A stretch of DNA of 64,000 nucleotides from an uncultured Poribacteria bacterium (GTDB lineage Bacteria; Poribacteria; WGA-4E; WGA-3G). Under the pieces are notes generated by a model, which was not told the DNA's origin, ran no database searches, and was given only the letters and a program-made list of their open reading frames with translations. The position numbers and the translations under genes were made by a program. Numbering within the stretch: position 1 is the stretch's first letter; the number at the start of each line of letters is the position of its first letter. The DNA lies in NCBI GenBank assembly GCA_951813565.1, contig OX638351.1, positions 739,716-803,715 of the forward strand, in the 5' to 3' direction. Positions 1 through 64,000 of this stretch are shown here, piece after piece.

Positions 1-1257
1 CATCTGCATTAAGCCGCCTGCCCCAGTTTTTGACACAGCCACAGGATTAAATTTTGATTCTACATAAATAATGGCTAACATCAGTTCAATAGAGATGTTG
101 TGTTTTTTTGCAATTTGAATGCTCTTTTTTAGTGAAGAATTAGGTGTAGGTTTAACTTTTTCGGGGTAAGGCTTATCAGGTGTTTGCGGTGTTACGTGGG
201 GTGTTGTACTGCTAAGGTCTGATTCAGCACCTTTTAGGTTATCAGGTGTTTGCGGTGTCTCAATGGGAGTTGTGTTGCTGGATATAGGTTTGACTTTTTC
301 GTTTCTAAGCCTATCAGATGTTTGTTGTGGTTCACCAAAAGTGAGACCAATTGAAAGTAGATGTTTATACTCAAGATTGTTTTCATTCAAAAAAGTATAA
401 TAGGTTTGCTTCCCCCACTGTTTGAATGCGAGTCCTAAACTCCATGAGTGAGTAGGTGTTCCAGTGTCAAAGGAGAAATGCGATCCGACATTAGCAGAAA
501 GAGGTCCTGTCACGATTTCCACACTTGTACCCAAACTCGGAGGTACAGTATTAAAACTGGCATGCCATCTAACAAATTGATGGGGTATTAGGGTAGTTCC
601 TACAGCAAATTGCGGGTCAAAGGTTTTTAAAACTATACCATTTTTATCTTGAATGGATACACCGCTAATATCGCGAATCTGCATGCCTACGATAGCATGA
701 GGGGAAAGAGTCATCAATGCTCCGATATCATAATTTGGAGCCCAGAGGCTGTTCTGATAAGGGGCACGACTATATCCAGTGCTTGCTCCAAGCTGCACCG
801 GTCCGAATTTCCTTGCATAGGAGAGTAGAGCTTGATTGTAACCGTACTCAAATGTGCCAATAGGGTTGGAATCGTGATTTACCAAGAAACGATCAGAAAG
901 GTTGAGATCAAGGAGGTTTATACCGAAAGTTCCAATTGGGTTAATAGGATATGCAAGGGAAAACGCACCTTGTGAGAAATCATAAATCAGATTTCCACGG
1001 TCAAGGGATGCGAGTCCTGCGGGATTCCAAAGCGGACTTGTTGCATCATCAGCACCACTAATAAAAGCACGACTCAATCCGAGTCCGCGCGTTCCAATTG
1101 CAGGTCTCGGTTGATGTGTTTCAATTTCGTGCTGACTGTTGACCGAATCTGAAAAGATGTGATTTCCACTGGGAAAACACATGAATAGGAGGAGTAAGAT
1201 GACTGTGAAAAACCATCTTGGTTCACGGGAGATCAAGGTGGCGAGCTGGATTTTCAC
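1..1257 (-). CDS. PorV/FadL-like outer-membrane beta-barrel fused to a lytic transglycosylase (SLT) domain; 3' end runs off the window
   Basis: Not in the ORF track. Read by hand: stop-free frame from GTG 1257 (start uncertain) to base 1. Signal-like RWFFTVILLLLFMC; PorV/FadL N-motif GTRGLGLSRAFISGADDATSPLWNPAGLA; last strand LLSIGLTF; Pro/Thr linker with PQTPD twice; SLT motif AIIYVESKFNPVAVSKTGAGGLMQM. Confidence 0.85.
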   Translation of the reverse strand, partial: MKIQLATLISREPRWFFTVILLLLFMCFPSGNHIFSDSVNSQHEIETHQPRPAIGTRGLGLSRAFISGADDATSPLWNPAGLASLDRGNLIYDFSQGAFSLAYPINPIGTFGINLLDLNLSDRFLVNHDSNPIGTFEYGYNQALLSYARKFGPVQLGASTGYSRAPYQNSLWAPNYDIGALMTLSPHAIVGMQIRDISGVSIQDKNGIVLKTFDPQFAVGTTLIPHQFVRWHASFNTVPPSLGTSVEIVTGPLSANVGSHFSFDTGTPTHSWSLGLAFKQWGKQTYYTFLNENNLEYKHLLSIGLTFGEPQQTSDRLRNEKVKPISSNTTPIETPQTPDNLKGAESDLSSTTPHVTPQTPDKPYPEKVKPTPNSSLKKSIQIAKKHNISIELMLAIIYVESKFNPVAVSKTGAGGLMQM

Positions 1258-2038
1258 TTTTCCCTTTGTATCTAATTTCAAAATGCAGATGAGGACCTGT
1301 TGAAATTCCGGTGTTTCCGGTCAAACCGATAACTTGTCCTTGTCGGACGAAATCACCGACGGATACATAAATCCTTGACAAGTGTCCATAAGATGTGCTG
1401 AAATCGTCTTCGTGTTGTATGGAGACTGTTTTGCCATAGCCGCCTTTTCTTGCTGCATAGGTAACTGTCCCTGTCTTTGAAGCATAAACTCGTGTACCAG
1501 TTCTTGCACGGAAATCTATGCCTTCGTGCAGACGGTAATGGCGCGTTACAGGATGGTTGCGATAACCGTAATGTGATGTTACAACTAAAGGAATTTGTAA
1601 CGGAATTTCGAAACCGACACTTTCATGAACCGGGATAAAAATTTCCTGACCTATTTGGAGTTGTTTCGGATTGGAAATGTTATTTATTTTTTGAAGTTCT
1701 TTCCAATCCTTAATATTGTGCTTTCGTGCGATATTATATAATGTATCCCCGTCTTTAATAACATGCCAAGTCCCATCCGCACTTCCACCGGCATTTGGGG
1801 TTTTTGCGTCGATTGGGATTATTAACTTTTTTCCAATTTGCAAGTGATCTATAGACTTCAAATTGTTGGTTTTGGCAATAGATTTTACGGACACATCATA
1901 TTTTCTGGCAATCCCTGACAATGTTTCTCCTGCCTTGACCTTATGTACTAGTCCTGCAATACACGAAGATGTCCACGATACTGAAATAAAAACAATGGAT
2001 AAAACGGTTATAACTACTTTAAAATTTTTTCTCTTCAT
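1223..2038 (-). CDS. LysM (x2) + M23 peptidoglycan endopeptidase
   Basis: Two LysM motifs (HKVKAGETLSGIARKY, HVIKDGDTLYNIARKH); M23 motifs HEGID and STGPHLHFEIR; signal peptide. Confidence 0.93.
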   Translation of the reverse strand: MKRKNFKVVITVLSIVFISVSWTSSCIAGLVHKVKAGETLSGIARKYDVSVKSIAKTNNLKSIDHLQIGKKLIIPIDAKTPNAGGSADGTWHVIKDGDTLYNIARKHNIKDWKELQKINNISNPKQLQIGQEIFIPVHESVGFEIPLQIPLVVTSHYGYRNHPVTRHYRLHEGIDFRARTGTRVYASKTGTVTYAARKGGYGKTVSIQHEDDFSTSYGHLSRIYVSVGDFVRQGQVIGLTGNTGISTGPHLHFEIRYKGKSENPARHLDLP

Positions 2039-2329
2039 TTCATACCTACAATTGGGTTATGCCAGCCTGAAACTATCTTATGAACTGCAATAAATAGTGC
2101 TTAATAGACCCTTGCCACGCTTATGAGGTGAATATTATAATAGATTTTACAATTGAATGATACATCTTGATAGGTCCGCTTACAGAGCACACCTCCAAGT
2201 AGATGTATACCTATTTTATACTTTACTATACCATATAAATAACGAAATGCCCAATGAATTTTTTCTGTTGACGAGATTTACGCTCCATTTGAGTTTAGTA
2301 CGATAGTTCGTTTTCCTATAGCTGCGATG

Positions 2330-2875
2330 CTATTCACGGGCTACCTTTAGCAATATCTCTGTCGTATCTGAAAAAATTTGCGTGTCGGTTTGAATTCCTG
2401 TGGATTCAACAGAAACGACTTCGCTGATCACAGTCACAACGAGTTGTAGAACCTCAACCCGCGTATTTACTTCACCTAACGTATCGGGGGCTGTCCATGT
2501 TACTGGATTGTCGTTGGTGGAGGAAAGCGTTCCATAATCGGTAATGTTTAGCCAATGTAAGACGACACTTGTTCCTCTAACCCCCTTAACTGCAGCAGTC
2601 AGTTCTACTTGTTCTCCCGGCTTGACCACTTTTTTTGTAACCGTCACTGTTACATCAAGATCACCCGCTTCCTCTACGTTTCCTACCTCTTCGGTGGTTT
2701 CTAATGCAACGATAGCATCACCAGAATCCGCTATATCCTCTTCCACCAAATCAGCGTCAGTTACGGGGTTATTCAAGTTACTACCACCGCATCCTGAGAT
2801 ATTTAAAACTAACCCAACAAAAAAAATGCTAAAAAATAATACAAGAAATTGAAATGTTCTCATGACTCCACCCAT
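2330..2875 (-). CDS. hypothetical lipoprotein with Ig-like domain
   Basis: Hydrophobic signal with ISGC lipobox, acidic linker, beta-rich C-terminus. Confidence 0.65.
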   Translation of the reverse strand: MGGVMRTFQFLVLFFSIFFVGLVLNISGCGGSNLNNPVTDADLVEEDIADSGDAIVALETTEEVGNVEEAGDLDVTVTVTKKVVKPGEQVELTAAVKGVRGTSVVLHWLNITDYGTLSSTNDNPVTWTAPDTLGEVNTRVEVLQLVVTVISEVVSVESTGIQTDTQIFSDTTEILLKVARE

Positions 2876-3096
2876 TTTCTACATTTGGGACAGAACGCTC
2901 AACATTACTTGTCCAAATCCCGTCTCCGTAGATAAGACAGATTAGGTTTTTGGTTTTAAGCGCACACGCAACACTATACGCCTTAAAATCTTTGGGCAAA
3001 CCCAATCCGTAAAAATTAATATGGATACACAATAATTTTAATACGGATAAAGCGGAAAACGGTTGCAAAAAAAAATGAGTGAGACACTAAAAGAGG

Positions 3097-3129
3097 GATT
3101 TGGCAGGGCAGAATTGCCTCTGCCAAATC
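3097..3129 (-). terminator. putative intrinsic terminator after the cytochrome gene
   Basis: Hairpin GATTTGGCAG..CTGCCAAATC 6 bp past the stop, followed by a T-rich run on the minus strand. Confidence 0.6.
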
Positions 3130-3135
3130 AATAGG

Positions 3136-3918
3136 TTATCTTGCGGAACTTTCCAATTGCTCACGCAGGAAGGTGACAATGTCCGCTATATCTTGGTCAC
3201 TGAGGATATCAGAAGCGTAGAAAGGCATTAGAGTGCTACCGCCACCACGAATTGTTTTAGCCCAGCGAACTACTGTTTTATCAATATCACGCGGTAATCT
3301 GGTCCCAACAATCCGAATACCGATACCGGATTTTTTAGCCGTAGGATGACAGACGACACAAGCACGTCCGAAAAGTTTCCATCCTTTTTCTGCATCACCG
3401 GGCATCGCAGCGATTTTTTCGCCAGCTGCCGTTTTTGCATCATCATCTAACATTTCCATTTTAAATTCCGGGCCTTTGTTATCTCCCGAAATTGCTTCAA
3501 AGTAAGCCATGAGTGCTTCCGCATGCTCGGCTGGAATCGCAGTAGGGTTAACTTTATCGGGACGGACCTTTTGTAAAAAGTGCTCATAACAGAAACCACC
3601 ACCACCGGCAGCACGTGCAAAATTAGCACCTGAAATCATCCCGCCTTTTGCTGATCCGCGTTGTGGGACACCGATCATACTATGTCCCGCACGAATTAAA
3701 CCGTCAGGCTTGGCAGATTCATCAAAATCTGCATGGCAGTCCGCGCAAGAAAGTCCTGTTGCGACTTTAGGACTGATAGTTCCTTTAAATGTTGGGTCAT
3801 GAAAAAGTTCGCGTCCAAGTTGCGCTTTGTCTCCTAACTGTTGTGCTTGTGTAAAATAGACTAACGCCGCTATCAACATTATTACGCAAATTGAAAGCGA
3901 TACGACTTTACGCATCAA
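3136..3918 (-). CDS. periplasmic diheme c-type cytochrome, TsdA/SoxA-like layout
   Basis: Signal peptide; CADCH and CVVCH heme motifs; extra Cys in FCYEHF; C-terminal MP...LSDQDIADIV. Confidence 0.85.
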   Translation of the reverse strand: MMRKVVSLSICVIMLIAALVYFTQAQQLGDKAQLGRELFHDPTFKGTISPKVATGLSCADCHADFDESAKPDGLIRAGHSMIGVPQRGSAKGGMISGANFARAAGGGGFCYEHFLQKVRPDKVNPTAIPAEHAEALMAYFEAISGDNKGPEFKMEMLDDDAKTAAGEKIAAMPGDAEKGWKLFGRACVVCHPTAKKSGIGIRIVGTRLPRDIDKTVVRWAKTIRGGGSTLMPFYASDILSDQDIADIVTFLREQLESSAR

Positions 3919-3957
3919 AAATCTCCTTTTATGTTAAAAATATGTTATGCTTTAGAC

Positions 3958-3986
3958 ATTCTATCAAATATAAAATACGTTGTCAA
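3958..3986 (-). promoter_or_regulatory. sigma70-type promoter for the cytochrome gene
   Basis: Minus strand TTGACA-17 bp-TAGAAT. Confidence 0.6.
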
Positions 3987-4062
3987 GAAAAAAACGTTTA
4001 AATTAAAATATTATCGCTGTTGATATTGATAATTAATAGGATTTCTGGTGTATTCAGCAATG

Positions 4063-4590
4063 TTAAATGTTTTCTAATACAGCAATGTATGGCAAATTTC
4101 GATGTAATTGTCCATGGTCAAGCCCATATCCTACCACGAAAACGTTCGGAATTTCAAAACCGGAATAATCAACCGGAACTGAAACTTCGCGTCGAGATGG
4201 TTTATCCAGAAGGGTACAGATCTTAATAGTCTTTGGGTTTAATGAACCGAGATGTTCTACAAGAAACTTCAAGGTGCGTCCTGTGTCAATAATATCCTCT
4301 ACAATAAGAACATGTCTATGTTTAATGTAATCGCTCCCCGCCCGGATAAATTCAATATTTTTAGATGATTCCGTACTATTATAGTAACTTGAGGTTTGCA
4401 AGAACTCAAAGCGAAGTGGTAAAGATATTTCACGGGCGAGATCCGCGAAAAACAACGTTGCACCTCTCAGTACGCAGACAAGGACAAGTTCCTGATTTTC
4501 ATAGTCCTTGGATATTTGCTTGCCGAGTTCCTGAATTCGCTTCTGAATCTGTGATTCAGAAATCAGAACGGATTTAGGAAACGGTTTCAT
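4063..4590 (-). CDS. hpt: hypoxanthine phosphoribosyltransferase
   Basis: LIVEDIIDTGRTL PRPP motif and FVVGYGLD. Start moved to ATG 4590, which overlaps the tilS stop. Confidence 0.95.
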   Translation of the reverse strand: MKPFPKSVLISESQIQKRIQELGKQISKDYENQELVLVCVLRGATLFFADLAREISLPLRFEFLQTSSYYNSTESSKNIEFIRAGSDYIKHRHVLIVEDIIDTGRTLKFLVEHLGSLNPKTIKICTLLDKPSRREVSVPVDYSGFEIPNVFVVGYGLDHGQLHRNLPYIAVLENI

Positions 4591-5989
4591 CTTTTCCATA
4601 ATGTAAGTGAAGATACCTTTGTGTTTGCGGTTGGATTTTGAACCTCTCATTGGTGGTAAACCCAATGACCCACAAAATTTCATCACCATAGACAAGCATT
4701 GGAATACGATTGCGTTCACTGCCTGGCACCTTTATATCCATAAAGAAATCCTTAATTTTTTTCGTCCCGTGCATGCCATGCGGTTGAAATCGGTCACCCT
4801 GTCGCCGATTGCGGACTATTAGTGGCAATTGGATCTCGCTGTAATCAAGCATTGCCTCAAAAGTTCCATCAGGTAAGGGTGGAAAATCGTCTGGAGATGT
4901 ATCGTATAAATATGCCGTGATTTCTGTATTTAATGCGGGGATAAACGTTTTCCCCGGCACATTCAGTGGATAGGCGAAATCCCCTGTCTCAACAGGTGTT
5001 TTCGCAAAAACAAGTTGTTCATAAGCACGTCTGAACTGGATACCGTTCGGAAGCGATAACACAGCATTCGGCTTATCCCTATTGATAAGACCGAGAATTG
5101 CTTGAAAATGTTCGAAATAGAAGTCATCTACCTGTCCAAAAAATTCAGCGATGCTGTGCCTTAGAATCCGTCTTTGCAATGCAATGTGATTCTGTAGGAA
5201 TTTTTCCCTATCTAACACAATGCATGTAGATTGAGATGACGGAAGTCTACAAAGGTCAAATGTCTCACGCGCAATTGCGCCAAGATAATCCGATTCTGCG
5301 TTTAAAACTTCAGCGGTCCGACTTAATCCTGTTCTGATATTTGAATTATAGTCCTGTTCAAGCAGCGGAACCAACTCATGGCGAATTCGGTTACGAAGAT
5401 AACGTTTATCTGTATTCGTTGAATCCAATCTTGGCACAAGATTAATTGATTTGAGAAATGCTTCAATTTCTTGGCGGGTGAACGCTGCGAGCGGACGGAT
5501 AAACTTTCCGGCTCTGATAGGTGCGATCCCTTTTAACCCATCAGATCCTGTGCCACGAAGTAGATTCATCAACACTGTTTCGGCTATATCGTCTCGGTGG
5601 TGTCCGAGGGCAACTTTGGTCGCGCCTATTTGTGCACAGACAGATTCATAAAATTCGTAACGTGCCTTACGCCCTGCAGCCTCTACAGAAAGTTTCCACT
5701 GTTTTGCTAAATGTGGTAAATCGACGGCGTGCTCAATAAAAGGTAACCATAAATGCACGGCGTGTTCACAGACAAATTGAGCGTCTGCGTCAGAATCATC
5801 TCTGATACCGTGATCAAGGTGAACAACGTGAAGGTGGCAGTTTAGATGTGTGTGCAGGGCATGCAACCCGTAAAGTAGTGCAAGTGAATCAGCACCACCT
5901 GAGACTGCAACGAGCACCGTTTCTCCATCCTCAATCATCGTGTGCTGCAAAATGAAACGATACATCTCTTGCACAAAACGGGCTTCCAT
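4574..5989 (-). CDS. tilS: tRNA(Ile)-lysidine synthetase
   Basis: AVSGGADS PP-loop, HHRDDIAET, RNRIRH and C-terminal domains; adjacent to hpt. ATG 5989 taken as the start. Confidence 0.95.
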   Translation of the reverse strand: MEARFVQEMYRFILQHTMIEDGETVLVAVSGGADSLALLYGLHALHTHLNCHLHVVHLDHGIRDDSDADAQFVCEHAVHLWLPFIEHAVDLPHLAKQWKLSVEAAGRKARYEFYESVCAQIGATKVALGHHRDDIAETVLMNLLRGTGSDGLKGIAPIRAGKFIRPLAAFTRQEIEAFLKSINLVPRLDSTNTDKRYLRNRIRHELVPLLEQDYNSNIRTGLSRTAEVLNAESDYLGAIARETFDLCRLPSSQSTCIVLDREKFLQNHIALQRRILRHSIAEFFGQVDDFYFEHFQAILGLINRDKPNAVLSLPNGIQFRRAYEQLVFAKTPVETGDFAYPLNVPGKTFIPALNTEITAYLYDTSPDDFPPLPDGTFEAMLDYSEIQLPLIVRNRRQGDRFQPHGMHGTKKIKDFFMDIKVPGSERNRIPMLVYGDEILWVIGFTTNERFKIQPQTQRYLHLHYGKDETVS

Positions 5990-6011
5990 GAGGTGGGCCT
6001 TCAAAGAACAA

Positions 6012-6083
6012 TGCCGGTGCGGAGAGTCGAACTCCGGACAGCACGATTATGAGTCGTGTGCTCTACCACTGAGCTACACCGGC
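6012..6083 (-). tRNA. tRNA with CAT anticodon (Ile2 or elongator Met; identity unresolved)
   Basis: GCCGGTGTAGCTCAGTGGTAGAGCACACGACTCATAATCGTGCTGTCCGGAGTTCGACTCTCCGCACCGGCA folds as a cloverleaf. G1-C72 is paired, so it is not an initiator. CCA is not encoded. Confidence 0.95.
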
Positions 6084-6101
6084 ACGTTAAAATCTGATTT
6101 A

Positions 6102-6130
6102 AGTATATCACATGTTTTTTTTAAAGTCAA
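6102..6130 (-). promoter_or_regulatory. sigma70-type promoter for tRNA-tilS-hpt
   Basis: Minus strand TTGACT-17 bp-TATACT. Confidence 0.65.
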
Positions 6131-6178
6131 ACATATTTTGTTCTCTCTGTGGGAAGTTTTCTCCATAATCTATAAATC

Positions 6179-6430
6179 AGGGATATGTAAAGTTTTTGTA
6201 GAAATCCGCACAACTCCTATTGTAGGGGCGGGTCTCCGGGGAATGCCGAAAGGCATTCGGACCGTTGATTTGGTGCCTGCCCGTTGCATGGCACGTCCTG
6301 CGCAGTGGCGGGGCACCAAATCAACGGTATGAATGCCTTATGGCATTCCCCGGGACCCCGCCCTACAGTGGGAAACGCCGCGTAATCATTGCAAATTGAA
6401 CCTGTATAACCAAATATTTACACACCCCCT
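6179..6430. mobile_element. nested miniature element: outer inverted ends, GTAG REP doublet (6222-6366), two AATCAAC micro-elements
   Basis: Outer AGGGGATATGTAAA..TTTACACACCCCCT; GTAGGGGCGGGTCTC..GACCCCGCCCTAC; 36 bp inserts at 6237-6272 and 6317-6352. Confidence 0.75.
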
Positions 6431-6452
6431 CAGCAATAACTCAGTTTGGATA

Positions 6453-6481
6453 TTGCGAATTCTGAATAACAGTGATATAAT
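6453..6481 (+). promoter_or_regulatory. promoter for argG, probably leaderless transcript
   Basis: TTGCGA-17 bp-TATAAT with a TG extension; ATG lies 6 nt downstream and there is no SD. Confidence 0.55.
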
Positions 6482-6487
6482 TTAGTT

Positions 6488-7726
6488 ATGAATATACATC
6501 AATTAAAAGGAAAAACCGTCGGCGCAGCGGTCTCAGGCGGTCTTGATAGCTGCACAATTACGAAGTGGTTAGTTGATAACGGTGTCAACGTTGTCTGCTT
6601 TACGGCTGATCTTGGACAGCCCGATGAGCGGGATGTTGAGGAGATTCGGGAACGGATGTTGGCCTGCGGTGCCCAAGAAGCGGTCATGGTTGATGCAAAG
6701 GATAACCTCGCTGAGGCAGGTATCCGCCTCATCCAATGTCAAGCGATGTATGAAGGCGGATATTGGAACACGACTGGCATCGCTCGGCATGTTACAGTAA
6801 AAGCACTGCTGCCAGAGATGGAAAAGCGCGACATTTCTATTTTAACACATGGGGCAACAGGGCGTGGGAACGATCAAGTTCGATTTCAACTTGCGACTAA
6901 CATGCTTAATCCGAATTTTTCTGTCTATGCCCCATGGCGGGATGCCGAATTCCTCAAACACTTCGGCGGCAGAAAAGAGATGATAGATTTCTGCCAAGAA
7001 CACGGCTTGCCAATTACAGCGACCCATGAAAAACCATACTCTACAGATGCGAATTTGTTGGGATTAACGCATGAAGCGGGCAGGTTAGAATCGCTAAAAA
7101 CACCAGCAGGTTTTATTACACCGGGGATGGGTGTACATCCGAAAGACGCACCAGACGATGTAGAACACTTCACCGTTACATTTGCACGGGGAATGCCTGT
7201 TGAAGTCAACGGCAGTCCTTGCACACCACTGATGAGTCTGATAGAGGCGAACCGAATTGGCGGACGGAACGGAGTTGGTATCGGGATTCATACTGTTGAA
7301 AACCGATTTGTCGGGATCAAAAGTCGCGGGGTGTATGAATCACCCGGAATGGAATTGCTTGGCAGATGTTATGAGTTTCTGCTGCAACTGATTTTAGATA
7401 GACGTGCCCGTCGGCATTTTGATGGCGTAGCTTCTACAATCGCTGAACAGATTTATCAAGGCTACTGGTTTGATGCTGCTACGCAGGCATTGCTGGCATC
7501 AATTGAACCTTTGACACATTTGGCAAGTGGCACGATTACGGTTGCACTGTATAAAGGGAATGTTGCTTTTCATGCTGCAGGTGGTGTTTCGCATTCACTC
7601 TATTCTGAAGAAACAGCTTCAATGGAAGCAATTGGCGATTTCGACCACGCGGATTCAGAAGGGTTTTTGGCTGTGCTTGGTGTCGGTGCACGGGCTTCTG
7701 CTATTGCTGGGCAGACAGAGGAATAG
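6488..7726 (+). CDS. argG: argininosuccinate synthase
   Basis: AVSGGLDS, HGATGRGNDQVRF, ENRFVGIKSRGVYESPG. Confidence 0.97.
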   Translation: MNIHQLKGKTVGAAVSGGLDSCTITKWLVDNGVNVVCFTADLGQPDERDVEEIRERMLACGAQEAVMVDAKDNLAEAGIRLIQCQAMYEGGYWNTTGIARHVTVKALLPEMEKRDISILTHGATGRGNDQVRFQLATNMLNPNFSVYAPWRDAEFLKHFGGRKEMIDFCQEHGLPITATHEKPYSTDANLLGLTHEAGRLESLKTPAGFITPGMGVHPKDAPDDVEHFTVTFARGMPVEVNGSPCTPLMSLIEANRIGGRNGVGIGIHTVENRFVGIKSRGVYESPGMELLGRCYEFLLQLILDRRARRHFDGVASTIAEQIYQGYWFDAATQALLASIEPLTHLASGTITVALYKGNVAFHAAGGVSHSLYSEETASMEAIGDFDHADSEGFLAVLGVGARASAIAGQTEE

Positions 7727-7729
7727 TAT

Positions 7730-7864
7730 TATAGTAGATTTTAGAATTACTTGCACACTTTTGAGCTGTAGGAGGGAACTCCGATTCCCGACATTCACAA
7801 GAGGTCGCGATTCGGAGATCGCTCCTACAAAAGACGTGTAAACTTATTTTTCTATTCTACTATA
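7730..7864. mobile_element. MITE-like element (TATAGTAGA..TCTACTATA) enclosing a GTAGGAG..CTCCTAC REP doublet
   Basis: Imperfect ~25 bp inverted ends; inner GTAGGAGGGAACTCCGATTCCCGAC / GTCGCGATTCGGAGATCGCTCCTAC. Related to 26321-26474. Confidence 0.7.
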
Positions 7865-7887
7865 ATCGGTTTTACTTCTTCACTGAA

Positions 7888-8880
7888 TTAAGGAACTTCA
7901 ATTTTTGAAAATACCTGCCTGACAATGCTTTCAATGTCAAGTCCTTCCGCCTCTGCTTCATAACTTATGATCACCCGATGTCTTAGAACATCCATTCCCA
8001 CTTCATGAATATCTTCAGGTGTAACATATCCGCGCTGAGAGAGAAATGCTCGTGCCCGAGCGGCAAGTGCCAGAAAAATGGTTGCACGAGGCGAAGCACC
8101 ATACTCAATCAGAGGACTCAAATCATCTAATTTATATGCCTCTGGCGCGCGTGTTGCACACACAAGGTCAACAATGTAAGTTTCTAACTGGTCTGCCATA
8201 TAGATATCGCGTGTGAGTTCACGAAATCTGATAATATCTTCACAGGAGACCACCTGCTGAATTTCTGGTATATCTTCCGTTGTCATCCGGCGAAGGATTT
8301 GTAATTCCTCTGAGTGTGATGGGTAGTTAACCTTAACCTTTAGCATAAATCTATCTACTTGTGCTTCGGGAAGTGGGTAAGTGCCTTCATGCTCAATCGG
8401 ATTTTGTGTGGCTAAAACGATAAAGGGGTCGTCAAGTGGATAGGTGGTGCCGCCAATCGTAACCTGCCGTTCTTGCATCGCTTCCAGTAAAGCGCTCTGC
8501 ACCTTCGCTGGTGCGCGGTTTATTTCATCTGCGAGGACAACGTTCGCGAAAATGGGACCTGTTTTGGTATAGAACTCGCTTTTTTGTTGGTCGTAAATCA
8601 AAGTGCCGATGAGGTCTGCTGGGAGCAGGTCAGGCGTGAATTGAAGTCGGTTGAAAGAAGCATCAATCGTTTTTGCAAGTGCTGCGATAGCGGTGGTCTT
8701 TGCAAGTCCAGGGACACCTTCCAGCAAAACATGCCCGTTACAAAGCAATCCAATAATCAAGCCTTCAAGCAGTGCGCGTTGTCCAACGATGATTTTGCCT
8801 GCCTCATCCAGGATTTGCTGTATGAGACTGCTATCGGCTTGGATGCGGGCATTCATTGCCTCTAAATCGTAGTTTTGCAT
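7888..8880 (-). CDS. moxR: MoxR family AAA+ ATPase
   Basis: LLEGVPGLAKT, FTPDLLPAD, LADEINRAPAKVQSALLE, ATQNPIEHEGTYPLPEAQ. Confidence 0.95.
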   Translation of the reverse strand: MQNYDLEAMNARIQADSSLIQQILDEAGKIIVGQRALLEGLIIGLLCNGHVLLEGVPGLAKTTAIAALAKTIDASFNRLQFTPDLLPADLIGTLIYDQQKSEFYTKTGPIFANVVLADEINRAPAKVQSALLEAMQERQVTIGGTTYPLDDPFIVLATQNPIEHEGTYPLPEAQVDRFMLKVKVNYPSHSEELQILRRMTTEDIPEIQQVVSCEDIIRFRELTRDIYMADQLETYIVDLVCATRAPEAYKLDDLSPLIEYGASPRATIFLALAARARAFLSQRGYVTPEDIHEVGMDVLRHRVIISYEAEAEGLDIESIVRQVFSKIEVP

Positions 8881-8888
8881 ATTATAAT

Positions 8889-8971
8889 GGCTATCGGTTG
8901 TCAGTTTTCAGAGGAGGGGTTTGATAAAACAAATCTCTTTCTGACTGCTGACCGCTGATTACTGACTGCTA
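8889..8971. repeat. inverted heptamer tandem repeats forming a hairpin
   Basis: GGCTATC GGTTGTC AGTTTTC AG, then CTGACTG CTGACCG CTGATTA CTGACTG. Confidence 0.55.
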
Positions 8972-10330
8972 TTACGTGAAGAAAGGCTGTGTTTCCCCTT
9001 CCTGAAAAGACTGCTCAAGCCAGGGGTCTTTGGTTTTCTGCCTGAATTCAATGACCTTTCGGCGCATTTCGTTTACTGTGTCTTGTAATTCCGCAACATC
9101 AATCAGGTTTTGGGATTCTGCTGGGTCACTCTGCATATCAAACAACGCTTCACGACTTTGATGCACAAAATCTTCCCGTTGTCGCTCTCCCAACTTCTGA
9201 ATGTTATCATTTCGCACGGCTGTCCATGAAATAGAACGGAACAGGTCGCTCGGAAGTGGTGTTTCTAACTGATATGCCAAATTGCGGACATACTTATATC
9301 TTCGGCCACGCAATACCCGATATGGATAGTAGTTGGTTACTTCGTGGAAGCAGTGAGAGTAATATGTTTCTTCCCATTGTCCGTTGCCGGGATGGGGACT
9401 GTCGTCTTCAAGAATAGATAGCAATGACCTACCGGGGAGCGCATCTTCTCCATCAGGGTGAGAGACACCGCACCAGTCTAATATGGTTGGGCAGAAATCA
9501 ACCCAATTGACAAGTGCCTGATTGCGGAGTGCACGCCGCTGTTGTGTGGGACTGGCAATAAGCAACGGACAGTGATGTCCACTATCAAAACTGGATGCTT
9601 TTGCGCCGGGAAACGGCATCGCATGGTCTGTTGTTACAAAGACGAGTGTATCATCTGCACGTCCAGAAGTGTCAAGTGCATCTAAAGCGGCACCGACAAC
9701 AGCATCCCATCGCGAGACACTTTCATAATAGTCGGCAAGGTCTTCGCGCACGGCAGGAACATCTGGTAGGAAATTTGGCACAATTATCTCATCAGGGCTG
9801 TAGGAACCCGGCTCTATCCCAGCATGCTCCCGATCATTTCCAAATCCCTTGCCAGCCCGATGCGGATAGGTGCATCCAATATGCAAATAAAATGGTGTCC
9901 CCGTGTTTTGTGCAAAGAATTGTTCAATTCTGTCCGCTACTTCCACAGGACTACGGGGGTTAACCTTTGGTTCATAATCAAAAGGGTAAACACTCTTAGG
10001 TTCAACATGCTTTTTTCCAATACAGGCAGTAGCAAATCCGTGTGCTTTTAGAATTCTTGGGACAGACTGCATGTGTTCATGCGTGCGGAATCCGTGAATG
10101 CCGTGGCAGTGCCCATATTGCCCGTGTGTGTGGCTATGTTGCCCCGTGAGAATACATGCGCGGCTTACAGCACAGGAGGGACTTGTGCAGAATCCGTAAT
10201 CAAAAACAACACCGCGCTCTGCAAATTCATCAATACGAGGTGTTCTGATAACCTCATTACCGTAACATCTTGCGATGCGACTCCAATCGTCCGCAATAAC
10301 GAACATAACACTTTTATGGAAATTTTTCAT
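8972..10330 (-). CDS. sulfatase, N-sulfoglucosamine sulfohydrolase-like
   Basis: IADD, SPSCAVSRACILTG, GKKH, TDHAMPFP. ATG 10330 with SD preferred over the TTG extension. Confidence 0.9.
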   Translation of the reverse strand: MKNFHKSVMFVIADDWSRIARCYGNEVIRTPRIDEFAERGVVFDYGFCTSPSCAVSRACILTGQHSHTHGQYGHCHGIHGFRTHEHMQSVPRILKAHGFATACIGKKHVEPKSVYPFDYEPKVNPRSPVEVADRIEQFFAQNTGTPFYLHIGCTYPHRAGKGFGNDREHAGIEPGSYSPDEIIVPNFLPDVPAVREDLADYYESVSRWDAVVGAALDALDTSGRADDTLVFVTTDHAMPFPGAKASSFDSGHHCPLLIASPTQQRRALRNQALVNWVDFCPTILDWCGVSHPDGEDALPGRSLLSILEDDSPHPGNGQWEETYYSHCFHEVTNYYPYRVLRGRRYKYVRNLAYQLETPLPSDLFRSISWTAVRNDNIQKLGERQREDFVHQSREALFDMQSDPAESQNLIDVAELQDTVNEMRRKVIEFRQKTKDPWLEQSFQEGETQPFFT

Positions 10331-10447
10331 AGTTTCCTGACTCAATCCTTTTTTGTGGAGGCATTTACGATTTTCGAGTATTTTTGTCAATGAAAAAGGC
10401 GGTGGGCATTATACACAATACCTACCACCTCTGCTATAACGAGAGTG

Positions 10448-10941
10448 TTACTTATCTTCGCTTTCAAGTGTTTCATCTGCCCAATCTTCTTCGGTGTAGT
10501 TAAGTCCATGTTTCTCACAGAAATGTTTGAAGCGTGCGCGCTCTTTTTGTTGTGTTTCCGCTACAGCTTCTGCTACAGCCTTCGGCACAGCTTCTGCTAC
10601 AGCTTCTGCCACAGCTTTCTGTGCTGCCTTCTCAATAATCTCTGGCATTTTCTTTCTCAATTCCCAATACATTATCATCCTCCTCATGTGTGGAAGTATC
10701 ATAAAAAATACGGCTTCAACAAATCCAAACCGAGCCAATGAGGAAAGCGTTGATCTAAACGCAACAATTTCGGTTGATCTACAAGAAACTCCCAAGTCGT
10801 GATGCCCACTGTTGCTACGCAAAAGATAATACCGTAAATTAGGAGCGATATGTTATATTTCCTGCGCGGAATTAACATTCCAAGCACGGATACCGTATCA
10901 TCTTCTCCGAGCAGTTCGGAGAACCAGTTTCTATCTTTCAA
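10448..10941 (-). pseudogene. frameshifted small membrane-protein gene (ORFs 10699-10941 and 10448-10822) with AVAE repeats; possible independent ORF 10448-10672
   Basis: Two overlapping ORFs join near 10770 into one plausible TM-TM-coiled-coil protein. 12 bp tandem repeat ACAGCTTCTGCT; internal AGGAGG-N6-ATG. Confidence 0.55.
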
Positions 10942-11065
10942 AATGCTCTCTCATTCTGTCTTTTTAACTCAACACGTCCTTCTCTATGTGATTCTCTAAA
11001 CCGGCTTGCTAATTTCTCCATAGCACTATTGTAACTTCTTATGTTGTGATTGTCAAGGAAAATGC

Positions 11066-13387
11066 TTACACCAACCCGCCCCGTTTCCGTAAGAACCACT
11101 CAAGACCGAGTAGCATAAGGATCATACCGAAAATCAGCGGTAGATCCCAGATATCAACATCAGTTATCTGTGATGTTGCACTCTCCACAAGTGAAATTTG
11201 GTTAACTAATTGGTCTGCCTCTTCAATAGGGTAATATTTGCCGCCGCTCCTGTCTGCAAGGTTTGTGAGGAGTGAGACATTGAGTGCTGCATCACTAAAC
11301 TCTGCATAAGAAGGTTTCACCTCAAAAAGTGCCTGCTGTTTGCCGAGGTTTTCGCCATTAAGGGTCCCCGTTGCTGTGACGGTATATTCACCAAACCGTC
11401 CCGGAATAAATCGAGCGGTGTATAAACCATCTTTGCCTAATACCTGTTCAAGTGGAAGTTCCGTTCGTGTACCAGTTTCGTCAACAATGATTGCGCGCAA
11501 CTTCGCTTTATTCGTTAATTCAAAGGTTTTATCCATTGCGGTGACCTCAATTACAACGGGTTCCTTCAATGTATATTCAGTCTTCGCAATATCAAGTTTG
11601 AGAGCAGCTTTTGGTGCGGTTGTCAACCATTTTGCCATCTGCCGCCAGAAACGTTCATTACTGTCATCTTCGGACGGCATGCCCAACTGCCATGGCGCTG
11701 AATTATTCGGGGTAAACACCATGACCCGTCCTGCATTAAAATTATGAGTTGCGATGAGGATGCGCTTCCCAAATTCATTTCGCTCACTTGGATGTTCGGC
11801 GAGGACCGTTGCCCCTGCTTTCGCGCGTTTGACTTTGCTATAACCAAAAAGTTCCGACATCTTGTTCCAACGTTGCAGGTTTTCAGCGGAGTTACCTGCC
11901 AATTCCATCAACGGGTCCGATTTACCTTCTGTTGTCAGTTGCAACTTGAAGCCTTCTGCTCTTGGCATCTGGGATGGTGGAAGGGTAGACACTGGTGGTG
12001 GAGGGGTGCCTAATTCTAATTCAACAGGAAGTAATTCGGCGATTGGTGTGTTGAGATATGAATCAGTTACTTCCGAACTACCTATGGAAAACGTCCCACC
12101 TAACATTAAAAAACCGCCGCCGCGTGTGCGAACGAATTCAACTGTATTTTCAAGCTGCGTTCGCGTGAATTCGGAAGCCGAAACATTACCGAAAATGATT
12201 GCGTCAAAATTGAAGAGAACATCTTTTGAATCCGGATAGAATTTGAAGTCTTCGTCTGCACCACCTTGTGTGCCCCCGAAACTCTGTTCACTTGTCTTAT
12301 ACCGGTCAGTTAAGACGATATTCGGATCGTCTTGCAAGGCACGTTTGATAAATTTAAAACCAGAATAAGGTCTGGAAACGAATAGTATCTTTACACGTTT
12401 CGTAGGGGCGACTTTCAAAATAAAAGTTTTGGTGTTGTTTTGTGGGATTGCTTCGTCTGCTTCGGTGAGTACATGCACCTCATATTTTTGGGTGCCTGGC
12501 TGGCGCGGGGTAAATCTGAGTGGGACTCTTGTTGTGTCACTTTTAAATGAGACCGGAACTGTTTCAAGAATCCTTCCATTCTCTATTAATTGGATTGTAA
12601 CTTTCTTTTGGGCGTTACCTGTACGTCTCACCGTCGCGGATATTTCGACGGGAAAATCTTCCTCTGCGGTCCGGGGGGTATCCACCTTGACCAATTCTAT
12701 GTCAGGGACACCTTTTTCTGATCCAATACCGACGGTATGGATAGGTGCTTTTCTTTCTCGGACTTGCATCACAAATTTTGTTATGTTTGTACCACTTCGG
12801 TCAACTCCATCGGTGCAAAGTACAATACCAGAAAGTGGGATGCCTTGTAAGTCTTCAAGTGCTTCATTTATTGCGTTCGGGATATTTGTGTTTTCCCCTT
12901 TTGCGCTCGGTAATGGTTCATTTTCAATTCGTTTTGCTTCTGTGTCGAATCCAAAGAGTCTGACCTTGAATTTGTTCGCGTTCAGTTTGTCAATAAGCCC
13001 GCCGCCATCTTCAGGATTTTCACCAAAGAGCAGCTGATTAGTTCGATTCAATCGCGATTCACCATCATCTGAATCGGTAATCTGCATACTCTTGGAACGG
13101 TCAACCATTACTAAAAGGTAGGAATCATCAGGATTGTTTTGATAGATTGTCAAGAGAGGTTTGAGTAGACAGAAGGCGAGGAAACACAAGACAATTGTGC
13201 GGAGAACAATGAGAAATCCGCGGAACACGCGTCCAGTTCGACCTCTTGCGCTCCGATATGCCCAAATAGTTGCTGCAACAAGCGCGACCATTAGGACGAA
13301 TATAAGAAGTCCCGGTATTGGCACGCCGAACGAGAAATCCCCCTCCCGAAAAACGTCAATCGGGTACTTCATAAGTTGTTCAAACAT
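11066..13387 (-). CDS. membrane protein with VWA and glutamine amidotransferase-like domains
   Basis: N-terminal TMs, MIDAS DRSKSM..TDG, FVRTRGGGFLMLGG, C-terminal LEWFLRKRGGLV. Confidence 0.85.
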   Translation of the reverse strand: MFEQLMKYPIDVFREGDFSFGVPIPGLLIFVLMVALVAATIWAYRSARGRTGRVFRGFLIVLRTIVLCFLAFCLLKPLLTIYQNNPDDSYLLVMVDRSKSMQITDSDDGESRLNRTNQLLFGENPEDGGGLIDKLNANKFKVRLFGFDTEAKRIENEPLPSAKGENTNIPNAINEALEDLQGIPLSGIVLCTDGVDRSGTNITKFVMQVRERKAPIHTVGIGSEKGVPDIELVKVDTPRTAEEDFPVEISATVRRTGNAQKKVTIQLIENGRILETVPVSFKSDTTRVPLRFTPRQPGTQKYEVHVLTEADEAIPQNNTKTFILKVAPTKRVKILFVSRPYSGFKFIKRALQDDPNIVLTDRYKTSEQSFGGTQGGADEDFKFYPDSKDVLFNFDAIIFGNVSASEFTRTQLENTVEFVRTRGGGFLMLGGTFSIGSSEVTDSYLNTPIAELLPVELELGTPPPPVSTLPPSQMPRAEGFKLQLTTEGKSDPLMELAGNSAENLQRWNKMSELFGYSKVKRAKAGATVLAEHPSERNEFGKRILIATHNFNAGRVMVFTPNNSAPWQLGMPSEDDSNERFWRQMAKWLTTAPKAALKLDIAKTEYTLKEPVVIEVTAMDKTFELTNKAKLRAIIVDETGTRTELPLEQVLGKDGLYTARFIPGRFGEYTVTATGTLNGENLGKQQALFEVKPSYAEFSDAALNVSLLTNLADRSGGKYYPIEEADQLVNQISLVESATSQITDVDIWDLPLIFGMILMLLGLEWFLRKRGGLV

Positions 13388-13563
13388 AACAGTATGATAC
13401 CTCTATAAGCAGAATAACAGCGAATTAGGGAGGCGTATTTAATCTCGACAAATTTGGCTTCGCTGTTTGTATAATTATATTATACACGGGAGTAGCAAAT
13501 GAGTTCAACCTATTTTGAATCATATAGGTTTAATTTATGAAGAGAACCTCGCGTTTCTCTACT

Positions 13564-13827
13564 GTAGGGCGAGGTCTCTGTGCCTCGCCATGTTCAACAT
13601 GTCAAAGCAATGGGTCGGACCAGAGAACACCCATAACTGTCAATTTAGCGGTTCGCCACCTTAGTAGGCGCGTTTTGATGAAGATTAATTTTTTAATTCG
13701 GTATTATTTTCTTAAACTTCATCAAAACGCGCCTATCTTTGGGTAATAAATCGGGCTTAGAAAGCCCTCCCACAAGAAAATCAGGCACTAAATTGATGGC
13801 AATGGGTGGGACCAGAGAACACCCTAT
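13564..13827. mobile_element. REP doublet interrupted by a TGTCAATTTAG cassette (13634-13802) with 23 bp direct repeats and REP cargo
   Basis: Direct repeats 13611-13633 and 13803-13825 (21/23 identical); cargo GTAGGCGCGTTTTGATGAAG..CTTCATCAAAACGCGCCTA. Confidence 0.75.
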
Positions 13828-13872
13828 GATAAAGGTTGACCTATCTGAAAGGAAACTCAGACTCACAAGAGT

Positions 13873-14856
13873 TTAGTCAGGTAAACGAATTCGCTGCCCG
13901 GTATGTGCAGATTCATGCAATGCATCAATGACGCGCATATTTCCGAGCGCGTCTGCAATGGGCAAGCGGAGCGGTGTGCCGTTTTGGACTGCTTCACACA
14001 GATTTAAAATCTCAGCAGCATAAGGATTCACACCGTTAACGCTGAAAGTTTCTCCATTGACGGTAAAGTGTGATTCTCCTTCACCGTTTCCCCAAGCCTT
14101 CTGGACAAAGAGAGTTCCTTTTGTGCCAGCAACTTCATAACATTCACGCCATGTCCAACCAAAACTGCAGTCAAATTGTCCGGTGATACCATCGCCAAAG
14201 TCTAATGTTCCGATGAGGGTTTCCCAGACGTTGTTAATCGGTTCATACTTGCCTGTAGCCCACACAGACTGCGGTTCTTGTCCCATGACATAGCGAATAA
14301 TGTTGATACAGTAGCACCCTAAATCCATCACAGCACCGCCACCGAGGTCACCTCTTAACCGCCAATTTGTTCTATCGGTGAGTCCAGTTGAAAAAGTGGA
14401 GCGTGCATAGCGGACCTCCCCGATTGCGCCCTCCTCAACCTTTTCCTGGACCGCCAACGTTAACGGATGATGCCGATACATAAACGCTTCCATCAAGATG
14501 ATGTTGGCACGTTCTGTAACTTGAATCATCTGCTCAAGTTGCGATGTATTGACAGCAATCGGCTTTTCAACGAGGATTCCCTTGACACCACAGCGTACTG
14601 CTTCCAAGACATTTTTAAGATGGCTTGAAGGCCAAGTGGCAACAACGAGAATATCAGGGTTCTGTTTCTCCAGCATCTGCCGAAGGTCGTTGTAAGTATT
14701 CTCAACGTTATATTCTGTGGCAAAACGCGAGAGCGACTCAAATTTCTCATCGCATGCACCGACAATCTCAATCTCTGACACATTTCGCCAGGCGTTTCCG
14801 TGCGCGTGTGAAATTCCACCGCACCCAACGATTGCCACGCGATATTTTTTCGCCAT
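13873..14856 (-). CDS. Gfo/Idh/MocA oxidoreductase
   Basis: IVGCGGIS, VEKP, GGGAVMDLGCY. Confidence 0.92.
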   Translation of the reverse strand: MAKKYRVAIVGCGGISHAHGNAWRNVSEIEIVGACDEKFESLSRFATEYNVENTYNDLRQMLEKQNPDILVVATWPSSHLKNVLEAVRCGVKGILVEKPIAVNTSQLEQMIQVTERANIILMEAFMYRHHPLTLAVQEKVEEGAIGEVRYARSTFSTGLTDRTNWRLRGDLGGGAVMDLGCYCINIIRYVMGQEPQSVWATGKYEPINNVWETLIGTLDFGDGITGQFDCSFGWTWRECYEVAGTKGTLFVQKAWGNGEGESHFTVNGETFSVNGVNPYAAEILNLCEAVQNGTPLRLPIADALGNMRVIDALHESAHTGQRIRLPD

Positions 14857-14865
14857 TATTTTACC

Positions 14866-15837
14866 CTATAACGAAGAAATCTGGACAAGTCTATTCTCCT
14901 GTGCGGAGATATTTGCTGCGAGTGATATTTCAAGCGTCTTGACTGCATCGGTATAAGGACTCAATATCTGAGATGCATCACCGCTACGGACTGCATTCAC
15001 AAAAACTTCGTCAATGGTGGGACCAGGTTCCGTCTTATCTACCCATTCACCATCTTCTTGCACAGAGACTCTCGCTGGATTCCAATTCAACAATTCACCG
15101 TCATATAGGATATCTAAAACATTGGCATTGTTCCAACCGCCTGCATAAGCCCATGCTGCTGTCATTGAACCTACAACGCCATCAGTAAATTGGAGCGTTA
15201 CACTATTGCTATCGGGACAATCAATCTCTTTCAGGAAGCGATTTGCCTGCATTGCATAGACTGATTCCACCTCACCGATGAGATTACGCATCATGTCAAT
15301 TGTGTGTGTCGCCTGTTCAACTAATTGTCCACCAGATTTGTTCATTTGTCGCAACCAACCTTCAGGATTACCACGTCCGCTGCCGCACCAATACTTGCCG
15401 ACAACCATGTTAATTGTCTTGCCTGCAAGGATTTCCTGCGTTATTCGTGTTGAGCCAAGATAACGGAGTTGATAGCCGACACAGGTTATTAGTCCTGCTT
15501 TGGTTACCGCAGCTTCAACTTCACGCGCGATGTCCATGTTGATCGCTACCGGCTTCTCAACGAAGAATGGTAAGCCCCGTTCAATCACGTCTAATTCAGG
15601 TTGACCGTGTGCAAAAACAGGGAGACTCAGATAGATAGCGTCAAGGTCATCTCGTTCCAACATTACGCGGTGTTCTGTATACGGATCCGCGTTGTGTTTT
15701 TCCGCTGCATTTTGTGCTTTTTGTGGCACAATATCACATATTGCAACGACGTTTGCGCCTTCCATTTCAGATAACCGATTCATGTGACCATTCGCATTGC
15801 CACCCGATCCAATAAACCCAATTTTAATTTCTTTCAT
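14866..15837 (-). CDS. Gfo/Idh/MocA oxidoreductase
   Basis: FIGSGGNA, FVEKP, SGGQLVEQATH. Confidence 0.92.
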   Translation of the reverse strand: MKEIKIGFIGSGGNANGHMNRLSEMEGANVVAICDIVPQKAQNAAEKHNADPYTEHRVMLERDDLDAIYLSLPVFAHGQPELDVIERGLPFFVEKPVAINMDIAREVEAAVTKAGLITCVGYQLRYLGSTRITQEILAGKTINMVVGKYWCGSGRGNPEGWLRQMNKSGGQLVEQATHTIDMMRNLIGEVESVYAMQANRFLKEIDCPDSNSVTLQFTDGVVGSMTAAWAYAGGWNNANVLDILYDGELLNWNPARVSVQEDGEWVDKTEPGPTIDEVFVNAVRSGDASQILSPYTDAVKTLEISLAANISAQENRLVQISSL

Positions 15838-15928
15838 ATTTTACCTTTCTGTTCGCAAATTCAAAGCTGCAGATTTTCTTATGTTTTGGATACTGCAGCT
15901 TGTTGTTATGCGCCGCATCTAACGACGT

Positions 15929-17143
15929 CTAACGCGCTTTAAAATTAACCTGTAATGCTTTTTCTATATCTTCACGGGGATGAACCCCAAATTGTTTTTC
16001 GAAATTCTCATCAAATGCAGCTTCTTCTTCCGGATCAGGTTGAAGGGGTAATTGAATAGGTTGCCGATTTGACTGCACAGAACGACGTGCGGCGATAACC
16101 ATCTCCTGATCAGCTCTACCCATCTCTCCTGTCCAAAGCGGTTGTGTATTATCTCTAACTGCACGTCCGATACCATCAAGCATTGTGGCAAGTGAAATGC
16201 CGCCCTCGGAGATTTGGGTATGCCGATAGGGATTAAGCCATTCAACCGTACCACCAAGAGATTCGGGAAGTTCAACAAAGATACGCTGCAGCACCTTATC
16301 CTCACCGTATTCCCTCTGAAATTCATAAGTTTGTGCTCTTCCTGCATTTTGGCTAATATCTTCATCTGTGCAAACGTTGACAGTTTCACCGCCAGAAGCA
16401 CCTTGGTTGCCGTTTGTGATAATTGTGCCGCGCTCACCACACGTCTCAAAACCGACAAGTTTGTTCCGTCCGAGACATCCATTCTTGTTGCCTACCATTG
16501 CGATGCCGAGTCCACCATTGTCAAAATCAACAGCGTAAAATTCTAAGCCTTCCTGATTGAAATCTCGTTTTGCTCTGTCAACATAAGGCACAACAGGCAT
16601 AGAATGTCCGATGCTACTTACCGTTATTGGTGCAGCGTTCATTCTACACCGTATTGCTGCAAGACCGTGATAACCTGTTGTGGAAAACAACCGATAACAT
16701 TTATGCACCTTGCCAATTACGTCTTCCTGAATAAGTTTGCAGACAAACTGTTCCACAGGAACAAATGGAAAGTTCTCTGATGTTTGGAGTTGGACCCCAT
16801 TTTCAGCAGCATCCGCTATCATCATATCCATCAAACCGAGAGTCGGGGCAAGTGGGGTTTCCACATTCTGTGATATACCGCAACGGGACAGGTAACAGGA
16901 AACGATATGATGTAGCGGTGCAGGCACAACGACATCGCAGACATCGGGCGACATCTCGTCAACAAGTTTTCGGACATCGGTATATGCCTTTACACCGACT
17001 CTTGCTGCGCCCGCCTCCGCTGATTCTTGATGTGCATCGCACACCGCAACGATTTCAAAGGTATCCTTTAGTGCGGCAGCGGTTGACAGATGTGCTGAAC
17101 CGCGCCGTCCATGACCGATTAATGCGTATTTTAAACGTGACAT
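15929..17143 (-). CDS. divergent Gfo/Idh/MocA oxidoreductase
   Basis: LIGHGRRG Rossmann motif; VETP in place of EKP. Confidence 0.8.
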   Translation of the reverse strand: MSRLKYALIGHGRRGSAHLSTAAALKDTFEIVAVCDAHQESAEAGAARVGVKAYTDVRKLVDEMSPDVCDVVVPAPLHHIVSCYLSRCGISQNVETPLAPTLGLMDMMIADAAENGVQLQTSENFPFVPVEQFVCKLIQEDVIGKVHKCYRLFSTTGYHGLAAIRCRMNAAPITVSSIGHSMPVVPYVDRAKRDFNQEGLEFYAVDFDNGGLGIAMVGNKNGCLGRNKLVGFETCGERGTIITNGNQGASGGETVNVCTDEDISQNAGRAQTYEFQREYGEDKVLQRIFVELPESLGGTVEWLNPYRHTQISEGGISLATMLDGIGRAVRDNTQPLWTGEMGRADQEMVIAARRSVQSNRQPIQLPLQPDPEEEAAFDENFEKQFGVHPREDIEKALQVNFKAR

Positions 17144-17180
17144 TTTCTTTCAACTTCCTAAGAATTGGAAATCGCTCCTA

Positions 17181-19658
17181 CTACTTGAGGATTAGCATTT
17201 TGCGCGTGGCAGTAAAGTCACCGGCGGTGAGGGTGTAAAAATACACACCGCTCGCAGCAGGTTCACCGAGTGCGTTTCTGCCATCCCAATGCGCAGCACG
17301 GCTGCGAGTTTGATACAGGCCTGCACGCTGATGTCCTAAATCTAAGGAACGTACAACATGTCCCTTGATGTCGTATATCGTCAGTGTGACATCGGCAGGT
17401 TTGGACAGCTGATACGGAATCCACGTCTCTGGGTTGAACGGGTTCGGGTAGTTCGCAAGCAGTGCGGTTTCTTCTGGTGTGAACAGTGCCAAGAGTCGCT
17501 CTACAACAGCAATACCCCGCTGGTAAGTGCGGGAGGTGTTTCCCGATGCGCGCGCCTCAGTGAGATATCTTTGGAGTTGTGCTTTCGTGAAATGTGATTG
17601 CACCTGCGCGCGGGCAGCGGGTGCAGCTGCCGCACTGTCCACCGCGGCAGCAACCAAGATGAAATCGTCCACGTTGACAATTTCATCTCCGTTGACATCC
17701 GCAGCATTGCTCCCGGTACGTCCATACCGCTGTGCGACTACAATCAGATCATTAACATCCACAATCCCATCACGGTTCACGTCCTCCTTGACGATTGTGG
17801 GATTAACTGGAGAAAAAATGCCGATGGCTATACCTAATGGAATTTCCAATCCTTGTGTGACGAGGTCTTCGACGTTTGAACCATCAAGGTTTGCGCGCTG
17901 GATTTTATCCGTGCCAGTATCTGTCCAATACATCTTGCCACCCGCCACATCTAACGCTATGCCCCTTGGACTGCGTAATCCCTGTGTAACGAGGTCTTGA
18001 ATGTCTGATCCATCCAGGTTTGCCCGTTGGATTTTATCCGTGCCATAGTCTGTCCAATACATCTTGCCACCTTCCACGTTTAACGCTATTCCGCTTGGAA
18101 ACTCTAATCCTTGTGTGACGAGGTCTTGAACGTCTGATCCATCCAGGTTTGCCCGTTGGATTTTATCCGTGTCAGCATCTGTCCAATACATCTTGCCACC
18201 CGCCACATCTAACGCTATTCCGCTTGGACTGCGTAATCCCTGTGTAACGAGGTCTTGAACGTCTGATCCATCCAGGTTTGCCCGTTGGATTTTATCCGTG
18301 TCAGCATCTGTCCAATACATCTTGCCACCCGCTACATCTAACGCTATGCCCCTTGGAAACTCTAATCCTTGTGTGACGAGGTCTTGAACGTCTGATCCAT
18401 CCAGGTTTGCCCGTTGGATTTTATTCGTGTCAGTATCTGTCCAATACATCTTACCATCTTCTACATCTAACGCTATGCCCCTTGGAAACTCTAATCCTTG
18501 TGTGACGAGGTCTTCGATGTTTGAGCCGTCCAAGTTCGCCCGTTGGATTTTATCCGTGCCAGTATCTATCCAGAAAATCGTCAACAGAGCTTCTCCCCTG
18601 TTTGCAGTGACGTGTATTTCTGTAGTTAGCGCGGTGCCTTTATAGTTTGTGATCGCGCCAGATGCCACACTGAAGGTCAATGCACTATCCCTGACAAAGT
18701 CGGTGCCATCAAAATCAAGTTCAACCGTTATTTCAGTATCGCTGAGGCGTTGCACGGAAGCGGTGTCTACTGCTACGCCATTGATACCGGATACCATCAC
18801 GGCATTTCTGATCGTGGAGATGTCCTGCTCAAAAGCTGCACCAGTAAGGACCAGTGAGACAATGCTCTCATCCAGCGTCGCTTCTGTCAAGGGAGAAACC
18901 ACTGAAGCAGAAACAACTTCTTTAATAGCGGTGACAGTTATTTCTGCAATGAGTTCTTCTCCTATGTAGTTTGCTATTGCCTCTGCTGCCACGTTGAAAC
19001 TGAGTGCAGTATCAGTGTCAAAGTCGGTCCTATCAAAATCAAGATCAATTGTTATTTCAGTATCGCTGAGGCGTTGCACTTTTGCGGTGTCTATCGTTAC
19101 ACCATTGATACCGGAGACCATCACAGCATCTCTAATCGTGGCAACGTCCGCCTCGTAAGTATCATAACTGAGTGTCAATGTGACCACACCTTCATCCAAA
19201 GTCGCCTCTGTTAATGGAGACACAGCTGAGGCTGAAAGCCTTGTGTAACTTGTCGTTCCTTCGTGAATAGCGCCTGAATCTATGCGCACCTCGTACGTAG
19301 TCCCGGGAACAAGACTTTCAATTGTATAACTTCTTGTAGCAGTCTCAACTTCGTTGGGTATCCGATAAAATCTCCAAATCACTGTATAACTCTTATTGGC
19401 TGATTTCCACTCCCCTGGGGATGTTTTTTGCCTCCATTCAAAGAGAAATGTTTTAGTCTCAATACCCGAATGATTCTCCAAATAACTGAAATTAAATGTT
19501 ACTTTTAGCGAAGTGTCGTTATCACCAGGCTCAACTGAGACGATATCAGCGTAACTTGCAGTTTGTGCATTACATATCAATACTATCACCATGAGAACTA
19601 ACAAAGTAATTTTTCGATTCATAACTAACATTTTCATCATAAACTCCTTTGTAAACAT
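17181..19658 (-). CDS. secreted protein: FN3-like, two Ig-like repeats, six YWTD (LDL-receptor class B) repeats, dockerin-like domain, FlgD-Ig/T9SS-type C-terminal domain
   Basis: GKMYWTD repeats; EDVNRDGIVDVNDL and DVNGDEIVNVDDF; LANYPNPFNPETW..SGVYFYTL..TRKMLILK. Confidence 0.9.
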   Translation of the reverse strand: MFTKEFMMKMLVMNRKITLLVLMVIVLICNAQTASYADIVSVEPGDNDTSLKVTFNFSYLENHSGIETKTFLFEWRQKTSPGEWKSANKSYTVIWRFYRIPNEVETATRSYTIESLVPGTTYEVRIDSGAIHEGTTSYTRLSASAVSPLTEATLDEGVVTLTLSYDTYEADVATIRDAVMVSGINGVTIDTAKVQRLSDTEITIDLDFDRTDFDTDTALSFNVAAEAIANYIGEELIAEITVTAIKEVVSASVVSPLTEATLDESIVSLVLTGAAFEQDISTIRNAVMVSGINGVAVDTASVQRLSDTEITVELDFDGTDFVRDSALTFSVASGAITNYKGTALTTEIHVTANRGEALLTIFWIDTGTDKIQRANLDGSNIEDLVTQGLEFPRGIALDVEDGKMYWTDTDTNKIQRANLDGSDVQDLVTQGLEFPRGIALDVAGGKMYWTDADTDKIQRANLDGSDVQDLVTQGLRSPSGIALDVAGGKMYWTDADTDKIQRANLDGSDVQDLVTQGLEFPSGIALNVEGGKMYWTDYGTDKIQRANLDGSDIQDLVTQGLRSPRGIALDVAGGKMYWTDTGTDKIQRANLDGSNVEDLVTQGLEIPLGIAIGIFSPVNPTIVKEDVNRDGIVDVNDLIVVAQRYGRTGSNAADVNGDEIVNVDDFILVAAAVDSAAAAPAARAQVQSHFTKAQLQRYLTEARASGNTSRTYQRGIAVVERLLALFTPEETALLANYPNPFNPETWIPYQLSKPADVTLTIYDIKGHVVRSLDLGHQRAGLYQTRSRAAHWDGRNALGEPAASGVYFYTLTAGDFTATRKMLILK
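17820..18580 (-). repeat. six ~129 bp coding tandem repeats (43 aa YWTD units)
   Basis: TGTCCAATACATCTT recurs every 129 bp; the units are nearly identical. Confidence 0.92.
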
Positions 19659-19715
19659 TCTTTGAAGATCAGGCGCACAAAGTCATCTCCATTTATGAAA
19701 TAGATTGTAGTTGAA

Positions 19716-20663
19716 TTAGTTAACACATTGATACCCAACTGCCTCAAGTTCACTCCGAATTTTGTCTATTTCAGCAGTAGACAACTGACGCAGTGGTCTG
19801 CGCATCGTCATGGATGGAAATCTACCCATCAACCATCTGGCACACTTCATGCGTTGGTGTGCATCACTACTCGGTTCACCGAAGTTGTAAACAATCCGAG
19901 CTAAGGTATCTACCTGATTACGTGCTTTGCGTGCGCCTATCAAATCATTATTGAGCGCGGCGTGTACGACAGCGACCATCAATTCGGGAACAAATCCAGC
20001 AAATCCAATGAGTGCGCCATCGCTACCTTCCAAGAGGGAGGCAAGTAAATATTCATCATGGCATGTTAAAATAGGGACATGTGGCGCTGCTTCTCTCAAT
20101 TGTTCGTAATCCCACCGCCAACGCGCCATGTCGCGGGTGCCCATTTTAATACAAACAACTTGTGGGATTTTCACCATCTCCAACATCTCTTCAAGGCTAT
20201 ATCCTGCCTTTGTCCACGCGGGGTACTGATGCACAATAATAGGTATGTCCGCACCTTCAGCGACATCTTGGAAATAGCCGACTGCGGTTTCAGGTGTTCT
20301 GCCGAAACGCAACCAGTGATGTGCAGGCATCAACAGAATCGCGTCAGCCCCTGCTTCCTTCGCTGCGAGCGCATCGTCAATTGCGGGCAAACTTCCTTCA
20401 GCACTAACGCCTGAAACGACTTTAACCTTGTCGCCAACGGCATCTGCAGTGATTTGGGTTACGCGCTGCCGTTCATGTAAACGGAGCGACATGATTTCAC
20501 CGGTGTGCCCATTACAGACGACACCTTTTATACCTTCTACGTTGGCGAGTCCCTGCATATATTGACGTAAACCGTCTTCATCAATTGATTCATCTGAATG
20601 GAAAGGACAGAGCGTTGCCGGAAATACGCCCGCCCACGGATGCTGCTGCCAATTAAGATTCAT
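19716..20663 (-). CDS. dihydrodipicolinate synthase (DapA) family aldolase/dehydratase
   Basis: CNGHTGE and a Schiff-base Lys in CIKMG. ATG 20663 with SD; the longer ORF starts inside a REP remnant. Confidence 0.88.
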   Translation of the reverse strand: MNLNWQQHPWAGVFPATLCPFHSDESIDEDGLRQYMQGLANVEGIKGVVCNGHTGEIMSLRLHERQRVTQITADAVGDKVKVVSGVSAEGSLPAIDDALAAKEAGADAILLMPAHHWLRFGRTPETAVGYFQDVAEGADIPIIVHQYPAWTKAGYSLEEMLEMVKIPQVVCIKMGTRDMARWRWDYEQLREAAPHVPILTCHDEYLLASLLEGSDGALIGFAGFVPELMVAVVHAALNNDLIGARKARNQVDTLARIVYNFGEPSSDAHQRMKCARWLMGRFPSMTMRRPLRQLSTAEIDKIRSELEAVGYQCVN

Positions 20664-20985
20664 TATGTTATCAATACCTCTCTTTATCACAGATGAGGAA
20701 AATATAAGAGGCGCAATAAATTGCGCGACTACAAACACTTTTTTGTTAATGAAAAGCGATCATTCAGAAATGGTATTATATAAGGATAAGCACGGAATTC
20801 CGTAATAGTTTTCAATTTGACACTATTTTAACTTGATTTTAAATCCAAAGTCAAGTATTATTTTTATAATGGAAAAGGATTTATTATATCTATTTTAGGG
20901 TAATTCAATAACATCGTTGACGGACGATTATGTTTTTCATTGGTGTGTTTTAGGGAGATTTCGTATTGTTACGGAGGATTTTCAC

Positions 20986-21411
20986 ATGAAACAGAGAAGA
21001 CTGAAAATTATCGCTGCCAGTGCCATTTTGCTCTGTGGTTTCGCGTTTTTGGTGCTGTCTATGACTAAAAAAGAGAGCATGCCAGAACTTTCCCCTGCTA
21101 AACTTGTCGCTAATGCGGACAAAACGGATAATCAAAATGTCAAGCTTGTTGGAGTCATCTTAGAGGAGAGTTCTACATGGGATGCTGCCAATACTAAATT
21201 GACCTTTGCAATACGCGAACCTGAAGGCAGTGAGACAGTTAACGTAGTTTACGCTAATCTCAAACCGGACAACTTCACTGATGGTGGCAATGTTTTTGTA
21301 GAAGGCATGTATGATGCAGAGGAAAATCTCGTTGTGGCTACTAAGCTAACGACAAAATGTGCTTCTAAATACGAAGGCGCTGAGAGTGCGACAACGCAGA
21401 AGAGTTCCTAA
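20986..21411 (+). CDS. ccmE: heme chaperone CcmE, CxxxY type
   Basis: N-terminal TM, KPDNF, TKCASKY; ATG 20986 follows GGAGG. Confidence 0.9.
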   Translation: MKQRRLKIIAASAILLCGFAFLVLSMTKKESMPELSPAKLVANADKTDNQNVKLVGVILEESSTWDAANTKLTFAIREPEGSETVNVVYANLKPDNFTDGGNVFVEGMYDAEENLVVATKLTTKCASKYEGAESATTQKSS

Positions 21412-21474
21412 CTAAACTCTAACGTTAGGGATTTTTCGATACATTTCGCAACAGTCAGATAATAGAGGATTACT

Positions 21475-23631
21475 ATGTTCATAGAGGGCCTTGTGGGAAG
21501 TATACAACAGGTGACAGCTGAACTTGGGCAAGCTGCTATATGGCTTTCCGTATTCTCTGCGTTATGGACAATTGGTGCACTCCTCATTGGACTACGTCAG
21601 CGCAATTCCAACGTTGTGCGGAGTGGTCGAAACGCTATAATTGCCACCTTTATCCTCATCAGTATTGCCACTGGCGCGCTAATCTTCGGCTTTGTGACGA
21701 ATGATTTCTCAATGAAATATGTCGTTGAGGTTTCCAGTGCAGCGCAACCGATCCTCTATAAAATCACGGCATTCTGGGGGGCAATGTCTGGTTCGCTCCT
21801 ACTCTGGCTTTGGATACTTACCATTGCTGGTGCTATCGTTGTCTGGCAAAACCGGAAAGCAAACGATACCCTTCCGGATTATGCCCTGATTCCCATCGCC
21901 ATTGTCCAACTTTTTTTCATTATCCTTGTCACTGGCTTAATTGAAGGGATTTACAATCCACTTGATCGATTTCCTGATGGCGTAGTAATGCCTGATGGTC
22001 GTGGGATGAACCCACTCCTACAGACACCCAGCATGGCGATCCATCCACCAACGTTATATATCGGTTGGATTGGTCTAACAGTGCCATTTGCTTTTGCTGT
22101 AGCAGCGCTTATGTCCGGTAGAATAGGAAGCGATTGGATACTCCGTTCTCGAAGATGGATGTTGTTCTCATGGATTATTTTAACTATTGGCATTACCCTT
22201 GGTGGTAATTGGGCGTATCAGGAACTTGGTTGGGGCGGATACTGGGCATGGGACCCAGTTGAAAACGCTTCCTTTATGCCGTGGCTACTCGGCACCGCTT
22301 ATCTGCACTCTGTGATGATTCAAGAAAAGCGGAATATGCTCAAACTGTGGAATATCCTCCTGATTACCTTAGCCTTTCAATTCACCTTGTTAGGTACATT
22401 TATAACCCGAAGTGGGATTATCACATCGGTGCATTCCTTCGCACAATCCGATATTGGCGGGTATTTTCTGGGTTTTATCCTCGCTTCAACTGGGGGTGTT
22501 ATAGCACTTATGGTATACCGCTGGCAACGACTCAAAAGTGCTAACCGTCTTGAATCTCTCCTTTCACGTGAAAGTGCTTTTGTTCTAAATAATTGGCTCC
22601 TTGTTGGATTAACCTTAATTATTCTTTGGGGAACGTTGTGGCCTATTATCTCCGAAGCGATTAAAGGTGAAAAAGCAGCTGTCCCCGAATCCTTCTTCAA
22701 CCAAGTTGTTATTATTCCTGGACTCCTACTTCTCTTTTTGACCGGTGCCGGACCCATTATTTCATGGAAAAAGATTACACCCAACAATTTTCGCCGCATG
22801 TTTTTATCACCAATTTTTGTCGGTTTGGTAGCAGCAGCAGTGGCATGGATATTTCTTGCTTTCAGAGCTACCGCTGCTACTGTCGCAACTGCAGAAGCAG
22901 CTGCTGTAGCGGTTACTGATGTTTCTACACCTAATTTGTTTACGCGGGTATGGGAATTTCTTATTTTTAAAGGGAATTCAATCCCAATTTTTTCAGTACT
23001 CTGTGTTTTTGCCAGCGTATTTGTGATTGTCGCAATCTTTAGCGAATTTTATCGTGGTGCTAAACTCCGAACAAAACGGCAAGAAACATCCTTCCTTAAC
23101 GGTTTGTGGCTTCTTATCCAGCGCAACAAACGCCGGTATGGCGGTTATATCATCCATATCGGTATTGTTATTGTCTACATAGGTATTATGGGGTCTAAAG
23201 GGTATTTTCTACTTGAGTCGGCAAGTCTTAAACTCGGTGAGTCAATGGAGGTAGGTGTCTATCAACTCACGATGATAGATACGTTTCAGGAGGAACGCGG
23301 AAACCACTTCCGGGCGGGAGTCGTTTTTGAGGTTGAAAAAAATGGTCAACACGTGACAACAATGAGACCTGCGCGCCACTACTATTATAAAGCAGGACAA
23401 GGAGAAAAAGATACAATTGAATCTGCTATCCATGCAATCGGTATGAACCATCTCTATATCGCCCTCGGTCCGTTGCCCGCAAATATTGATCCAGAGACCG
23501 ATGTCAACGTCCAAGTTTACCACAATCCACTGATTAGGGTGGTCTGGATCGGTGTTGCTGTGATGGTGTTGGGTGGAATTATAGCGATTGCCCAGAAGTT
23601 CGATCCTGAGCCACGTTCCCAGACAGCATAG
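21475..23631 (+). CDS. ccmF: heme lyase CcmF
   Basis: WAYQELGWGGYWAWDPVENASFMPW, IHPP, TSVHSF. Confidence 0.96.
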   Translation: MFIEGLVGSIQQVTAELGQAAIWLSVFSALWTIGALLIGLRQRNSNVVRSGRNAIIATFILISIATGALIFGFVTNDFSMKYVVEVSSAAQPILYKITAFWGAMSGSLLLWLWILTIAGAIVVWQNRKANDTLPDYALIPIAIVQLFFIILVTGLIEGIYNPLDRFPDGVVMPDGRGMNPLLQTPSMAIHPPTLYIGWIGLTVPFAFAVAALMSGRIGSDWILRSRRWMLFSWIILTIGITLGGNWAYQELGWGGYWAWDPVENASFMPWLLGTAYLHSVMIQEKRNMLKLWNILLITLAFQFTLLGTFITRSGIITSVHSFAQSDIGGYFLGFILASTGGVIALMVYRWQRLKSANRLESLLSRESAFVLNNWLLVGLTLIILWGTLWPIISEAIKGEKAAVPESFFNQVVIIPGLLLLFLTGAGPIISWKKITPNNFRRMFLSPIFVGLVAAAVAWIFLAFRATAATVATAEAAAVAVTDVSTPNLFTRVWEFLIFKGNSIPIFSVLCVFASVFVIVAIFSEFYRGAKLRTKRQETSFLNGLWLLIQRNKRRYGGYIIHIGIVIVYIGIMGSKGYFLLESASLKLGESMEVGVYQLTMIDTFQEERGNHFRAGVVFEVEKNGQHVTTMRPARHYYYKAGQGEKDTIESAIHAIGMNHLYIALGPLPANIDPETDVNVQVYHNPLIRVVWIGVAVMVLGGIIAIAQKFDPEPRSQTA

Positions 23632-24177
23632 GTGATTGCAATGAAAATTATGAATACACGTTCTGTTGAAAAAATTTGTGCCGCTCTGCTATTGGCTGCT
23701 GTTTTATTATTCTTCACTAGTTCTCCAATAGCACAAGAAACGGGTGACGCTTTGACCATTGTATCTGATGATGGTAAAATGTTTGAATCACAATTAGAAG
23801 AACTGCTGACAACGGTTTACTGTTACTGTGGATGTGTGAAAGAAACTATCAAAGCATGTGTCTGCGGGACGGCGCAAAACGTTGAAACCGATTTTCGTAA
23901 TCGATTATCAGGTGGTGACACAGTTGATGCAATTCGCACCGAGTATCTTGAAAAATGGGGGCCTCAATTTTCCGCACTTATGCCAGCAAAAGGTGTCAAT
24001 CTTCTTGCCTATTTGATGCCAGCAGTTATTCTAATTGCTATCGGGGGTGTCATCTTCATTATTCGGCATCAATCAAGCGGAAACAAGATACCCGCAGCGC
24101 AACCCAACCAACAGATTTCTGATGAACTCCAACAAAAGCTTGAATCAGAACTCGAAAAATACAAGGAAGAAAATTAA
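23632..24177 (+). CDS. ccmH: CcmH-like protein with atypical Cys-rich motif
   Basis: Directly follows ccmF; signal peptide, CYCGC-x7-CVC, YLEKWG, C-terminal TM. Confidence 0.7.
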   Translation: MIAMKIMNTRSVEKICAALLLAAVLLFFTSSPIAQETGDALTIVSDDGKMFESQLEELLTTVYCYCGCVKETIKACVCGTAQNVETDFRNRLSGGDTVDAIRTEYLEKWGPQFSALMPAKGVNLLAYLMPAVILIAIGGVIFIIRHQSSGNKIPAAQPNQQISDELQQKLESELEKYKEEN

Positions 24178-24186
24178 GGCGTTGTT

Positions 24187-24540
24187 ATGGTTTTTATTGT
24201 CTTCTTGTGGATAGTTATTCTTGGAATTATGGTTTTGGTGTATGTCACCTTCCCACTTTTTGGTAGATCAGGTATATTCCCAGAAGCTGATCCTACAGAA
24301 GCACGCATGCAAACCCTCTCTCTTGAACGCGAACAGAGTTATTCTGCTTTAGTTGATCTTGATGAAGATTATGAATCGGGTAAACTTTCAGAAAATGATT
24401 ATAAGGAATTACGGGATGCTCTTTTGCAAGAAACAGCTGATATTGTTAGCCAGCTTGAAGCTGATAGCCAGCTTGAAACTGCTGCGAAAACAGATGTTGA
24501 AGCTGAGATTGAAAGGTATAAACAGCAGAAAAGCGGATAA
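24187..24540 (+). CDS. CcmI N-terminal-like small membrane protein
   Basis: TM ending in FPL followed by LVDLDEDYESGKLSENDYKELR; in the ccm operon. Confidence 0.6.
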   Translation: MVFIVFLWIVILGIMVLVYVTFPLFGRSGIFPEADPTEARMQTLSLEREQSYSALVDLDEDYESGKLSENDYKELRDALLQETADIVSQLEADSQLETAAKTDVEAEIERYKQQKSG

Positions 24541-25865
24541 TGAAAATACAGAATAGTATGTTTTTTATTAAAAGGAGTTGCAGCATCTTAAGCCGTGCAA
24601 AAACCGTTAGGTCCCTTAGAAAGTTATTGGTAGTAGCACTTGCATTTCTGTTATGGGTTCCGGTTACGCATTCCCAAAATGAGGTCGGTGACATTCACGG
24701 TAAATTGACCGACAGTAAGCAGAACGAACCTATTGCTAATCATCCTGTTATTCTCAATATCCATAAAGCGGGAGACGTTACACAACAAGAAACGACAACT
24801 GATGAAAACGGCACCTACCGTTTTGAGAATCTGCCAATTGATTTTGAGACACACTATTCACTCTCTACAACCTATGATGGTGTTGAACATACAGAGAAGG
24901 ATTTGGTACTATCTTCACTTGTGCCAAACCTTCTTGTTGACCTTAATGTCGGTGAAGTAACGGATAAGGTGACAGATGACTCATCACAGATTCGGGTAAA
25001 ATCGTATACTATTCTGATTGGGTTAGCGCCTGAACAGCACGCAAAAGAAGGGGCAGTGGCAGTCAATGAGTTTCTGAATGTAGAAAACTTGAATATCTCT
25101 CCATTCCAAATTATACGCGAAAAAGAAGCAGTTGGGTTTAGTTTTGATCTGCCTGAAAGGTCAAAGGAATTCCAACCGCGTAATCCGAAATCCCTAAAAC
25201 GTAGTGCTACCGGCAATTATATCGTCCTTGATGAGCCGTTACCTCACGGTGCAACTGTAATATGGTACGACTACCTCTTTCATGCTAATACCCCCCAAAA
25301 TGCCAGTAGCCTTGAACTTGATTTATCCCGACGAATGCAATTTCGCACGGACGAAATTTCTATCCTTGTCCAAGATGGTATCAACTTAACTCCACATTCA
25401 AAATATTTTAAGCAGACTAAATCTGAAGCGATTAACAATGTGGTTTACAAAGCTTACGCAGCAGTTCGAGGGGTAGGGTTCTCAGAAGGTGAAATAGTGG
25501 ACTTGAAACTGGGAGTACCTAAGCCACAATCCAATATCGGTCAAATGGTGTTTATAGCCTGTGCTGCAGCTTTGGCTGGTGGGTTTCTTGTCGCAGCGAT
25601 TTTCATGCTACGCGGCGCACAACGCGTTTCCGAAGAATCTGATGATGGGCAGTCTGTGTCAACGGACGCAGGCTGGCTTCGTAAACTTAGCGATGTTGAC
25701 CTTGAGCATGCACGTGCCACCAGACTTGAATTTATAACGAGACTTGATGAAATGCACGAAGAACAGAATATTTCGGAACGGGTCTACAACCGATTACGTA
25801 AGGAACAGACTGAGCGCCTCACAGAGATTCTTAACCAACGTCAAGAACGCGGATTAAACAACTAA
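24540..25865 (+). CDS. carboxypeptidase-regulatory-like domain membrane protein, ccm-associated
   Basis: TTTDENGTYRFENL beta-sandwich, TM, and helical tail LDEMHEEQNISERVYNRLR. Confidence 0.7.
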   Translation: MKIQNSMFFIKRSCSILSRAKTVRSLRKLLVVALAFLLWVPVTHSQNEVGDIHGKLTDSKQNEPIANHPVILNIHKAGDVTQQETTTDENGTYRFENLPIDFETHYSLSTTYDGVEHTEKDLVLSSLVPNLLVDLNVGEVTDKVTDDSSQIRVKSYTILIGLAPEQHAKEGAVAVNEFLNVENLNISPFQIIREKEAVGFSFDLPERSKEFQPRNPKSLKRSATGNYIVLDEPLPHGATVIWYDYLFHANTPQNASSLELDLSRRMQFRTDEISILVQDGINLTPHSKYFKQTKSEAINNVVYKAYAAVRGVGFSEGEIVDLKLGVPKPQSNIGQMVFIACAAALAGGFLVAAIFMLRGAQRVSEESDDGQSVSTDAGWLRKLSDVDLEHARATRLEFITRLDEMHEEQNISERVYNRLRKEQTERLTEILNQRQERGLNN

Positions 25866-25878
25866 CATTACTACAACT

Positions 25879-26474
25879 TATCTCATAAACCACTTGTAGG
25901 GCGAGGTCCCTGTGCCTCGCCATGTCTTGAGGATGGAACATCGGGCGGGCACAGGGACCCGCCCCTACAATAGAAGTGAACTTCAGTGCGAACAATGAGT
26001 AAACTCAAAAATCGGATTTATGAGATACACTCTACTATTATAACCTAAGTTTCTACGGACAAGATTTTAAGTTAGCAAACACTGCTTTTTACTGAAAAAA
26101 CAAGGCTTTTTCGCTGATTCTTATGTTTTTTGTTCTAAATCGGTAGCAACTTGGGTTATTATAACCTAAGTTGCTACGGACAAGATTTCAAGTTAGCAAA
26201 TACTGCTTTTTACTGAAAAAACAAGGCTTTTTCGCTGATTCTGGATGTTTTTTGTTCTAAATCGGGGTTAGAAACCCCTCCTACAAGAGCATTTGCGAAA
26301 TAGGTGGCAACTTGGGTTATTATAGTGAAATCTAAAATTACTTTACAGTTCTTTATAGGTTTGATGTGTTTGTAGTCTTTTGTAGGAGCGACTTCCCGGT
26401 CGCGACTTTAAAAACTGTAGAACACTTTGTCCGTGCCGAGTGACAATGTCCAGTTAATTGTAAAATCCACTATA
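25879..26474. mobile_element. array of four adjacent MITE-like elements from three TIR families
   Basis: 25879-26027 (TATCTCATAAA..TTTATGAGATA around a REP doublet); 26040-26159 and 26161-26320 (tandem copies, ATAACCTAAGTT..AACTTGGGTTAT); 26321-26474 (TATAGTG..CACTATA). Confidence 0.8.
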
Positions 26475-26528
26475 AGGCGTATTAAAAGGACAAACCATTT
26501 TTTAGGAATAGCAAAAGGATTTAATAGG

Positions 26529-27134
26529 ATGAGTGATGAACAACGTATTGCAGACTTAATTGAGGATTTAGAGGAATTGGATGACGATATTCGTGATGCT
26601 GCGAAGGTTGAATTGATTGAAATCGGTGAACCGGCAATACCGCAGCTGATTGAAGCACTGGCACATAACCTTTCGGATGTAGCTGACCAGGCAGCCGATG
26701 TCTTAGTAGCAATCGGTGAACCCGTAATACCTAATCTTGTTGATGAGATGGAGATTGCTGAAAAACACCATGCCCTTGCTATCGTCAGTGCACTTACCCG
26801 TATAGGTGAACCCGCAATACCGTTTTTGTTGGAAGTATTAACCCAAAAACCGAGCGAAGAGCTCCGAGAATACGCAGTTCGCGCATTCAGTGGGATGGGG
26901 GTTACGGCAACAATTGCAATCCCTGCACTTATTCAATCTTTAGGCGATCCCGACGATGAGGTTCGGACTTATGCTGCTTATGCACTTTCTAAAATGGGTG
27001 AAGCAGCAGCGGATGCAGTACCCGCTCTCATCAAGGCACTTGAAGATGATTCTGAGCGTGTTCAACATCATGTAGCTTTTGCATTGGATAAAATTGGAAC
27101 TCCAGAAGCACAAGAAGCACTTAGAGCATTGTAG
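26529..27134 (+). CDS. HEAT/PBS-lyase repeat protein
   Basis: Repeated IGEPAIP.L and AIPALI..L.D motifs. ATG 26529 chosen because the upstream extension lies in a repeat element. Confidence 0.88.
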   Translation: MSDEQRIADLIEDLEELDDDIRDAAKVELIEIGEPAIPQLIEALAHNLSDVADQAADVLVAIGEPVIPNLVDEMEIAEKHHALAIVSALTRIGEPAIPFLLEVLTQKPSEELREYAVRAFSGMGVTATIAIPALIQSLGDPDDEVRTYAAYALSKMGEAAADAVPALIKALEDDSERVQHHVAFALDKIGTPEAQEALRAL

Positions 27135-27157
27135 TGTAACGCGAGTTCAATTATACC

Positions 27158-27479
27158 GTAACGTGAATTTGATAAATCCCGTAGGGAATCAACACCGAAT
27201 GCGCCTATGGCATTCGGTGGGGTAGAACGAAAATGGGCAATAAAAAACAGCCTCTAAAAAGAGGTTGTTGACCCATTTGAGGTCTACATTTCTGAAAAAA
27301 TAAGTGAAACCCAACTCTTTAGGACTGTCAAGATGGTTGAATTGTTGGGTTTCGCTTCGCTCTACCCATAGGCGTCAATTTAAGGTATATCCAGCATTTT
27401 TTCTTAAGTTGACAGTTATGGGTTTCGCTTCGCTCTACCCAACCTATTATATTCAATTTAATTATCAAACTCACGTTAC
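27158..27479. mobile_element. MITE-like element with GTAACGTGAGTTTGATAA ends; nested micro-element and cassette with 23 bp duplication
   Basis: Inverted homolog of 44397-44841. Micro-element 27186-27219; perfect direct repeats 27346-27368 and 27419-27441. Confidence 0.85.
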
Positions 27480-27661
27480 CTGTAGTAAATCAAGCCTCAT
27501 GTACTTATAGTTTTCGTCATATTAACGCCTTGTGCGTGGCACGCTGCAGGACACAGAGAACACTGCCCTACCATAGAAGTAAATAATCGGGCTTGCAAAG
27601 CCCTCCTACAAGATATGGTGTGGTTAATGTCAAAAACTTTACATGTAGATTAAAATAAAAC

Positions 27662-27691
27662 TTGAAAACTAATCTGTAAATATGGTATAAT
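27662..27691 (+). promoter_or_regulatory. promoter for korAB
   Basis: TTGAAA-18 bp-TATAAT with a TGn extension. Confidence 0.55.
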
Positions 27692-27813
27692 TAAAAAAAG
27701 AAGATTATTAGTATTGTTGACAAAGGAAATTTTACGAACCTCTTAAGAAGGCGCGAAATAATAAAATAATTAATAGATTGAGCAAATTTGCTAACAATTA
27801 GAAAGGAGCCAAG

Positions 27814-29610
27814 ATGGCAAAGTACGATTTTGTAGTCGCCATAGGTGGGGCACCTGGACAAGGTATAGCTACAGCAGGCAAGAACTTAAGTCAATTTTGT
27901 GCTCGGCACGGACTTCATGTTTTCGCTTATAGCGCTTACCAATCCCTCATCCGTGGCGGTCATACCTTCCTTACCATCCGAATTAGTTCGGAGCCAGTTG
28001 CAAACCACGGTGACCAGATCGACCTGATCATTGCCCTTGATAAAAACAGTTTAGAAAAACACATACCGCATGTCAGACCCGGCGGGGCAATTGTCTATAA
28101 CAGTGATGATGTAAAAAAACAGGCACCGGAACGGGACGATATCCAGTTGTGTTCTATTCCTTATAAAGAGTTTTCCAAGGAAATTAAAGATAGAAAGACA
28201 CAAAAAGCAGCTCTGAATACATGTTTGCTTGGTGGTGCTCTACGACTCGTGGGTGCAGATTTAAAACCGCTTGAAGAGATTCTCATCGGCGCACTTCTCA
28301 AACGTAAAGGGCAGGAAGTCGTGGATGCCAACATCTCTGTCGCCCGAGCAGGTTATGAGCACGCCGCTGAACTCTTCACACAATTTGATGCTAAGTTTAT
28401 GGAACAGGAACCTCCACTTGCTTTCGGTCAAGGCAATGAGCTTATGGCGATGGGAGGGGCATCAGCAGGTGTCAAATTTTATTGTGCATACCCGATGAGT
28501 CCATCTACAGGGGTGCTGCGTTGGATGGCGAGAAACGCTCGCGATCTCAACATTATGGTCCGCCAATGTGAAGATGAAATCAGTGTTGTCAATATGGTTA
28601 TCGGTGCCGCACATGCAGGCTGCCGTGCAATGTGTGCAACTTCCGGTGGTGGTTTTGCCCTTATGTCGGAAGCAATCGGTAGTGCAGCGATGATGGAAAT
28701 TCCGATTGTGGTTATTAACGTCCAACGCGGTGGTCCTTCTACCGGTTTGCCAACGAAAACGGAACAAGGCGATCTGTGGCAGATACTCGGTGCAAGTCAA
28801 GGCGATTTCCCGAAGATAGTTGTTGCACCTACGAGTATTATTGATGGATTTAACACTATCCCAGAACTTTTCAACCTCGTGGATAAATTCCAATGCCCCG
28901 GCATGGTTCTCTCAGATCTTATGCTCGGTGAAGGTTATACAACATTTGAACCAGATGCGATTAATTGGCAACCGGAAATTGATCGCGGCGAGATGATAAC
29001 CGAACTCGCTCAAACAGATGAGGAATACCTACGTTATCAGATTACAGAGAGTGGAATTTCGCCTCGTGCTATTCCTGGCACCCCCGGTCACGTACATGTT
29101 GTTGCTACCGATGACCATGACGAAGATGGTGGTTTAATTAGTGATGAATTTACGAACCCGCATAAACGTCGTGACATCATGGAGAAACGACAACGGAAAA
29201 TGGAAGGGATCGTTAAACTTCTCCCACCGCCAACACTTGAAGGGCCGGAAGATGCTGAAGTCACGCTCATCGGTTGGGGGTCTACACACGGTGTTATTAG
29301 TGAAGCAGCGCAATCTTTAACTGAAAATGGTATTGTAACGAACCATATCCATTTCAAATGGCTCTATCCAATTGATGAAGATGTTGTTAACGAAGTGTTA
29401 GCAAAAGCAGGACGATCCATTATTGTTGAATGTAACTATACAGGTCAGTTTGCCCGATTCTTACGTGGTGAAACAGGCTTTAAGGCAAATGGTCACATTC
29501 GCAAGTACGATGGTGAACCGTTTATGCCGCACCACATTGTTGATGGTGCCCGTGAACTACTAATCGGTAAGACAGAACTCTATGTGCCATACCAAGAAAT
29601 TGTTGTCTAA
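27814..29610 (+). CDS. korA: 2-oxoacid:ferredoxin oxidoreductase alpha subunit
   Basis: GGAPGQG, IRGGH, YPMSPST, ATSGGGF, QRGGPSTGLPT. Substrate specificity cannot be determined. Confidence 0.93.
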   Translation: MAKYDFVVAIGGAPGQGIATAGKNLSQFCARHGLHVFAYSAYQSLIRGGHTFLTIRISSEPVANHGDQIDLIIALDKNSLEKHIPHVRPGGAIVYNSDDVKKQAPERDDIQLCSIPYKEFSKEIKDRKTQKAALNTCLLGGALRLVGADLKPLEEILIGALLKRKGQEVVDANISVARAGYEHAAELFTQFDAKFMEQEPPLAFGQGNELMAMGGASAGVKFYCAYPMSPSTGVLRWMARNARDLNIMVRQCEDEISVVNMVIGAAHAGCRAMCATSGGGFALMSEAIGSAAMMEIPIVVINVQRGGPSTGLPTKTEQGDLWQILGASQGDFPKIVVAPTSIIDGFNTIPELFNLVDKFQCPGMVLSDLMLGEGYTTFEPDAINWQPEIDRGEMITELAQTDEEYLRYQITESGISPRAIPGTPGHVHVVATDDHDEDGGLISDEFTNPHKRRDIMEKRQRKMEGIVKLLPPPTLEGPEDAEVTLIGWGSTHGVISEAAQSLTENGIVTNHIHFKWLYPIDEDVVNEVLAKAGRSIIVECNYTGQFARFLRGETGFKANGHIRKYDGEPFMPHHIVDGARELLIGKTELYVPYQEIVV

Positions 29611-29627
29611 CAAAGGAGGATGAATCA

Positions 29628-30518
29628 ATGGCAAAAAAAGAAAGACCTATTCAAGGTGCTCCTACAGCGAGAGATTTTAAAGGGGATGTCCACCCCGACT
29701 GGTGTCCCGGTTGCGGTGATTTCGGTGTACTGAATGCCCTACAAAATGCTTATGCTGAACTCGGTCGTGGCAATCATGATCACCTCACCGTTAGCGGAAT
29801 CGGATGTTCCTCGAATCTCCCTGGCTTCATCCGTACTTACGGCATGCATACTTTGCATGGACGTTCACTTGCTGTAGCAACGGGGGCAAAACTCGCCAAT
29901 CACGATTTGAATGTCGTCGTAACAGGCGGCGATGGCGATGGATACGGCATCGGTGGAAACCATTTCATTCATACAATGCGGAAAAATGTTGATCTCCTCT
30001 ACATTGTGATGAACAACGAAACTTACGGGTTGACGGTTGGTCAAGCTTCACCTACGACTCAAGTTGGCGAGAAAACTTATAGCACACCGTTTGGTAATAT
30101 AGAAACACCCCTCAATCCGGTCGCTATGGCGATTGTCACGGGTGCTACTTATGTCGCAAGAGCATTTAGTTCTGCAAGAAAAGAACTCATAGAATTGATG
30201 TATAACGGCATGCAGCATAAAGGGTTCGCCTTTATTGATGTTATCAGTCCTTGTGTAACGTGGAAGGATGATGAAATTTTCGATTATTGGAAGGAGCGAG
30301 TCAATTTTCTTGAAAATCATGACACAAGTGATAAAGCCGCGGCACTTGAACAGGCAGTCAAGACGGGTCATGATACTCAGATTGGGTTATTCTACCATGA
30401 CACAAGTCGTCCCTCCTTGGATCAGATGGAACCTATTTTAGAAAATGGACCTGTGGCGCACCAACCCCTCGGTATTACCCCTGAACAGGGTGCTGCAATT
30501 ATCCAGCACATGATGTAA
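29628..30518 (+). CDS. korB: 2-oxoacid:ferredoxin oxidoreductase beta subunit
   Basis: WCPGCGD, SGIGCS, GGDGD..NN TPP motif, SPCVT. Confidence 0.93.
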   Translation: MAKKERPIQGAPTARDFKGDVHPDWCPGCGDFGVLNALQNAYAELGRGNHDHLTVSGIGCSSNLPGFIRTYGMHTLHGRSLAVATGAKLANHDLNVVVTGGDGDGYGIGGNHFIHTMRKNVDLLYIVMNNETYGLTVGQASPTTQVGEKTYSTPFGNIETPLNPVAMAIVTGATYVARAFSSARKELIELMYNGMQHKGFAFIDVISPCVTWKDDEIFDYWKERVNFLENHDTSDKAAALEQAVKTGHDTQIGLFYHDTSRPSLDQMEPILENGPVAHQPLGITPEQGAAIIQHMM

Positions 30519-30529
30519 AACGGAACGGT

Positions 30530-30560
30530 AAGGGCAGGTATGTATCTGCCCTTTTCTTTT
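30530..30560 (+). terminator. intrinsic terminator after korB
   Basis: AAGGGCAG..CTGCCCTT hairpin followed by TTCTTTT. Confidence 0.7.
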
Positions 30561-30596
30561 TGCTCTACGCCAGAATTACAAATATCTCCTCACACT

Positions 30597-31310
30597 ATGC
30601 GTCTTAACGCTTCCCAGATCACAAAAAATTTCGGACACCGTACGATTGTTAAAAACGTTAATCTCACGATTAACCCTGGAGAAGTATTGGCGATTTTCGG
30701 TCCTAACGGTGCGGGTAAAACGACGTTCATTAAAATACTTGCGACTCTCCTCCGCCCCACATCGGGGAAACTTGAAATCGAAGGCATAGATGCAATCGCT
30801 GACTACGCACAAGTGAGAAATACTTTAGGCGTTATTATCCATGAGCATTTAGCGTACCCTACATTAACTCCTTATGAGAATCTCAGGTTTTTTGGGCAGA
30901 TGTACGGTGTTGAACATTTAGAGACTCGCTGTAAGACACTTTTGGGTGAAGTTGGCTTGCACCGCTTTATCCATGAACCGCTTCACATCTTTTCACGGGG
31001 CATGACGCAGCGTTTTATGATTGCCAGAGCCCTCCTCCATCACCCTTCAATTTTACTACTTGATGAACCTTTCTCTGGACTTGATGCATCTGCCAAGCAG
31101 TTTGTGATAGATCGCATTGCACAAGAACGAGAAAATGGGAAAGGCATCCTCATTACAACGCATAACAGCGAATTGGGATATCTTGTCGGCACGAAGTTTC
31201 TTTTTATGATAAAAGGAGAATTGGAGGAGATCGCAAAAAAAGATGAAATTGAAGTAGAGACGTTACTACACATGTACGAAGAGAGGTTGATAGACACCAC
31301 TTCAAATTGA
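30597..31310 (+). CDS. ccmA: heme exporter ATP-binding protein CcmA
   Basis: GPNGAGKTT, FSRGMTQR, LLLDEP; directly upstream of ccmB. Confidence 0.85.
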   Translation: MRLNASQITKNFGHRTIVKNVNLTINPGEVLAIFGPNGAGKTTFIKILATLLRPTSGKLEIEGIDAIADYAQVRNTLGVIIHEHLAYPTLTPYENLRFFGQMYGVEHLETRCKTLLGEVGLHRFIHEPLHIFSRGMTQRFMIARALLHHPSILLLDEPFSGLDASAKQFVIDRIAQERENGKGILITTHNSELGYLVGTKFLFMIKGELEEIAKKDEIEVETLLHMYEERLIDTTSN

Positions 31311-31317
31311 GACACAC

Positions 31318-32013
31318 ATGAAGGCACTCCGTCAGATTGCCGCGTTGATTCGTAAAGACTTTAGGCTGCAATTCCGTTCGAAAGAGACGCTGGCATTAAT
31401 TTTTGTTTTTAGCGTACTTGTTGTTCTCATTTTTGCGTTTGCGTTTGGTCCAGATTTTCCTAAAGAAGAAAATGAACGCGGAAAATTAGCCGCCAGTGTC
31501 CTCTGGGCAGCATTCGTTTTTGCGGGTATTATCAACTTGAATCGTTCATTCGTGGTAGAACGCACACACGGTGCGCTGCACGGCATGCGACTTACTGGTG
31601 TTGATGCGAGCAATATTTACCTTTCCAAAGTTGTCAGCAATTTTGTTTTTCTATTTTTACTGGAAATTGTCATTACCCCCATCGCACTTCAATTTTTAGA
31701 CCTATTTGACGCTGTGACGGTGGGCATATTATTAAAACTACTTGGCGTGCTGAGTATCGGCACGCTCGGTTTTTGTGCTGTCGGTGTGCTGTTAGCTGGG
31801 ATGTCTACAAGCACAAATGGTGGTGAAAGCCTACTTTCTGTAATTTTACTTCCACTTATCATTCCAATTATTATGGGCGGAACAAAATGCACTGTCTCTA
31901 TTTTGGTAACTGGTGGATTAGAAGACAGTTTTTGGCTGAAAATGGTGGTAGGGTCAACTCTTATCTTTTTGGCATCAGCGTATCTGCTTGCTGATGCCGT
32001 TATTGAGGAATAG
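31318..32013 (+). CDS. ccmB: heme exporter permease CcmB
   Basis: KDFRLQFRSKE, LNRSF..E, LLSVILLPLIIP; six TM segments. Confidence 0.9.
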   Translation: MKALRQIAALIRKDFRLQFRSKETLALIFVFSVLVVLIFAFAFGPDFPKEENERGKLAASVLWAAFVFAGIINLNRSFVVERTHGALHGMRLTGVDASNIYLSKVVSNFVFLFLLEIVITPIALQFLDLFDAVTVGILLKLLGVLSIGTLGFCAVGVLLAGMSTSTNGGESLLSVILLPLIIPIIMGGTKCTVSILVTGGLEDSFWLKMVVGSTLIFLASAYLLADAVIEE

Positions 32014-32074
32014 TGGTGGCTTAAATACCCGAACGGTAATATAATCGTATCAGGTATTAGTTGCCACACCTTGA

Positions 32075-33403
<1,329 letters not shown>

Positions 33404-33469
33404 AACCCTGTTTTCGTATTGGGCCGGTGTTTGTGCTGTCCCAATACATCCTCTTTAAAGAGTTGCTTT

Positions 33470-33757
33470 ATGCGTATTTTTCGCGCAATCTTACTTATCA
33501 TCGCATTAGCCCTACTCATAGTCAGCGTCAGGCAATTTATGCGTGGTTATAGAGACTGGGAACAAGCGCAAATCGTTGAGAAAGGCTACCAAGCGGAAAT
33601 ACGAGAGTTGGAAGCCGAACGCGATCGGCGTAAGCAGCGTGTTGAACTGCTAAAAGATGATACCTTAACCAAAGAACGTCTTGTCAGAAAAAGGTTCGGT
33701 TATGTCAAGCCTGGTGAGGTCAAATACAAAATAATTAAACCCACACAATCTGAATAA
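33470..33757 (+). CDS. ftsB: septum formation initiator FtsB/DivIC
   Basis: TM plus coiled coil, R.RFGYVKPGE; conserved eno-ftsB order. Confidence 0.8.
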   Translation: MRIFRAILLIIALALLIVSVRQFMRGYRDWEQAQIVEKGYQAEIRELEAERDRRKQRVELLKDDTLTKERLVRKRFGYVKPGEVKYKIIKPTQSE

Positions 33758-34002
33758 TTATCAAATCCAAACGAACCGTTTGTTTGATCTATAGATAACA
33801 TTCCCCGCACAATTTTACACAAAATTGAATAGAGCAAACACCTGTGTTTGTCTTCGTGTTTCGCGATTTGTCCAATAAACCTTTTGCAATATAGAATAAT
33901 ATTAGTTATAATTGAGAATAGCACAATCAGACAAATTCCGGGTTATAACGTTCTGACTAAAAATAGTCACGCTATTACTGCCATGAAATATAGGACAATT
34001 TT

Positions 34003-35358
34003 ATGTTGCACGCAGAAAACAATCGCCGAAACCCTATGCCTAAGCTAATTGCTATATGTGGATTGCTGCTGCTTTTCATTTTCGTCATTAATGCTGTTCG
34101 GGTTTTTGAGAATAAGACATCTGAGCCGTCCATTACTAAAGTTGGTGTGGAGGAAACGCGGCCGAAATCTATTAGGGCAGAGGTGAAGGAATTGCGTCCG
34201 AAATCTGTTAGACGCAAGGATGCACTTGATACAAGGCGATGGCCCGATGGATTCAGGCTATACCGCTATCAGTGGGTTGGGGGCGCTGCTGTTTACGTTG
34301 CGGAAATGGATCGTGATGTCAAAAACCTTAGATTCGATATAGAACTTGCCAACTCTCAAATTCTTAGGCGTGAAACTATCACCAGTGCTACGAGACGGCT
34401 CAAACGAAAAGGAATACAACCTCTGGCGGGTGTCAATGGGAGTTTTGGGATTCGTGAGGACAGTTATGGTCGTGGCGGTATGATTTTCAACCTTCATATC
34501 CAAGCAGGTGAACTTGTCAGTATTCCTAAATTAATTGATAGATGGGGTTATTCACCACCTTCACCATGGGGCGAAACAAGTTTTGGAGTTACCCCTGATG
34601 GCGAATTTCTTTTACAGGCGGTTCAATTAAACGGCAAACTTCGCATTGGCGAAGAAACACTTACGATAGAAGCGGTCAACCAAATCTGCGATTCGTTGTG
34701 TCAGGCAGTGCTTTACACGCCACGTTTTGGAAGATCGACTTTGACACGTCGATGCTACGAATTCACCCTTAAAAAACTAACACTTCCGCTCACCGGTAAA
34801 TACACGAGTCGTTTTGTTGTGACCGCAGTTAATCCGCGTGGCAACAGCGTCATACCGTCTGATGGTGTTGTCCTCGCTATGGAACCTCGCTTGGCAGTCC
34901 GCTGGTACAAAAAGATTTCAAAATCTACGACTGGTGTATTGGATATTGCGCTCACGCCTGAAAAATGGCAGACAGTTCAGACGGGTATTGGTGGTAATCT
35001 ACGGTTGTTACGTGACGGTGAAATTGAACCTGAATTGTTTGAGTTTGCACGTGGTAGAAACAACAGTGCTTACAGACATAGCAATGCTGCCCATCGGCAT
35101 CCGAGAAGTGCATTAGGGTTTAATGATGAGAAACTCTTTCTTATTGTTATTGATGGCAGGCAATCTGGGTACAGCATGGGTATGACCCTTTATCAGATGG
35201 CAGATTTTTTTAATGACATCGGCATTAAGCACGCTATTAACTTTGATGGTGGTAGTTCCTCTGCTTTGTGGGCATTGGGCAGGATTGTAAATAGACCTGC
35301 ACACGGTTATGAACGTCGCATCTTCAACGTAGCGTTGATTCGCACTAAAGAAAAATAA
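34003..35358 (+). CDS. phosphodiester glycosidase (NAGPA-like) family protein
   Basis: AGVNGSF, HPRSALG, IDGRQ, AINFDGGSS. Confidence 0.88.
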   Translation: MLHAENNRRNPMPKLIAICGLLLLFIFVINAVRVFENKTSEPSITKVGVEETRPKSIRAEVKELRPKSVRRKDALDTRRWPDGFRLYRYQWVGGAAVYVAEMDRDVKNLRFDIELANSQILRRETITSATRRLKRKGIQPLAGVNGSFGIREDSYGRGGMIFNLHIQAGELVSIPKLIDRWGYSPPSPWGETSFGVTPDGEFLLQAVQLNGKLRIGEETLTIEAVNQICDSLCQAVLYTPRFGRSTLTRRCYEFTLKKLTLPLTGKYTSRFVVTAVNPRGNSVIPSDGVVLAMEPRLAVRWYKKISKSTTGVLDIALTPEKWQTVQTGIGGNLRLLRDGEIEPELFEFARGRNNSAYRHSNAAHRHPRSALGFNDEKLFLIVIDGRQSGYSMGMTLYQMADFFNDIGIKHAINFDGGSSSALWALGRIVNRPAHGYERRIFNVALIRTKEK

Positions 35359-35362
35359 TCAC

Positions 35363-35773
35363 ATGAAACTACGATATGCTATACTATCCATCCTGTTGTT
35401 AATCGCGTGTTCAAATAGGAATACCCCACAAGCAGTCGCTGAAGATTTTATCTATAATTACTACAAACTTGCTAACCAAGAAACGGCACTCCAACTGAGC
35501 TATGGACAGGCTACAGAAAAATTGGAAGCGGAAATAGTGCGGCTGCAGGATGTGCGGGCACCGGGCGATCCTGGACCCGAAATGCCAAAAATGGAATATA
35601 AACAAACCGGAAAAGAAGTCGCGAATGAAGTTGAAAACATAGAACACATATTATTCGACTATAAATTGACAATCAAAAATAGCGTCGGCACAACAACACA
35701 TACCCGAAATGTTGTGATTACCACTGAAAACATAGAAGGGCAGTGGAAGGTTGTCAATTTTGATGAGTATTAG
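35363..35773 (+). CDS. small lipoprotein, NTF2-like
   Basis: LIAC lipobox, TPQAVAEDF, EGQWKV. Confidence 0.7.
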   Translation: MKLRYAILSILLLIACSNRNTPQAVAEDFIYNYYKLANQETALQLSYGQATEKLEAEIVRLQDVRAPGDPGPEMPKMEYKQTGKEVANEVENIEHILFDYKLTIKNSVGTTTHTRNVVITTENIEGQWKVVNFDEY

Positions 35774-35829
35774 AATATTATGGTTTGAGGTGACGCGGGA
35801 ATCCTAATTTTATCCAATGGAAGTTTTCC

Positions 35830-36939
35830 ATGAAAACCGGCAAGGTCGCTATCTTTACACAACCACAAACGCCGTTGGAATTTCGGGAATATCCGATCCC
35901 ATCCGTAACAACTGACGATATGCTTGTACGAATCCGAATGGCGAATATCTGCGGTTCAGATCTGCACTTTTGGCGAGGGCACGGTCCCAAAATCACAGGA
36001 GGAATTCCCCAAGTGTTGGGTCATGAAATGATCGGCACGATTGAAGCGATGGGACGCAACGTCCAAAATGACAGCATAGGACAACCGCTGACCGAAGGAG
36101 ACCGAATCGTCTACTCCTATTTCAAACCCTGCCAACGCTGTTGGATGTGTCTCAACGGAAAACCTGGTTGTCCGAATCGCTACAGAGATTGGCTCGGTGT
36201 TTCAAGTGAACAACATCCACATTTCCACGGTGCTTACGGTGAATACTACTATATGAAGGCAGGACATTGGGTTTTTAAAGTGCCTGATGAACTGCCGGAC
36301 ACGCTTGTTTCTCCTATAAACTGCGCTTTATCGGAAGTTATTTACGGACTCAATCAAATCGGTATCACACTTGGAGATACGGTTGTTATCCAAGGTGCTG
36401 GCGGGCTCGGGCTTTATGCAACTGCGGTGGCAAGGGAGATGGGTGCAGGGAAAATCGTTGTCCTTGATCGGCTTCCTGCACGGCTTGCACTCGCGCATGA
36501 ATTTGGCGCGGATTATACGCTCAACGTAGATGAACTTGAAATAGCAGAACGCGTTGATTATGTTCTTGACCAGACAAGTGGCATCGGTGCCGATCTTGTC
36601 GCGGAGTTTGTTGGCTCGCCGCGCGTGCTCGCTGAAGGTATAGAAATGCTTCGGTGGGGTGGACGTTATCTCTGGATCGGTAATATCAATCTCGGTTTTC
36701 CAACGGAAATTGATCCTGGTAATATCGTTCGGTGTAGCAAAGCGATTCGAGGTGTGATCGTTTATGAGCCATGGGTAATTCCGCGTGCACTTGATTTCCT
36801 GAGCCGCACACGAGACAAATATCCGTTTCATAAAATCATCTCCGATACTTTCCCGTTTGACCATATTAACGACGCTTTCTCTTACGCTGATGAGGGTTCT
36901 GCTATCCGAGTCGGATTGAAATTTGATGAGGTCCATTAA
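35830..36939 (+). CDS. zinc-binding alcohol dehydrogenase family protein
   Basis: ICGSDLH, LGHE, CQRCWMC..C, GAGGLG. Confidence 0.93.
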   Translation: MKTGKVAIFTQPQTPLEFREYPIPSVTTDDMLVRIRMANICGSDLHFWRGHGPKITGGIPQVLGHEMIGTIEAMGRNVQNDSIGQPLTEGDRIVYSYFKPCQRCWMCLNGKPGCPNRYRDWLGVSSEQHPHFHGAYGEYYYMKAGHWVFKVPDELPDTLVSPINCALSEVIYGLNQIGITLGDTVVIQGAGGLGLYATAVAREMGAGKIVVLDRLPARLALAHEFGADYTLNVDELEIAERVDYVLDQTSGIGADLVAEFVGSPRVLAEGIEMLRWGGRYLWIGNINLGFPTEIDPGNIVRCSKAIRGVIVYEPWVIPRALDFLSRTRDKYPFHKIISDTFPFDHINDAFSYADEGSAIRVGLKFDEVH

Positions 36940-36947
36940 TTTATGCT

Positions 36948-37268
36948 ATGGAGTTAGAAATATATCAAGACCAAAATGGGAATGAGCCTTTTTTAGAATG
37001 GCTTTCTGGCATTAAGGACAAAGTGATGACTGCAAGAATTCGTAGTCGCTTAAGAAAGATTGAAGAAACCGGAAAATTCGGTGATTTTCGGTCAGTAGGA
37101 AGTGGCATGTATGAATTTCGGCTGCAGTTTGGACCGGCGTACCGGATTTACTTCGGCAGAATAGGAAACGATACCATTTTACTGTTACGGGGTGGTGACA
37201 AGGGTTCGCAAAGTCAAGATATCGGAAAAGCAAAGATAGATTGGAAAGAACATAATTCAAGGGAGTAA
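36948..37268 (+). CDS. RelE/ParE-family addiction module toxin
   Basis: EPFLEWL, GDFRSVG.G.YE.R..FGP.YRIY, GGDK.SQ. Confidence 0.9.
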   Translation: MELEIYQDQNGNEPFLEWLSGIKDKVMTARIRSRLRKIEETGKFGDFRSVGSGMYEFRLQFGPAYRIYFGRIGNDTILLLRGGDKGSQSQDIGKAKIDWKEHNSRE

Positions 37269-37272
37269 AAAA

Positions 37273-37599
37273 ATGCATAACTACAGAAAATTCAAAGACT
37301 ATCATATTGAACAACTACGCGATCCAGAAGACGCAAAAATATATCTTTCTGTAGCACTTGAAGATTATGAGAAAAACGAAGATATAGATGCTTTTTTACT
37401 TGCGGTTAGAGATGTAGCAGAGGCACAGGGAGACATGTCTAAGTTAGCCGAAAGTGTTAGCCTCACCAATGAGGGACTTTACAAAATTCTTTCTGAAAAC
37501 GGGAATCCACAACTTAATATGATGCGTAAAATATTGCACGAATTAGGTTTTAAATTTTCTATAGAAGCACGCGAGAACCGACTACAAGCAGGTCACTAA
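37273..37599 (+). CDS. addiction module antidote (HTH antitoxin)
   Basis: AVRDVAEAQG..MSKLAE..LYKILSENGNP; 4 bp after the toxin. Confidence 0.9.
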   Translation: MHNYRKFKDYHIEQLRDPEDAKIYLSVALEDYEKNEDIDAFLLAVRDVAEAQGDMSKLAESVSLTNEGLYKILSENGNPQLNMMRKILHELGFKFSIEARENRLQAGH

Positions 37600-37652
37600 A
37601 ATAGAACAGCGTCTGTTCACGACAAATACTAAATATCAATAATCCCGTTAAA

Positions 37653-38777
37653 ATGCCATCTTCCCTCTACATCCACATTCCGTTTTGCGCGACGAAATGC
37701 TACTATTGCGCTTTCAATACCTATTCTTTTTACAAAGAGCAAGCGAAAATTTACTTAGACGCGCTCCGAACGGAGATAGAACTTTACGCGCCGCAAACCG
37801 ACCCTTTACGAACAATTTTCATTGGCGGCGGCACCCCTTCCATCCTTTCTGCCAACGCTTTAGAACAGTTGTTTGCCGATATACAGAAACATTTCCAGAT
37901 ATGTCCTGATGTTGAAATCACAGTAGAATGCAATCCGGGCACCGTTAATGGTGAAAAACTCAGTGTGATGAAAAATGCTGGTGTAAATAGACTCAGTTTC
38001 GGTTTGCAAGCGATGCAGGATGAGACATTACGGCAATTAGGCAGAATTCACACCGTTGATGAATTTCTGCACAGTTATCATTTGGCACGCGAACACGGCT
38101 TTGACATTATCAACATTGACCTCATCTTTGCTCTTCCAAAGCAAACGAAGGAAGCATGGCAGCATACCTTGAGCGAGACAATTGCACTTGAACCCGAACA
38201 TATCTCTACCTATAATCTCGTTATGGAAGAGTCAACACCGTTTTACGAGTGGTGGAAAGCCGGTGAACTTGTCCTCCCTGCTGAAGATACCGAAGCAGAT
38301 ATGTTCCAATGGACTATTGAAACACTCACCTCGCACGGATATACGCACTATGAAATCTGCAATTTTGCCCGTCCGAACCGTGAGGTGAAACACAATCTTG
38401 TTTATTGGAATAATCAGGAATATGTCGGATTAGGCGTTGGCGCATGCGGGTATGTTGATGGTGTCCGTTATACGAACATCCGAGGTATCCGACCCTATAT
38501 TGAAGCACTCCATCAGCACAAAAAACCGATTTCAGAGACTGAACGCCTAATAGGGCATGCTGAAAAAGCAGAGACTCTCATGCTTGCACTCCGTAAGCGA
38601 GAGGGTATCTGTTTAGCGGATTATGAGCGACGTTTCGGTGAAAAACTTGAGGTAGAATTTGGGGAGACTATTCAAAAGTGGATGGATTTAGAGTTGTTAG
38701 AGCAGAACGGGACATATCTTCGCCTTACTCGGCGCGGACTTTTCTTGGCAAATGAGGTTTTTGTGGAATTGATGTGA
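37653..38777 (+). CDS. hemW: radical SAM heme chaperone HemW
   Basis: LYIHIPFCATKCYYCAF, GGGTPS, HNLVYW. Confidence 0.92.
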   Translation: MPSSLYIHIPFCATKCYYCAFNTYSFYKEQAKIYLDALRTEIELYAPQTDPLRTIFIGGGTPSILSANALEQLFADIQKHFQICPDVEITVECNPGTVNGEKLSVMKNAGVNRLSFGLQAMQDETLRQLGRIHTVDEFLHSYHLAREHGFDIINIDLIFALPKQTKEAWQHTLSETIALEPEHISTYNLVMEESTPFYEWWKAGELVLPAEDTEADMFQWTIETLTSHGYTHYEICNFARPNREVKHNLVYWNNQEYVGLGVGACGYVDGVRYTNIRGIRPYIEALHQHKKPISETERLIGHAEKAETLMLALRKREGICLADYERRFGEKLEVEFGETIQKWMDLELLEQNGTYLRLTRRGLFLANEVFVELM

Positions 38778-38811
38778 GGATTTCCGCGTTCTTGGTTGTA
38801 AGGAAAGAATC

Positions 38812-39147
38812 TCAGCGCTCTTCTTCATAATCAGGGTTCACCCATTTAAGCATATCTGTTGTGTACTCAGGTTCGTCTTCGTCGTATGCTCGTGCCAGCA
38901 TCTGCATAGAGAAACTGTACCAAGTTTCACGTTCCTCCGTCTCTTGTTCTGATTCGTACTTTTCAATCAGCGCCCCAACAACTTCCATTAATGAAACCAA
39001 CGGGTGATTTTCGCTTTCCCCGATAAGAGTCTTTAACTCGTCCCGTAGAGTCGAAAGTCTACGGTAATCAGTCTCTGTACGCGGTACGAATACAATAGAA
39101 GCAAGTTCTGGCCATATCTCTTGAGCAGTTTGTATTTCGGGGACCAT
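38812..39147 (-). CDS. orphan antitoxin-like hypothetical protein
   Basis: HigA-like N-part (HPLVSLMEVVGALIEKYE) without an HTH, plus acidic tail ARAYDEDEPEY; SD AAGGAG. Confidence 0.6.
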   Translation of the reverse strand: MVPEIQTAQEIWPELASIVFVPRTETDYRRLSTLRDELKTLIGESENHPLVSLMEVVGALIEKYESEQETEERETWYSFSMQMLARAYDEDEPEYTTDMLKWVNPDYEEER

Positions 39148-39251
39148 GCTAACTCCTTATTAGAAGGCTAAAATTGTCCAAAACCCATACACATATTATA
39201 ACACATATTTGATGAAAACCCATCTGTTTTTGATTTAGGGTATCTAAAAGT

Positions 39252-39545
39252 TTGTCTGAATCTCGGATTATGGCTTTGGGTGGAATTGTCTGAACAGAGA
39301 TTTACAAGATTATAGGATTAGCAGGATTATTCTTATGGTATGCAATTATTCTCAAAATCTGTATTCTCTGTATTTATCGGGTTTTTGTTGTCTGGTTCAA
39401 AAACAGTTCTGTTGCCAACATTCTTGGAAATCTTGTAATCCTGAAAATCCCGGTTCAGACAAAAGGCGAGCACAAAGACTCCGATGAATACCACACGTGC
39501 ATTCGCCGTTGATTCCCTACGCCATTTATCGAATTTACGTCTTAT
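39252..39545. repeat. intergenic repeat cluster: TTGTCTGAA..TTCAGACAA element, REP remnant with micro-element
   Basis: Inverted ends with tandem GGATT/AATCC motifs; reverse micro-element 39481-39515 inside GCGAGCACAA..CCTAC. Confidence 0.6.
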
Positions 39546-39735
39546 TAGCTAATTTTATGCACCCTTTCGGTTTCAAAATAGTATCTTATAATAATTAAAA
39601 GCATGGCATGTGTTTATCAATAGTCCTGCTAAATCAATGCCAATTCCAAGTGATTCATTAGCGGGAACATTTTACGCTAATGAAGTGTGAATATAGTATA
39701 CACCGATCTTATCAAAACGATATTGGAGTGTTTAG

Positions 39736-42700
39736 ATGGTAGATGACGATGTTCTACTCATACGCAAAATATTATTAGGGGACGATACTGCATTCAGCAC
39801 CTTAGTTGAAAAGTATCGAAAAGGTGTTCATGCTTTCGCGTGGCGAAAAATAGGAGATTTCCACCATGCTGAAGAGATTACGCAGGATGCTTTCATCCAA
39901 GTCTATAAAAATCTTTCCACACTCAGGAATCCAAACCAATTTGCTGGATGGTTATACGTAATTGCCAACCGTCTGTGTATCAAATGGAAGGAAAAAAGAA
40001 AAATAACGACTCAATCATTAGAAGGCACATCAATGTCAGAGATTAACGCATCTTCATACACCAAGTATATATCCGAACAGAGGGATAGAGAAGCAACCGA
40101 GAAACGACTTGAAATTGTAAACAAACTCCTGAAAAAACTGCCTGAAAGTGAACGGACTGTCATCACACTCTATTATTTAGGCGAAATGACTGCCAAAGAG
40201 ATTGGCAAGTTTTTAGGTGTATCTATTAACACGATTAAGAGCCGACTTCGCCGTGCGCGAGAGCGGTTAAAAGAGGAAGAAGCAATGATACGAGAAAACA
40301 TCAATTGTGTCCAATTTCCGACACAGACAACAGCAAACATTATGAAGGAAATATCGCAACTAAAACCTACCGCACCGTCTGGTAACAACCCTTTAGTGCC
40401 GATAGGTATATCCGCTGCGTCAGCGTTGATTGTCTTATTGTTGATGGGCGTTGGAATGCAATATCTTGTTCATTTTCAGAAGCCGTATACTTTAGAAGCA
40501 ACATCAGAACCAACGATTAAAATTGTTGATGCACAACTTGTCCTTGAGTCTCCCGTAGAAACAGCAGTGCGAAATCAGGTTGGACGGTCAGATGCTATCG
40601 GTAGAAACAGTGGGAAAGGACAACAACCAGATACTCCCCTATTCGCTGCAGCACAAGCAGATGATAGAGTGAAATCAGATGCGAAATCAGAATGGACTCA
40701 AACGAAAGGTCCAGAAGGCGGTGCAATCGGGACTTTATTCACAACCACAAGAGGTGACGTGTATGCCGGCACACTAAACGGACTCTACAGATTTTCTGAT
40801 GATGAACAAGCGTGGACACTCATAAACACAATCAAAGGTCCGCCATTGCCACTATATGATGGCGGATGGTGGTGGCCCGTTGCAGAGAGTCAGAGTGCCG
40901 ATATACTCTACCTTGCCACCGATATAGCGATATTAGAATCATTTGATAGGGGTGAAACATGGGAGACACTTTGTAAAGGTACAAATATAAATAGAGATAC
41001 GGACGTGTATGCAGTGCATCCTGTTGGCTTAGTCATAGCAGACAATGCTGTAGATATAACAATCTATCTCGCTTATAGAAATGGTGTTTTCCGAACAGAC
41101 GATGTTGGTAAAACATGGACACCTTTGCTCGCAGGTTTGGAAAACACGAAAATCCGAACAATTGCTGCTATTCAAGACACAGTTTTCGCTGGCACTTACA
41201 AAGGGTTATACCGCCTCAATAACAATGTATGGGAACAAGTGTTGATTGATCCGGAGAATGTGCAAAACAAAACACTTTACATCGCAGCGTTAGTAGTCTC
41301 AGAAAACAATCTGTATGTAGCGGCAAAGCAGGTTGAAAAAAGTCGCTCTACTGGGATTGGGATAGATATAGCATTAGATACGTTGGATATAAATTTAGAA
41401 TTAGCCCCGTTCAAACAAAAACAGACCACATGGTCCCTTTATCACACAAACGACATGGGGGATTCATGGCATGTTATAACGCCGAAACTGGATACCGCAG
41501 ACAATAAAGACAACTATATACGTGATCATTTGTCGGCATTATATAGGACAGTCGTCATTGAGAGTCCATCTATCCACTTAGCAGCATCTGGAGAAAAGAT
41601 CATGGTGGTTGTTGGGAAGTATCATTTCTACTCAATTAATGGCGGTAAGACATGGACACATTTAGATGATATAAGCAATGCGGATCATGTGTCAGGGGTC
41701 GTCCTATTGAATGACAACACCGTCTATAGAAGCGGATTATCCGGGATTCATCGCACAACTGATTGCGGTGCATCGTGGCATAAATCGGATACAGGGATCA
41801 TCAATACATTTATCCACCAGCTGATTTACATGAACAACACACTCTACGCGAACATAGGTCCACTCAGGGTATTAAGTTCCACTGACAGTGGAGATTCGTG
41901 GACACCGGTTGCTGGAGACACACATAAATACGCATCTTTAGTCGAATATGATGGCGCGCTATATGCCACAAACGAATCATATTCCGCTCTTAGAGTTTTC
42001 AGATTTTCACACGATGAGAATAGGTTCATTGAAATCCCTGACGTGCCAGTAATTGGAGAAAAGAAGCCACCGAACCCCAATAAAGTTGTGGTGGAAACAG
42101 TTACATTTGGTGAAGAAGAAAAACGCCCCATTGACAGACCTTTAAATCCAGATGATTTAGCTGACATTAACCCCAGAAACAAAGGTCTGACTTCAACGGA
42201 TCACAACATTGATATTAATGTTTTCCATGTATTACCTTTCGGAAGTTTTGCGGCGAGTCGGACAGCCTACTATGTGGAATACGAACACAAACTCTTCAGA
42301 TGGAAACCCGATACCACAGAATGGTATGACACCGGACTGGTAGATACAGGCCAAATTGATACTAATTTTGAAAACCCAGGAAACAATGGTTTTGTTAATA
42401 ATTTCAAACTTGCAGTTTCAAAAAACACCGTTTACGTAGGAATGCGAGACGGGCGGCTCATGCGATCCTTTGATGAAGGGGACACTTGGAAACATGCAGC
42501 CGCAGATCTTCCATTTCATGTTGAAAATTACAAGCAAATCATTTTTGTAGGACAAACCGTCTATGTCGCGACCGATAGGGGTGTTGCGCTATCCATCAAT
42601 GGCACTGATTGGCAAGCCATCATGGACACGCAAGGTGAAATTCTTGTCGTGGATATGTTTGCGGTTGATAGATCGAAGGTTTACGGTCTGTCCGGACAAA

Positions 42701-42864
42701 AGGTGTATTTATTATCCGAGCATTCTGGGACATGGCAGCAGGTTACACCTGAAATTACACATTCTATTTCCACTTTTGAGGTGGATGGGGATACGGTATA
42801 CGTTGGGACACAAGGGAAGGGCGTGTTCCGATTTACACTTGATGATTCGGGGAACGGTAAGTAG
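39736..42864 (+). CDS. ECF sigma-70 factor fused to a TM helix and a BNR/Asp-box beta-propeller
   Basis: Sigma region 2 (AEEITQDAF) and region 4 (TIKSRLRRAR); TM near aa 222-245; SFDRGETW, SINGGKTW, STDSGDSW, SFDEGDTW. Confidence 0.9.
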   Translation: MVDDDVLLIRKILLGDDTAFSTLVEKYRKGVHAFAWRKIGDFHHAEEITQDAFIQVYKNLSTLRNPNQFAGWLYVIANRLCIKWKEKRKITTQSLEGTSMSEINASSYTKYISEQRDREATEKRLEIVNKLLKKLPESERTVITLYYLGEMTAKEIGKFLGVSINTIKSRLRRARERLKEEEAMIRENINCVQFPTQTTANIMKEISQLKPTAPSGNNPLVPIGISAASALIVLLLMGVGMQYLVHFQKPYTLEATSEPTIKIVDAQLVLESPVETAVRNQVGRSDAIGRNSGKGQQPDTPLFAAAQADDRVKSDAKSEWTQTKGPEGGAIGTLFTTTRGDVYAGTLNGLYRFSDDEQAWTLINTIKGPPLPLYDGGWWWPVAESQSADILYLATDIAILESFDRGETWETLCKGTNINRDTDVYAVHPVGLVIADNAVDITIYLAYRNGVFRTDDVGKTWTPLLAGLENTKIRTIAAIQDTVFAGTYKGLYRLNNNVWEQVLIDPENVQNKTLYIAALVVSENNLYVAAKQVEKSRSTGIGIDIALDTLDINLELAPFKQKQTTWSLYHTNDMGDSWHVITPKLDTADNKDNYIRDHLSALYRTVVIESPSIHLAASGEKIMVVVGKYHFYSINGGKTWTHLDDISNADHVSGVVLLNDNTVYRSGLSGIHRTTDCGASWHKSDTGIINTFIHQLIYMNNTLYANIGPLRVLSSTDSGDSWTPVAGDTHKYASLVEYDGALYATNESYSALRVFRFSHDENRFIEIPDVPVIGEKKPPNPNKVVVETVTFGEEEKRPIDRPLNPDDLADINPRNKGLTSTDHNIDINVFHVLPFGSFAASRTAYYVEYEHKLFRWKPDTTEWYDTGLVDTGQIDTNFENPGNNGFVNNFKLAVSKNTVYVGMRDGRLMRSFDEGDTWKHAAADLPFHVENYKQIIFVGQTVYVATDRGVALSINGTDWQAIMDTQGEILVVDMFAVDRSKVYGLSGQKVYLLSEHSGTWQQVTPEITHSISTFEVDGDTVYVGTQGKGVFRFTLDDSGNGK

Positions 42865-42868
42865 ACCG

Positions 42869-43026
42869 TATCTCATGAATCATCTGTAGGGCGGGGTCTC
42901 TGTGCCCCCCTGTGTAAGACACATGCCAAGCAACGGGCGGGCACCAAATCAAGAAATCAACGCTACAAATGCCTTTAAGGATTTGCAGCGTTGATTTCTT
43001 GATTTGGTCTAATCCGAGATTCAGAT
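42869..43026. repeat. REP doublet truncated by a palindromic micro-element derivative
   Basis: TATCTCATGAATC end; GTAGGGCGGGGTCTCTGTGCC; perfect 20 bp arms CAAATCAAGAAATCAACGCT at 42945-43006. Confidence 0.7.
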
Positions 43027-43068
43027 TTCACCCTTGACACAACTCTTAATTTCTGCGAAAATAACCCC

Positions 43069-43581
43069 ATGCCACGCAAAAACAAGATTCTCAATATCGG
43101 CGATACAGCGCCCTCATTTTCACTGCCATCACATCGGCGGCAAACTGTTTCACTTGCGTCTTACCGCGACGAACAACACGTGATTTTGACATTTTTTAGA
43201 GGGACATGGTGACCAAACAGCCGCCGCCAGTTGGCTGCATTACAAGAACATGCGAATGATTATGCAGAACATAACGCTACACTGATCGCTATTGCGGGAC
43301 AGTGGCCTCGTGAATTACGTGGTTTTGCCGAGCGGAACGGAATTACGTACCCACTATTGGTTGACAAAGATCGGAGCGTTATCAAGAGTTATGGCGTCTA
43401 CCACTGGCTCAGTTTTGAGGCTTACAACATCGCCAGACCAGCCACCTTTCTCATTGACAAACTCGGGACAATTCGGTATATGTATATTGGGTCGCATCAA
43501 TTCGATTTGGTGGATCATGCTGAGGTGCTTGAATGCTTGAAATCAATAGATAGTGGCAAAAATGATTTTGAATTGCAGTGA
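43069..43581 (+). CDS. peroxiredoxin-like AhpC/TSA (redoxin) protein, probable selenoprotein with UxxS
   Basis: ATG 43069 reads MPRKNKILNIGDTAPSFSL..FFRGTW-TGA(43210)-PNSRRQL, in frame with ORF 43231-43581 (YPLLVD, ARPATFLIDK.G.IRY). Confidence 0.85.
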
Positions 43582-43763
43582 AAATATGGTATACTAATGT
43601 ATGCTTAGCATTGTAGCAGATGTATCAGGTTTCGTTAAAGTCATGTAAGAGAAAGCAGAAGCACATCCTTTGGGAACAGTAAGGTCTTCATGGGTTTCAT
43701 AAGTCTGGTATTTCTTGAGATATACATTACACCGAAATATTGCCTCTGTTTAATGGAATAACC

Positions 43764-44261
43764 ATGAAGAAACTTATATTCTCTTTCTCAGGGCGAATTA
43801 ATCGTAAAACGTTTTGGTTATGTTCAATTTTGTGGTTAATCTGCTTTCTCTTTTATATAACATTTATCGCGTTTCTTTATGGTGCGGGATACATATCTGT
43901 GTTTTTTTATAACGTCTTATTTATATGGGGAATGTTAACAAATGCGCCATTTTGTATTAAACGATACCAAGATAGAGGTAAACCCGCAGGGAAGCTGCTA
44001 AAATGGTCAATTATTTGGGGGTCTGTTGCTTATATCGCAAATTTTTCAGGTAAAATTGCAAAGCAAACGGAACAGTTCCAAATTACTGGTGAATATAATC
44101 TTGAACCAGTGAATCCTTATGATGATCCTTTAGGAACTTTTGCGGGAATATTTTTTTTAGGTGTCTTTGTTTTTATCATAATTGCTTGTGGATGTCGTAA
44201 AGGAATGGATGGACCAAATCAATACGGTGAAAGGCCTAATTTCTTTTCAGTGAGTAATTAA
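43764..44261 (+). CDS. DUF805 family membrane protein
   Basis: FSFSGRINRKTFW, KRYQDRGK, GPNQYG. Confidence 0.85.
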   Translation: MKKLIFSFSGRINRKTFWLCSILWLICFLFYITFIAFLYGAGYISVFFYNVLFIWGMLTNAPFCIKRYQDRGKPAGKLLKWSIIWGSVAYIANFSGKIAKQTEQFQITGEYNLEPVNPYDDPLGTFAGIFFLGVFVFIIIACGCRKGMDGPNQYGERPNFFSVSN

Positions 44262-44396
44262 ATAACCAGGACCTACGCACAAGCGGTAGGCGCTGAATCG
44301 TGGCAAGTCATTGGACTTGCCACGATTCAGCGTGTTCAGTTGAATTTAGGTAATGAACAAACTACTTAATGAACAAACTACTTATAGAGAACTTAC

Positions 44397-44841
44397 GTAA
44401 CGTGAGTTTGATAATTAGATTGAATATAGATGTAGGTTGGGTAGAGCGAAGCGAAACCCAAATCAACGGTATGAATGCCTGTTGGCATTCCCCGGGTGTC
44501 AATTTAAGAACAAATGGTTGAATTATCTCTTGTGGGAGGGGTTTGTAACCCCGATTTTTAAGATTCAAGCAGTTAAATCCAAATCAACGCCAAATGCGCG
44601 TATGGCATTTGGCGGGGTTGAAAACCCCTCCCACAAGAAGATGAATCCTTAAGTTTACACCTATGGGTAGAGCGAAGCGAAACCTAACAATTCAACCGTC
44701 TTGAGAGTAATAAAGAGTTAGGTTTCACTTATTTTTTCGGAAATATCGACCCCAAATAGGTCAACAACCTCTCTTTAGGGTCTGTTTCTATTGTAGATTT
44801 CCGTTCTACCCAACCTACGGGATTTATCAAACTCACGTTAC
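44397..44841. mobile_element. MITE-like element (inverted copy of 27158-27479) with a cargo-bearing cassette and two micro-elements
   Basis: Perfect ends GTAACGTGAGTTTGATAA / TTATCAAACTCACGTTAC; direct repeats 44438-44460 and 44664-44686; micro-elements 44459-44494 and 44580-44614. Confidence 0.85.
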
Positions 44842-44997
44842 GTAAAATAAGGGGACCATCGTTGGTCTAAATGCCCCAGTAGAAACATTATCAATTTGAG
44901 GATAGTGAGGTCTATAGTTTTATTCGGAACACAATGATACAACAAACCAAAGGCTAAACAACGGTTTTCGATTAGAAACAGATTTCAGTTTATTACG

Positions 44998-46101
44998 ATG
45001 GATGAAGGGCATGTAGCGTTTATGCAACGCGCATTAACTTTGGCAGAACAAGGAAGGGGACGCACGAGTCCGAATCCGCTTGTCGGTGCGGTGATTGTTA
45101 ATGCTGGAAAAATCATTGGTGAAGGATATCACCAGAAAGCGGGTGGACCGCACGCGGAAATTCACGCATTGCACGCAGCTGGAGAGGAAGCAAAAGGTGG
45201 AACACTCTATGTAAATCTTGAACCTTGTTGTCATTGGGGACGAACACCACCTTGCACTGATGCACTCATCCAAGCGGGAATCACACATGTTTATGCCGCA
45301 CATTTGGACCCAAATCCGAAGGTTGCAGGAAAAGGCATCCAACAGTTAGAGGAAGCAGATATAACAGTTAACGTAGGTGTGTGTGCAGAAGCAGCGGAAA
45401 AACTGAATGAAATCTACATAAAACATGTGCGAACGGGTTACCCGTTTGTGATACTGAAAATGGCGATGAGTTTGGACGGGAAAATCGCAACGTCCACCGG
45501 TGAATCGCAATGGATTACATCTTCAGCATCACGGCAAAAAGCGCATAAAATACGGGATGAGGTAGACGCCATTCTGGTCGGAATTGGGACAATTACAAGC
45601 GATAATCCTGCTCTAACGACAAGACTACCGAACAAACAGGGGAAAGACGCAACGCGGATTGTTTTAGATTCACACGGACGAACACCTACATCAGCAAAGA
45701 TATTCAATTCGTTGAGTGAGGCAGGTGTTATTATTGCTGTTACACCACAAGCATCTGCCAAAAACATTGCTACTTTAGAAAAGGCGGGTGCTGAAGTCAT
45801 AACCACATCTGTGAAAGGTGGACGGGTCTGTTTTAAAACGTTGATGAAGACATTAGGTGCACGCGGCATAACAAGTGTATTGGTAGAGGGTGGTGGTAAA
45901 GTCAACGCAAGTGCATTAGCGTCAGGTGTTGTGGATAAGGCAATATGTTTTGTGGCACCTAAATTCATCGGAGGCAAAGAAGCACCAGGTGTCCTTGATG
46001 GTGAAGGCATTAAACGTTTGGCAGATGCACCGGAATTAGAACGAGTCACTATCACCCAATTTGACTGTGATCTATTGATTGAGGGGTATTTCGTTAAATA
46101 A
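44998..46101 (+). CDS. ribD: riboflavin biosynthesis deaminase/reductase RibD
   Basis: PNPLVGA, HAE, LEPCCHWGRTPPC, VEGG. Confidence 0.97.
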   Translation: MDEGHVAFMQRALTLAEQGRGRTSPNPLVGAVIVNAGKIIGEGYHQKAGGPHAEIHALHAAGEEAKGGTLYVNLEPCCHWGRTPPCTDALIQAGITHVYAAHLDPNPKVAGKGIQQLEEADITVNVGVCAEAAEKLNEIYIKHVRTGYPFVILKMAMSLDGKIATSTGESQWITSSASRQKAHKIRDEVDAILVGIGTITSDNPALTTRLPNKQGKDATRIVLDSHGRTPTSAKIFNSLSEAGVIIAVTPQASAKNIATLEKAGAEVITTSVKGGRVCFKTLMKTLGARGITSVLVEGGGKVNASALASGVVDKAICFVAPKFIGGKEAPGVLDGEGIKRLADAPELERVTITQFDCDLLIEGYFVK

Positions 46102-46745
46102 TGTTTACCGGTATTATTGAAGAAATTGGCACAATTACCGAAGTACAGCCACAATCCAACGGTATAACTGTCAAAATTAAGGCAGAAACGGTGTTGGAAG
46201 ATGCCAAAGTAGGTGATAGTATCGCTGTTGACGGCCCGTGCTTAACAGTGCGCGATCTTGAACAAGAAGCATTCGTAGCTGATATCAGCGAAGAGACCCT
46301 CCGCAGAACAACTTTACGTTCATGTAAAGTCGGTACACGTGTCAATCTGGAACGTTCGCTTCGGTTAGGTGATCGTATTGGTGGGCATTTGGTATTAGGT
46401 CATGTTGATGAAATTGCGACCATCAGCGGATGGAAAAACGAAGGCAGCTCTTCAATCATGCAGGTAACAGTAAGTCCAAAAGTAAAACCCTACATCGCCT
46501 ATAAAGGTTCTATCGCTGTTGATGGCGTAAGTTTAACTATCGCGAACGTGTCCGATAATAAATTTGAGGTGGCACTCATTCCTCATACTTTGCAAGTTAC
46601 AGCCCTTAGCGGAAAACGAAACGGCGATATCGTGAACATTGAAGTTGATGTGATGGCGCGTTATATTGAAACCCTGATGCAAAACCAGGTCCCGCCATCG
46701 CAGACACTTGATTTAGAATTTTTACAAAAACATGGATATGGTTAA
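46101..46745 (+). CDS. ribE: riboflavin synthase
   Basis: MFTGII, GGHLVLGHVD, KGSIAVDGVSLT. Confidence 0.97.
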   Translation: MFTGIIEEIGTITEVQPQSNGITVKIKAETVLEDAKVGDSIAVDGPCLTVRDLEQEAFVADISEETLRRTTLRSCKVGTRVNLERSLRLGDRIGGHLVLGHVDEIATISGWKNEGSSSIMQVTVSPKVKPYIAYKGSIAVDGVSLTIANVSDNKFEVALIPHTLQVTALSGKRNGDIVNIEVDVMARYIETLMQNQVPPSQTLDLEFLQKHGYG

Positions 46746-46768
46746 GGAACTGAAACCCAAAATACATC

Positions 46769-47986
46769 ATGAAATTTAGTACCATTCCCGAAGCCCTCTC
46801 TGCTATTAAAGCTGGTGAGATGATTATTGTTGTTGACGAACCTGACCGCGAAAATGAAGGCGACCTCATTATGGCGGCGGAAAAGGTAACAGCAGAATCC
46901 ATCAACTTTATGGCAAAGCACGGGCGCGGATTGATTTGCCTTCCCACCTGTTCCGAACGTCTCGCTGAACTCCAACTAAATCCGATGGTCTCGGATAACA
47001 CCGCACAGATGCAGACTGCGTTTACTGTGACGATTGACGCGAAGGAAGTCACCACTGGAATTTCTGCCCAAGAAAGAGCCTACACTATTCGGAAATTTGT
47101 TGATGAAAACGCTGTTCCATCAGATTTTGTGAGACCAGGACATATCTTTCCATTAGAAGCTAAACCGGGAGGCGTGCTACGCCGCGCAGGACACACGGAA
47201 GCAACGGTTGATTTGGCACAACTCGCAGGATTATACCCAGCAGGTGTTTTATGTGAAGTCCTCAACGATGATGGCACGATGGCACGTGTCCCTGAACTAT
47301 TTGAATTTGCACAACACCACGACCTCAAAATTATCACTATTTCTGACCTTATCGCATATCGCCGCCGCACCGAAACCCTGATAAAACGGATTTCAACAGC
47401 GGAAATTCCGACTGTTCACGGAGAATTCAAACTTCATGCTTATGAAAGCAACGTTGATGGGTCGCCAACACCGGGTGAGCCAACTGATACACACGTTGCG
47501 TTAACTAAAGGACAAATTGTGGATGGAGGTCCTATATTAGTTCGGGTGCATTCGCAATGTTTAACAGGCGATGTTTTCGGTTCACTCCGTTGTGATTGTG
47601 GTGAACAACTCCAAATAGCGCTTCAAAACATTGAGAAAGAGGGTAGAGGCGTGCTGCTGTATATGCGTCAGGAAGGTAGAGGCATGGGACTCAAAGACAA
47701 AATTCGCGCGTATCACCTCCAAGACAATGAAGGTTTAGACACTGTTGAAGCGAACGAACGCCTCGGATTTCCGCCAGATTTACGCGATTACGGTATAGGT
47801 GCGCAAATACTTGTTGATTTAGGCGTTGAAAAGATGCGGCTTATGACGAATAACCCTCACAAAGTCAAAGGGTTATCAGGTTATGGGTTGGAAATCGTTG
47901 AACAAATTCCCTTGCAGACGACCCCGAATCCATATAACAAGCGTTATCTACAGACAAAACGAACAAAATTGGGACATCTCCTCTAA
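46769..47986 (+). CDS. ribBA: bifunctional DHBP synthase / GTP cyclohydrolase II
   Basis: [30 protein letters not shown]. Confidence 0.97.
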
Positions 47987-47993
47987 AATATAC

Positions 47994-48341
47994 TATAGTT
48001 TGGACAATTCTTGTCTCGTGGAAGTTGGGTTTTAACGGAAATCTATTTTTTTAAGAGTTTCGAATATCAGTGGAACACAGCGAAAATTGCCGCACTCCAG
48101 CGGAGTGCTATGTCTATAGAAAACGTTATGCCACATTCTTGCACTCCAGCGGAGTGCTATGTGTCGGAAATCACATGCCGCTCCGCTGGAGCGGATATAT
48201 CGGTTCATAAAGTGGCTATAAACATTTTGCTCCGCTTGAACAAAGAGGGTTCCATTATGTCCGTTATGTGTTGATTGGGTGAAATAAGTGGTGAACTAAT
48301 TTCTTATATCATCTCACGTTTTTAAAATTGCCCAAACTATA
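47994..48341. mobile_element. MITE-like element inside the rib operon
   Basis: Ends TATAGTTTGGACAATT / AATTGCCCAAACTATA. Internal GCACTCCAGCGGAGTGCTATGT twice (48092, 48141) plus two degenerate inverted copies. Confidence 0.75.
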
Positions 48342-48379
48342 GCGAATTATAAGCGAATTTTATTGTAGGAACGATAACT

Positions 48380-48859
48380 ATGCCAAACATATATGAAGGT
48401 GACCTAAATAGCAGCGGACTCAAATTCGGAATCATTGTAAGTCGGTTTAACAGTTTTATCACGACAAAACTTTTGGATGGCGCACTTGATGCTATTAAAC
48501 GCCATGGCGGCAACTTAGATGAAGTAGACGTTGTCTGGATTCCTGGTGCTTTTGAAACGCCAAGTATCGCCAAACAACTTGCCGAAAGTGAGCGATACGA
48601 TGCACTTATCTGTATTGGTGCTGTTATTCGCGGTGCTACACCACACTTTGATTATGTTGCGGGTGAAAGTGCCAAAGGCATCGCGCACGTTTCTCTAAAT
48701 ACTGGTATTCCGATTATCTATGGAATTATTACCACAGATACGATTGAACAAGCGATTGAACGCGCAGGTACAAAAGCCGGGAACAAAGGTGCTGAAGCAG
48801 CTGTAACCGCAATTGAAATGGCAAACCTTCGCAAACAACTGCAAACGCTTGATTCTTGA
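48380..48859 (+). CDS. ribH: 6,7-dimethyl-8-ribityllumazine synthase
   Basis: [27 protein letters not shown]. Confidence 0.97.
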
Positions 48860-48981
48860 AGCACTTGTGATACTAAAATTAACCTAATTTGCAGAGCAGG
48901 GTCTCCATGCTTCATCCTGCGGGGAGGCGAAAAATCCTTGCACTATTTGAAACGCAAACACTTTTGATGGAGATTAACCCA

Positions 48982-49626
48982 ATGCAATATGACAAAAACA
49001 GATACCAAATATGGGCACTACCTCACCCTCTGGTCTTATTCTGGATATTAAACCCGGCTGCGATAATCAATGAACTGATTTTGGGGCAACGGTTGCCAAA
49101 GATAATGTTGATAGACGCAGAAAGCGATGCACCTTTTGCGGAACGTAGTTATATTCCGTGTCCTCACTGCGAAACACTAAATGATGGTCGTATATGGGGA
49201 AAAGGAAATGCACTCGGACATTGGTTTGGGTTTGTTTGTCCAAATTGCCATCAAATAATTCCGTGTCTATGGAGTTTATATAGTTATGCTGTCTTGGCGG
49301 TTACTTATCCACTGTGGTATTTTCCTGCTCGGTTCTTCCGCGATAGATGGATAGCGAAAGAAAAAGCAAGATTGGCAACAGTTCTTGAACGTCCTTTAAT
49401 TCAAGCGAATGAAGTAAATTGGCTTTTAATAGGCATTTCCTGTTTGGGTGGATTCATGTGGTTGATTATGGGGTTTATTCCGGAGGTGCGGAATGTCTTG
49501 AATGGAGAAGAATGGGATTTTATAATGTTGTTTGTTATTCAGTTGCCACTTTGGTTGGTAACAGGCTTCTGCTGGGGCTTGTTTATGCGTATTTTCATGA
49601 ATAAGAAGGGGAAGGGGAGACGCTAA
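48982..49626 (+). CDS. hypothetical membrane protein with two CxxC pairs
   Basis: CPHC and CPNC plus several TM segments; start uncertain (48967 or 48982). Confidence 0.65.
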   Translation: MQYDKNRYQIWALPHPLVLFWILNPAAIINELILGQRLPKIMLIDAESDAPFAERSYIPCPHCETLNDGRIWGKGNALGHWFGFVCPNCHQIIPCLWSLYSYAVLAVTYPLWYFPARFFRDRWIAKEKARLATVLERPLIQANEVNWLLIGISCLGGFMWLIMGFIPEVRNVLNGEEWDFIMLFVIQLPLWLVTGFCWGLFMRIFMNKKGKGRR

Positions 49627-49651
49627 ATTCCCGCGCTAACCGTAAAGTGAG

Positions 49652-49771
49652 CGCGGCACTGACCGTCCCGATAACCTACAACTGCTCTGCGGTGCGTGTA
49701 ATTCAACGAAAGGCAACGGCACGCAGGCACAACTCATCGCCCGATTGAAAGAACAAGGTGTGTTACAGTAA
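49652..49771 (+). pseudogene. 3' remnant of an HNH endonuclease domain
   Basis: Translates as RGTDRPDNLQLLCGACNSTKGNGTQAQLIARLKEQGVLQ*; no N-terminal part present. Confidence 0.75.
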
Positions 49772-49797
49772 ACAGATGTGGTAGAAGAAAATGATTG

Positions 49798-50001
49798 CAT
49801 AGGTGTCAATTTAGTCCCACATTGTAGGACGGGGTCTCTGTGCCCCGCCATCACATAGGACATGCCAGGCAACGGGCGGGCACCAAATCAACGGTATGAA
49901 TGCCTTTTGGCATTCCCCGGAGACCCGCCCCTACAATAGGGTAGGGTTTAGTTAAGCAATCACGTAAAAATTTGAAATAAATTCTTAAGTTGACAGTTAT
50001 G
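49798..50001. mobile_element. CATAGGTGTCAATTTAG..CTTAAGTTGACAGTTATG cassette with REP doublet and micro-element cargo
   Basis: Same ends as the 13.6, 27.4, 44.5 and 60.6 kb copies; micro-element 49884-49919; both flanks contain AAATGATTGCA. Confidence 0.8.
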
Positions 50002-50013
50002 GATAAAACATAA

Positions 50014-50625
50014 ATGATTGCAATTATAGACTACAAAGCTGGAAACCTTACAAGCGTTGCGCGTGCTTTGGACCACCTCGGCTATGAAAACCAGATCACG
50101 GATGATGCGGAAACCATTCTTGATGTAGAACGCGTTATCTTTCCCGGAGTCGGTGCTGCAAAAGCGACTATGGGAAACTTGCAGGATCGTTCTCTTGACG
50201 ATGTGCTTCTCAAGTTCTACGAATCTGGCAAACCGATGTTAGGCATCTGTATCGGCATCCAAATCCTTTTTGAACACAGTGAAGAAGAAGATACTGAGTG
50301 CCTTGGACTGCTATCGGGTCACGTGAAAAAATACCCTGTACATAAGCGACTCAAGGTGCCACAAATCGGATGGAATGAAGTCCAGCAGGTTCGTCCGCAT
50401 CAAATCTTTGAAGGCGTGCCGAATCCTGCTCATTTTTACTTTGTTAATGCCTATTATCCTGTTCCAGAGGTGGAAGAAACCATCATTGGGAAGACAACTT
50501 ACGGTCTTGAATTCTGTAGTGTCATTGCCCATAACAATCTGGTCGCAACACAATTTCATTTGGAGAAAAGCGGTAGCGTCGGTTTAAAAATGTTGGCAAA
50601 TTTTTTGAAATGGCAAGCGGGTTAA
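50014..50625 (+). CDS. hisH: imidazole glycerol phosphate synthase subunit HisH
   Basis: IIDYKAGNLTSV, FPGVG, LGICIG.Q, TQFHLEKS. Confidence 0.95.
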   Translation: MIAIIDYKAGNLTSVARALDHLGYENQITDDAETILDVERVIFPGVGAAKATMGNLQDRSLDDVLLKFYESGKPMLGICIGIQILFEHSEEEDTECLGLLSGHVKKYPVHKRLKVPQIGWNEVQQVRPHQIFEGVPNPAHFYFVNAYYPVPEVEETIIGKTTYGLEFCSVIAHNNLVATQFHLEKSGSVGLKMLANFLKWQAG

Positions 50626-50673
50626 CTCCGTTTTTTGAAGGATTTATAACCTGTAACTGCGCGCAAACGTCTC

Positions 50674-52227
50674 ATGAGAACGTTATTTTTAGCACTCGGT
50701 GTGGTGTGTGCGAACATCATTGTATATGTATCGGGGATGTATCAATACTATCTTCCCGTTTCGCACCTTTATTACGGCGTGATGCTGTTAGCAGCAATTT
50801 ACGAAAATTCTCGTAACCAGAATTTACTGCTTGGGTTGACAACAACTGCTAATTGGATATACGTTTTGCGATATCCACAGCAAATAGAGGGTATTGCTGT
50901 GGCGTTCCTATATCCGATTATCGGGTACATCTTGTCCACAACGATTCGTCAGTTGCGGATTCAGCGTTTGAATCGTGCTAAAGAGATGGATAAGATTAGT
51001 ACTGCAAAGACCACGTTAGAAAAACGCGTACGCGAGTTATCGGTTGTTTTTGAAGTAAGCCAAGCAGCGGATGCTGCACTTGAACTCGAAGAACTCTTCC
51101 ATAGAATTGTAGAAATCCTCTCTAAACGACTCGGTATTTATCGTGGCGCATTGAAAATCTATGAAAACGAAGAAATTGTGACATCCGTTGAGGTGAATTT
51201 AGGATTAACTGCTGCAGAACAAAAGCGCGGAACAGACCATCAGATAGAGGAAATTGAGAAACAGGTTTTAGCTGAAGGTGAAGCACGTGGCGTGCCACAG
51301 TATCGCATTCCACGTCCCTCCGTTAAGTTATTTCCGCCTGAGAAGGTTGAATCAAAAGATACGATCGCCTTTTGGGTCCTACCCATCTTTGTAGAGGAAC
51401 GCGTTATTGGAACTTTGACGATTGACAAGGCAAAAGATGAGCTTTCGGCATCTGAAGACGAACAGTTATTAACGATCATTACTTCAATAATTGCACAGCG
51501 GGTCAAAATTAAGCAGACAATTGACGCATTGGTGCAATCGGAACGATTGGCGGCACTCGGTAAATTGGTGACGACAATAGCACATGAGGTCCGAAATCCG
51601 TTAGGCAGTATTCGGTTAGCAACACAACTTCTGAGTGAACCTGATGATCGGTTTGCACCGCTACCTAAAGATGAACGCACCGAAATTGACGAATATACCG
51701 CAATTATTATCAAAGAGGTAGATAGACTTAACCGCTCTATTGAGCAGCTGCTTGCTTTTGGCAAACCGGCAATCGCAAATGCGGAACTTTGCAATGTTCA
51801 CGAATTACTTGATAACTGCCTCGCTACCTATCAACCCGAATTTGACCGATACAATATCAATGCCGTTCGTGAATACACGGCATGTCCGTCAGTGCATATC
51901 AATCAAGATGGCATAACACAAGTCATTCTGAATCTGTTTTCTAATGCAATTGAAGCGATGGAAGTCGGAGGGAATTTGACAATTCAGACGTACACAAAGC
52001 CAGAAACCGAAAACGTTTACATTCGCTTTCAAGACACAGGCCCGGGTATTCCTACAAGCGATGTTCCTAATCTTTTTGATGCGTTTTATACTACAAAACA
52101 GAAAGGGACAGGACTTGGACTTTATATTACTCAGAAGATTTTGGCAGAACACGGTGGCAGTATTGAAGTTGATACTTCTCTTTCATCCGGCACCGCTTTT
52201 ATTATAACGCTTCCTTGCACAATTTAG
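50674..52227 (+). CDS. membrane sensor histidine kinase with GAF domain
   Basis: N-terminal TMs, GAF, AHEVRNPL, NAIEAM, DTGPGI, GTGLGL. Confidence 0.93.
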   Translation: MRTLFLALGVVCANIIVYVSGMYQYYLPVSHLYYGVMLLAAIYENSRNQNLLLGLTTTANWIYVLRYPQQIEGIAVAFLYPIIGYILSTTIRQLRIQRLNRAKEMDKISTAKTTLEKRVRELSVVFEVSQAADAALELEELFHRIVEILSKRLGIYRGALKIYENEEIVTSVEVNLGLTAAEQKRGTDHQIEEIEKQVLAEGEARGVPQYRIPRPSVKLFPPEKVESKDTIAFWVLPIFVEERVIGTLTIDKAKDELSASEDEQLLTIITSIIAQRVKIKQTIDALVQSERLAALGKLVTTIAHEVRNPLGSIRLATQLLSEPDDRFAPLPKDERTEIDEYTAIIIKEVDRLNRSIEQLLAFGKPAIANAELCNVHELLDNCLATYQPEFDRYNINAVREYTACPSVHINQDGITQVILNLFSNAIEAMEVGGNLTIQTYTKPETENVYIRFQDTGPGIPTSDVPNLFDAFYTTKQKGTGLGLYITQKILAEHGGSIEVDTSLSSGTAFIITLPCTI

Positions 52228-52259
52228 TTTTCAGCTAACCGGTAAAATGGATACAAATT

Positions 52260-53684
52260 ATGTCTAATTCAGTTCTAATTGCGGATGACGATCATAGTCT
52301 ACGTTTAGTCTTAAGTGCTGCACTTGATAAGGCGGGGTATCACACAGTCAAAGCACGAAGCGGGAAAGAGGCTATTGATTTTGTTCAGAAAGATGAGTTT
52401 GATGTTATTCTCCTTGATATCTTTTTAGGAGATGCGGACGGACTGGAATTGATAGAACCTATTCAGAAACTGAATCCGACAGCGGCTATCATTATTATCA
52501 CTGGACACGGGACAACACAGACCGCTATTGATGCAGCCAAACAACGCGCTTATAGTTATCTTACCAAACCGATTGATCTAAAACATTTGTTAGACCTCGT
52601 GTCGCGCGCTGCTTCTGCTACAAGCCAAACCAGAAATGTTAAAGCAGCAATTACTTCTATTGATGCTGATGGGAAAGGCAAAATGGTAGGGCAGAGTGCT
52701 GCCATGCAAGCGGTTTATCAGATAATTGGGCGTGCTGCTGTTAGCGATGAAACCGTCCTCATTATGGGGGAAAGTGGTACTGGTAAAGAATTGGTAGCAG
52801 AACTGATTCATCAAAATAGCCCGCGCAGTGATAATCCATTTGTGGTGGTTGATTGCAGTGCTATTCCTCCCAGTCTTATTGAAAGCACACTTTTTGGGCA
52901 TGTCAAAGGTGCGTTTACAGATGCACATACTGACCGAAAGGGTAAGTTTGAACAAGCGGATAGTGGAACTATTTTTCTTGATGAAGTTGGGGAATTGCCT
53001 ATTGATGTGCAGATGAAGTTGTTACGCGTTCTCCAAGAACGAAAGATAGAACCGGTGGGTAGTAACGAAACACGACCTGTGAATGTGCGTATCATTGCTG
53101 CAACTAACCGAAAACTTGATACCGCAATATCACAAAAAACATTCAGAGACGATCTTTATTATCGTCTGAATGTCGTGCCGATTTCGCTACCACCTCTTAG
53201 GGAACGTAAAGAGGATATTCCAGAACTCATTGACCTTTTCACAAGCCGATTTGCGCAGGAATATCAACTTCCAAAAATTGGCATTTCCGCTGAGACAATA
53301 AAGAAACTCATAGAATATGAGTGGCCTGGCAATGTGCGTGAACTTGAGAATGCTATCAAACGCGCGCTTGTGATGTGTTCTGGACAGATGTTACTGACAG
53401 AACATTTTTCACAAATTTTTGACAAACCGATTTCAGGTAGCACAACAGACAACCAAAATCCTAATCAACAAATTCACGCGCTTCTTCAAGGTGAAGTGGA
53501 GCGCTATTTGGAATCCGATGTGGATGCAGGACAATTATATGCTGCAATTCGATCGATTTTCGAGAAACCACTCTTTAAAATTGTCCTTGAACACACTGGC
53601 GGCAACCGCAGCAAGGCATCAGAGATACTTGGGATCAACCGAAACACCTTGCATACCAAATTAAACGAGTACGACATCAAATAA
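52260..53684 (+). CDS. sigma54-dependent NtrC-family response regulator
   Basis: REC domain, GESGTGKE, GAFTDA, WPGNVREL, Fis-type HTH. Confidence 0.94.
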   Translation: MSNSVLIADDDHSLRLVLSAALDKAGYHTVKARSGKEAIDFVQKDEFDVILLDIFLGDADGLELIEPIQKLNPTAAIIIITGHGTTQTAIDAAKQRAYSYLTKPIDLKHLLDLVSRAASATSQTRNVKAAITSIDADGKGKMVGQSAAMQAVYQIIGRAAVSDETVLIMGESGTGKELVAELIHQNSPRSDNPFVVVDCSAIPPSLIESTLFGHVKGAFTDAHTDRKGKFEQADSGTIFLDEVGELPIDVQMKLLRVLQERKIEPVGSNETRPVNVRIIAATNRKLDTAISQKTFRDDLYYRLNVVPISLPPLRERKEDIPELIDLFTSRFAQEYQLPKIGISAETIKKLIEYEWPGNVRELENAIKRALVMCSGQMLLTEHFSQIFDKPISGSTTDNQNPNQQIHALLQGEVERYLESDVDAGQLYAAIRSIFEKPLFKIVLEHTGGNRSKASEILGINRNTLHTKLNEYDIK

Positions 53685-53735
53685 CAGTTTTGAATTCTAA
53701 AATAAAATGAATAAAATCAAATTGAGATCATACTA

Positions 53736-54029
53736 ATGGACATAGGAAAAGTTATTGGAACAGTTGTCGCAACGCGAAAAGACCCGAGTTTAGAAGGCAC
53801 ACGCCTTCTCGTCGTGCAACCTTTGGATGAAAAACATAATCCTATTTCCGAACCTCTTGTCGCAGTAGATACACTACAAGATGCGGGGGTAGGAGAAATA
53901 GTCTACATAGTTACCGGAGGCGATGCGGTAGGTGTTATACCCGGAAAGCGGATGCCGGTAGATGTGGCAATTGTCGGTATTGTTGATTCTCTCTCGCTGC
54001 TTGAAGAACCGGGCAAAACGTTACCGTAA
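53736..54029 (+). CDS. EutN/CcmL family microcompartment vertex protein
   Basis: GKVIGTVVATRK...L.G..LL.VQP, VAVD..AGVGE, VDVAIVGIVD. Confidence 0.93.
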   Translation: MDIGKVIGTVVATRKDPSLEGTRLLVVQPLDEKHNPISEPLVAVDTLQDAGVGEIVYIVTGGDAVGVIPGKRMPVDVAIVGIVDSLSLLEEPGKTLP

Positions 54030-54086
54030 CATCGTGAAGTTTTAGTCTCGCGTTACGCGATATTATGCAAAATCTTGTTGGTTTTT

Positions 54087-54383
54087 ATGTACCTTGCAAA
54101 AGTAATTGGTAAAGCCGTATCTGTGCTTAAGCATCCTGCATATAAAAATCGGACGCTGCTGCTTGTCCAACCTTTGAGTCTGAAATCCGAACTTGTCCGC
54201 ACACCAACAATTGCTGTGGATTATGTGGGGGCAGGTGAAGGCGACACGGTAATTGTCGGTGCCGGTCCCGGTGTTGCACAGGAGGTTTTTGGTATAGAAA
54301 ATGCCCCAATCCGAGAACTCGTAATGGGTATTGTAGACCATTTTGATGTGGAATTTCTGGAGGAAACAAAATGGCACGAGTAA
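54087..54383 (+). CDS. EutN/CcmL family microcompartment vertex protein (second, divergent)
   Basis: MYLAKVIG..VS..KH, IAVDYVGAGEGD.V, MGIVD. Confidence 0.9.
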   Translation: MYLAKVIGKAVSVLKHPAYKNRTLLLVQPLSLKSELVRTPTIAVDYVGAGEGDTVIVGAGPGVAQEVFGIENAPIRELVMGIVDHFDVEFLEETKWHE

Positions 54384-55039
54384 GCAAAGAAAATCCTTTT
54401 AACCTCAGTCTTTTGTCACAGAGTTTTACTGTTATAGGTCCTACACTCCGAAAAGACCTATTTTGCGTTTTCTGCTTACTATTTATCTGTTTAACCCTAA
54501 ATGCTTGTAACCTTGCTACGATATTATCAACGCAGTATAGTGAAAATATAGCACAAGCCAATTATGGGACCGAAGCAAACCATCCCGGTCTGAATGATGG
54601 AAACCTCGAAACTGTAGCAACTATTCCGGCAAGGAATGATCGCAACTTTGTCATCCGATTTGCTGAAGTAAACCCGGTCCGCAAAATTGTCATTCACAAC
54701 GAAAACTTGTTCCGATTTGAGATGGACTACCTGAACCATGAAACCGGTAAATGGGAAACCTTCCATTCTGTCATTCAGCGGCGTAACCTTAAAGGCAAGC
54801 GTGCCCAATCCGAGTTTGTCTTTGACAGATTGAACTTTCGCACACAGATGATACGGATTACCGTAACTCGGACTGTAGATGACATCGTTGTGAACAAATT
54901 TGTCACCGATCCTGGAGACAAAGTGGTGAACCAGCGTAAAACGATGGCTGGCCAATACTTACCTCACTACCGAGTGGTCCGACCTTCCATTGCTCAAATC
55001 CGAGAAATTGAGGTCTATCACCTCGCCCAAAATAAGTGA
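54371..55039 (+). CDS. hypothetical lipoprotein, discoidin/galactose-binding-like
   Basis: LNAC lipobox, ENIA..LNDGN, terminal IREIEVY. Confidence 0.65.
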   Translation: MARVSKENPFNLSLLSQSFTVIGPTLRKDLFCVFCLLFICLTLNACNLATILSTQYSENIAQANYGTEANHPGLNDGNLETVATIPARNDRNFVIRFAEVNPVRKIVIHNENLFRFEMDYLNHETGKWETFHSVIQRRNLKGKRAQSEFVFDRLNFRTQMIRITVTRTVDDIVVNKFVTDPGDKVVNQRKTMAGQYLPHYRVVRPSIAQIREIEVYHLAQNK

Positions 55040-55104
55040 TCTATAGTAAATTTTACAAGTAACGATAAACTTTGATCGACGCGCTTACATAGCGCGTTTA
55101 CCAG

Positions 55105-58100
55105 TTGATGTTTAATATTATGATTTCAATGATGAAACACATTACATTATTAACAGTCATTTTACTCCTTATAAATATAGTGTCTTTTTTTGCTGTTATC
55201 TCTGTGGAAGCTTCCCCAGTTACCCCTAATAACCGATCACATATTAGGGGAATATCACACAGTAGCGGAAAGATTGAATTGGTAAGTGCTACATCCCAAG
55301 GGGTAACGATTCAACTTGCTATCGCTGAATCAGATTTCGAAATAGAAACACAGGAACGTAGTGGCAAACATTTTCAGACGCTCTCATTCCCAGAATGCCG
55401 TTTCACAACAGAACATGGAACCCACCGTCTACCTATGCAGACTGCCCTGATTGGGGTTCCAGCAGATGCAAGTTTTACGTTACGTGTTGTTGAAAGTAGT
55501 GACTTTAGCATATATAAACTTCAACACACGCTCGCGGATCGTAGTGTTTATTTCGGGCAACACAATTTTAATGCAGCGGCGCCAACATCAGAGAAGGTTT
55601 ATACAACCGATCGTTTTTTTCCACACAACCTTGCTGAAATTAGAACGGCAGGATGGATTCGGGAAAACCGCGTTCTTCCTATCCAACTAAATCCGGTTCA
55701 ATATAACCCTGTCAGTGGCGAGGTTCGGCTTTACCACCGCCTTGTAGTCGAGGTGCAATTCAACGGGTTAGGTAAAGCACCGTCAGCGTTTCAAGGATTC
55801 CCTCGTCCAGAATCTTCTATTTATGAGGAAATGTTCGGGAATCTACTGATTAATCCACAAACTGCTAAGCAGTGGCGTTCTCCAGTTATGGGTGAAATTC
55901 AAGGGAACAATGTTTCCACAGTTGGGACACTTACTGAGCGCAGTCCTGCCTTTTCTCTACCCAGTGCCCCCCCAATTACCTCGCCTCGCTATAAGATCAC
56001 TATTACTGAGTCAGGCATGTACCGCATTGCGGCAAGCGACTTAGCAGCAGCTGGAGTTGATATAACTACTATCAGACCTTCCTCATTGACAATGTCAAAC
56101 AAAGGAAAACAAATCCCGCTTCTTGTGCGGAGAACAAGCAGTGGACAATCAGCAACAGAGGATGGGATTAATTCCACTGGGTTTGATAGCAACAGTGAAA
56201 TCATTTTTTTCGGTCAACGCCACGGTGGTGAAAAAACTTATATTGATCCATATTCAGATGAGAATGTCTATTGGCTTTCGTGGAATTCAGGACCGGGACT
56301 GCGGATGGAAACAAAAGTGGTTTCAACAGATACATTCGGAAGATATGAACCTAAGAACTTCCTCACACGTGTCCATTTTGAAAAAGATAATCAGTTTAGA
56401 CGTTTTAAAAATTTTGGTCTTGCAGCAGGAAGTGAATATCAACAAATTAGTGACGGTCTCCAAGAACGGCGATTCACACTAACAGCCTTACCTGAGTTGC
56501 CAGACGATAGTTGGTTTTGGGCACAACTCAGTGCACCACAAGTAAGAGGCTTTCCTTTTACGATAACCGGTGTTGCGGGAACAGCTGAAAAAGCTACCGT
56601 ACGGATTGCGCTCCACGGCAGATCAGAAGATGTGCACTTTACTGAACTGTGGCTGAATGAGGATATTGTCCTTGGAGGACCGCGATGGGAAGGAGAAACA
56701 GAATTCCAATTTGAGAATCAACAGATTTCCCAATCCGTTCTCAAAGATGGTAGAAATACAATTAGCGCGGTTAATCCTGGGGGGAGTGGTCTGGATCTCA
56801 TCATGCTGAACTGGTTTGAAATTGACTATTGGCGAACTTTTGAAGCAAATGCGGATGTTCTGCCTTTTTCAATTACATTACTCCCAGACGATGAAACCGG
56901 CAACGTTAATCCTAATTTTAAAGTTGAGTTAAAGAACTTTTCCAATCCTAACATTGAGATTTATGGTATTGATGGCACGCGGTATGTTGGTTTATCACCG
57001 ATAGAAGATGAAGATCGTCCAGGCATCTACAATGTCGTTTTTCAATCTTCACGGATAGGCGGCGTGTCGCAAAACCGATCTGCTGTACCACTTGATACAG
57101 ATATCCAATATATCGCGCTAACAAGCGACAAATACCTAAAACCTAACAAAATCATCAAGGACACATCATCGGATTTAAGCGGTCTACACAACGGTGCAGA
57201 TTACATTATCATTACGGATACAGAATTTATGCGAGATGTGCAACCGCTTGTCGACTTTCGAATCCAGCAAGGAATGCGGGCTAAAGTGGTGGATGTCCAA
57301 AATATCTATGATGAGTTTAATCATGGAATTTCCAATCCTTATGCGCTCCGCGATTTCCTTAAGTATGCTTATGAAAACTGGCAACCGCCAGCACCAACCT
57401 ATGTTTTGTTAGTTGGGGACACAAGCCCAAAAGACAAGGTAAGTTTTGTTCCTACAATTCAGGTGCAAATCCCGGGTTACGGTTCATCTGCGAGCGATCA
57501 CCAATTCGTCACATTTCGCGGCGATGACAGTTTCCCGGATATGCTTATCGGAAGAGTGCCAGCAGCAAATAGTGTAGATGCGCGGATATTCGTTGAACGT
57601 ACCATCAACTATGAAAATACTGCCGAAGTAGGTCCTTGGCACAAACGTATACTTATGCTCGCGGGCTCAGATAAAAGATTTCACGCCCAAACCGATGAAC
57701 TGATTGAAGTGAGAAGGCTCCCTGAAAAATATGAAACTAAACTAATCTATGCGCCTCCTACTGCAGAAGATGAACTGACCTTAGGTGAAGGCAGCACTCC
57801 TGTTGGACGACAGGTTATTGATGGTTTCAACGATGGAGCGACTCTTGTTAATTATATCGGTCACGGTGGTGGAGGCGTTTGGTCATCCAGTCGTATGATG
57901 GATTTAGAGGATCCAGAAAAAAACCTAACAAATATATCGCGGCTTCCCTTTGTTATCAGTATGACGTGTTTCACGGGTGAATTCGACAGTCCATCAGGCT
58001 GTCTCGCGGAAGCGTTGCTTCGTTCGGAAAGTGGTGGTGCCATCGCGGTCATCGGCGGAACGAGCATCGGACTATTAGATGGGGACCATCTTCTCAATAA

Positions 58101-60357
58101 AGAGATTTTTGAGGTTATTTTTAATGACAACACACAACATATCGGTGGCATTCTCGCCGAAGCGAAGACACAATTTCTGATTAACTTCCCGGGATTCCTT
58201 GATCTTACGGAAGTTTTTACCCTTTTCGGTGATCCAGCGACTCGGTTGAGATTGCCGCACACGCAGATGCAAGTCACAGTTGATTTAGATGAGACATCTG
58301 ATCCGGAAAATTTCAAAACAGAAACATTACTATCTATTTCTGGAACGCTACCTAACCCCGATTTTAGTGGAGATGCCGAGATTACTGTGCTTCCGAATCC
58401 GCCAGACAGAAGCATAAAAAAGAAACGTTCAAGTCGTAATCCTCCGGATATGGTTGTTCGTCGTTCTATAGACGACGAACCTCGTATGGAAACTGTGTCG
58501 GTGATTGATGGAAAGTTCGAAACACAAATACGGATTCCTTACAATAGCGCATTTGATGCGCTGAAGTTGAGAGTTTACGCGTGGAATGCTGAAGAAGACG
58601 CAATTGGATATATGGATTATACCCCTCTTGATCGATACATCAAAAACGTCCGTCTTGAACCTTATCCTGTTGCCCCCGCCCAACCTGTCCATATTTATGC
58701 TGAGGCAGTTAATCCAAGTGTAATTGACGAAATAACCCTCTATTGGAGTTTTTTTGTCATAGAAGATCGTCGTACAGAGGCAGATGCAATCCCGATGGTT
58801 TTACACGAAGGAAGTACCTACAGAACTGAACAACCTATCCCCGCGCATCTATCAGGTGACCTAATTGATTACTATCTACTTGTCAAACCGAAGGATGGGC
58901 GTATTCTTCACACAAAGGTTGTTACCTATGAAGTTGGTGAAGCGGATCTCACCGTTTTAGAACATACTATCAACTGGAATTCCGCTGCACCTTTCTTGCT
59001 TTCCGCGCAAATTAGAAACCGCGGTTCTCTTCATGCCAAAAACGTGCCTGTCCGCTTTTTTCAGATGCGCGTGACTGATGGTTCAGAAACGCAAGAAGTA
59101 ACACTTGAGGCACTCCAGAACGCGACACCTATTGGAGAGGAACAGATTATCTCTGAAGTTCCTCCCGACGGTTCTGTTGTAGCGAGTGTCCCTTGGCAAC
59201 CTGCCCTGGGTACATACCTTGTAACAGTATTTGTAGACATGCCGTCGGAAGAACAACCGAATGGTATTCTTGCTGAATTTAGGGAACACAATAACAGCGC
59301 ATCACGGCAATTTATTAATAACCAACTCTTCCTTACTCCCGATAGTCTTAATACGCCGATTCAGAGCGCAGATGGCGTTTTTCGTATAACTCTACCGCCA
59401 GAGAGCCTGCAAACACATCCAATGATGACGTTTGAAACGGAAGAATTGACTATTACGAACCAACCAGATATAACACCTATTCCCACAACAATTGAACAAG
59501 CTGTGCCTCTTGCCTATCGCCTTAACTTCAGTCAACAAACTGAATTGACAGGGACAGCAACGTTCATGAACACAACGGGTGCGGACTCGCATATCTATAT
59601 GCGTGACGATGAAACAGGGAATTGGATTCGGGTTGGAAAGCAGAAAGATAACGGTGAAATAATTTCCGCGGAAGTTAAACTACCGGGGACGTTCGCACTG
59701 CTCTCCTACACAGATTCTCACCCACCAACATTGGAATTAACCGTTGAAAATCAGGGATTCATTGATGGTGATTACATCTCCGATATGCCCACTATTTCTG
59801 CGAGAATAGAAGACGCAAATGGTATTGATCCTCGGCCCGAGAATATCATTCTCACCAAAAATGGTAACCGCGTCCCACAAGACGAGTACATAGTATCCGC
59901 TTCTCCTACAAGTAGCAACGTCCTCCTGATAACCTATTCCCCGGTTGATACGCTGCAAGCAGGTGAGTACCGAATTCGGTTACAGGCTCAGGATGCAAAT
60001 GGTAATGTCGCAGACACCGATCGGACAGCAAGGGTCGCAGGTGGATTTGAAATAAAAAACATCGCTAATTTTCCAAACCCGTTCCGTTCTGGACAAGGCA
60101 CTGGAAAAGGGACAGACTTCGCCTATTATCTAACAGAAAGTGCGGATAAAGTTACCCTCAAGATTTACACACTTACCGGCAAACTTATCACTACTATTGA
60201 TACACTTGACGCGTCTACTTCTTACAACGAATACCATTTCAATGGCTTGGATGCCGATGGTGAACCGCTTGCGAACGGCGTCTATATTTACAAATTTACC
60301 GCTACCAAAGGTGATGATCGCGCTCAAAAGGTTGGTAAGATAGTGGTTCTCAAGTAG
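55105..60357 (+). CDS. C25 (gingipain/PorU-like) cysteine peptidase with propeptide, CARDB-like and C-terminal FlgD-Ig domain
   Basis: YKITITESGMYRI, ADYIII, IYDEF, YVLLVGD, catalytic NYIGHG and SMTC, LFGDPA, NFPNPF..LANGVYIYK. Confidence 0.9.
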   Translation: MMFNIMISMMKHITLLTVILLLINIVSFFAVISVEASPVTPNNRSHIRGISHSSGKIELVSATSQGVTIQLAIAESDFEIETQERSGKHFQTLSFPECRFTTEHGTHRLPMQTALIGVPADASFTLRVVESSDFSIYKLQHTLADRSVYFGQHNFNAAAPTSEKVYTTDRFFPHNLAEIRTAGWIRENRVLPIQLNPVQYNPVSGEVRLYHRLVVEVQFNGLGKAPSAFQGFPRPESSIYEEMFGNLLINPQTAKQWRSPVMGEIQGNNVSTVGTLTERSPAFSLPSAPPITSPRYKITITESGMYRIAASDLAAAGVDITTIRPSSLTMSNKGKQIPLLVRRTSSGQSATEDGINSTGFDSNSEIIFFGQRHGGEKTYIDPYSDENVYWLSWNSGPGLRMETKVVSTDTFGRYEPKNFLTRVHFEKDNQFRRFKNFGLAAGSEYQQISDGLQERRFTLTALPELPDDSWFWAQLSAPQVRGFPFTITGVAGTAEKATVRIALHGRSEDVHFTELWLNEDIVLGGPRWEGETEFQFENQQISQSVLKDGRNTISAVNPGGSGLDLIMLNWFEIDYWRTFEANADVLPFSITLLPDDETGNVNPNFKVELKNFSNPNIEIYGIDGTRYVGLSPIEDEDRPGIYNVVFQSSRIGGVSQNRSAVPLDTDIQYIALTSDKYLKPNKIIKDTSSDLSGLHNGADYIIITDTEFMRDVQPLVDFRIQQGMRAKVVDVQNIYDEFNHGISNPYALRDFLKYAYENWQPPAPTYVLLVGDTSPKDKVSFVPTIQVQIPGYGSSASDHQFVTFRGDDSFPDMLIGRVPAANSVDARIFVERTINYENTAEVGPWHKRILMLAGSDKRFHAQTDELIEVRRLPEKYETKLIYAPPTAEDELTLGEGSTPVGRQVIDGFNDGATLVNYIGHGGGGVWSSSRMMDLEDPEKNLTNISRLPFVISMTCFTGEFDSPSGCLAEALLRSESGGAIAVIGGTSIGLLDGDHLLNKEIFEVIFNDNTQHIGGILAEAKTQFLINFPGFLDLTEVFTLFGDPATRLRLPHTQMQVTVDLDETSDPENFKTETLLSISGTLPNPDFSGDAEITVLPNPPDRSIKKKRSSRNPPDMVVRRSIDDEPRMETVSVIDGKFETQIRIPYNSAFDALKLRVYAWNAEEDAIGYMDYTPLDRYIKNVRLEPYPVAPAQPVHIYAEAVNPSVIDEITLYWSFFVIEDRRTEADAIPMVLHEGSTYRTEQPIPAHLSGDLIDYYLLVKPKDGRILHTKVVTYEVGEADLTVLEHTINWNSAAPFLLSAQIRNRGSLHAKNVPVRFFQMRVTDGSETQEVTLEALQNATPIGEEQIISEVPPDGSVVASVPWQPALGTYLVTVFVDMPSEEQPNGILAEFREHNNSASRQFINNQLFLTPDSLNTPIQSADGVFRITLPPESLQTHPMMTFETEELTITNQPDITPIPTTIEQAVPLAYRLNFSQQTELTGTATFMNTTGADSHIYMRDDETGNWIRVGKQKDNGEIISAEVKLPGTFALLSYTDSHPPTLELTVENQGFIDGDYISDMPTISARIEDANGIDPRPENIILTKNGNRVPQDEYIVSASPTSSNVLLITYSPVDTLQAGEYRIRLQAQDANGNVADTDRTARVAGGFEIKNIANFPNPFRSGQGTGKGTDFAYYLTESADKVTLKIYTLTGKLITTIDTLDASTSYNEYHFNGLDADGEPLANGVYIYKFTATKGDDRAQKVGKIVVLK

Positions 60358-60360
60358 AAG

Positions 60361-60830
60361 GCAATTTAGTGGTAGAGATTCTTGTGGGAGGCGTTTTCAA
60401 CGCCGATTTTCTTATGTAGCGTAAACTTTCAGTTTGCGCACACAATTCGGGCATAAACTAAAAGTTCGTGCTACAGCAGAAGACTTGCTGCAACTCAGAT
60501 AACACACAAGCAAATCTTTCTAAAATACAGATGTACTATCTTAAATTGACGCCCTACGGTGCGATTGGAAACCGCAACCATAACTGTCAATTTAAAAAAA
60601 TCTGGATTATCTCTTCTTGTAGGAGCGAGCTCCGGCTCGCGACATCGGACGAAGGGTCGCGAGCTGGAGCTCGCTCCTACAGAATGTCCGAAGTGCCAAA
60701 TTCCAAACGCGCATTTGACGTTAATTTGACAATGAATTGCGCGACTACAAACGGCATTTCTATAAATCAAGCGGCACCTGGCGTCTGTCCTTGTCTGTGT
60801 TGATGCGGCAAATATTTATGCACACCCCTC
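60361..60830. mobile_element. cluster of REP doublets inside two abutting TGTCAATTTAA-type cassettes
   Basis: CTTAAATTGACGCCCTA, a ~24 bp hairpin, then TAACTGTCAATTTAA at ~60540-60595; GTAGCGTAAACT..GTGCTAC; GTAGGAGCGAGCTCC..GGAGCTCGCTCCTAC. Confidence 0.7.
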
Positions 60831-60836
60831 ATATAA

Positions 60837-61817
60837 TTATGATGTGCTACCAAACACCAATACATCGTAGTCCTGCCCGTTATACGTAAACTGATTTTTG
60901 AACCTTCCTTCACAAGCAAAACCCGCTGCTTCTAAAACTGCTGCCTTCTTTTCGGCACTGCTATCAACATAACACTGCACTTTCAATTCGGGAAACTTTA
61001 ACGCTGAAAGTAACTCAGGTATAGAATCCGTAAAATTAGGGTGAAAAAAAAGATCAAGGATAGCAACGGCATTGCGCCACTGGCTATCCCTACAGACCGT
61101 TGCCCACCCAACAATTGCCCCGCTTTCTGTGACCAACAGTTTTGCATCATCGTAAGCGTCATCAGTTTCCAAAGTGTGCTTAAAACCAAGAAAACCACCT
61201 TCCAGATTCGTTGGTCCAAAAACGTTCCATGTAAGACTGCGAAGTGCATCCCATCCGACGATAGCGGACAACGCTGTTAACTTCGCCCAGTCATGCCATT
61301 CGACTGATTTCGGCTCCACAGGCGCAGGAGCGAAGTAGTGCTCTTCAAAATCCGTGTTCACATGATACTTCATAAAACCAGACTCTGTAAAAACGCTCTC
61401 AAATCCAAAACTGTGGTAGATATGGTAAGGATGACCACCGTACCCTGTTCCAAGGTATAGTGCGCGGCCATCTCTTTGCCGAAAATCTTCCATCTGATAA
61501 GCGATTGCGCCCTTACATGCTCCCTTTCTACGTTGGTCTGGCAATGTAAATACATGTCCTAAAATACCGATACCTTCATGTTCAACCGTCATGATGTTGG
61601 TAATTACGTTTCCGTCAATTTTCCCAACATAGAAGCGGGTTTCTAACGCATCAAGTGATTCCGTAACACATCGTTCAATATGCCATTTATAGTTCCCCGG
61701 TTTATGTCCGAGAAATTTCTTTATCTCTTCGGCATGTGGTTCATCAGGTACATCAATCATACCAACTTCCATGTTCTCGCCTGTTTTTAGCACTGTGTTT
61801 CCCAATTTTTTATACAT
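60837..61817 (-). CDS. tandem GNAT acetyltransferase
   Basis: VFTLPDQRRKGAC and YHSFGF; second domain LEAAGF..EG. Confidence 0.8.
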   Translation of the reverse strand: MYKKLGNTVLKTGENMEVGMIDVPDEPHAEEIKKFLGHKPGNYKWHIERCVTESLDALETRFYVGKIDGNVITNIMTVEHEGIGILGHVFTLPDQRRKGACKGAIAYQMEDFRQRDGRALYLGTGYGGHPYHIYHSFGFESVFTESGFMKYHVNTDFEEHYFAPAPVEPKSVEWHDWAKLTALSAIVGWDALRSLTWNVFGPTNLEGGFLGFKHTLETDDAYDDAKLLVTESGAIVGWATVCRDSQWRNAVAILDLFFHPNFTDSIPELLSALKFPELKVQCYVDSSAEKKAAVLEAAGFACEGRFKNQFTYNGQDYDVLVFGSTS

Positions 61818-61854
61818 TTTTCCCTCACATCCAGAAAATTTTAACTTTTAATAT

Positions 61855-61902
61855 TTGACAAAATTTTTAAAATATCATATACTTAAAAAGATTAGGTGTC
61901 AA
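61855..61902. promoter_or_regulatory. overlapping divergent sigma70 promoters (ndk and GNAT gene)
   Basis: Plus strand TTGACA(61855)-17-TATACT; minus strand TTGACA(61902)-17-TATGAT. Confidence 0.65.
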
Positions 61903-61964
61903 GAACGAACACCGTCTTTTAAATTGTATAAAACCTTATTGTTAAGAACTGAAACGGAGTTGAT

Positions 61965-62384
61965 ATGGAAATAGAACAGACACTGATTCTGGTGAAACCA
62001 GATGGTGTTCAACGTGGGCTTATTGGAGAGATCATTTCCCGCTACGAACGAAAAGGGCTAAAACTTATTGGGTTGAAATTATTACAACTTCCGCTCGTTA
62101 AAGCGGAAGAACTGTATGCTATCCATAAAGGACAACCTTTTTATGAACGACTCATCGAATTTATGACATCAACTCCTATTGTTGCAATGGCTGTTGAGGG
62201 TAAGAACGCTATTAAATTAGCCCGTCTCATCAACGGTGCAACTGATCCACTTGAATCTGCACCTGGAAGTATTCGCGGGGATTATTCAATTGACATCACA
62301 TATAACCTTGTACATGCATCGGATTGTTTAGAGAACGCCAAGTGTGAATTATCTATTCTATTTTCAGCAGAAGAACTCTGTTAA
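61965..62384 (+). CDS. ndk: nucleoside diphosphate kinase
   Basis: KPDGVQRGLIGEII, GATDP..PGSIRGD, NLVHASD. Confidence 0.97.
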   Translation: MEIEQTLILVKPDGVQRGLIGEIISRYERKGLKLIGLKLLQLPLVKAEELYAIHKGQPFYERLIEFMTSTPIVAMAVEGKNAIKLARLINGATDPLESAPGSIRGDYSIDITYNLVHASDCLENAKCELSILFSAEELC

Positions 62385-62589
62385 TACCGTTTAACTGTTA
62401 TAACAATTTGTGTTCGTTGGCTTTTTATTTTAAATTCAAACGTCACTTTGAAAATTTTAATCCAGAGAGTAATATATGAGGTTAATTATTACTATAATTA
62501 ATCACAGATAGTTGAAAAATTTTGGCTATCGCAAAGTGTTGGTACAGCAATTTGTATCCAACAAACTTTAATTTATATAGGAGGTTAAT

Positions 62590-63405
62590 ATGAATTTTGC
62601 TAATATGTTTAGAGGATTTAATAATGGCATACGTGTAGAGCGTTTTGCCTTCATCGTAATGGTGCTCACCATTGGAGTTGCTTTCAGTGTGTATGCTGGA
62701 AAAGACGATTGCACAAATATTGATGGTGATGGTGACAAACCTATTAAAGAGGTAGGTAAAGAAGATGTTGGCGTTGTGAATGATTACGATGAAGTTGTTG
62801 AAGAGGATGACCGTAAGGGTGTTATCTATCTCGCTCTAATAGGTGGAAGCCAACCGAAAGCAAACGCCTGTGGGCTTATTCCAAAGAATGATGCAGGCCA
62901 ATGGACAGGTTGGGGTGGTCCCCTAAACTTTGATAATGTCACTATCGGTGAAGGTGGCGCTACCCGAAACCATATCGTCATCGGCGGCACCTATTTTGAG
63001 CGCGGTTTCGGCGCGCATGCCGTTGGTACTTTTGTCTACGATTTGACTGGCGATGATTACACCAAATTTGAAGCGTATGTCGGCATGTCCGATGAAAAAG
63101 ACCCGGGTGACTGTGGGCACGGCGGTAGCAGTGATTTCACTTTTTCTGTTGATGGAAAAGAGGCTTTCAAATCCGAGACGCTTAAAGGTTCAGATGGCGG
63201 CGAAAATATTGAAGCGGTCAAGGTCGAATTTGACATCCCCGCAAATGCCAAGGAACTCACAATCGTGATGGGCGACGGTGGCGACGGAATAGGCTGCGAC
63301 CATTCAACAATTGGAGACGCTAAACTCCTTACCGCACAAGCACTTGCGGTTGAACCCGCTAACAAACTCCCTACAATTTGGGGGCATCTGAAAGCGCGCT
63401 ATTAA
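62590..63405 (+). CDS. secreted NPCBM/NEW2 carbohydrate-binding protein with WG-K C-terminal tail
   Basis: IGGTYFERGFGAHA, FEAYVG, DGGDGIGCDH; tail AVEPANKLPTIWGHLKARY. Confidence 0.88.
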   Translation: MNFANMFRGFNNGIRVERFAFIVMVLTIGVAFSVYAGKDDCTNIDGDGDKPIKEVGKEDVGVVNDYDEVVEEDDRKGVIYLALIGGSQPKANACGLIPKNDAGQWTGWGGPLNFDNVTIGEGGATRNHIVIGGTYFERGFGAHAVGTFVYDLTGDDYTKFEAYVGMSDEKDPGDCGHGGSSDFTFSVDGKEAFKSETLKGSDGGENIEAVKVEFDIPANAKELTIVMGDGGDGIGCDHSTIGDAKLLTAQALAVEPANKLPTIWGHLKARY

Positions 63406-63598
63406 ACATTGCAGCATGAAAATAGGTATTACTTATATCTGCTCGTTTTACTTATAGCAGATTTTACAATTAACGGCATATTTTGATAGACACACCTACA
63501 AGTGAGTGTTGACTTATTTTGTTTCACTATAGTCAACTGGTAAATTAACTATATGTATTAGATTACGTTTTTATCAAAACTAATGGAGGTTAAGAACA

Positions 63599-64000
63599 TT
63601 GAAACTTACTAATCTTTTTGCGATAAGCACCTTACTAATCGTCGGACTCGTTTTCAGCGTTTACGCTGACAAAAGCGACTGTACGAATCTTGAAGGTGAC
63701 GGTGCCAAACCTATTACAAAGGTTGCCGATGAAGATCCCGGTGTCCAAAATGACTACGATACAGTCGTTGAAGAAGATGACCGAGATGGTGTCGTTTATC
63801 TCGCTTTAATTGGTGGAAGTCAACCGAAACCCAATGCATGTGGTCTCATTCCAAAAAATCCAGCTGGCGAATGGACAGGTTGGGGTGGCCCGTTAAACTT
63901 TGACAATGCTACTATCGGTGAAGGTGCAACTACCCGAAACCATATTGTCATTGGCGGCATCTACTTTGAGCGCGGTTTCGGTGCACATGCTGTTGGTACT
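63599..64000 (+). CDS. tandem paralog of the NPCBM protein, truncated by the window end
   Basis: TTG start after GGAGG; DKSDCTNLEGDG..YLALIGGSQPKPNACGLIPK..YFERGFGAHAVGT closely matches the upstream gene. Confidence 0.9.
   Translation, partial: MKLTNLFAISTLLIVGLVFSVYADKSDCTNLEGDGAKPITKVADEDPGVQNDYDTVVEEDDRDGVVYLALIGGSQPKPNACGLIPKNPAGEWTGWGGPLNFDNATIGEGATTRNHIVIGGIYFERGFGAHAVGT

Follow-up and report, generated by a model that had tools for sequence, protein, structure and literature searches.

A FadL-type barrel fused to a lytic transglycosylase domain, a predicted outer-membrane peptidoglycan-remodeling protein of Poribacteria

At the left edge of a 64,000-nucleotide stretch of DNA from an uncultured poribacterium (the window, G000:C1:739716-803715), a reading frame appears to join an outer-membrane barrel to an enzyme that cuts peptidoglycan (PG). 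Is this a single genuine gene and, if so, what might its product do? The frame, read as stop-free from 1257 to 1 on the minus strand in an earlier note on the window, was confirmed in the sequence, and is missing from an ordinary list of open reading frames only because the left edge of the window cuts it. Leftward extension along the contig completed it as one gene; with GTG 1257 as the start, 113 further codons bring the protein to 532 aa (full ORF, 1159-2757 in extracted locus L001). This GTG was chosen as the start because the starts of homologues, which have an equivalent MK(T/I)QL in alignment, coincide with it; TTG codons at 1281 and 1236 were weighed and the GTG preferred on the same grounds. 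The proposed overlap with a gene encoding two LysM domains and an M23 peptidase was also borne out: the TGA of that gene (1223-1225) lies 35 nt inside the frame of the barrel-lytic transglycosylase (barrel-SLT) gene, and matches to the two genes overlap or abut in related genomes, too. Existing annotation of barrel-SLT proteins reads only "SLT domain protein" or "hypothetical." Features are collected in Table 1, where residue numbers follow P0002, the model of the barrel-SLT protein.

Table 1. Features of the barrel-SLT locus (window coordinates unless stated otherwise)
Feature	Position	Strand	Basis or description
Barrel-SLT gene, codons 1-419 of 532	1..1257	-	Open frame; GTG 1257 agrees with homologue N-termini
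Barrel-SLT gene, last 113 codons and stop	G000:C1:739374-739715, left of window		Same frame
Signal-peptide-like N-terminus, ~36 aa	1150..1257	-	Hydrophobic helix, P0002 residues 21-34 in model
FadL/PorV-fold barrel, P0002 residues 55-321	319..1119	-	N-terminal hatch with WNPAGL, then 14 long strands
Disordered Pro/Thr/Ser-rich tether, P0002 residues 322-382	136..318	-	pLDDT <50
SLT catalytic domain, N-terminal part, P0002 residues 383-427	1..135	-	PF01464; remainder outside window
Overlap of M23 gene end with barrel-SLT gene start, 35 nt	1223..1257	-	Sequence
LysM x2 and Peptidase_M23 gene	1223..2038	-	Pfam
Small lipoprotein	2330..2875	-	Invariant GCGGS lipobox, acidic disordered stretch, Ig-like beta-sandwich (alignment, model)

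The fusion is old and genuine, and not an artefact. That assembly or annotation wrongly joined two genes is extremely improbable given its distribution in relatives, where 117 of 121 phylum genomes have it as one gene in a single frame (the other 4 gave no match at E<=1e-20), and given fused forms whose architecture is kept at identities as low as 25%. Furthermore, contigs from three studies cover the fusion with 0 gaps and no indels; a stop or frameshift at the linker had been named in the earlier note as evidence against its reading. Among the matches listed, one stop was present, in genome G108. The best 120 of 318 protein matches were full-length (461-558 aa, 53-99% identity), and one strain had 11 substitutions in the fusion, of which 5 were silent, 6 missense and 0 stops. 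Homologue clusters bearing a taxon name (4 of 10 clusters in one set and 0 of 10 in a second) were all Poribacteria, and an atlas search gave weak leads only, apart from two Poribacteria clusters. A contig scan with SLT-domain-only patterns gave 5 full-length fusions among the 80 loci listed, the others being ordinary SLT genes, and is therefore a poor guide to how widely the fusion occurs. The earlier note knew of no described PorV-SLT fusion; in the literature searched, as judged by titles and the starts of abstracts and with subscription journals outside its scope, such a fusion was not described and PorV and a lytic transglycosylase were not found together.

The N-terminal half of the protein starts with the hydrophobic signal-peptide-like segment claimed for it, as read by eye. 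Failure of the remainder to model as a transmembrane barrel had been set beforehand as an outcome that would count against the proposal, and the model of this half is a hatched transmembrane barrel of 14 strands (AF2 pLDDT mostly 86-96). The N-terminal motif GTRGLGLSRAF..DDATSPLWNPAGLA and a beta-rich region with a terminal LLSIGLTF were both present as described. In an alignment of 31 sequences N86 was invariant and P87 was found in at least 90%, with the polar barrel residues Q104, D125, N149, E255 and H307 also invariant. Judged by this conservation, the hatch, the NPA-like motif and the invariant polar residues would seem to reflect constraint beyond the needs of a passive anchor.

The name PorV, under which the barrel was introduced, did not survive closer comparison. 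By fold, the model matched FadL (3pgr; VIA Z 28.4, 245 aligned, rmsd 2.5) and CymD (VIA Z 28.4) as well as it matched PorV (8gl6_F; VIA Z 28.1, 252 aligned, rmsd 2.5, 18% identity; and 6h3i_F, Z 27.3). Model residues 57-318 aligned with FadL 2-424, and the hatch regions of FadL and PorV aligned; hatchless OmpG gave only Z 16-17, with the alignment running from residue 94. The barrel thus has the 14 strands, N-terminal hatch and NPA motif of the FadL/TodX structural class as well as the 14-strand FadL-like barrel expected of PorV/PorQ. Because the fold match to PorV equals that to FadL/TodX, the 14-strand fold is not PorV-specific. Among sequence profiles, the barrel scored 33.7 bits against a PorV cut-off of 90 (NF033709), over profile positions 11-178 of 326 only; the partial PorV_fam match had an E of 2.9e-8, and a PDB profile match to PorV (E 0.022) involved the N-terminus only. 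Pfam PorV (PF19572) was matched by 0 of 31 family members at E<=0.1. The Pfam Toluene_X/FadL family (PF03349) gave no match to the query at E<=10, and 4 of 31 relatives matched it at E<=0.1 (best 0.0091). Since FadL, TodX/CymD and PorV tie in fold and the curated cut-offs failed, we regard the barrel as a member of the FadL superfamily and not as PorV.

The Pro/Thr linker reported between the two halves was found, at ~61 aa instead of the ~70 aa given earlier. This tether contains 11 P, 9 T and 8 S per 62 residues, and is highly variable in both sequence and length across 31 homologues. By profile, alignment and fold, the C-terminal half is, as claimed, a lytic transglycosylase whose catalytic motif is intact. 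It matched PF01464 with an E of 2e-26 (92.3 bits versus a cut-off of 21.3), as did all 31 relatives, in which E408 and S409 were invariant (31/31); the codon of the catalytic Glu lies at 58-60 on the minus strand. Across the same 31 sequences Q426, Y489 and G492 were invariant, and N490 and L424 occurred in at least 90%. Alongside the Glu-Ser pair, the GLMQ and AYNxGxG motifs of family-1 SLT enzymes were thus recognized. Comparison of the modeled half with Slt, MltF, MltC and Slt70 (Z 13.9-15.4, 124-131 aligned, rmsd 2.0-3.4) revealed a goose-lysozyme-like catalytic fold.

Searches of the whole genome indicate that the autolysin set of this lineage is minimal, with three SLT genes, one M23 gene and three amidase (Amidase_3) genes found, and no match to the MltA or SLT_2 families. 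The second SLT gene encodes a TPR+SLT protein of 751 aa and the third a protein of 238 aa, the N-terminus of which, read by eye, is a single hydrophobic helix; among the three lytic transglycosylases found, barrel-SLT alone has an outer-membrane anchor. Related barrels carry a variety of tails. One paralogous barrel in this genome has a terminal SPOR domain and, of 64 long distant barrel relatives scanned, 16 terminate in SLT, most of the remainder in TPR repeats and two in OmpA, while LysM, a PBP transpeptidase, a CsgG/TolB_N/LpoB-like region and SLH are each carried by a single protein. Distant relatives with TPR tails match UPF0164.

The earlier note paired the fusion with its overlapping neighbor as a muramidase and an endopeptidase. 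The neighbor is the sole PF01551 match in this genome, with Pfam scores of 122.1 versus 28.7 for M23 and 100.4 versus 20.9 for LysM, the latter in two stretches. Its best NCBIfam matches, ActS (127.4 versus 375) and DipM (122.4 versus 900), fell below their cut-offs, as did NlpD (96.5 versus 311). By its residues it is not a degenerate LytM: H171, D175, H219, H250 and H252, which we take to be the metal-binding and catalytic motif positions after LytM, are all kept and were invariant in 6 of 6 sequences. The M23 gene adjoins the fusion in 5/5 loci and, with coordinates compared by eye, in 23/23 genomes. It is, however, missing from the fusion locus in all six genomes examined of genera g8 and g9, so the pairing with the fusion is not obligatory. 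The usual adjacency and the intact residues speak for a muramidase-endopeptidase pair, and the g8 and g9 loci speak against its being general. The most constant neighbor of the barrel-SLT gene is instead the Ig-like lipoprotein, adjacent in 11/11 loci. This protein had no family match in Pfam or NCBIfam, and a fold search yielded generic Ig-like matches only (best Z 9.6). Complex prediction for barrel-SLT 55-540 with lipoprotein 30-181 scored 0.00, which is no answer and counts neither for nor against binding. RNA-library contigs at the locus were confined to the 5' portion of the M23 gene and sequence just upstream (window ~1782-1956 and 2007-2169), which is no evidence that the fusion is transcribed or that the genes form an operon.

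We consider it fairly probable that barrel-SLT is an outer-membrane-integral lytic transglycosylase of a housekeeping PG-remodeling module. By the known topology of the FadL family, both ends of the barrel would face the periplasm, in which case the enzyme would be suspended by its tether on the periplasmic side of the outer membrane, with PG within reach. The tethered SLT domain would then cut MurNAc-GlcNAc bonds to leave 1,6-anhydroMurNAc ends, and barrel-SLT would functionally replace the lipid-anchored Mlt enzymes of Proteobacteria. Its conserved envelope cluster comprises barrel-SLT and the Ig-like lipoprotein always, and the LysM2-M23 protein with its intact active site in most lineages. 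Conservation of this cluster, together with its holding the only M23/LytM protein of the genome, is what leads us to read it as a housekeeping module. For the cluster proteins, activity as enzymes, place in the membrane, binding to partners and any role in division are predictions. The cluster probably functions during growth or the splitting of the septum, and would there coordinate, at the outer membrane, the cutting of glycan and peptide (or amidase control). It does not resemble a device for a single secretion machine.

Such a machine was part of the original proposal, in which a PorV-like shuttle barrel bearing its own lytic transglycosylase clears PG for the assembly or passage of a T9SS-like apparatus. 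Dedicated lytic transglycosylases do exist in other secretion systems, the barrel has the PorV fold match and partial PorV_fam match given above, and the genome encodes PorU-like genes, a weak SprA-like frame of 2168 aa and CTD proteins. We nonetheless judge this explanation unlikely, since FadL, CymD and TodX tie with PorV in fold, the curated PorV cut-offs failed, and six other barrels in the genome pass the PorV_fam cut-off. Nor does the locus have T9SS genes nearby: 54 kb separate it from the nearest PorU-like gene (55105-60357) and 16 kb from a CTD protein (17181-19658), with housekeeping genes in between, and the conserved neighbors are the lipoprotein and M23 gene, not T9SS parts. PorU-like genes, moreover, were present in 121/121 genomes, including the four that gave no match to the fusion. 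The suggested T9SS link is therefore not upheld.

Two further explanations concern what the barrel and the SLT domain contribute. The barrel could be a functional channel of the FadL type that is linked to the enzyme and either passes PG fragments or hydrophobic molecules across the outer membrane or gates the enzyme by the state of that membrane. Conservation of the hatch with its NPA-like motif, the invariant polar residues in the barrel, and alignment of the hatch region with those of FadL and PorV all favor this possibility. It is doubtful, however, in that FadL channels carry hydrophobic substrates and muropeptides are hydrophilic, no transport-related neighbor is conserved at the loci examined, and the many unrelated periplasmic domains borne by related barrels better fit an anchor. 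Mechanical coupling of hatch and channel to the SLT domain, so that anhydro-muropeptides exit across the outer membrane or cutting is gated by outer-membrane state, is an outside chance; if true, these sponge symbionts would have a built-in route for shedding PG fragments toward the host. Alternatively, the protein could be an OmpA-like structural tie between outer membrane and PG, in which the SLT domain chiefly binds glycan strands. The long flexible hinge of OmpA resembles the tether, distant barrel relatives end in OmpA or LysM, and one paralogue in this genome ends in SPOR. Invariance of the catalytic Glu-Ser in 31 of 31 widely divergent sequences makes a mainly structural role very unlikely, and the genome already has four OmpA-domain genes.

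As a predicted tethered enzyme of PG remodeling, barrel-SLT resembles the family-1 enzymes MltC, MltD, MltE and MltF, with which it shares the SLT fold and motifs (MltC 9vi7 profile match, E 1.3e-22) and, by prediction, a position on the periplasmic side of the outer membrane. Mlt enzymes of Proteobacteria are outer-membrane lipoproteins held by an N-terminal lipid, whereas the anchor here is a 14-strand integral barrel with a ~61-aa tether. FadL, TodX and CymD are, like barrel-SLT, 14-strand barrels with an N-terminal hatch (Z 27-28.4), and FadL shares the NPA-like hatch motif, PDB titles naming FadL N33A, P34A and delta-NPA mutants. Their barrels are, however, ~420 aa compared with ~265 aa here, where extracellular loops are far shorter, and only the barrel-SLT protein has a C-terminal enzyme. 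PorV has the N-terminal motif in common with barrel-SLT and is without the C-terminal tether and enzyme.

A periplasmic domain C-terminal to a FadL-like barrel has a precedent. A study of Treponema pallidum (PMC8407342) describes three of five FadL-like orthologues with a periplasmic C-terminal TPR extension, and reports that no further FadL member with a similar C-terminal domain was found in Pfam. T. pallidum FadL-like proteins and barrel-SLT both consist of a barrel followed by a periplasmic C-terminal domain, here an enzyme predicted to cut PG, and an extension reported as peculiar to T. pallidum recurs among FadL/PorV-like barrels. As an outside chance, FadL/PorV-type barrels joined to SLT, SPOR, OmpA, LysM, PBP-transpeptidase or TPR domains would constitute an unrecognized class of outer-membrane proteins that position periplasmic wall functions. 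For the neighboring M23 protein, a Caulobacter study (PMC10336132) reports DipM, a LysM and LytM protein, as acting with the SLT-type SdpA and SdpB. DipM and NlpD/ActS have degenerate active sites and amidase or SLT partners, whereas the M23 active site here is intact, so the analogy with DipM or NlpD may not hold. The three-protein cluster offers a testable set for outer-membrane coordination of glycan and peptide cutting.

Other envelope proteins combine some of these elements. OmpA is composed of a barrel, a hinge and a periplasmic PG-binding domain; RlpA, a lytic transglycosylase with a SPOR domain, is anchored at the outer membrane; and MipA, itself an outer-membrane barrel, binds MltA. 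In none of OmpA, RlpA and MipA-MltA, to our knowledge, are a barrel and a lytic transglycosylase covalently joined, and the lytic transglycosylases of diderms that we know of are soluble, lipid-anchored or inner-membrane-anchored. An integral beta-barrel with a long tether would be a fourth way of positioning a lytic transglycosylase, an anchoring conserved across most of a phylum.

On the minus strand, positions 1257 to 1 form a frame uninterrupted by stop codons; it is absent from the ordinary ORF list because the window edge cuts it off. The window (G000:C1:739716-803715) sits in a single 5.43-Mb contig, and the genome sequence carries the frame 113 codons past the edge. The product has 532 aa if translation begins with the GTG at 1257, and 540 aa if it begins with a TTG. 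The start was placed at 1257 because thirty aligned homologues begin at the GTG position, with MK(T/I)QL as their N-terminus. The TGA of the adjacent LysM2-M23 gene (1223-1225) lies 35 nt within the frame. Both the missing frame and this overlap had been described in the earlier note. Beyond the left edge, a gene for a Gfo/Idh/MocA oxidoreductase begins 9 nt past the fusion stop; it adjoins the fusion in three of five close loci, where its product is 84-93% identical, a conservation far above that of the neighbouring envelope genes.

An AlphaFold2 model of the product, built from 31 aligned homologues (mean pLDDT 78.5), comprised two confident domains joined by a tether that differs widely in length between homologues. 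By VIA-align, residues 54/57-321 aligned over the full length of FadL (3pgr: Z 28.4, 245 aligned, rmsd 2.5), and scores were similar for CymD (Z 28.4), PorV 8gl6_F (Z 28.1, 252 aligned, rmsd 2.5, 18% identity) and TodX/TbuX (Z 27-28); Bacteroidota BAM-complex FadL-like subunits gave 22.6-24.1. The hatchless 14-strand OmpG reached only 16-17, in an alignment beginning at residue 94. Foldseek agreed with VIA-align. Because of these matches, and the much lower OmpG score, the N-half is predicted to be a FadL-superfamily barrel with a hatch, in keeping with the transmembrane barrel first proposed. The SLT catalytic motif reported after the linker also held: the domain is of PF01464 type, and E408 and S409 are invariant in 31/31 sequences, as are several residues in the SLT motifs further on. 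Residues 384-529 matched Slt, MltF, MltC and Slt70 (VIA-align Z 13.9-15.4), and the sequence profile of the protein matched MltC at E 1.3e-22.

Features of the barrel-SLT locus and protein (residues of the 540-aa form), and other frames of the genome
Feature	Position	Strand	Remarks
Barrel-SLT gene, within window	1257..1	-	
LysM2-M23 gene	1223-2038	-	
Small Ig-like lipoprotein	2330-2875	-	
Gfo/Idh/MocA oxidoreductase	locus L001 1-1149	-	
Helix	residues 21-34		AlphaFold2 model
Confident beta domain	residues 55-321		AlphaFold2 model; 14 long strands, two short helices ahead of them
Low-confidence segment (tether)	residues 322-382		AlphaFold2 model; pLDDT <50
Confident helical domain	residues 383 to 540		AlphaFold2 model
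SLT	residues 388-497		Pfam E 2e-26, 92.3 bits, cut-off 21.3
Sorting-domain (Por_Secre_tail) protein	17181-19658	-	825 aa; C-terminal T9SS type A sorting domain (TIGR04183, 36 bits vs 23); NHL-like region
Sigma-factor fusion of unusual length	39736-42864	+	1042 aa; ECF sigma-70 region 4-183, F510_1955-family glycosylhydrolase-like region 867-1027
PorU-like gene	55105-60357	+	1750 aa; 370.6 bits vs cut-off 420 (NF033707); also matches PorU2 N-terminal model
SprA-like frame, outside window	G000:C1:2024103-2028074	-	2168 aa; five weak co-linear SprA matches, best 61.5 bits vs cut-off 200 (TIGR04189)
SPOR paralogue, outside window	L092 841-2847 = G000:C1:2471140-2473146	-	668 aa
Distant relatives with non-SLT tails			P0144, P0150, P0158, P0187, P0201, P0242, ~35 others

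The joining of barrel and enzyme in one gene is widespread in the phylum. A word-indexed protein search returned 318 matches; the best 120 were 461-558 aa long, with 53-99% identity over 89-100% of the query, and those with names were Candidatus Poribacteria proteins labelled 'hypothetical' or 'SLT domain-containing'. The N-half alone had 415 matches at E<=0.001 among 1.84 billion representatives. A C-terminal SLT was present in 16 of 64 longer matches scanned, the most divergent sharing 25% identity with the query, and the four named fused clusters, among 15 looked up, were all Poribacteria; five clusters of barrels with other C-terminal domains carried no names. Matches at E<=1e-20 occurred in 117 of 121 sampled genomes, with none at that threshold in G002, G004, G006 and G100; the weakest of these, in family f5 (E 1e-26 to 1e-32), may cover just the SLT domain. 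These genome matches were single open frames of ~500-600 aa, those listed in two pieces sharing one frame. One in-frame TAA, in G108:C1:1236847-1238334, was the sole stop among the matches listed. Contigs from runs of three studies, one run perhaps being the source of this very DNA, crossed the fusion gene and the M23 junction with 0 gaps. One strain differed at 15 bases, 11 of them within the fusion gene (5 silent, 6 missense, no stop). Single frames and gapless contigs thus bear out the fusion.

Of the PorV/FadL-like label in the earlier note, the PorV part is not supported. NCBIfam returned just a partial PorV_fam match (residues 62-203) at one third of the cut-off (33.7 versus 90 bits), and at E<=0.1 Pfam PorV matched none of 31 family members, four of which matched Toluene_X and two TraF_2. 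In structure, FadL and the toluene channels match as well as PorV does, and the barrel-SLT profile found the solved PorV only at E 0.022, over the N-terminal motif. That motif, WNPAGL, is present as described (N86 invariant, P87 nearly so in 31 aligned sequences), but it is a hatch motif common to the superfamily rather than a mark of PorV. Judged by curated families, the barrel-SLT protein is not PorV. This genome holds 17 PorV_fam matches, six above cut-off, and therefore better PorV candidates elsewhere.

The suggestion that the fusion is a device dedicated to a T9SS-like machine drew on a PorU-like gene and a Por_Secre_tail protein in the window, but these lie 54 and 16 kb from the fusion, beyond genes for argininosuccinate synthase, a sulfatase, an oxidoreductase, cytochrome c maturation, enolase, riboflavin and others. 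PorU-like genes, none above cut-off, occur in all 121 genomes, including the four without a fusion match, and no T9SS neighbour was found among the compared genes of 11 related loci. A T9SS-dedicated role is therefore improbable. The PorU-like frames of the phylum are ~2100 aa long, with several per genome.

The fusion lies in a conserved envelope cluster. The order small protein, LysM-M23, barrel-SLT is kept in five related loci, with identities as low as 30%, and when coordinates were compared by eye the M23 match adjoined the fusion or overlapped it in 23/23 genomes, which come from genera g1, g2, g6, g7, g11 and g14. The pairing with LysM2-M23 put forward earlier stands in these genomes but not in genera g8 and g9, where no M23 gene was found in the 9-kb loci of six genomes (6/6; L086-L091) and the small protein lies directly upstream of the fusion. 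The M23-domain matches listed for g8 and g9 lie only elsewhere in the genome. Because it adjoins the fusion in 11/11 loci, the small protein is the constant partner. Its sequence combines an invariant GCGGS lipobox with an acidic disordered stretch, and its model shows an Ig-like sandwich with generic fold matches only (best Z 9.6); Pfam and NCBIfam gave no family.

The M23 protein looks catalytically competent, since H171, D175, H219, H250 and H252 are kept in 6/6 sequences. By the PROSITE pattern, its N-terminus fits a lipobox. In G038, the M23 gene (G038:C1:4391218-4391997) contains one TAG. In this window, a metagenome library of the poly-A 'transcriptomic' type contributed two short contigs (~1782-1956 and 2007-2169), one within the 5' portion of the M23 gene and one around its upstream edge; they do not amount to evidence of transcription. 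The M23 gene is the sole Peptidase_M23 match in the genome (95% complete), alongside three Amidase_3 and three SLT genes; MltA and SLT_2 had no match. Of the remaining two SLT proteins, one is a 751-aa TPR+SLT protein that resembles Slt70; the other has 238 aa and an N-terminus that reads by eye as a single hydrophobic helix. Thus, the barrel-SLT protein is the only lytic transglycosylase found in this genome with a predicted outer-membrane anchor.

Its architecture, conservation, intact catalytic motifs and synteny are direct observations, and a working model can be set beside them. By FadL-family topology, both barrel termini would be periplasmic, so that tether and enzyme would hang beneath the outer membrane. 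At a rough estimate, the 61-residue disordered tether could reach across the gap to the wall. Genomic context suggests that the enzyme stands in for the lipid-anchored Mlt enzymes and that it works together with the M23 protein, perhaps also with the Ig-like lipoprotein. A septal role is a guess, encouraged solely by the single-copy M23 gene and the SPOR-bearing paralogue.

Outer-membrane-anchored lytic transglycosylases are known; the predicted barrel would be a new kind of anchor. The literature covered, most subscription journals lying outside it, yielded no report of 'PorV' together with 'lytic transglycosylase', and titles and abstract openings on FadL/beta-barrel proteins, Poribacteria and type IX secretion no barrel-lytic transglycosylase fusion, as the earlier note had supposed. 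The 668-aa paralogue, with a barrel, a Pro/Thr/Lys linker, a FlgD_ig-like region and a C-terminal SPOR (E 5.9e-10), is a second barrel in this genome fused to a peptidoglycan-directed domain; its PorV_fam score (59 bits) is likewise below cut-off. Distant barrel relatives match UPF0164 (a Treponema family), PorV, Toluene_X and TraF_2 weakly. Among the 64 scanned, most non-SLT tails were TPR repeats, with OmpA (2), LysM+TPR, PBP transpeptidase, a CsgG/TolB_N/LpoB-like region and SLH (1 each) rarer. This suggests that a barrel with a C-terminal periplasmic tail is common among divergent members unrecognised by Pfam. The significance would be greater should the barrel turn out to be functional, or should a wider class of barrel-tethered wall domains be borne out.

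DipM is a catalytically dead regulator, whereas the M23 protein here has intact active-site residues. With that difference, DipM with SdpA/SdpB is a precedent for the proposed partnership, in which a LysM-LytM protein works alongside SLT enzymes (PMC10336132). For the architecture, PMC8407342 describes five FadL-like proteins of T. pallidum, three of which carry a C-terminal extension, reported as novel, that is periplasmic and alpha-helical and has a TPR motif; its authors found a similar domain in no other Pfam FadL member. These proteins resemble the barrel relatives found here in joining a FadL-type barrel to a periplasmic C-terminal TPR tail.

Follow-up and report, generated by a model that had tools for sequence, protein, structure and literature searches.

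Target duplications of about one helical turn (7–13 bp) are a hallmark of the IS4 family of insertion sequences (ISs), according to a 2008 review (PMC2266710). Within this family, Table 1 of the review gives the IS231 subgroup the end signature CAT-------AA--TAA and duplications of 10–12 bp. IS231A is tabulated with an 11-bp duplication at GGGNNNNNCCC and Tn5 with duplications of 9 bp (PMC2577343, Table 1), and the duplications of IS1634/IS1549 are described as highly variable, 8–514 bp (PMC2266710). MIC231 cassettes and IS231-derived MITEs are also known (Chen et al. 1999; De Palmenaer et al. 2004, both as cited in PMC6199540), and for MIC231, mobilization in trans by the transposase of the parent element has been demonstrated (PMC6199540). 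IS110/IS1111-type ISs, e.g., ISPpu9, favour REP palindromes as landing sites (PMC12288879).

Here, we analyzed short cassettes in a 64-kb window (the whole stretch of 64,000 nucleotides under study) from the genome of an uncultured Poribacteria bacterium, referred to as G000. We are highly confident that these cassettes are MITEs, i.e., transposase-less elements that retain ~18–40 bp from either end of a 1.44–1.47-kb IS, whose DDE transposase is of the Tn5/IS4 kind and closest to the IS231 subgroup. Their ~19-base target duplication is twice the length recorded for IS4-family elements.

Short cassettes in the window and across the genome

All of the ends, flanking repeats, and the hairpin sandwich described in an earlier sequence-only reading were found at the positions it gave. 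The 23-bp flanking repeats match at 23/23 positions at 27346–27368/27419–27441, 22/23 at 44438–44460/44664–44686, and 21/23 at 13611–13633/13803–13825, with a degenerate pair at 49777–49799/50000–50022. At 60529–60600, a single 20-bp hairpin stands between a right end and a left end. Once the CAT...ATG termini are assigned to the element, as that reading had considered, the duplication is 19 bp long (Table 1). The five motif matches to these ends in the window compare with 0.13 expected by chance, and none of 100 shuffles reached five.

Table 1. Cassette copies A to F and their target duplications, in window coordinates
Feature	Position	Strand	Details
Copy A, left target duplication	13613..13631		GGTCGGACCAGAGAACACC; 18/19 identical to 13805–13823
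Copy A, MITE	13632..13804		173 bp; left end CATAACTGTCAATTTAG; right end degenerate (...CTAAATTGATGGCAATG); interior of REP-type palindromes
Copy A, right target duplication	13805..13823		
Copy B, left target duplication	27348..27366		GGTTTCGCTTCGCTCTACC, REP hairpin; 19/19
Copy B, minimal MITE	27367..27420		54 bp; two 18-bp ends plus 18-bp interior
Copy B, right target duplication	27421..27439		
Copy C, left target duplication	44440..44458		GGTAGAGCGAAGCGAAACC; REP family of copy B, inverted; 19/19
Copy C, MITE	44459..44665		207 bp; interior of REP modules
Nested hairpin micro-element in copy C	44460..44495	+	36 nt; AAATCAAC leader plus hairpin; replaces bases ATAG of the copy C left end
Copy C, right target duplication	44666..44684		
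Copy D, left target duplication	49779..49797		non-REP target, directly upstream of hisH
Copy D, MITE	49798..50001		204 bp
Copy D, right target duplication	50002..50020		diverged (11/19 ungapped); includes ATG of hisH (gene 50014–50625)
Copy E, right end alone	60529..60558	-	CTTAAATTGACGCCCTACG
Hairpin target common to copies E and F	60559..60578		20 bp, single copy; GTGCGATTGGAAACCGCAAC
Copy F, left end	60579..60596	+	CATAACTGTCAATTTAAA

The partner ends of copies E (left) and F (right) gave no confident match; candidate far ends picked by eye lie at ~60353–60369 (12/17) and ~60720–60737 (11/18), the latter overlapping a different repeat family. Sandwiches of this kind (right end, hairpin, left end) occur 13 more times genome-wide, with CCTAT and ATAGG separated by 20–25 bp. 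Copy D lies across the hisH start and has left a duplicate of this start region.

Genome-wide, we counted 368 ends with at most one mismatch to a degenerate 16-mer, versus 12 in a reversed-genome control; the two-mismatch class was left out as noise (237 observed versus 257 in the reversed control). Taking convergent neighbours less than 3 kb apart as pairs gave 109 elements of 52–656 bp. By blastn, 71 of these match the full-length element of the related genome G002, solely at their ends (17–44 bp). The elements thus have the features of MITEs: they are small, lack a transposase, share their ends with an autonomous element, and have a target duplication as long as that of the parent.

The MITE interiors, which are unrelated to the parent IS, are pieced together from REP modules and tiny hairpin elements and contain no passenger genes. 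What the sequence-only reading had called variable cargo consists of nested REP modules rather than genes. Single-linkage clustering merged the interiors of 81/108 elements and produced no clean subfamilies, because REP modules are common to them. MIC231 cassettes likewise have two IS-type ends, no transposase, and variable interiors; however, as described in PMC6199540, they carry coding passenger genes and measure 0.7–3 kb, whereas the elements here are shorter, non-coding, and filled with REPs.

Flanking repeats and empty sites

A clear flanking direct repeat was found in 58/109 MITE pairs (17 bp in 2, 18 bp in 12, 19 bp in 35, and 20 bp in 9), and 26 of these repeats are perfect. When flanks were re-paired at random (200 shuffles), the mean was 4.8 and the maximum 10, versus 54 observed by the same score. 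The modal length is 19 bp, and the claim of a non-coding family with long, nearly fixed duplications holds. Most duplicated words (49/58) are present at least six times in the genome, in line with the earlier description of the targets as mostly REP hairpins, and seven are found nowhere beyond the duplication itself.

At four empty sites, of which two are orthologous and two paralogous, the target is present just once. The G002 sites orthologous to copy D and to the MITE at G000:4923980 are both empty with a single target; these are the single-copy targets in related genomes for which the sequence-only reading had called. At the copy D site, genome G017 has an element with a different interior. 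The MITE at G000:2004157 interrupts an ISKra4-family transposase gene with many uninterrupted paralogues. Two of these paralogues were examined across the site; they show a duplication of exactly 19 bp and place the terminal C and G within the MITE. For copy B, an empty paralogue at genome position 726824 holds the target word once. Since each of the four sites has a single target, the flanking repeats are true target duplications. For copy A, no empty site was found, as its intergenic region was not alignable in relatives.

Contrary to the earlier suggestion that the 27-kb and 44-kb copies might derive from one ancestral event, they are independent insertions: the paralogue most similar to the 27-kb site (flanks 162/167 and 57/58 identical) is empty, and the flanks of the 27-kb and 44-kb copies are less alike (130/151 and 80/101 identical).

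No clear duplication flanks 51/109 MITE pairs and 15/48 full-length copies, and some of these have inverted flanks, e.g., the decayed full-length copy of this genome. We read the cases without a clear duplication as probable products of later recombination between copies or of decay. Separately, a triple tandem array at 4532454–4533172 was considered as three insertions and rejected; its units 2 and 3 are identical, which is better explained by unequal recombination.

The full-length element and competing explanations

The mobilizing enzyme is absent from the window, as the sequence-only reading had noted. Intact 1.44–1.47-kb elements with MITE-type ends are present in genomes of the same genus, each with one transposase gene. 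There, as in a decayed copy in G000, the gene is bounded by the ends CATAGGTGTCAA(C/T)TTAAG. The full-length element has a match in 12/18 same-genus genomes, versus 0/12 genomes that represent other genera within the order. Across 52 full-length loci, both ends were found in 48 and clear duplications in 33 (18 bp in 5, 19 bp in 23, and 20 bp in 5). The decayed copy (267599–269140, 1542 bp) is the sole full-length copy in G000 and has its reading frame in four pieces; it shares 86% identity over 1408 bp with the G002 element and matches Pfam DDE_Tnp_1 (1e-9) and NCBIfam transpos_IS4_1 (8e-28). As G000 has no intact transposase, mobilization in trans in this genome would lie in the past.

The transposase is an IS4-family DDE enzyme by its profile matches, with a predicted Tn5 fold. 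It scores 211.5 bits against NCBIfam transpos_IS4_1 (cut-off 115), and its reading frame in relatives is a single ORF without frameshift (429–538 aa, mostly 438–444 aa), as expected for the IS4 family; the copy here is broken. The AlphaFold2 model (pLDDT 88.8) has Tn5 transposase chains as its top PDB matches (4dm0_A, E 7.6e-9), although the TM-score is only ~0.47; the predicted fold thus comes closest to Tn5/IS50 transposase (PDB 1MUH, 4DM0), while a sequence search of PDB chains with the transposase gave no match. The catalytic D, D, and E of the G002 transposase are residues 119, 191, and 324, followed by R-E-K. In six aligned poribacterial transposases, the R, E, and K of the Y-R-E-K signature are conserved, but only two have Y; the remaining four, among them the ~40-copy G001 element, have A, V, T, or I at this position. 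The Y(2)R(3)E(6)K motif, a hallmark of the IS4 family, is thus mostly lacking its tyrosine here, unlike in IS231.

The CAT...ATG ends had led the earlier reading to the IS231 and ISH8 subgroups of IS4, and indeed CATAGGTGTCAACTTAAG fits the IS231 signature at every fixed position. Like the IS231 subgroup (IS231A and relatives, IS1151; Bacillus cereus group and clostridia), the elements have one transposase ORF of ~440–480 aa, and IS231 copies likewise form right end–target–left end sandwiches. IS231Y- and IS1151-type elements are the nearest named relatives in a plasmid collection; however, transposase identity is only 24–26%, versus more than 50% for many pairs within the subgroup. Hosts also differ (Poribacteria, Chloroflexota, and others versus Bacillota), as do duplications (18–21 bp versus 10–12 bp at GGG(N)5CCC). 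As a control, 11-bp duplications of the GGG-N5-CC type were read by eye in 3/6 IS231Y-type copies of a Bacillus cereus plasmid; an automatic search for ends and duplications around single copies of the IS231 and IS1151 types found no duplications. Compared with the helical-turn hallmark of the IS4 family, duplications here are longer in MITEs (17–20 bp), full-length copies (18–20 bp), and across phyla (18–21 bp). The duplications of IS1634/IS1549, relatives of IS4 known for long ones, also exceed one helical turn, but the length here is fixed within ~1 bp rather than variable, and the transposase scores only 46.2 bits against NCBIfam transpos_IS1634 (cut-off 100).

Another, unseen enzyme might move the MITEs, with the IS4-type element merely having similar ends. 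The sole full-length copy in this genome is dead and MITE interiors are unrelated to the IS, as such an enzyme would allow; yet MITEs and full-length elements have the same 18-bp ends, duplication length, and target motif, and ends, duplication length, and transposase travel together across phyla, so we consider this highly unlikely. We give even less credence to the idea that the flanks are not target duplications, with the element lying between pre-existing REPs (BIME-like) or being placed by a site-specific recombinase with a hairpin core. The single word at the four empty sites and the seven duplicated words found nowhere else in the genome argue against both versions, and the widely differing target sequences are incompatible with a core-dependent recombinase, even though REP words are abundant, random flank pairs match in ~5/109 cases, and the flanks of some pairs are inverted instead of direct.

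The sequence-only reading had favoured a structure-targeted integrase with products reminiscent of Cas1 integration, and it proposed looking for long copies that enclose an ORF. Such copies exist, and they enclose an ordinary IS4-family DDE transposase, not Cas1. It is therefore extremely improbable that the cassette is inserted at hairpins, always with the same long stagger, by a Cas1/casposase-type or other structure-specific integrase. The repeat-insert-repeat product does resemble that of Cas1 integration, 49/58 targets are REP-type words, and the genome encodes two Cas1 proteins; however, the two cas1 loci contain none of these ends, the nearest of which is 23 kb away from one gene and 59 kb from the other. 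The one cas1 locus checked adjoins a CRISPR-like repeat array. A casposon or Cas1-solo element would have a Cas1-family integrase inside its inverted repeats, which is not the case here. Moreover, non-palindromic unique targets yield the same duplication length. Altogether, this leaves MITEs of an IS4-type element as our preferred explanation.

Target choice, proposed mechanism, and distribution

The duplicated targets are G-rich at one end and C-rich at the other (T-Y-G|GG ... CC|C-R-A). In 20 sites of full-length G001 copies, G occurs at -1, +1, and +2 in 14, 17, and 17 sites; at the mirrored positions, 15, 14, and 15 sites have C. The target resembles the GGG...CCC target of IS231A, but half-sites are ~19 bp apart here versus 11 in IS231A. 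A hairpin need not be present at the target: 14/20 targets of these young copies are non-palindromic, and their duplications are still 18–20 bp, so the hairpin dependence proposed earlier is not supported. A preference for REP palindromes is shared with the REP-targeting IS110/IS1111-type ISs. Those ISs use different enzymes and are not known to make long duplications.

We infer the cut-and-paste chemistry and dimer geometry from relatives (Tn5, IS10, and IS231A). A transposase dimer would bind both ends and excise the element; its two 3'-OH ends would then be joined to target phosphates 19–20 bp apart on opposite strands, and gap repair would duplicate the stretch between them. The ~13–15 bp between GGG and CCC is one helical turn more than the 5 bp of IS231A, so the active sites are probably on the same helix face two turns apart, unless the target DNA undergoes strong deformation. 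Suitable target sites are supplied by REP hairpins with the pattern GGGT...ACCC. As each insertion copies a ~19-base target, a whole small hairpin repeat is often duplicated; this re-creates two targets and accounts for the right end–hairpin–left end sandwiches and arrays.

Duplications of 18–21 bp were found in 41/55 loci examined, of which 23 are outside Poribacteria; relatives with such duplications come from Chloroflexota, Methylobacter luteus, and a Clostridia MAG. The trait thus belongs to a clade spanning several phyla. A literature search covering IS4 elements with 19–20 bp or long duplications, Poribacteria IS4 elements or MITEs, and Herpetosiphon IS4 elements returned nothing relevant, and the text supplements of PMC2266710 make no mention of Herpetosiphon or Chloroflexi. 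We lean toward the view that these elements form a phylum-spanning subgroup of Tn5/IS4-type transposons undescribed in the literature, with IS231-type ends and GGG/CCC half-sites, that attacks its target two turns apart rather than one. Its members would include elements from Poribacteria, several Chloroflexota classes (including cultured Herpetosiphon), Methylobacter luteus, and a Clostridia MAG. With the same leaning, since whole REP hairpins are duplicated, we see it also as a REP-multiplying engine that re-creates its own landing sites.

A coherent clade with 18–21 bp duplications breaks the rule of about one helical turn for the IS4 family, as put in the 2008 review (PMC2266710), and offers a natural experiment on how Tn5-like transpososomes set the distance between their two strand-transfer sites. 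Annotation tools built for duplications of at most 15 bp will misplace the boundaries of these elements, and a Tn5-like enzyme with a 19–20 bp stagger could interest technology. In the window itself, the cassettes represent ordinary genome ecology: they are old MITEs and, as this genome has no working transposase, stranded unless an enzyme enters from outside. More broadly, REPs have a simple route to multiply and cluster when a duplication is long enough to take in the entire hairpin.

Ends, parent element and transposase

The five places named by an earlier sequence-only reading carry the sequence it gave for them, and the end motif CATA(A/G)(C/G)(T/C)GT(C/A)AA(T/C)TTA(A/G) has five matches in the window (≤3 mismatches) versus 0.13 expected, a count reached in none of 100 shuffled windows. 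The genome is a single contig of 5.43 Mb (43% G+C). A degenerate 16-mer representing the end matches it 368 times at zero or one mismatch, versus 12 in the reversed genome; the two-mismatch class was left out as noise (237 observed versus 257 in the reversed-genome control). Pairing neighboring convergent ends <3 kb apart yielded 109 candidate elements of 52–1542 bp.

The search for long copies around an ORF, proposed in the sequence-only reading, recovered an IS4-type DDE transposase gene within the same ends. The longest pair (genome 267599–269140, 1542 bp) surrounds a broken gene identified as Pfam DDE_Tnp_1 (1e-9) and NCBIfam transpos_IS4_1 (8e-28). This is the sole copy in the genome, its reading frame is broken into four pieces, and it shares 86% identity over 1408 bp with an intact element in the same-genus genome G002. 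Intact relatives occur in 12 of the 18 same-genus genomes searched, including ~40 near-identical copies in G001, while the same query (E ≤1e-20) found none in 12 genomes of other genera of the order. The intact elements, 1444–1470 bp long with one ORF of 438–444 aa, share their ends with the MITEs; both ends were present in 48 of 52 fetched full-length loci. Similarity between the MITEs and the parent is confined to the ends (17–44 bp; 71 of the 109 give any blastn match).

The G002 transposase scores 211.5 bits against the NCBIfam IS4 model (cut-off 115) and had no match in a PDB sequence search. Its AlphaFold2 model, built from a 30-sequence alignment (mean pLDDT 88.8, pTM 0.87), shows a predicted Tn5-like fold: the best solved-structure matches are Tn5 transposase chains (4dm0_A, E 7.6e-9, then 1muh_A; TM ~0.47). 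All three catalytic residues (D119, D191, and E324) are conserved, and within the YREK signature R320 and K331 are conserved too; only two of six poribacterial proteins have its Y.

Target duplications and empty sites

Collecting end pairs genome-wide, a check suggested with the original reading, gave clear flanking direct repeats in 58 of the 109 pairs. Counting CAT...ATG as element, these are 17 bp (2), 18 bp (12), 19 bp (35), and 20 bp (9) long, and 26 are perfect. Because many flanks belong to REPs, random left/right re-pairing was used as a control; across 200 trials it produced 4.8 "good" pairs on average and never more than 10, versus 54 observed with the same score. Among the 51 pairs without a clear repeat, some have inverted flanks and others abut nested hairpin elements; these pairs are probably decayed or recombined copies. 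Full-length copies with both ends have clear duplications in 33 of 48 cases (18 bp, 5; 19 bp, 23; 20 bp, 5) and none in 15. The MITEs and full-length elements have ends, duplication length, and target motif in common.

Four empty sites, two orthologous in G002 and two paralogous, settle that the flanks are duplicated targets of ~19 bp: each holds the target once, the single-copy state for which the sequence-only reading had advised looking. Both copy D and a MITE at genome 4923980 (20-bp duplication) have empty orthologues in G002. The MITE at genome 2004157 interrupts an ISKra4-family transposase gene (NCBIfam, 226 bits, cut-off 205), many paralogues of which stand uninterrupted elsewhere in this genome. 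Two of them read across the site as ...GATA-GGTTCTGT(CC or CG)TTTTTACCC-AGTC..., with a single occurrence; the filled site has GGTTCTGTAGTTTTTACCC on either side, and the C and G come from the element. This comparison makes the duplication exactly 19 bp and the element CAT...ATG. The ISKra4-family insertion sequence itself (432-aa transposase) is found at G000:C1:1358506-1359262, with many paralogues at 93–99% identity.

The fourth empty site concerns copy B, whose closest paralogue (genome 726824) has flanks identical at 162/167 and 57/58 positions and one copy of the REP word. A shared ancestral event had been considered for the 27- and 44-kb copies; with this paralogue empty, copies B and C arose independently, despite sitting in a larger repeat that is present in inverted orientation at the two sites. 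These inverted repeats bound a 17-kb segment and could be an inversion substrate; the third copy of the repeat, at 726824, is without a MITE.

Coordinates of MITE copies and associated features in the window
Feature	Position	Description
Copy A	13632-13804	
Copy B	27367-27420	54 bp, barely more than two ends
Copy C	44459-44665	
Copy D	49798-50001	
Micro-element in copy C	44460-44495	36 nt, AAATCAAC-hairpin, replaces ATAG of left end
Other hairpin elements with AAATCAAC leader	~44581-44617, ~49881-49920	34–36 nt
Copy D with duplication	49779-50020	covers start codon of hisH (50014-50625; TIGR01855, 208.8 bits)
Larger repeat, two inverted copies	~27200-27520, 44320-44840	~80–86% identical, at least ~250 bp, REP word inside

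The ribosome-binding and start region of hisH was the target of copy D and is now present twice; the gene starts in the right, diverged duplication copy, with its former upstream DNA 204 bp more distant. At this site, genome G017 carries an element whose interior differs. The hairpin elements with the AAATCAAC leader nest within MITE ends, MITE interiors, and REPs.

Target choice, mechanism and sandwiches

The sequence-only reading proposed a structure-targeted integrase that duplicates hairpins and leaves products reminiscent of Cas1 integration. Its observation that targets are mostly REPs holds: REP-type words make up 49 of the 58 duplicated ones. Among 20 sites of the young G001 population, the target is T-Y-G|GG...CC|C-R-A, with G at -1, +1, and +2 in 14, 17, and 17 sites and C at the mirror positions (15, 14, and 15 sites). 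Palindromic pairs number ≤5/10 in 14 of these 20 targets, which, together with the G/C half-sites, argues that what the element recognizes is end sequence and spacing rather than a hairpin. The predominance of REPs probably reflects in part that REPs offer GGGT...ACCC sites and in part the survival of harmless insertions. Movement by a Cas1-like integrase is contradicted as well: no such end lies near either of the two cas1 genes, of which the one examined adjoins a CRISPR-like array (repeat GTTTCTATTCCACATTGGTGCGATTAAAAG, positions 134-494 of locus G000:C1:1200817-1204662). The same locus contains a perfect 69-bp tandem repeat with a REP module inside (1154-1321). The flanking repeats might instead be pre-existing REP pairs between which the elements lie, or the work of a core-dependent recombinase, but empty sites hold the target once and unique targets exist, which contradicts both.

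We infer that a dimer of the transposase carries out cut-and-paste, with strand transfer at phosphates 19–20 bp apart. As this is the 9–11 bp of Tn5/IS231 plus one helical turn, attack would come from the same helix face, through either wider active-site spacing or a deformed target. Insertion into a REP would duplicate it and leave two intact targets, which would explain the ~60.5-kb sandwich and the 13 others in the genome (CCTAT-to-ATAGG gaps of 20–25 bp). At G000:C1:4532454-4533195, three head-to-tail MITEs have the same 22-bp hairpin word between them (four occurrences in all); the identity of units 2 and 3 points to amplification by unequal recombination between the duplicated targets, so that for at least one array recombination is the better explanation.

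IS231 comparison and spread of the long duplication

According to the 2008 review of the IS4 family (PMC2266710), members of the IS231 subgroup end in CAT-------AA--TAA and make 10–12-bp direct repeats, and across all IS4 subgroups the repeats are 7–13 bp, "approximately one DNA helix turn"; Table 1 of PMC2577343 lists an 11-bp duplication for IS231A (target GGGNNNNNCCC). The ends here match the IS231 signature at all fixed positions. Among transposases in the plasmid collection, those of IS231Y and IS1151 type are the closest named relatives (24–26% identity). As a control, six copies of IS231Y type from a single Bacillus cereus plasmid were scored by eye: three have 11-bp duplications (GGGTACAGCCA, TGGGTTTACCC, and GGGTAGCACCA) and three have none. 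Automatic detection on single copies gave no duplications. IS231-type elements also stand back to back in a B. cereus plasmid record (W01) with one 11-bp target copy in common, the sandwich architecture of the window on a shorter scale.

Next to IS231-like ends, two plasmid-borne relatives (34–36% identity) have perfect repeats: 20 bp for the copy in Candidatus Chlorohelix allophototropha (20 bp with the boundaries of other loci) and 21 bp for that on Herpetosiphon aurantiacus pHAU01 (19 bp with those boundaries). A one-genome-per-species scan gave 78 loci, of which 53 were examined; with the two plasmid loci, this makes 55 of 80, after exclusion of truncated contigs and of near-duplicates within a single record. 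Clear duplications were found at 41 of the 55 (18 bp, 2; 19 bp, 17; 20 bp, 19; 21 bp, 3), 12 were unclear and 2 had no recognizable end pair. The literature searched yielded no account of IS4-family elements that duplicate targets of this length, and earlier ISfinder curation is possible. The 41 include 23 clear cases outside Poribacteria, in Chloroflexota (Dehalococcoidia, Ardenticatenaceae, Aggregatilineales, H. aurantiacus, H. giganteus, and others), Methylobacter luteus, and a Clostridia MAG. The long duplication is a trait of the clade.
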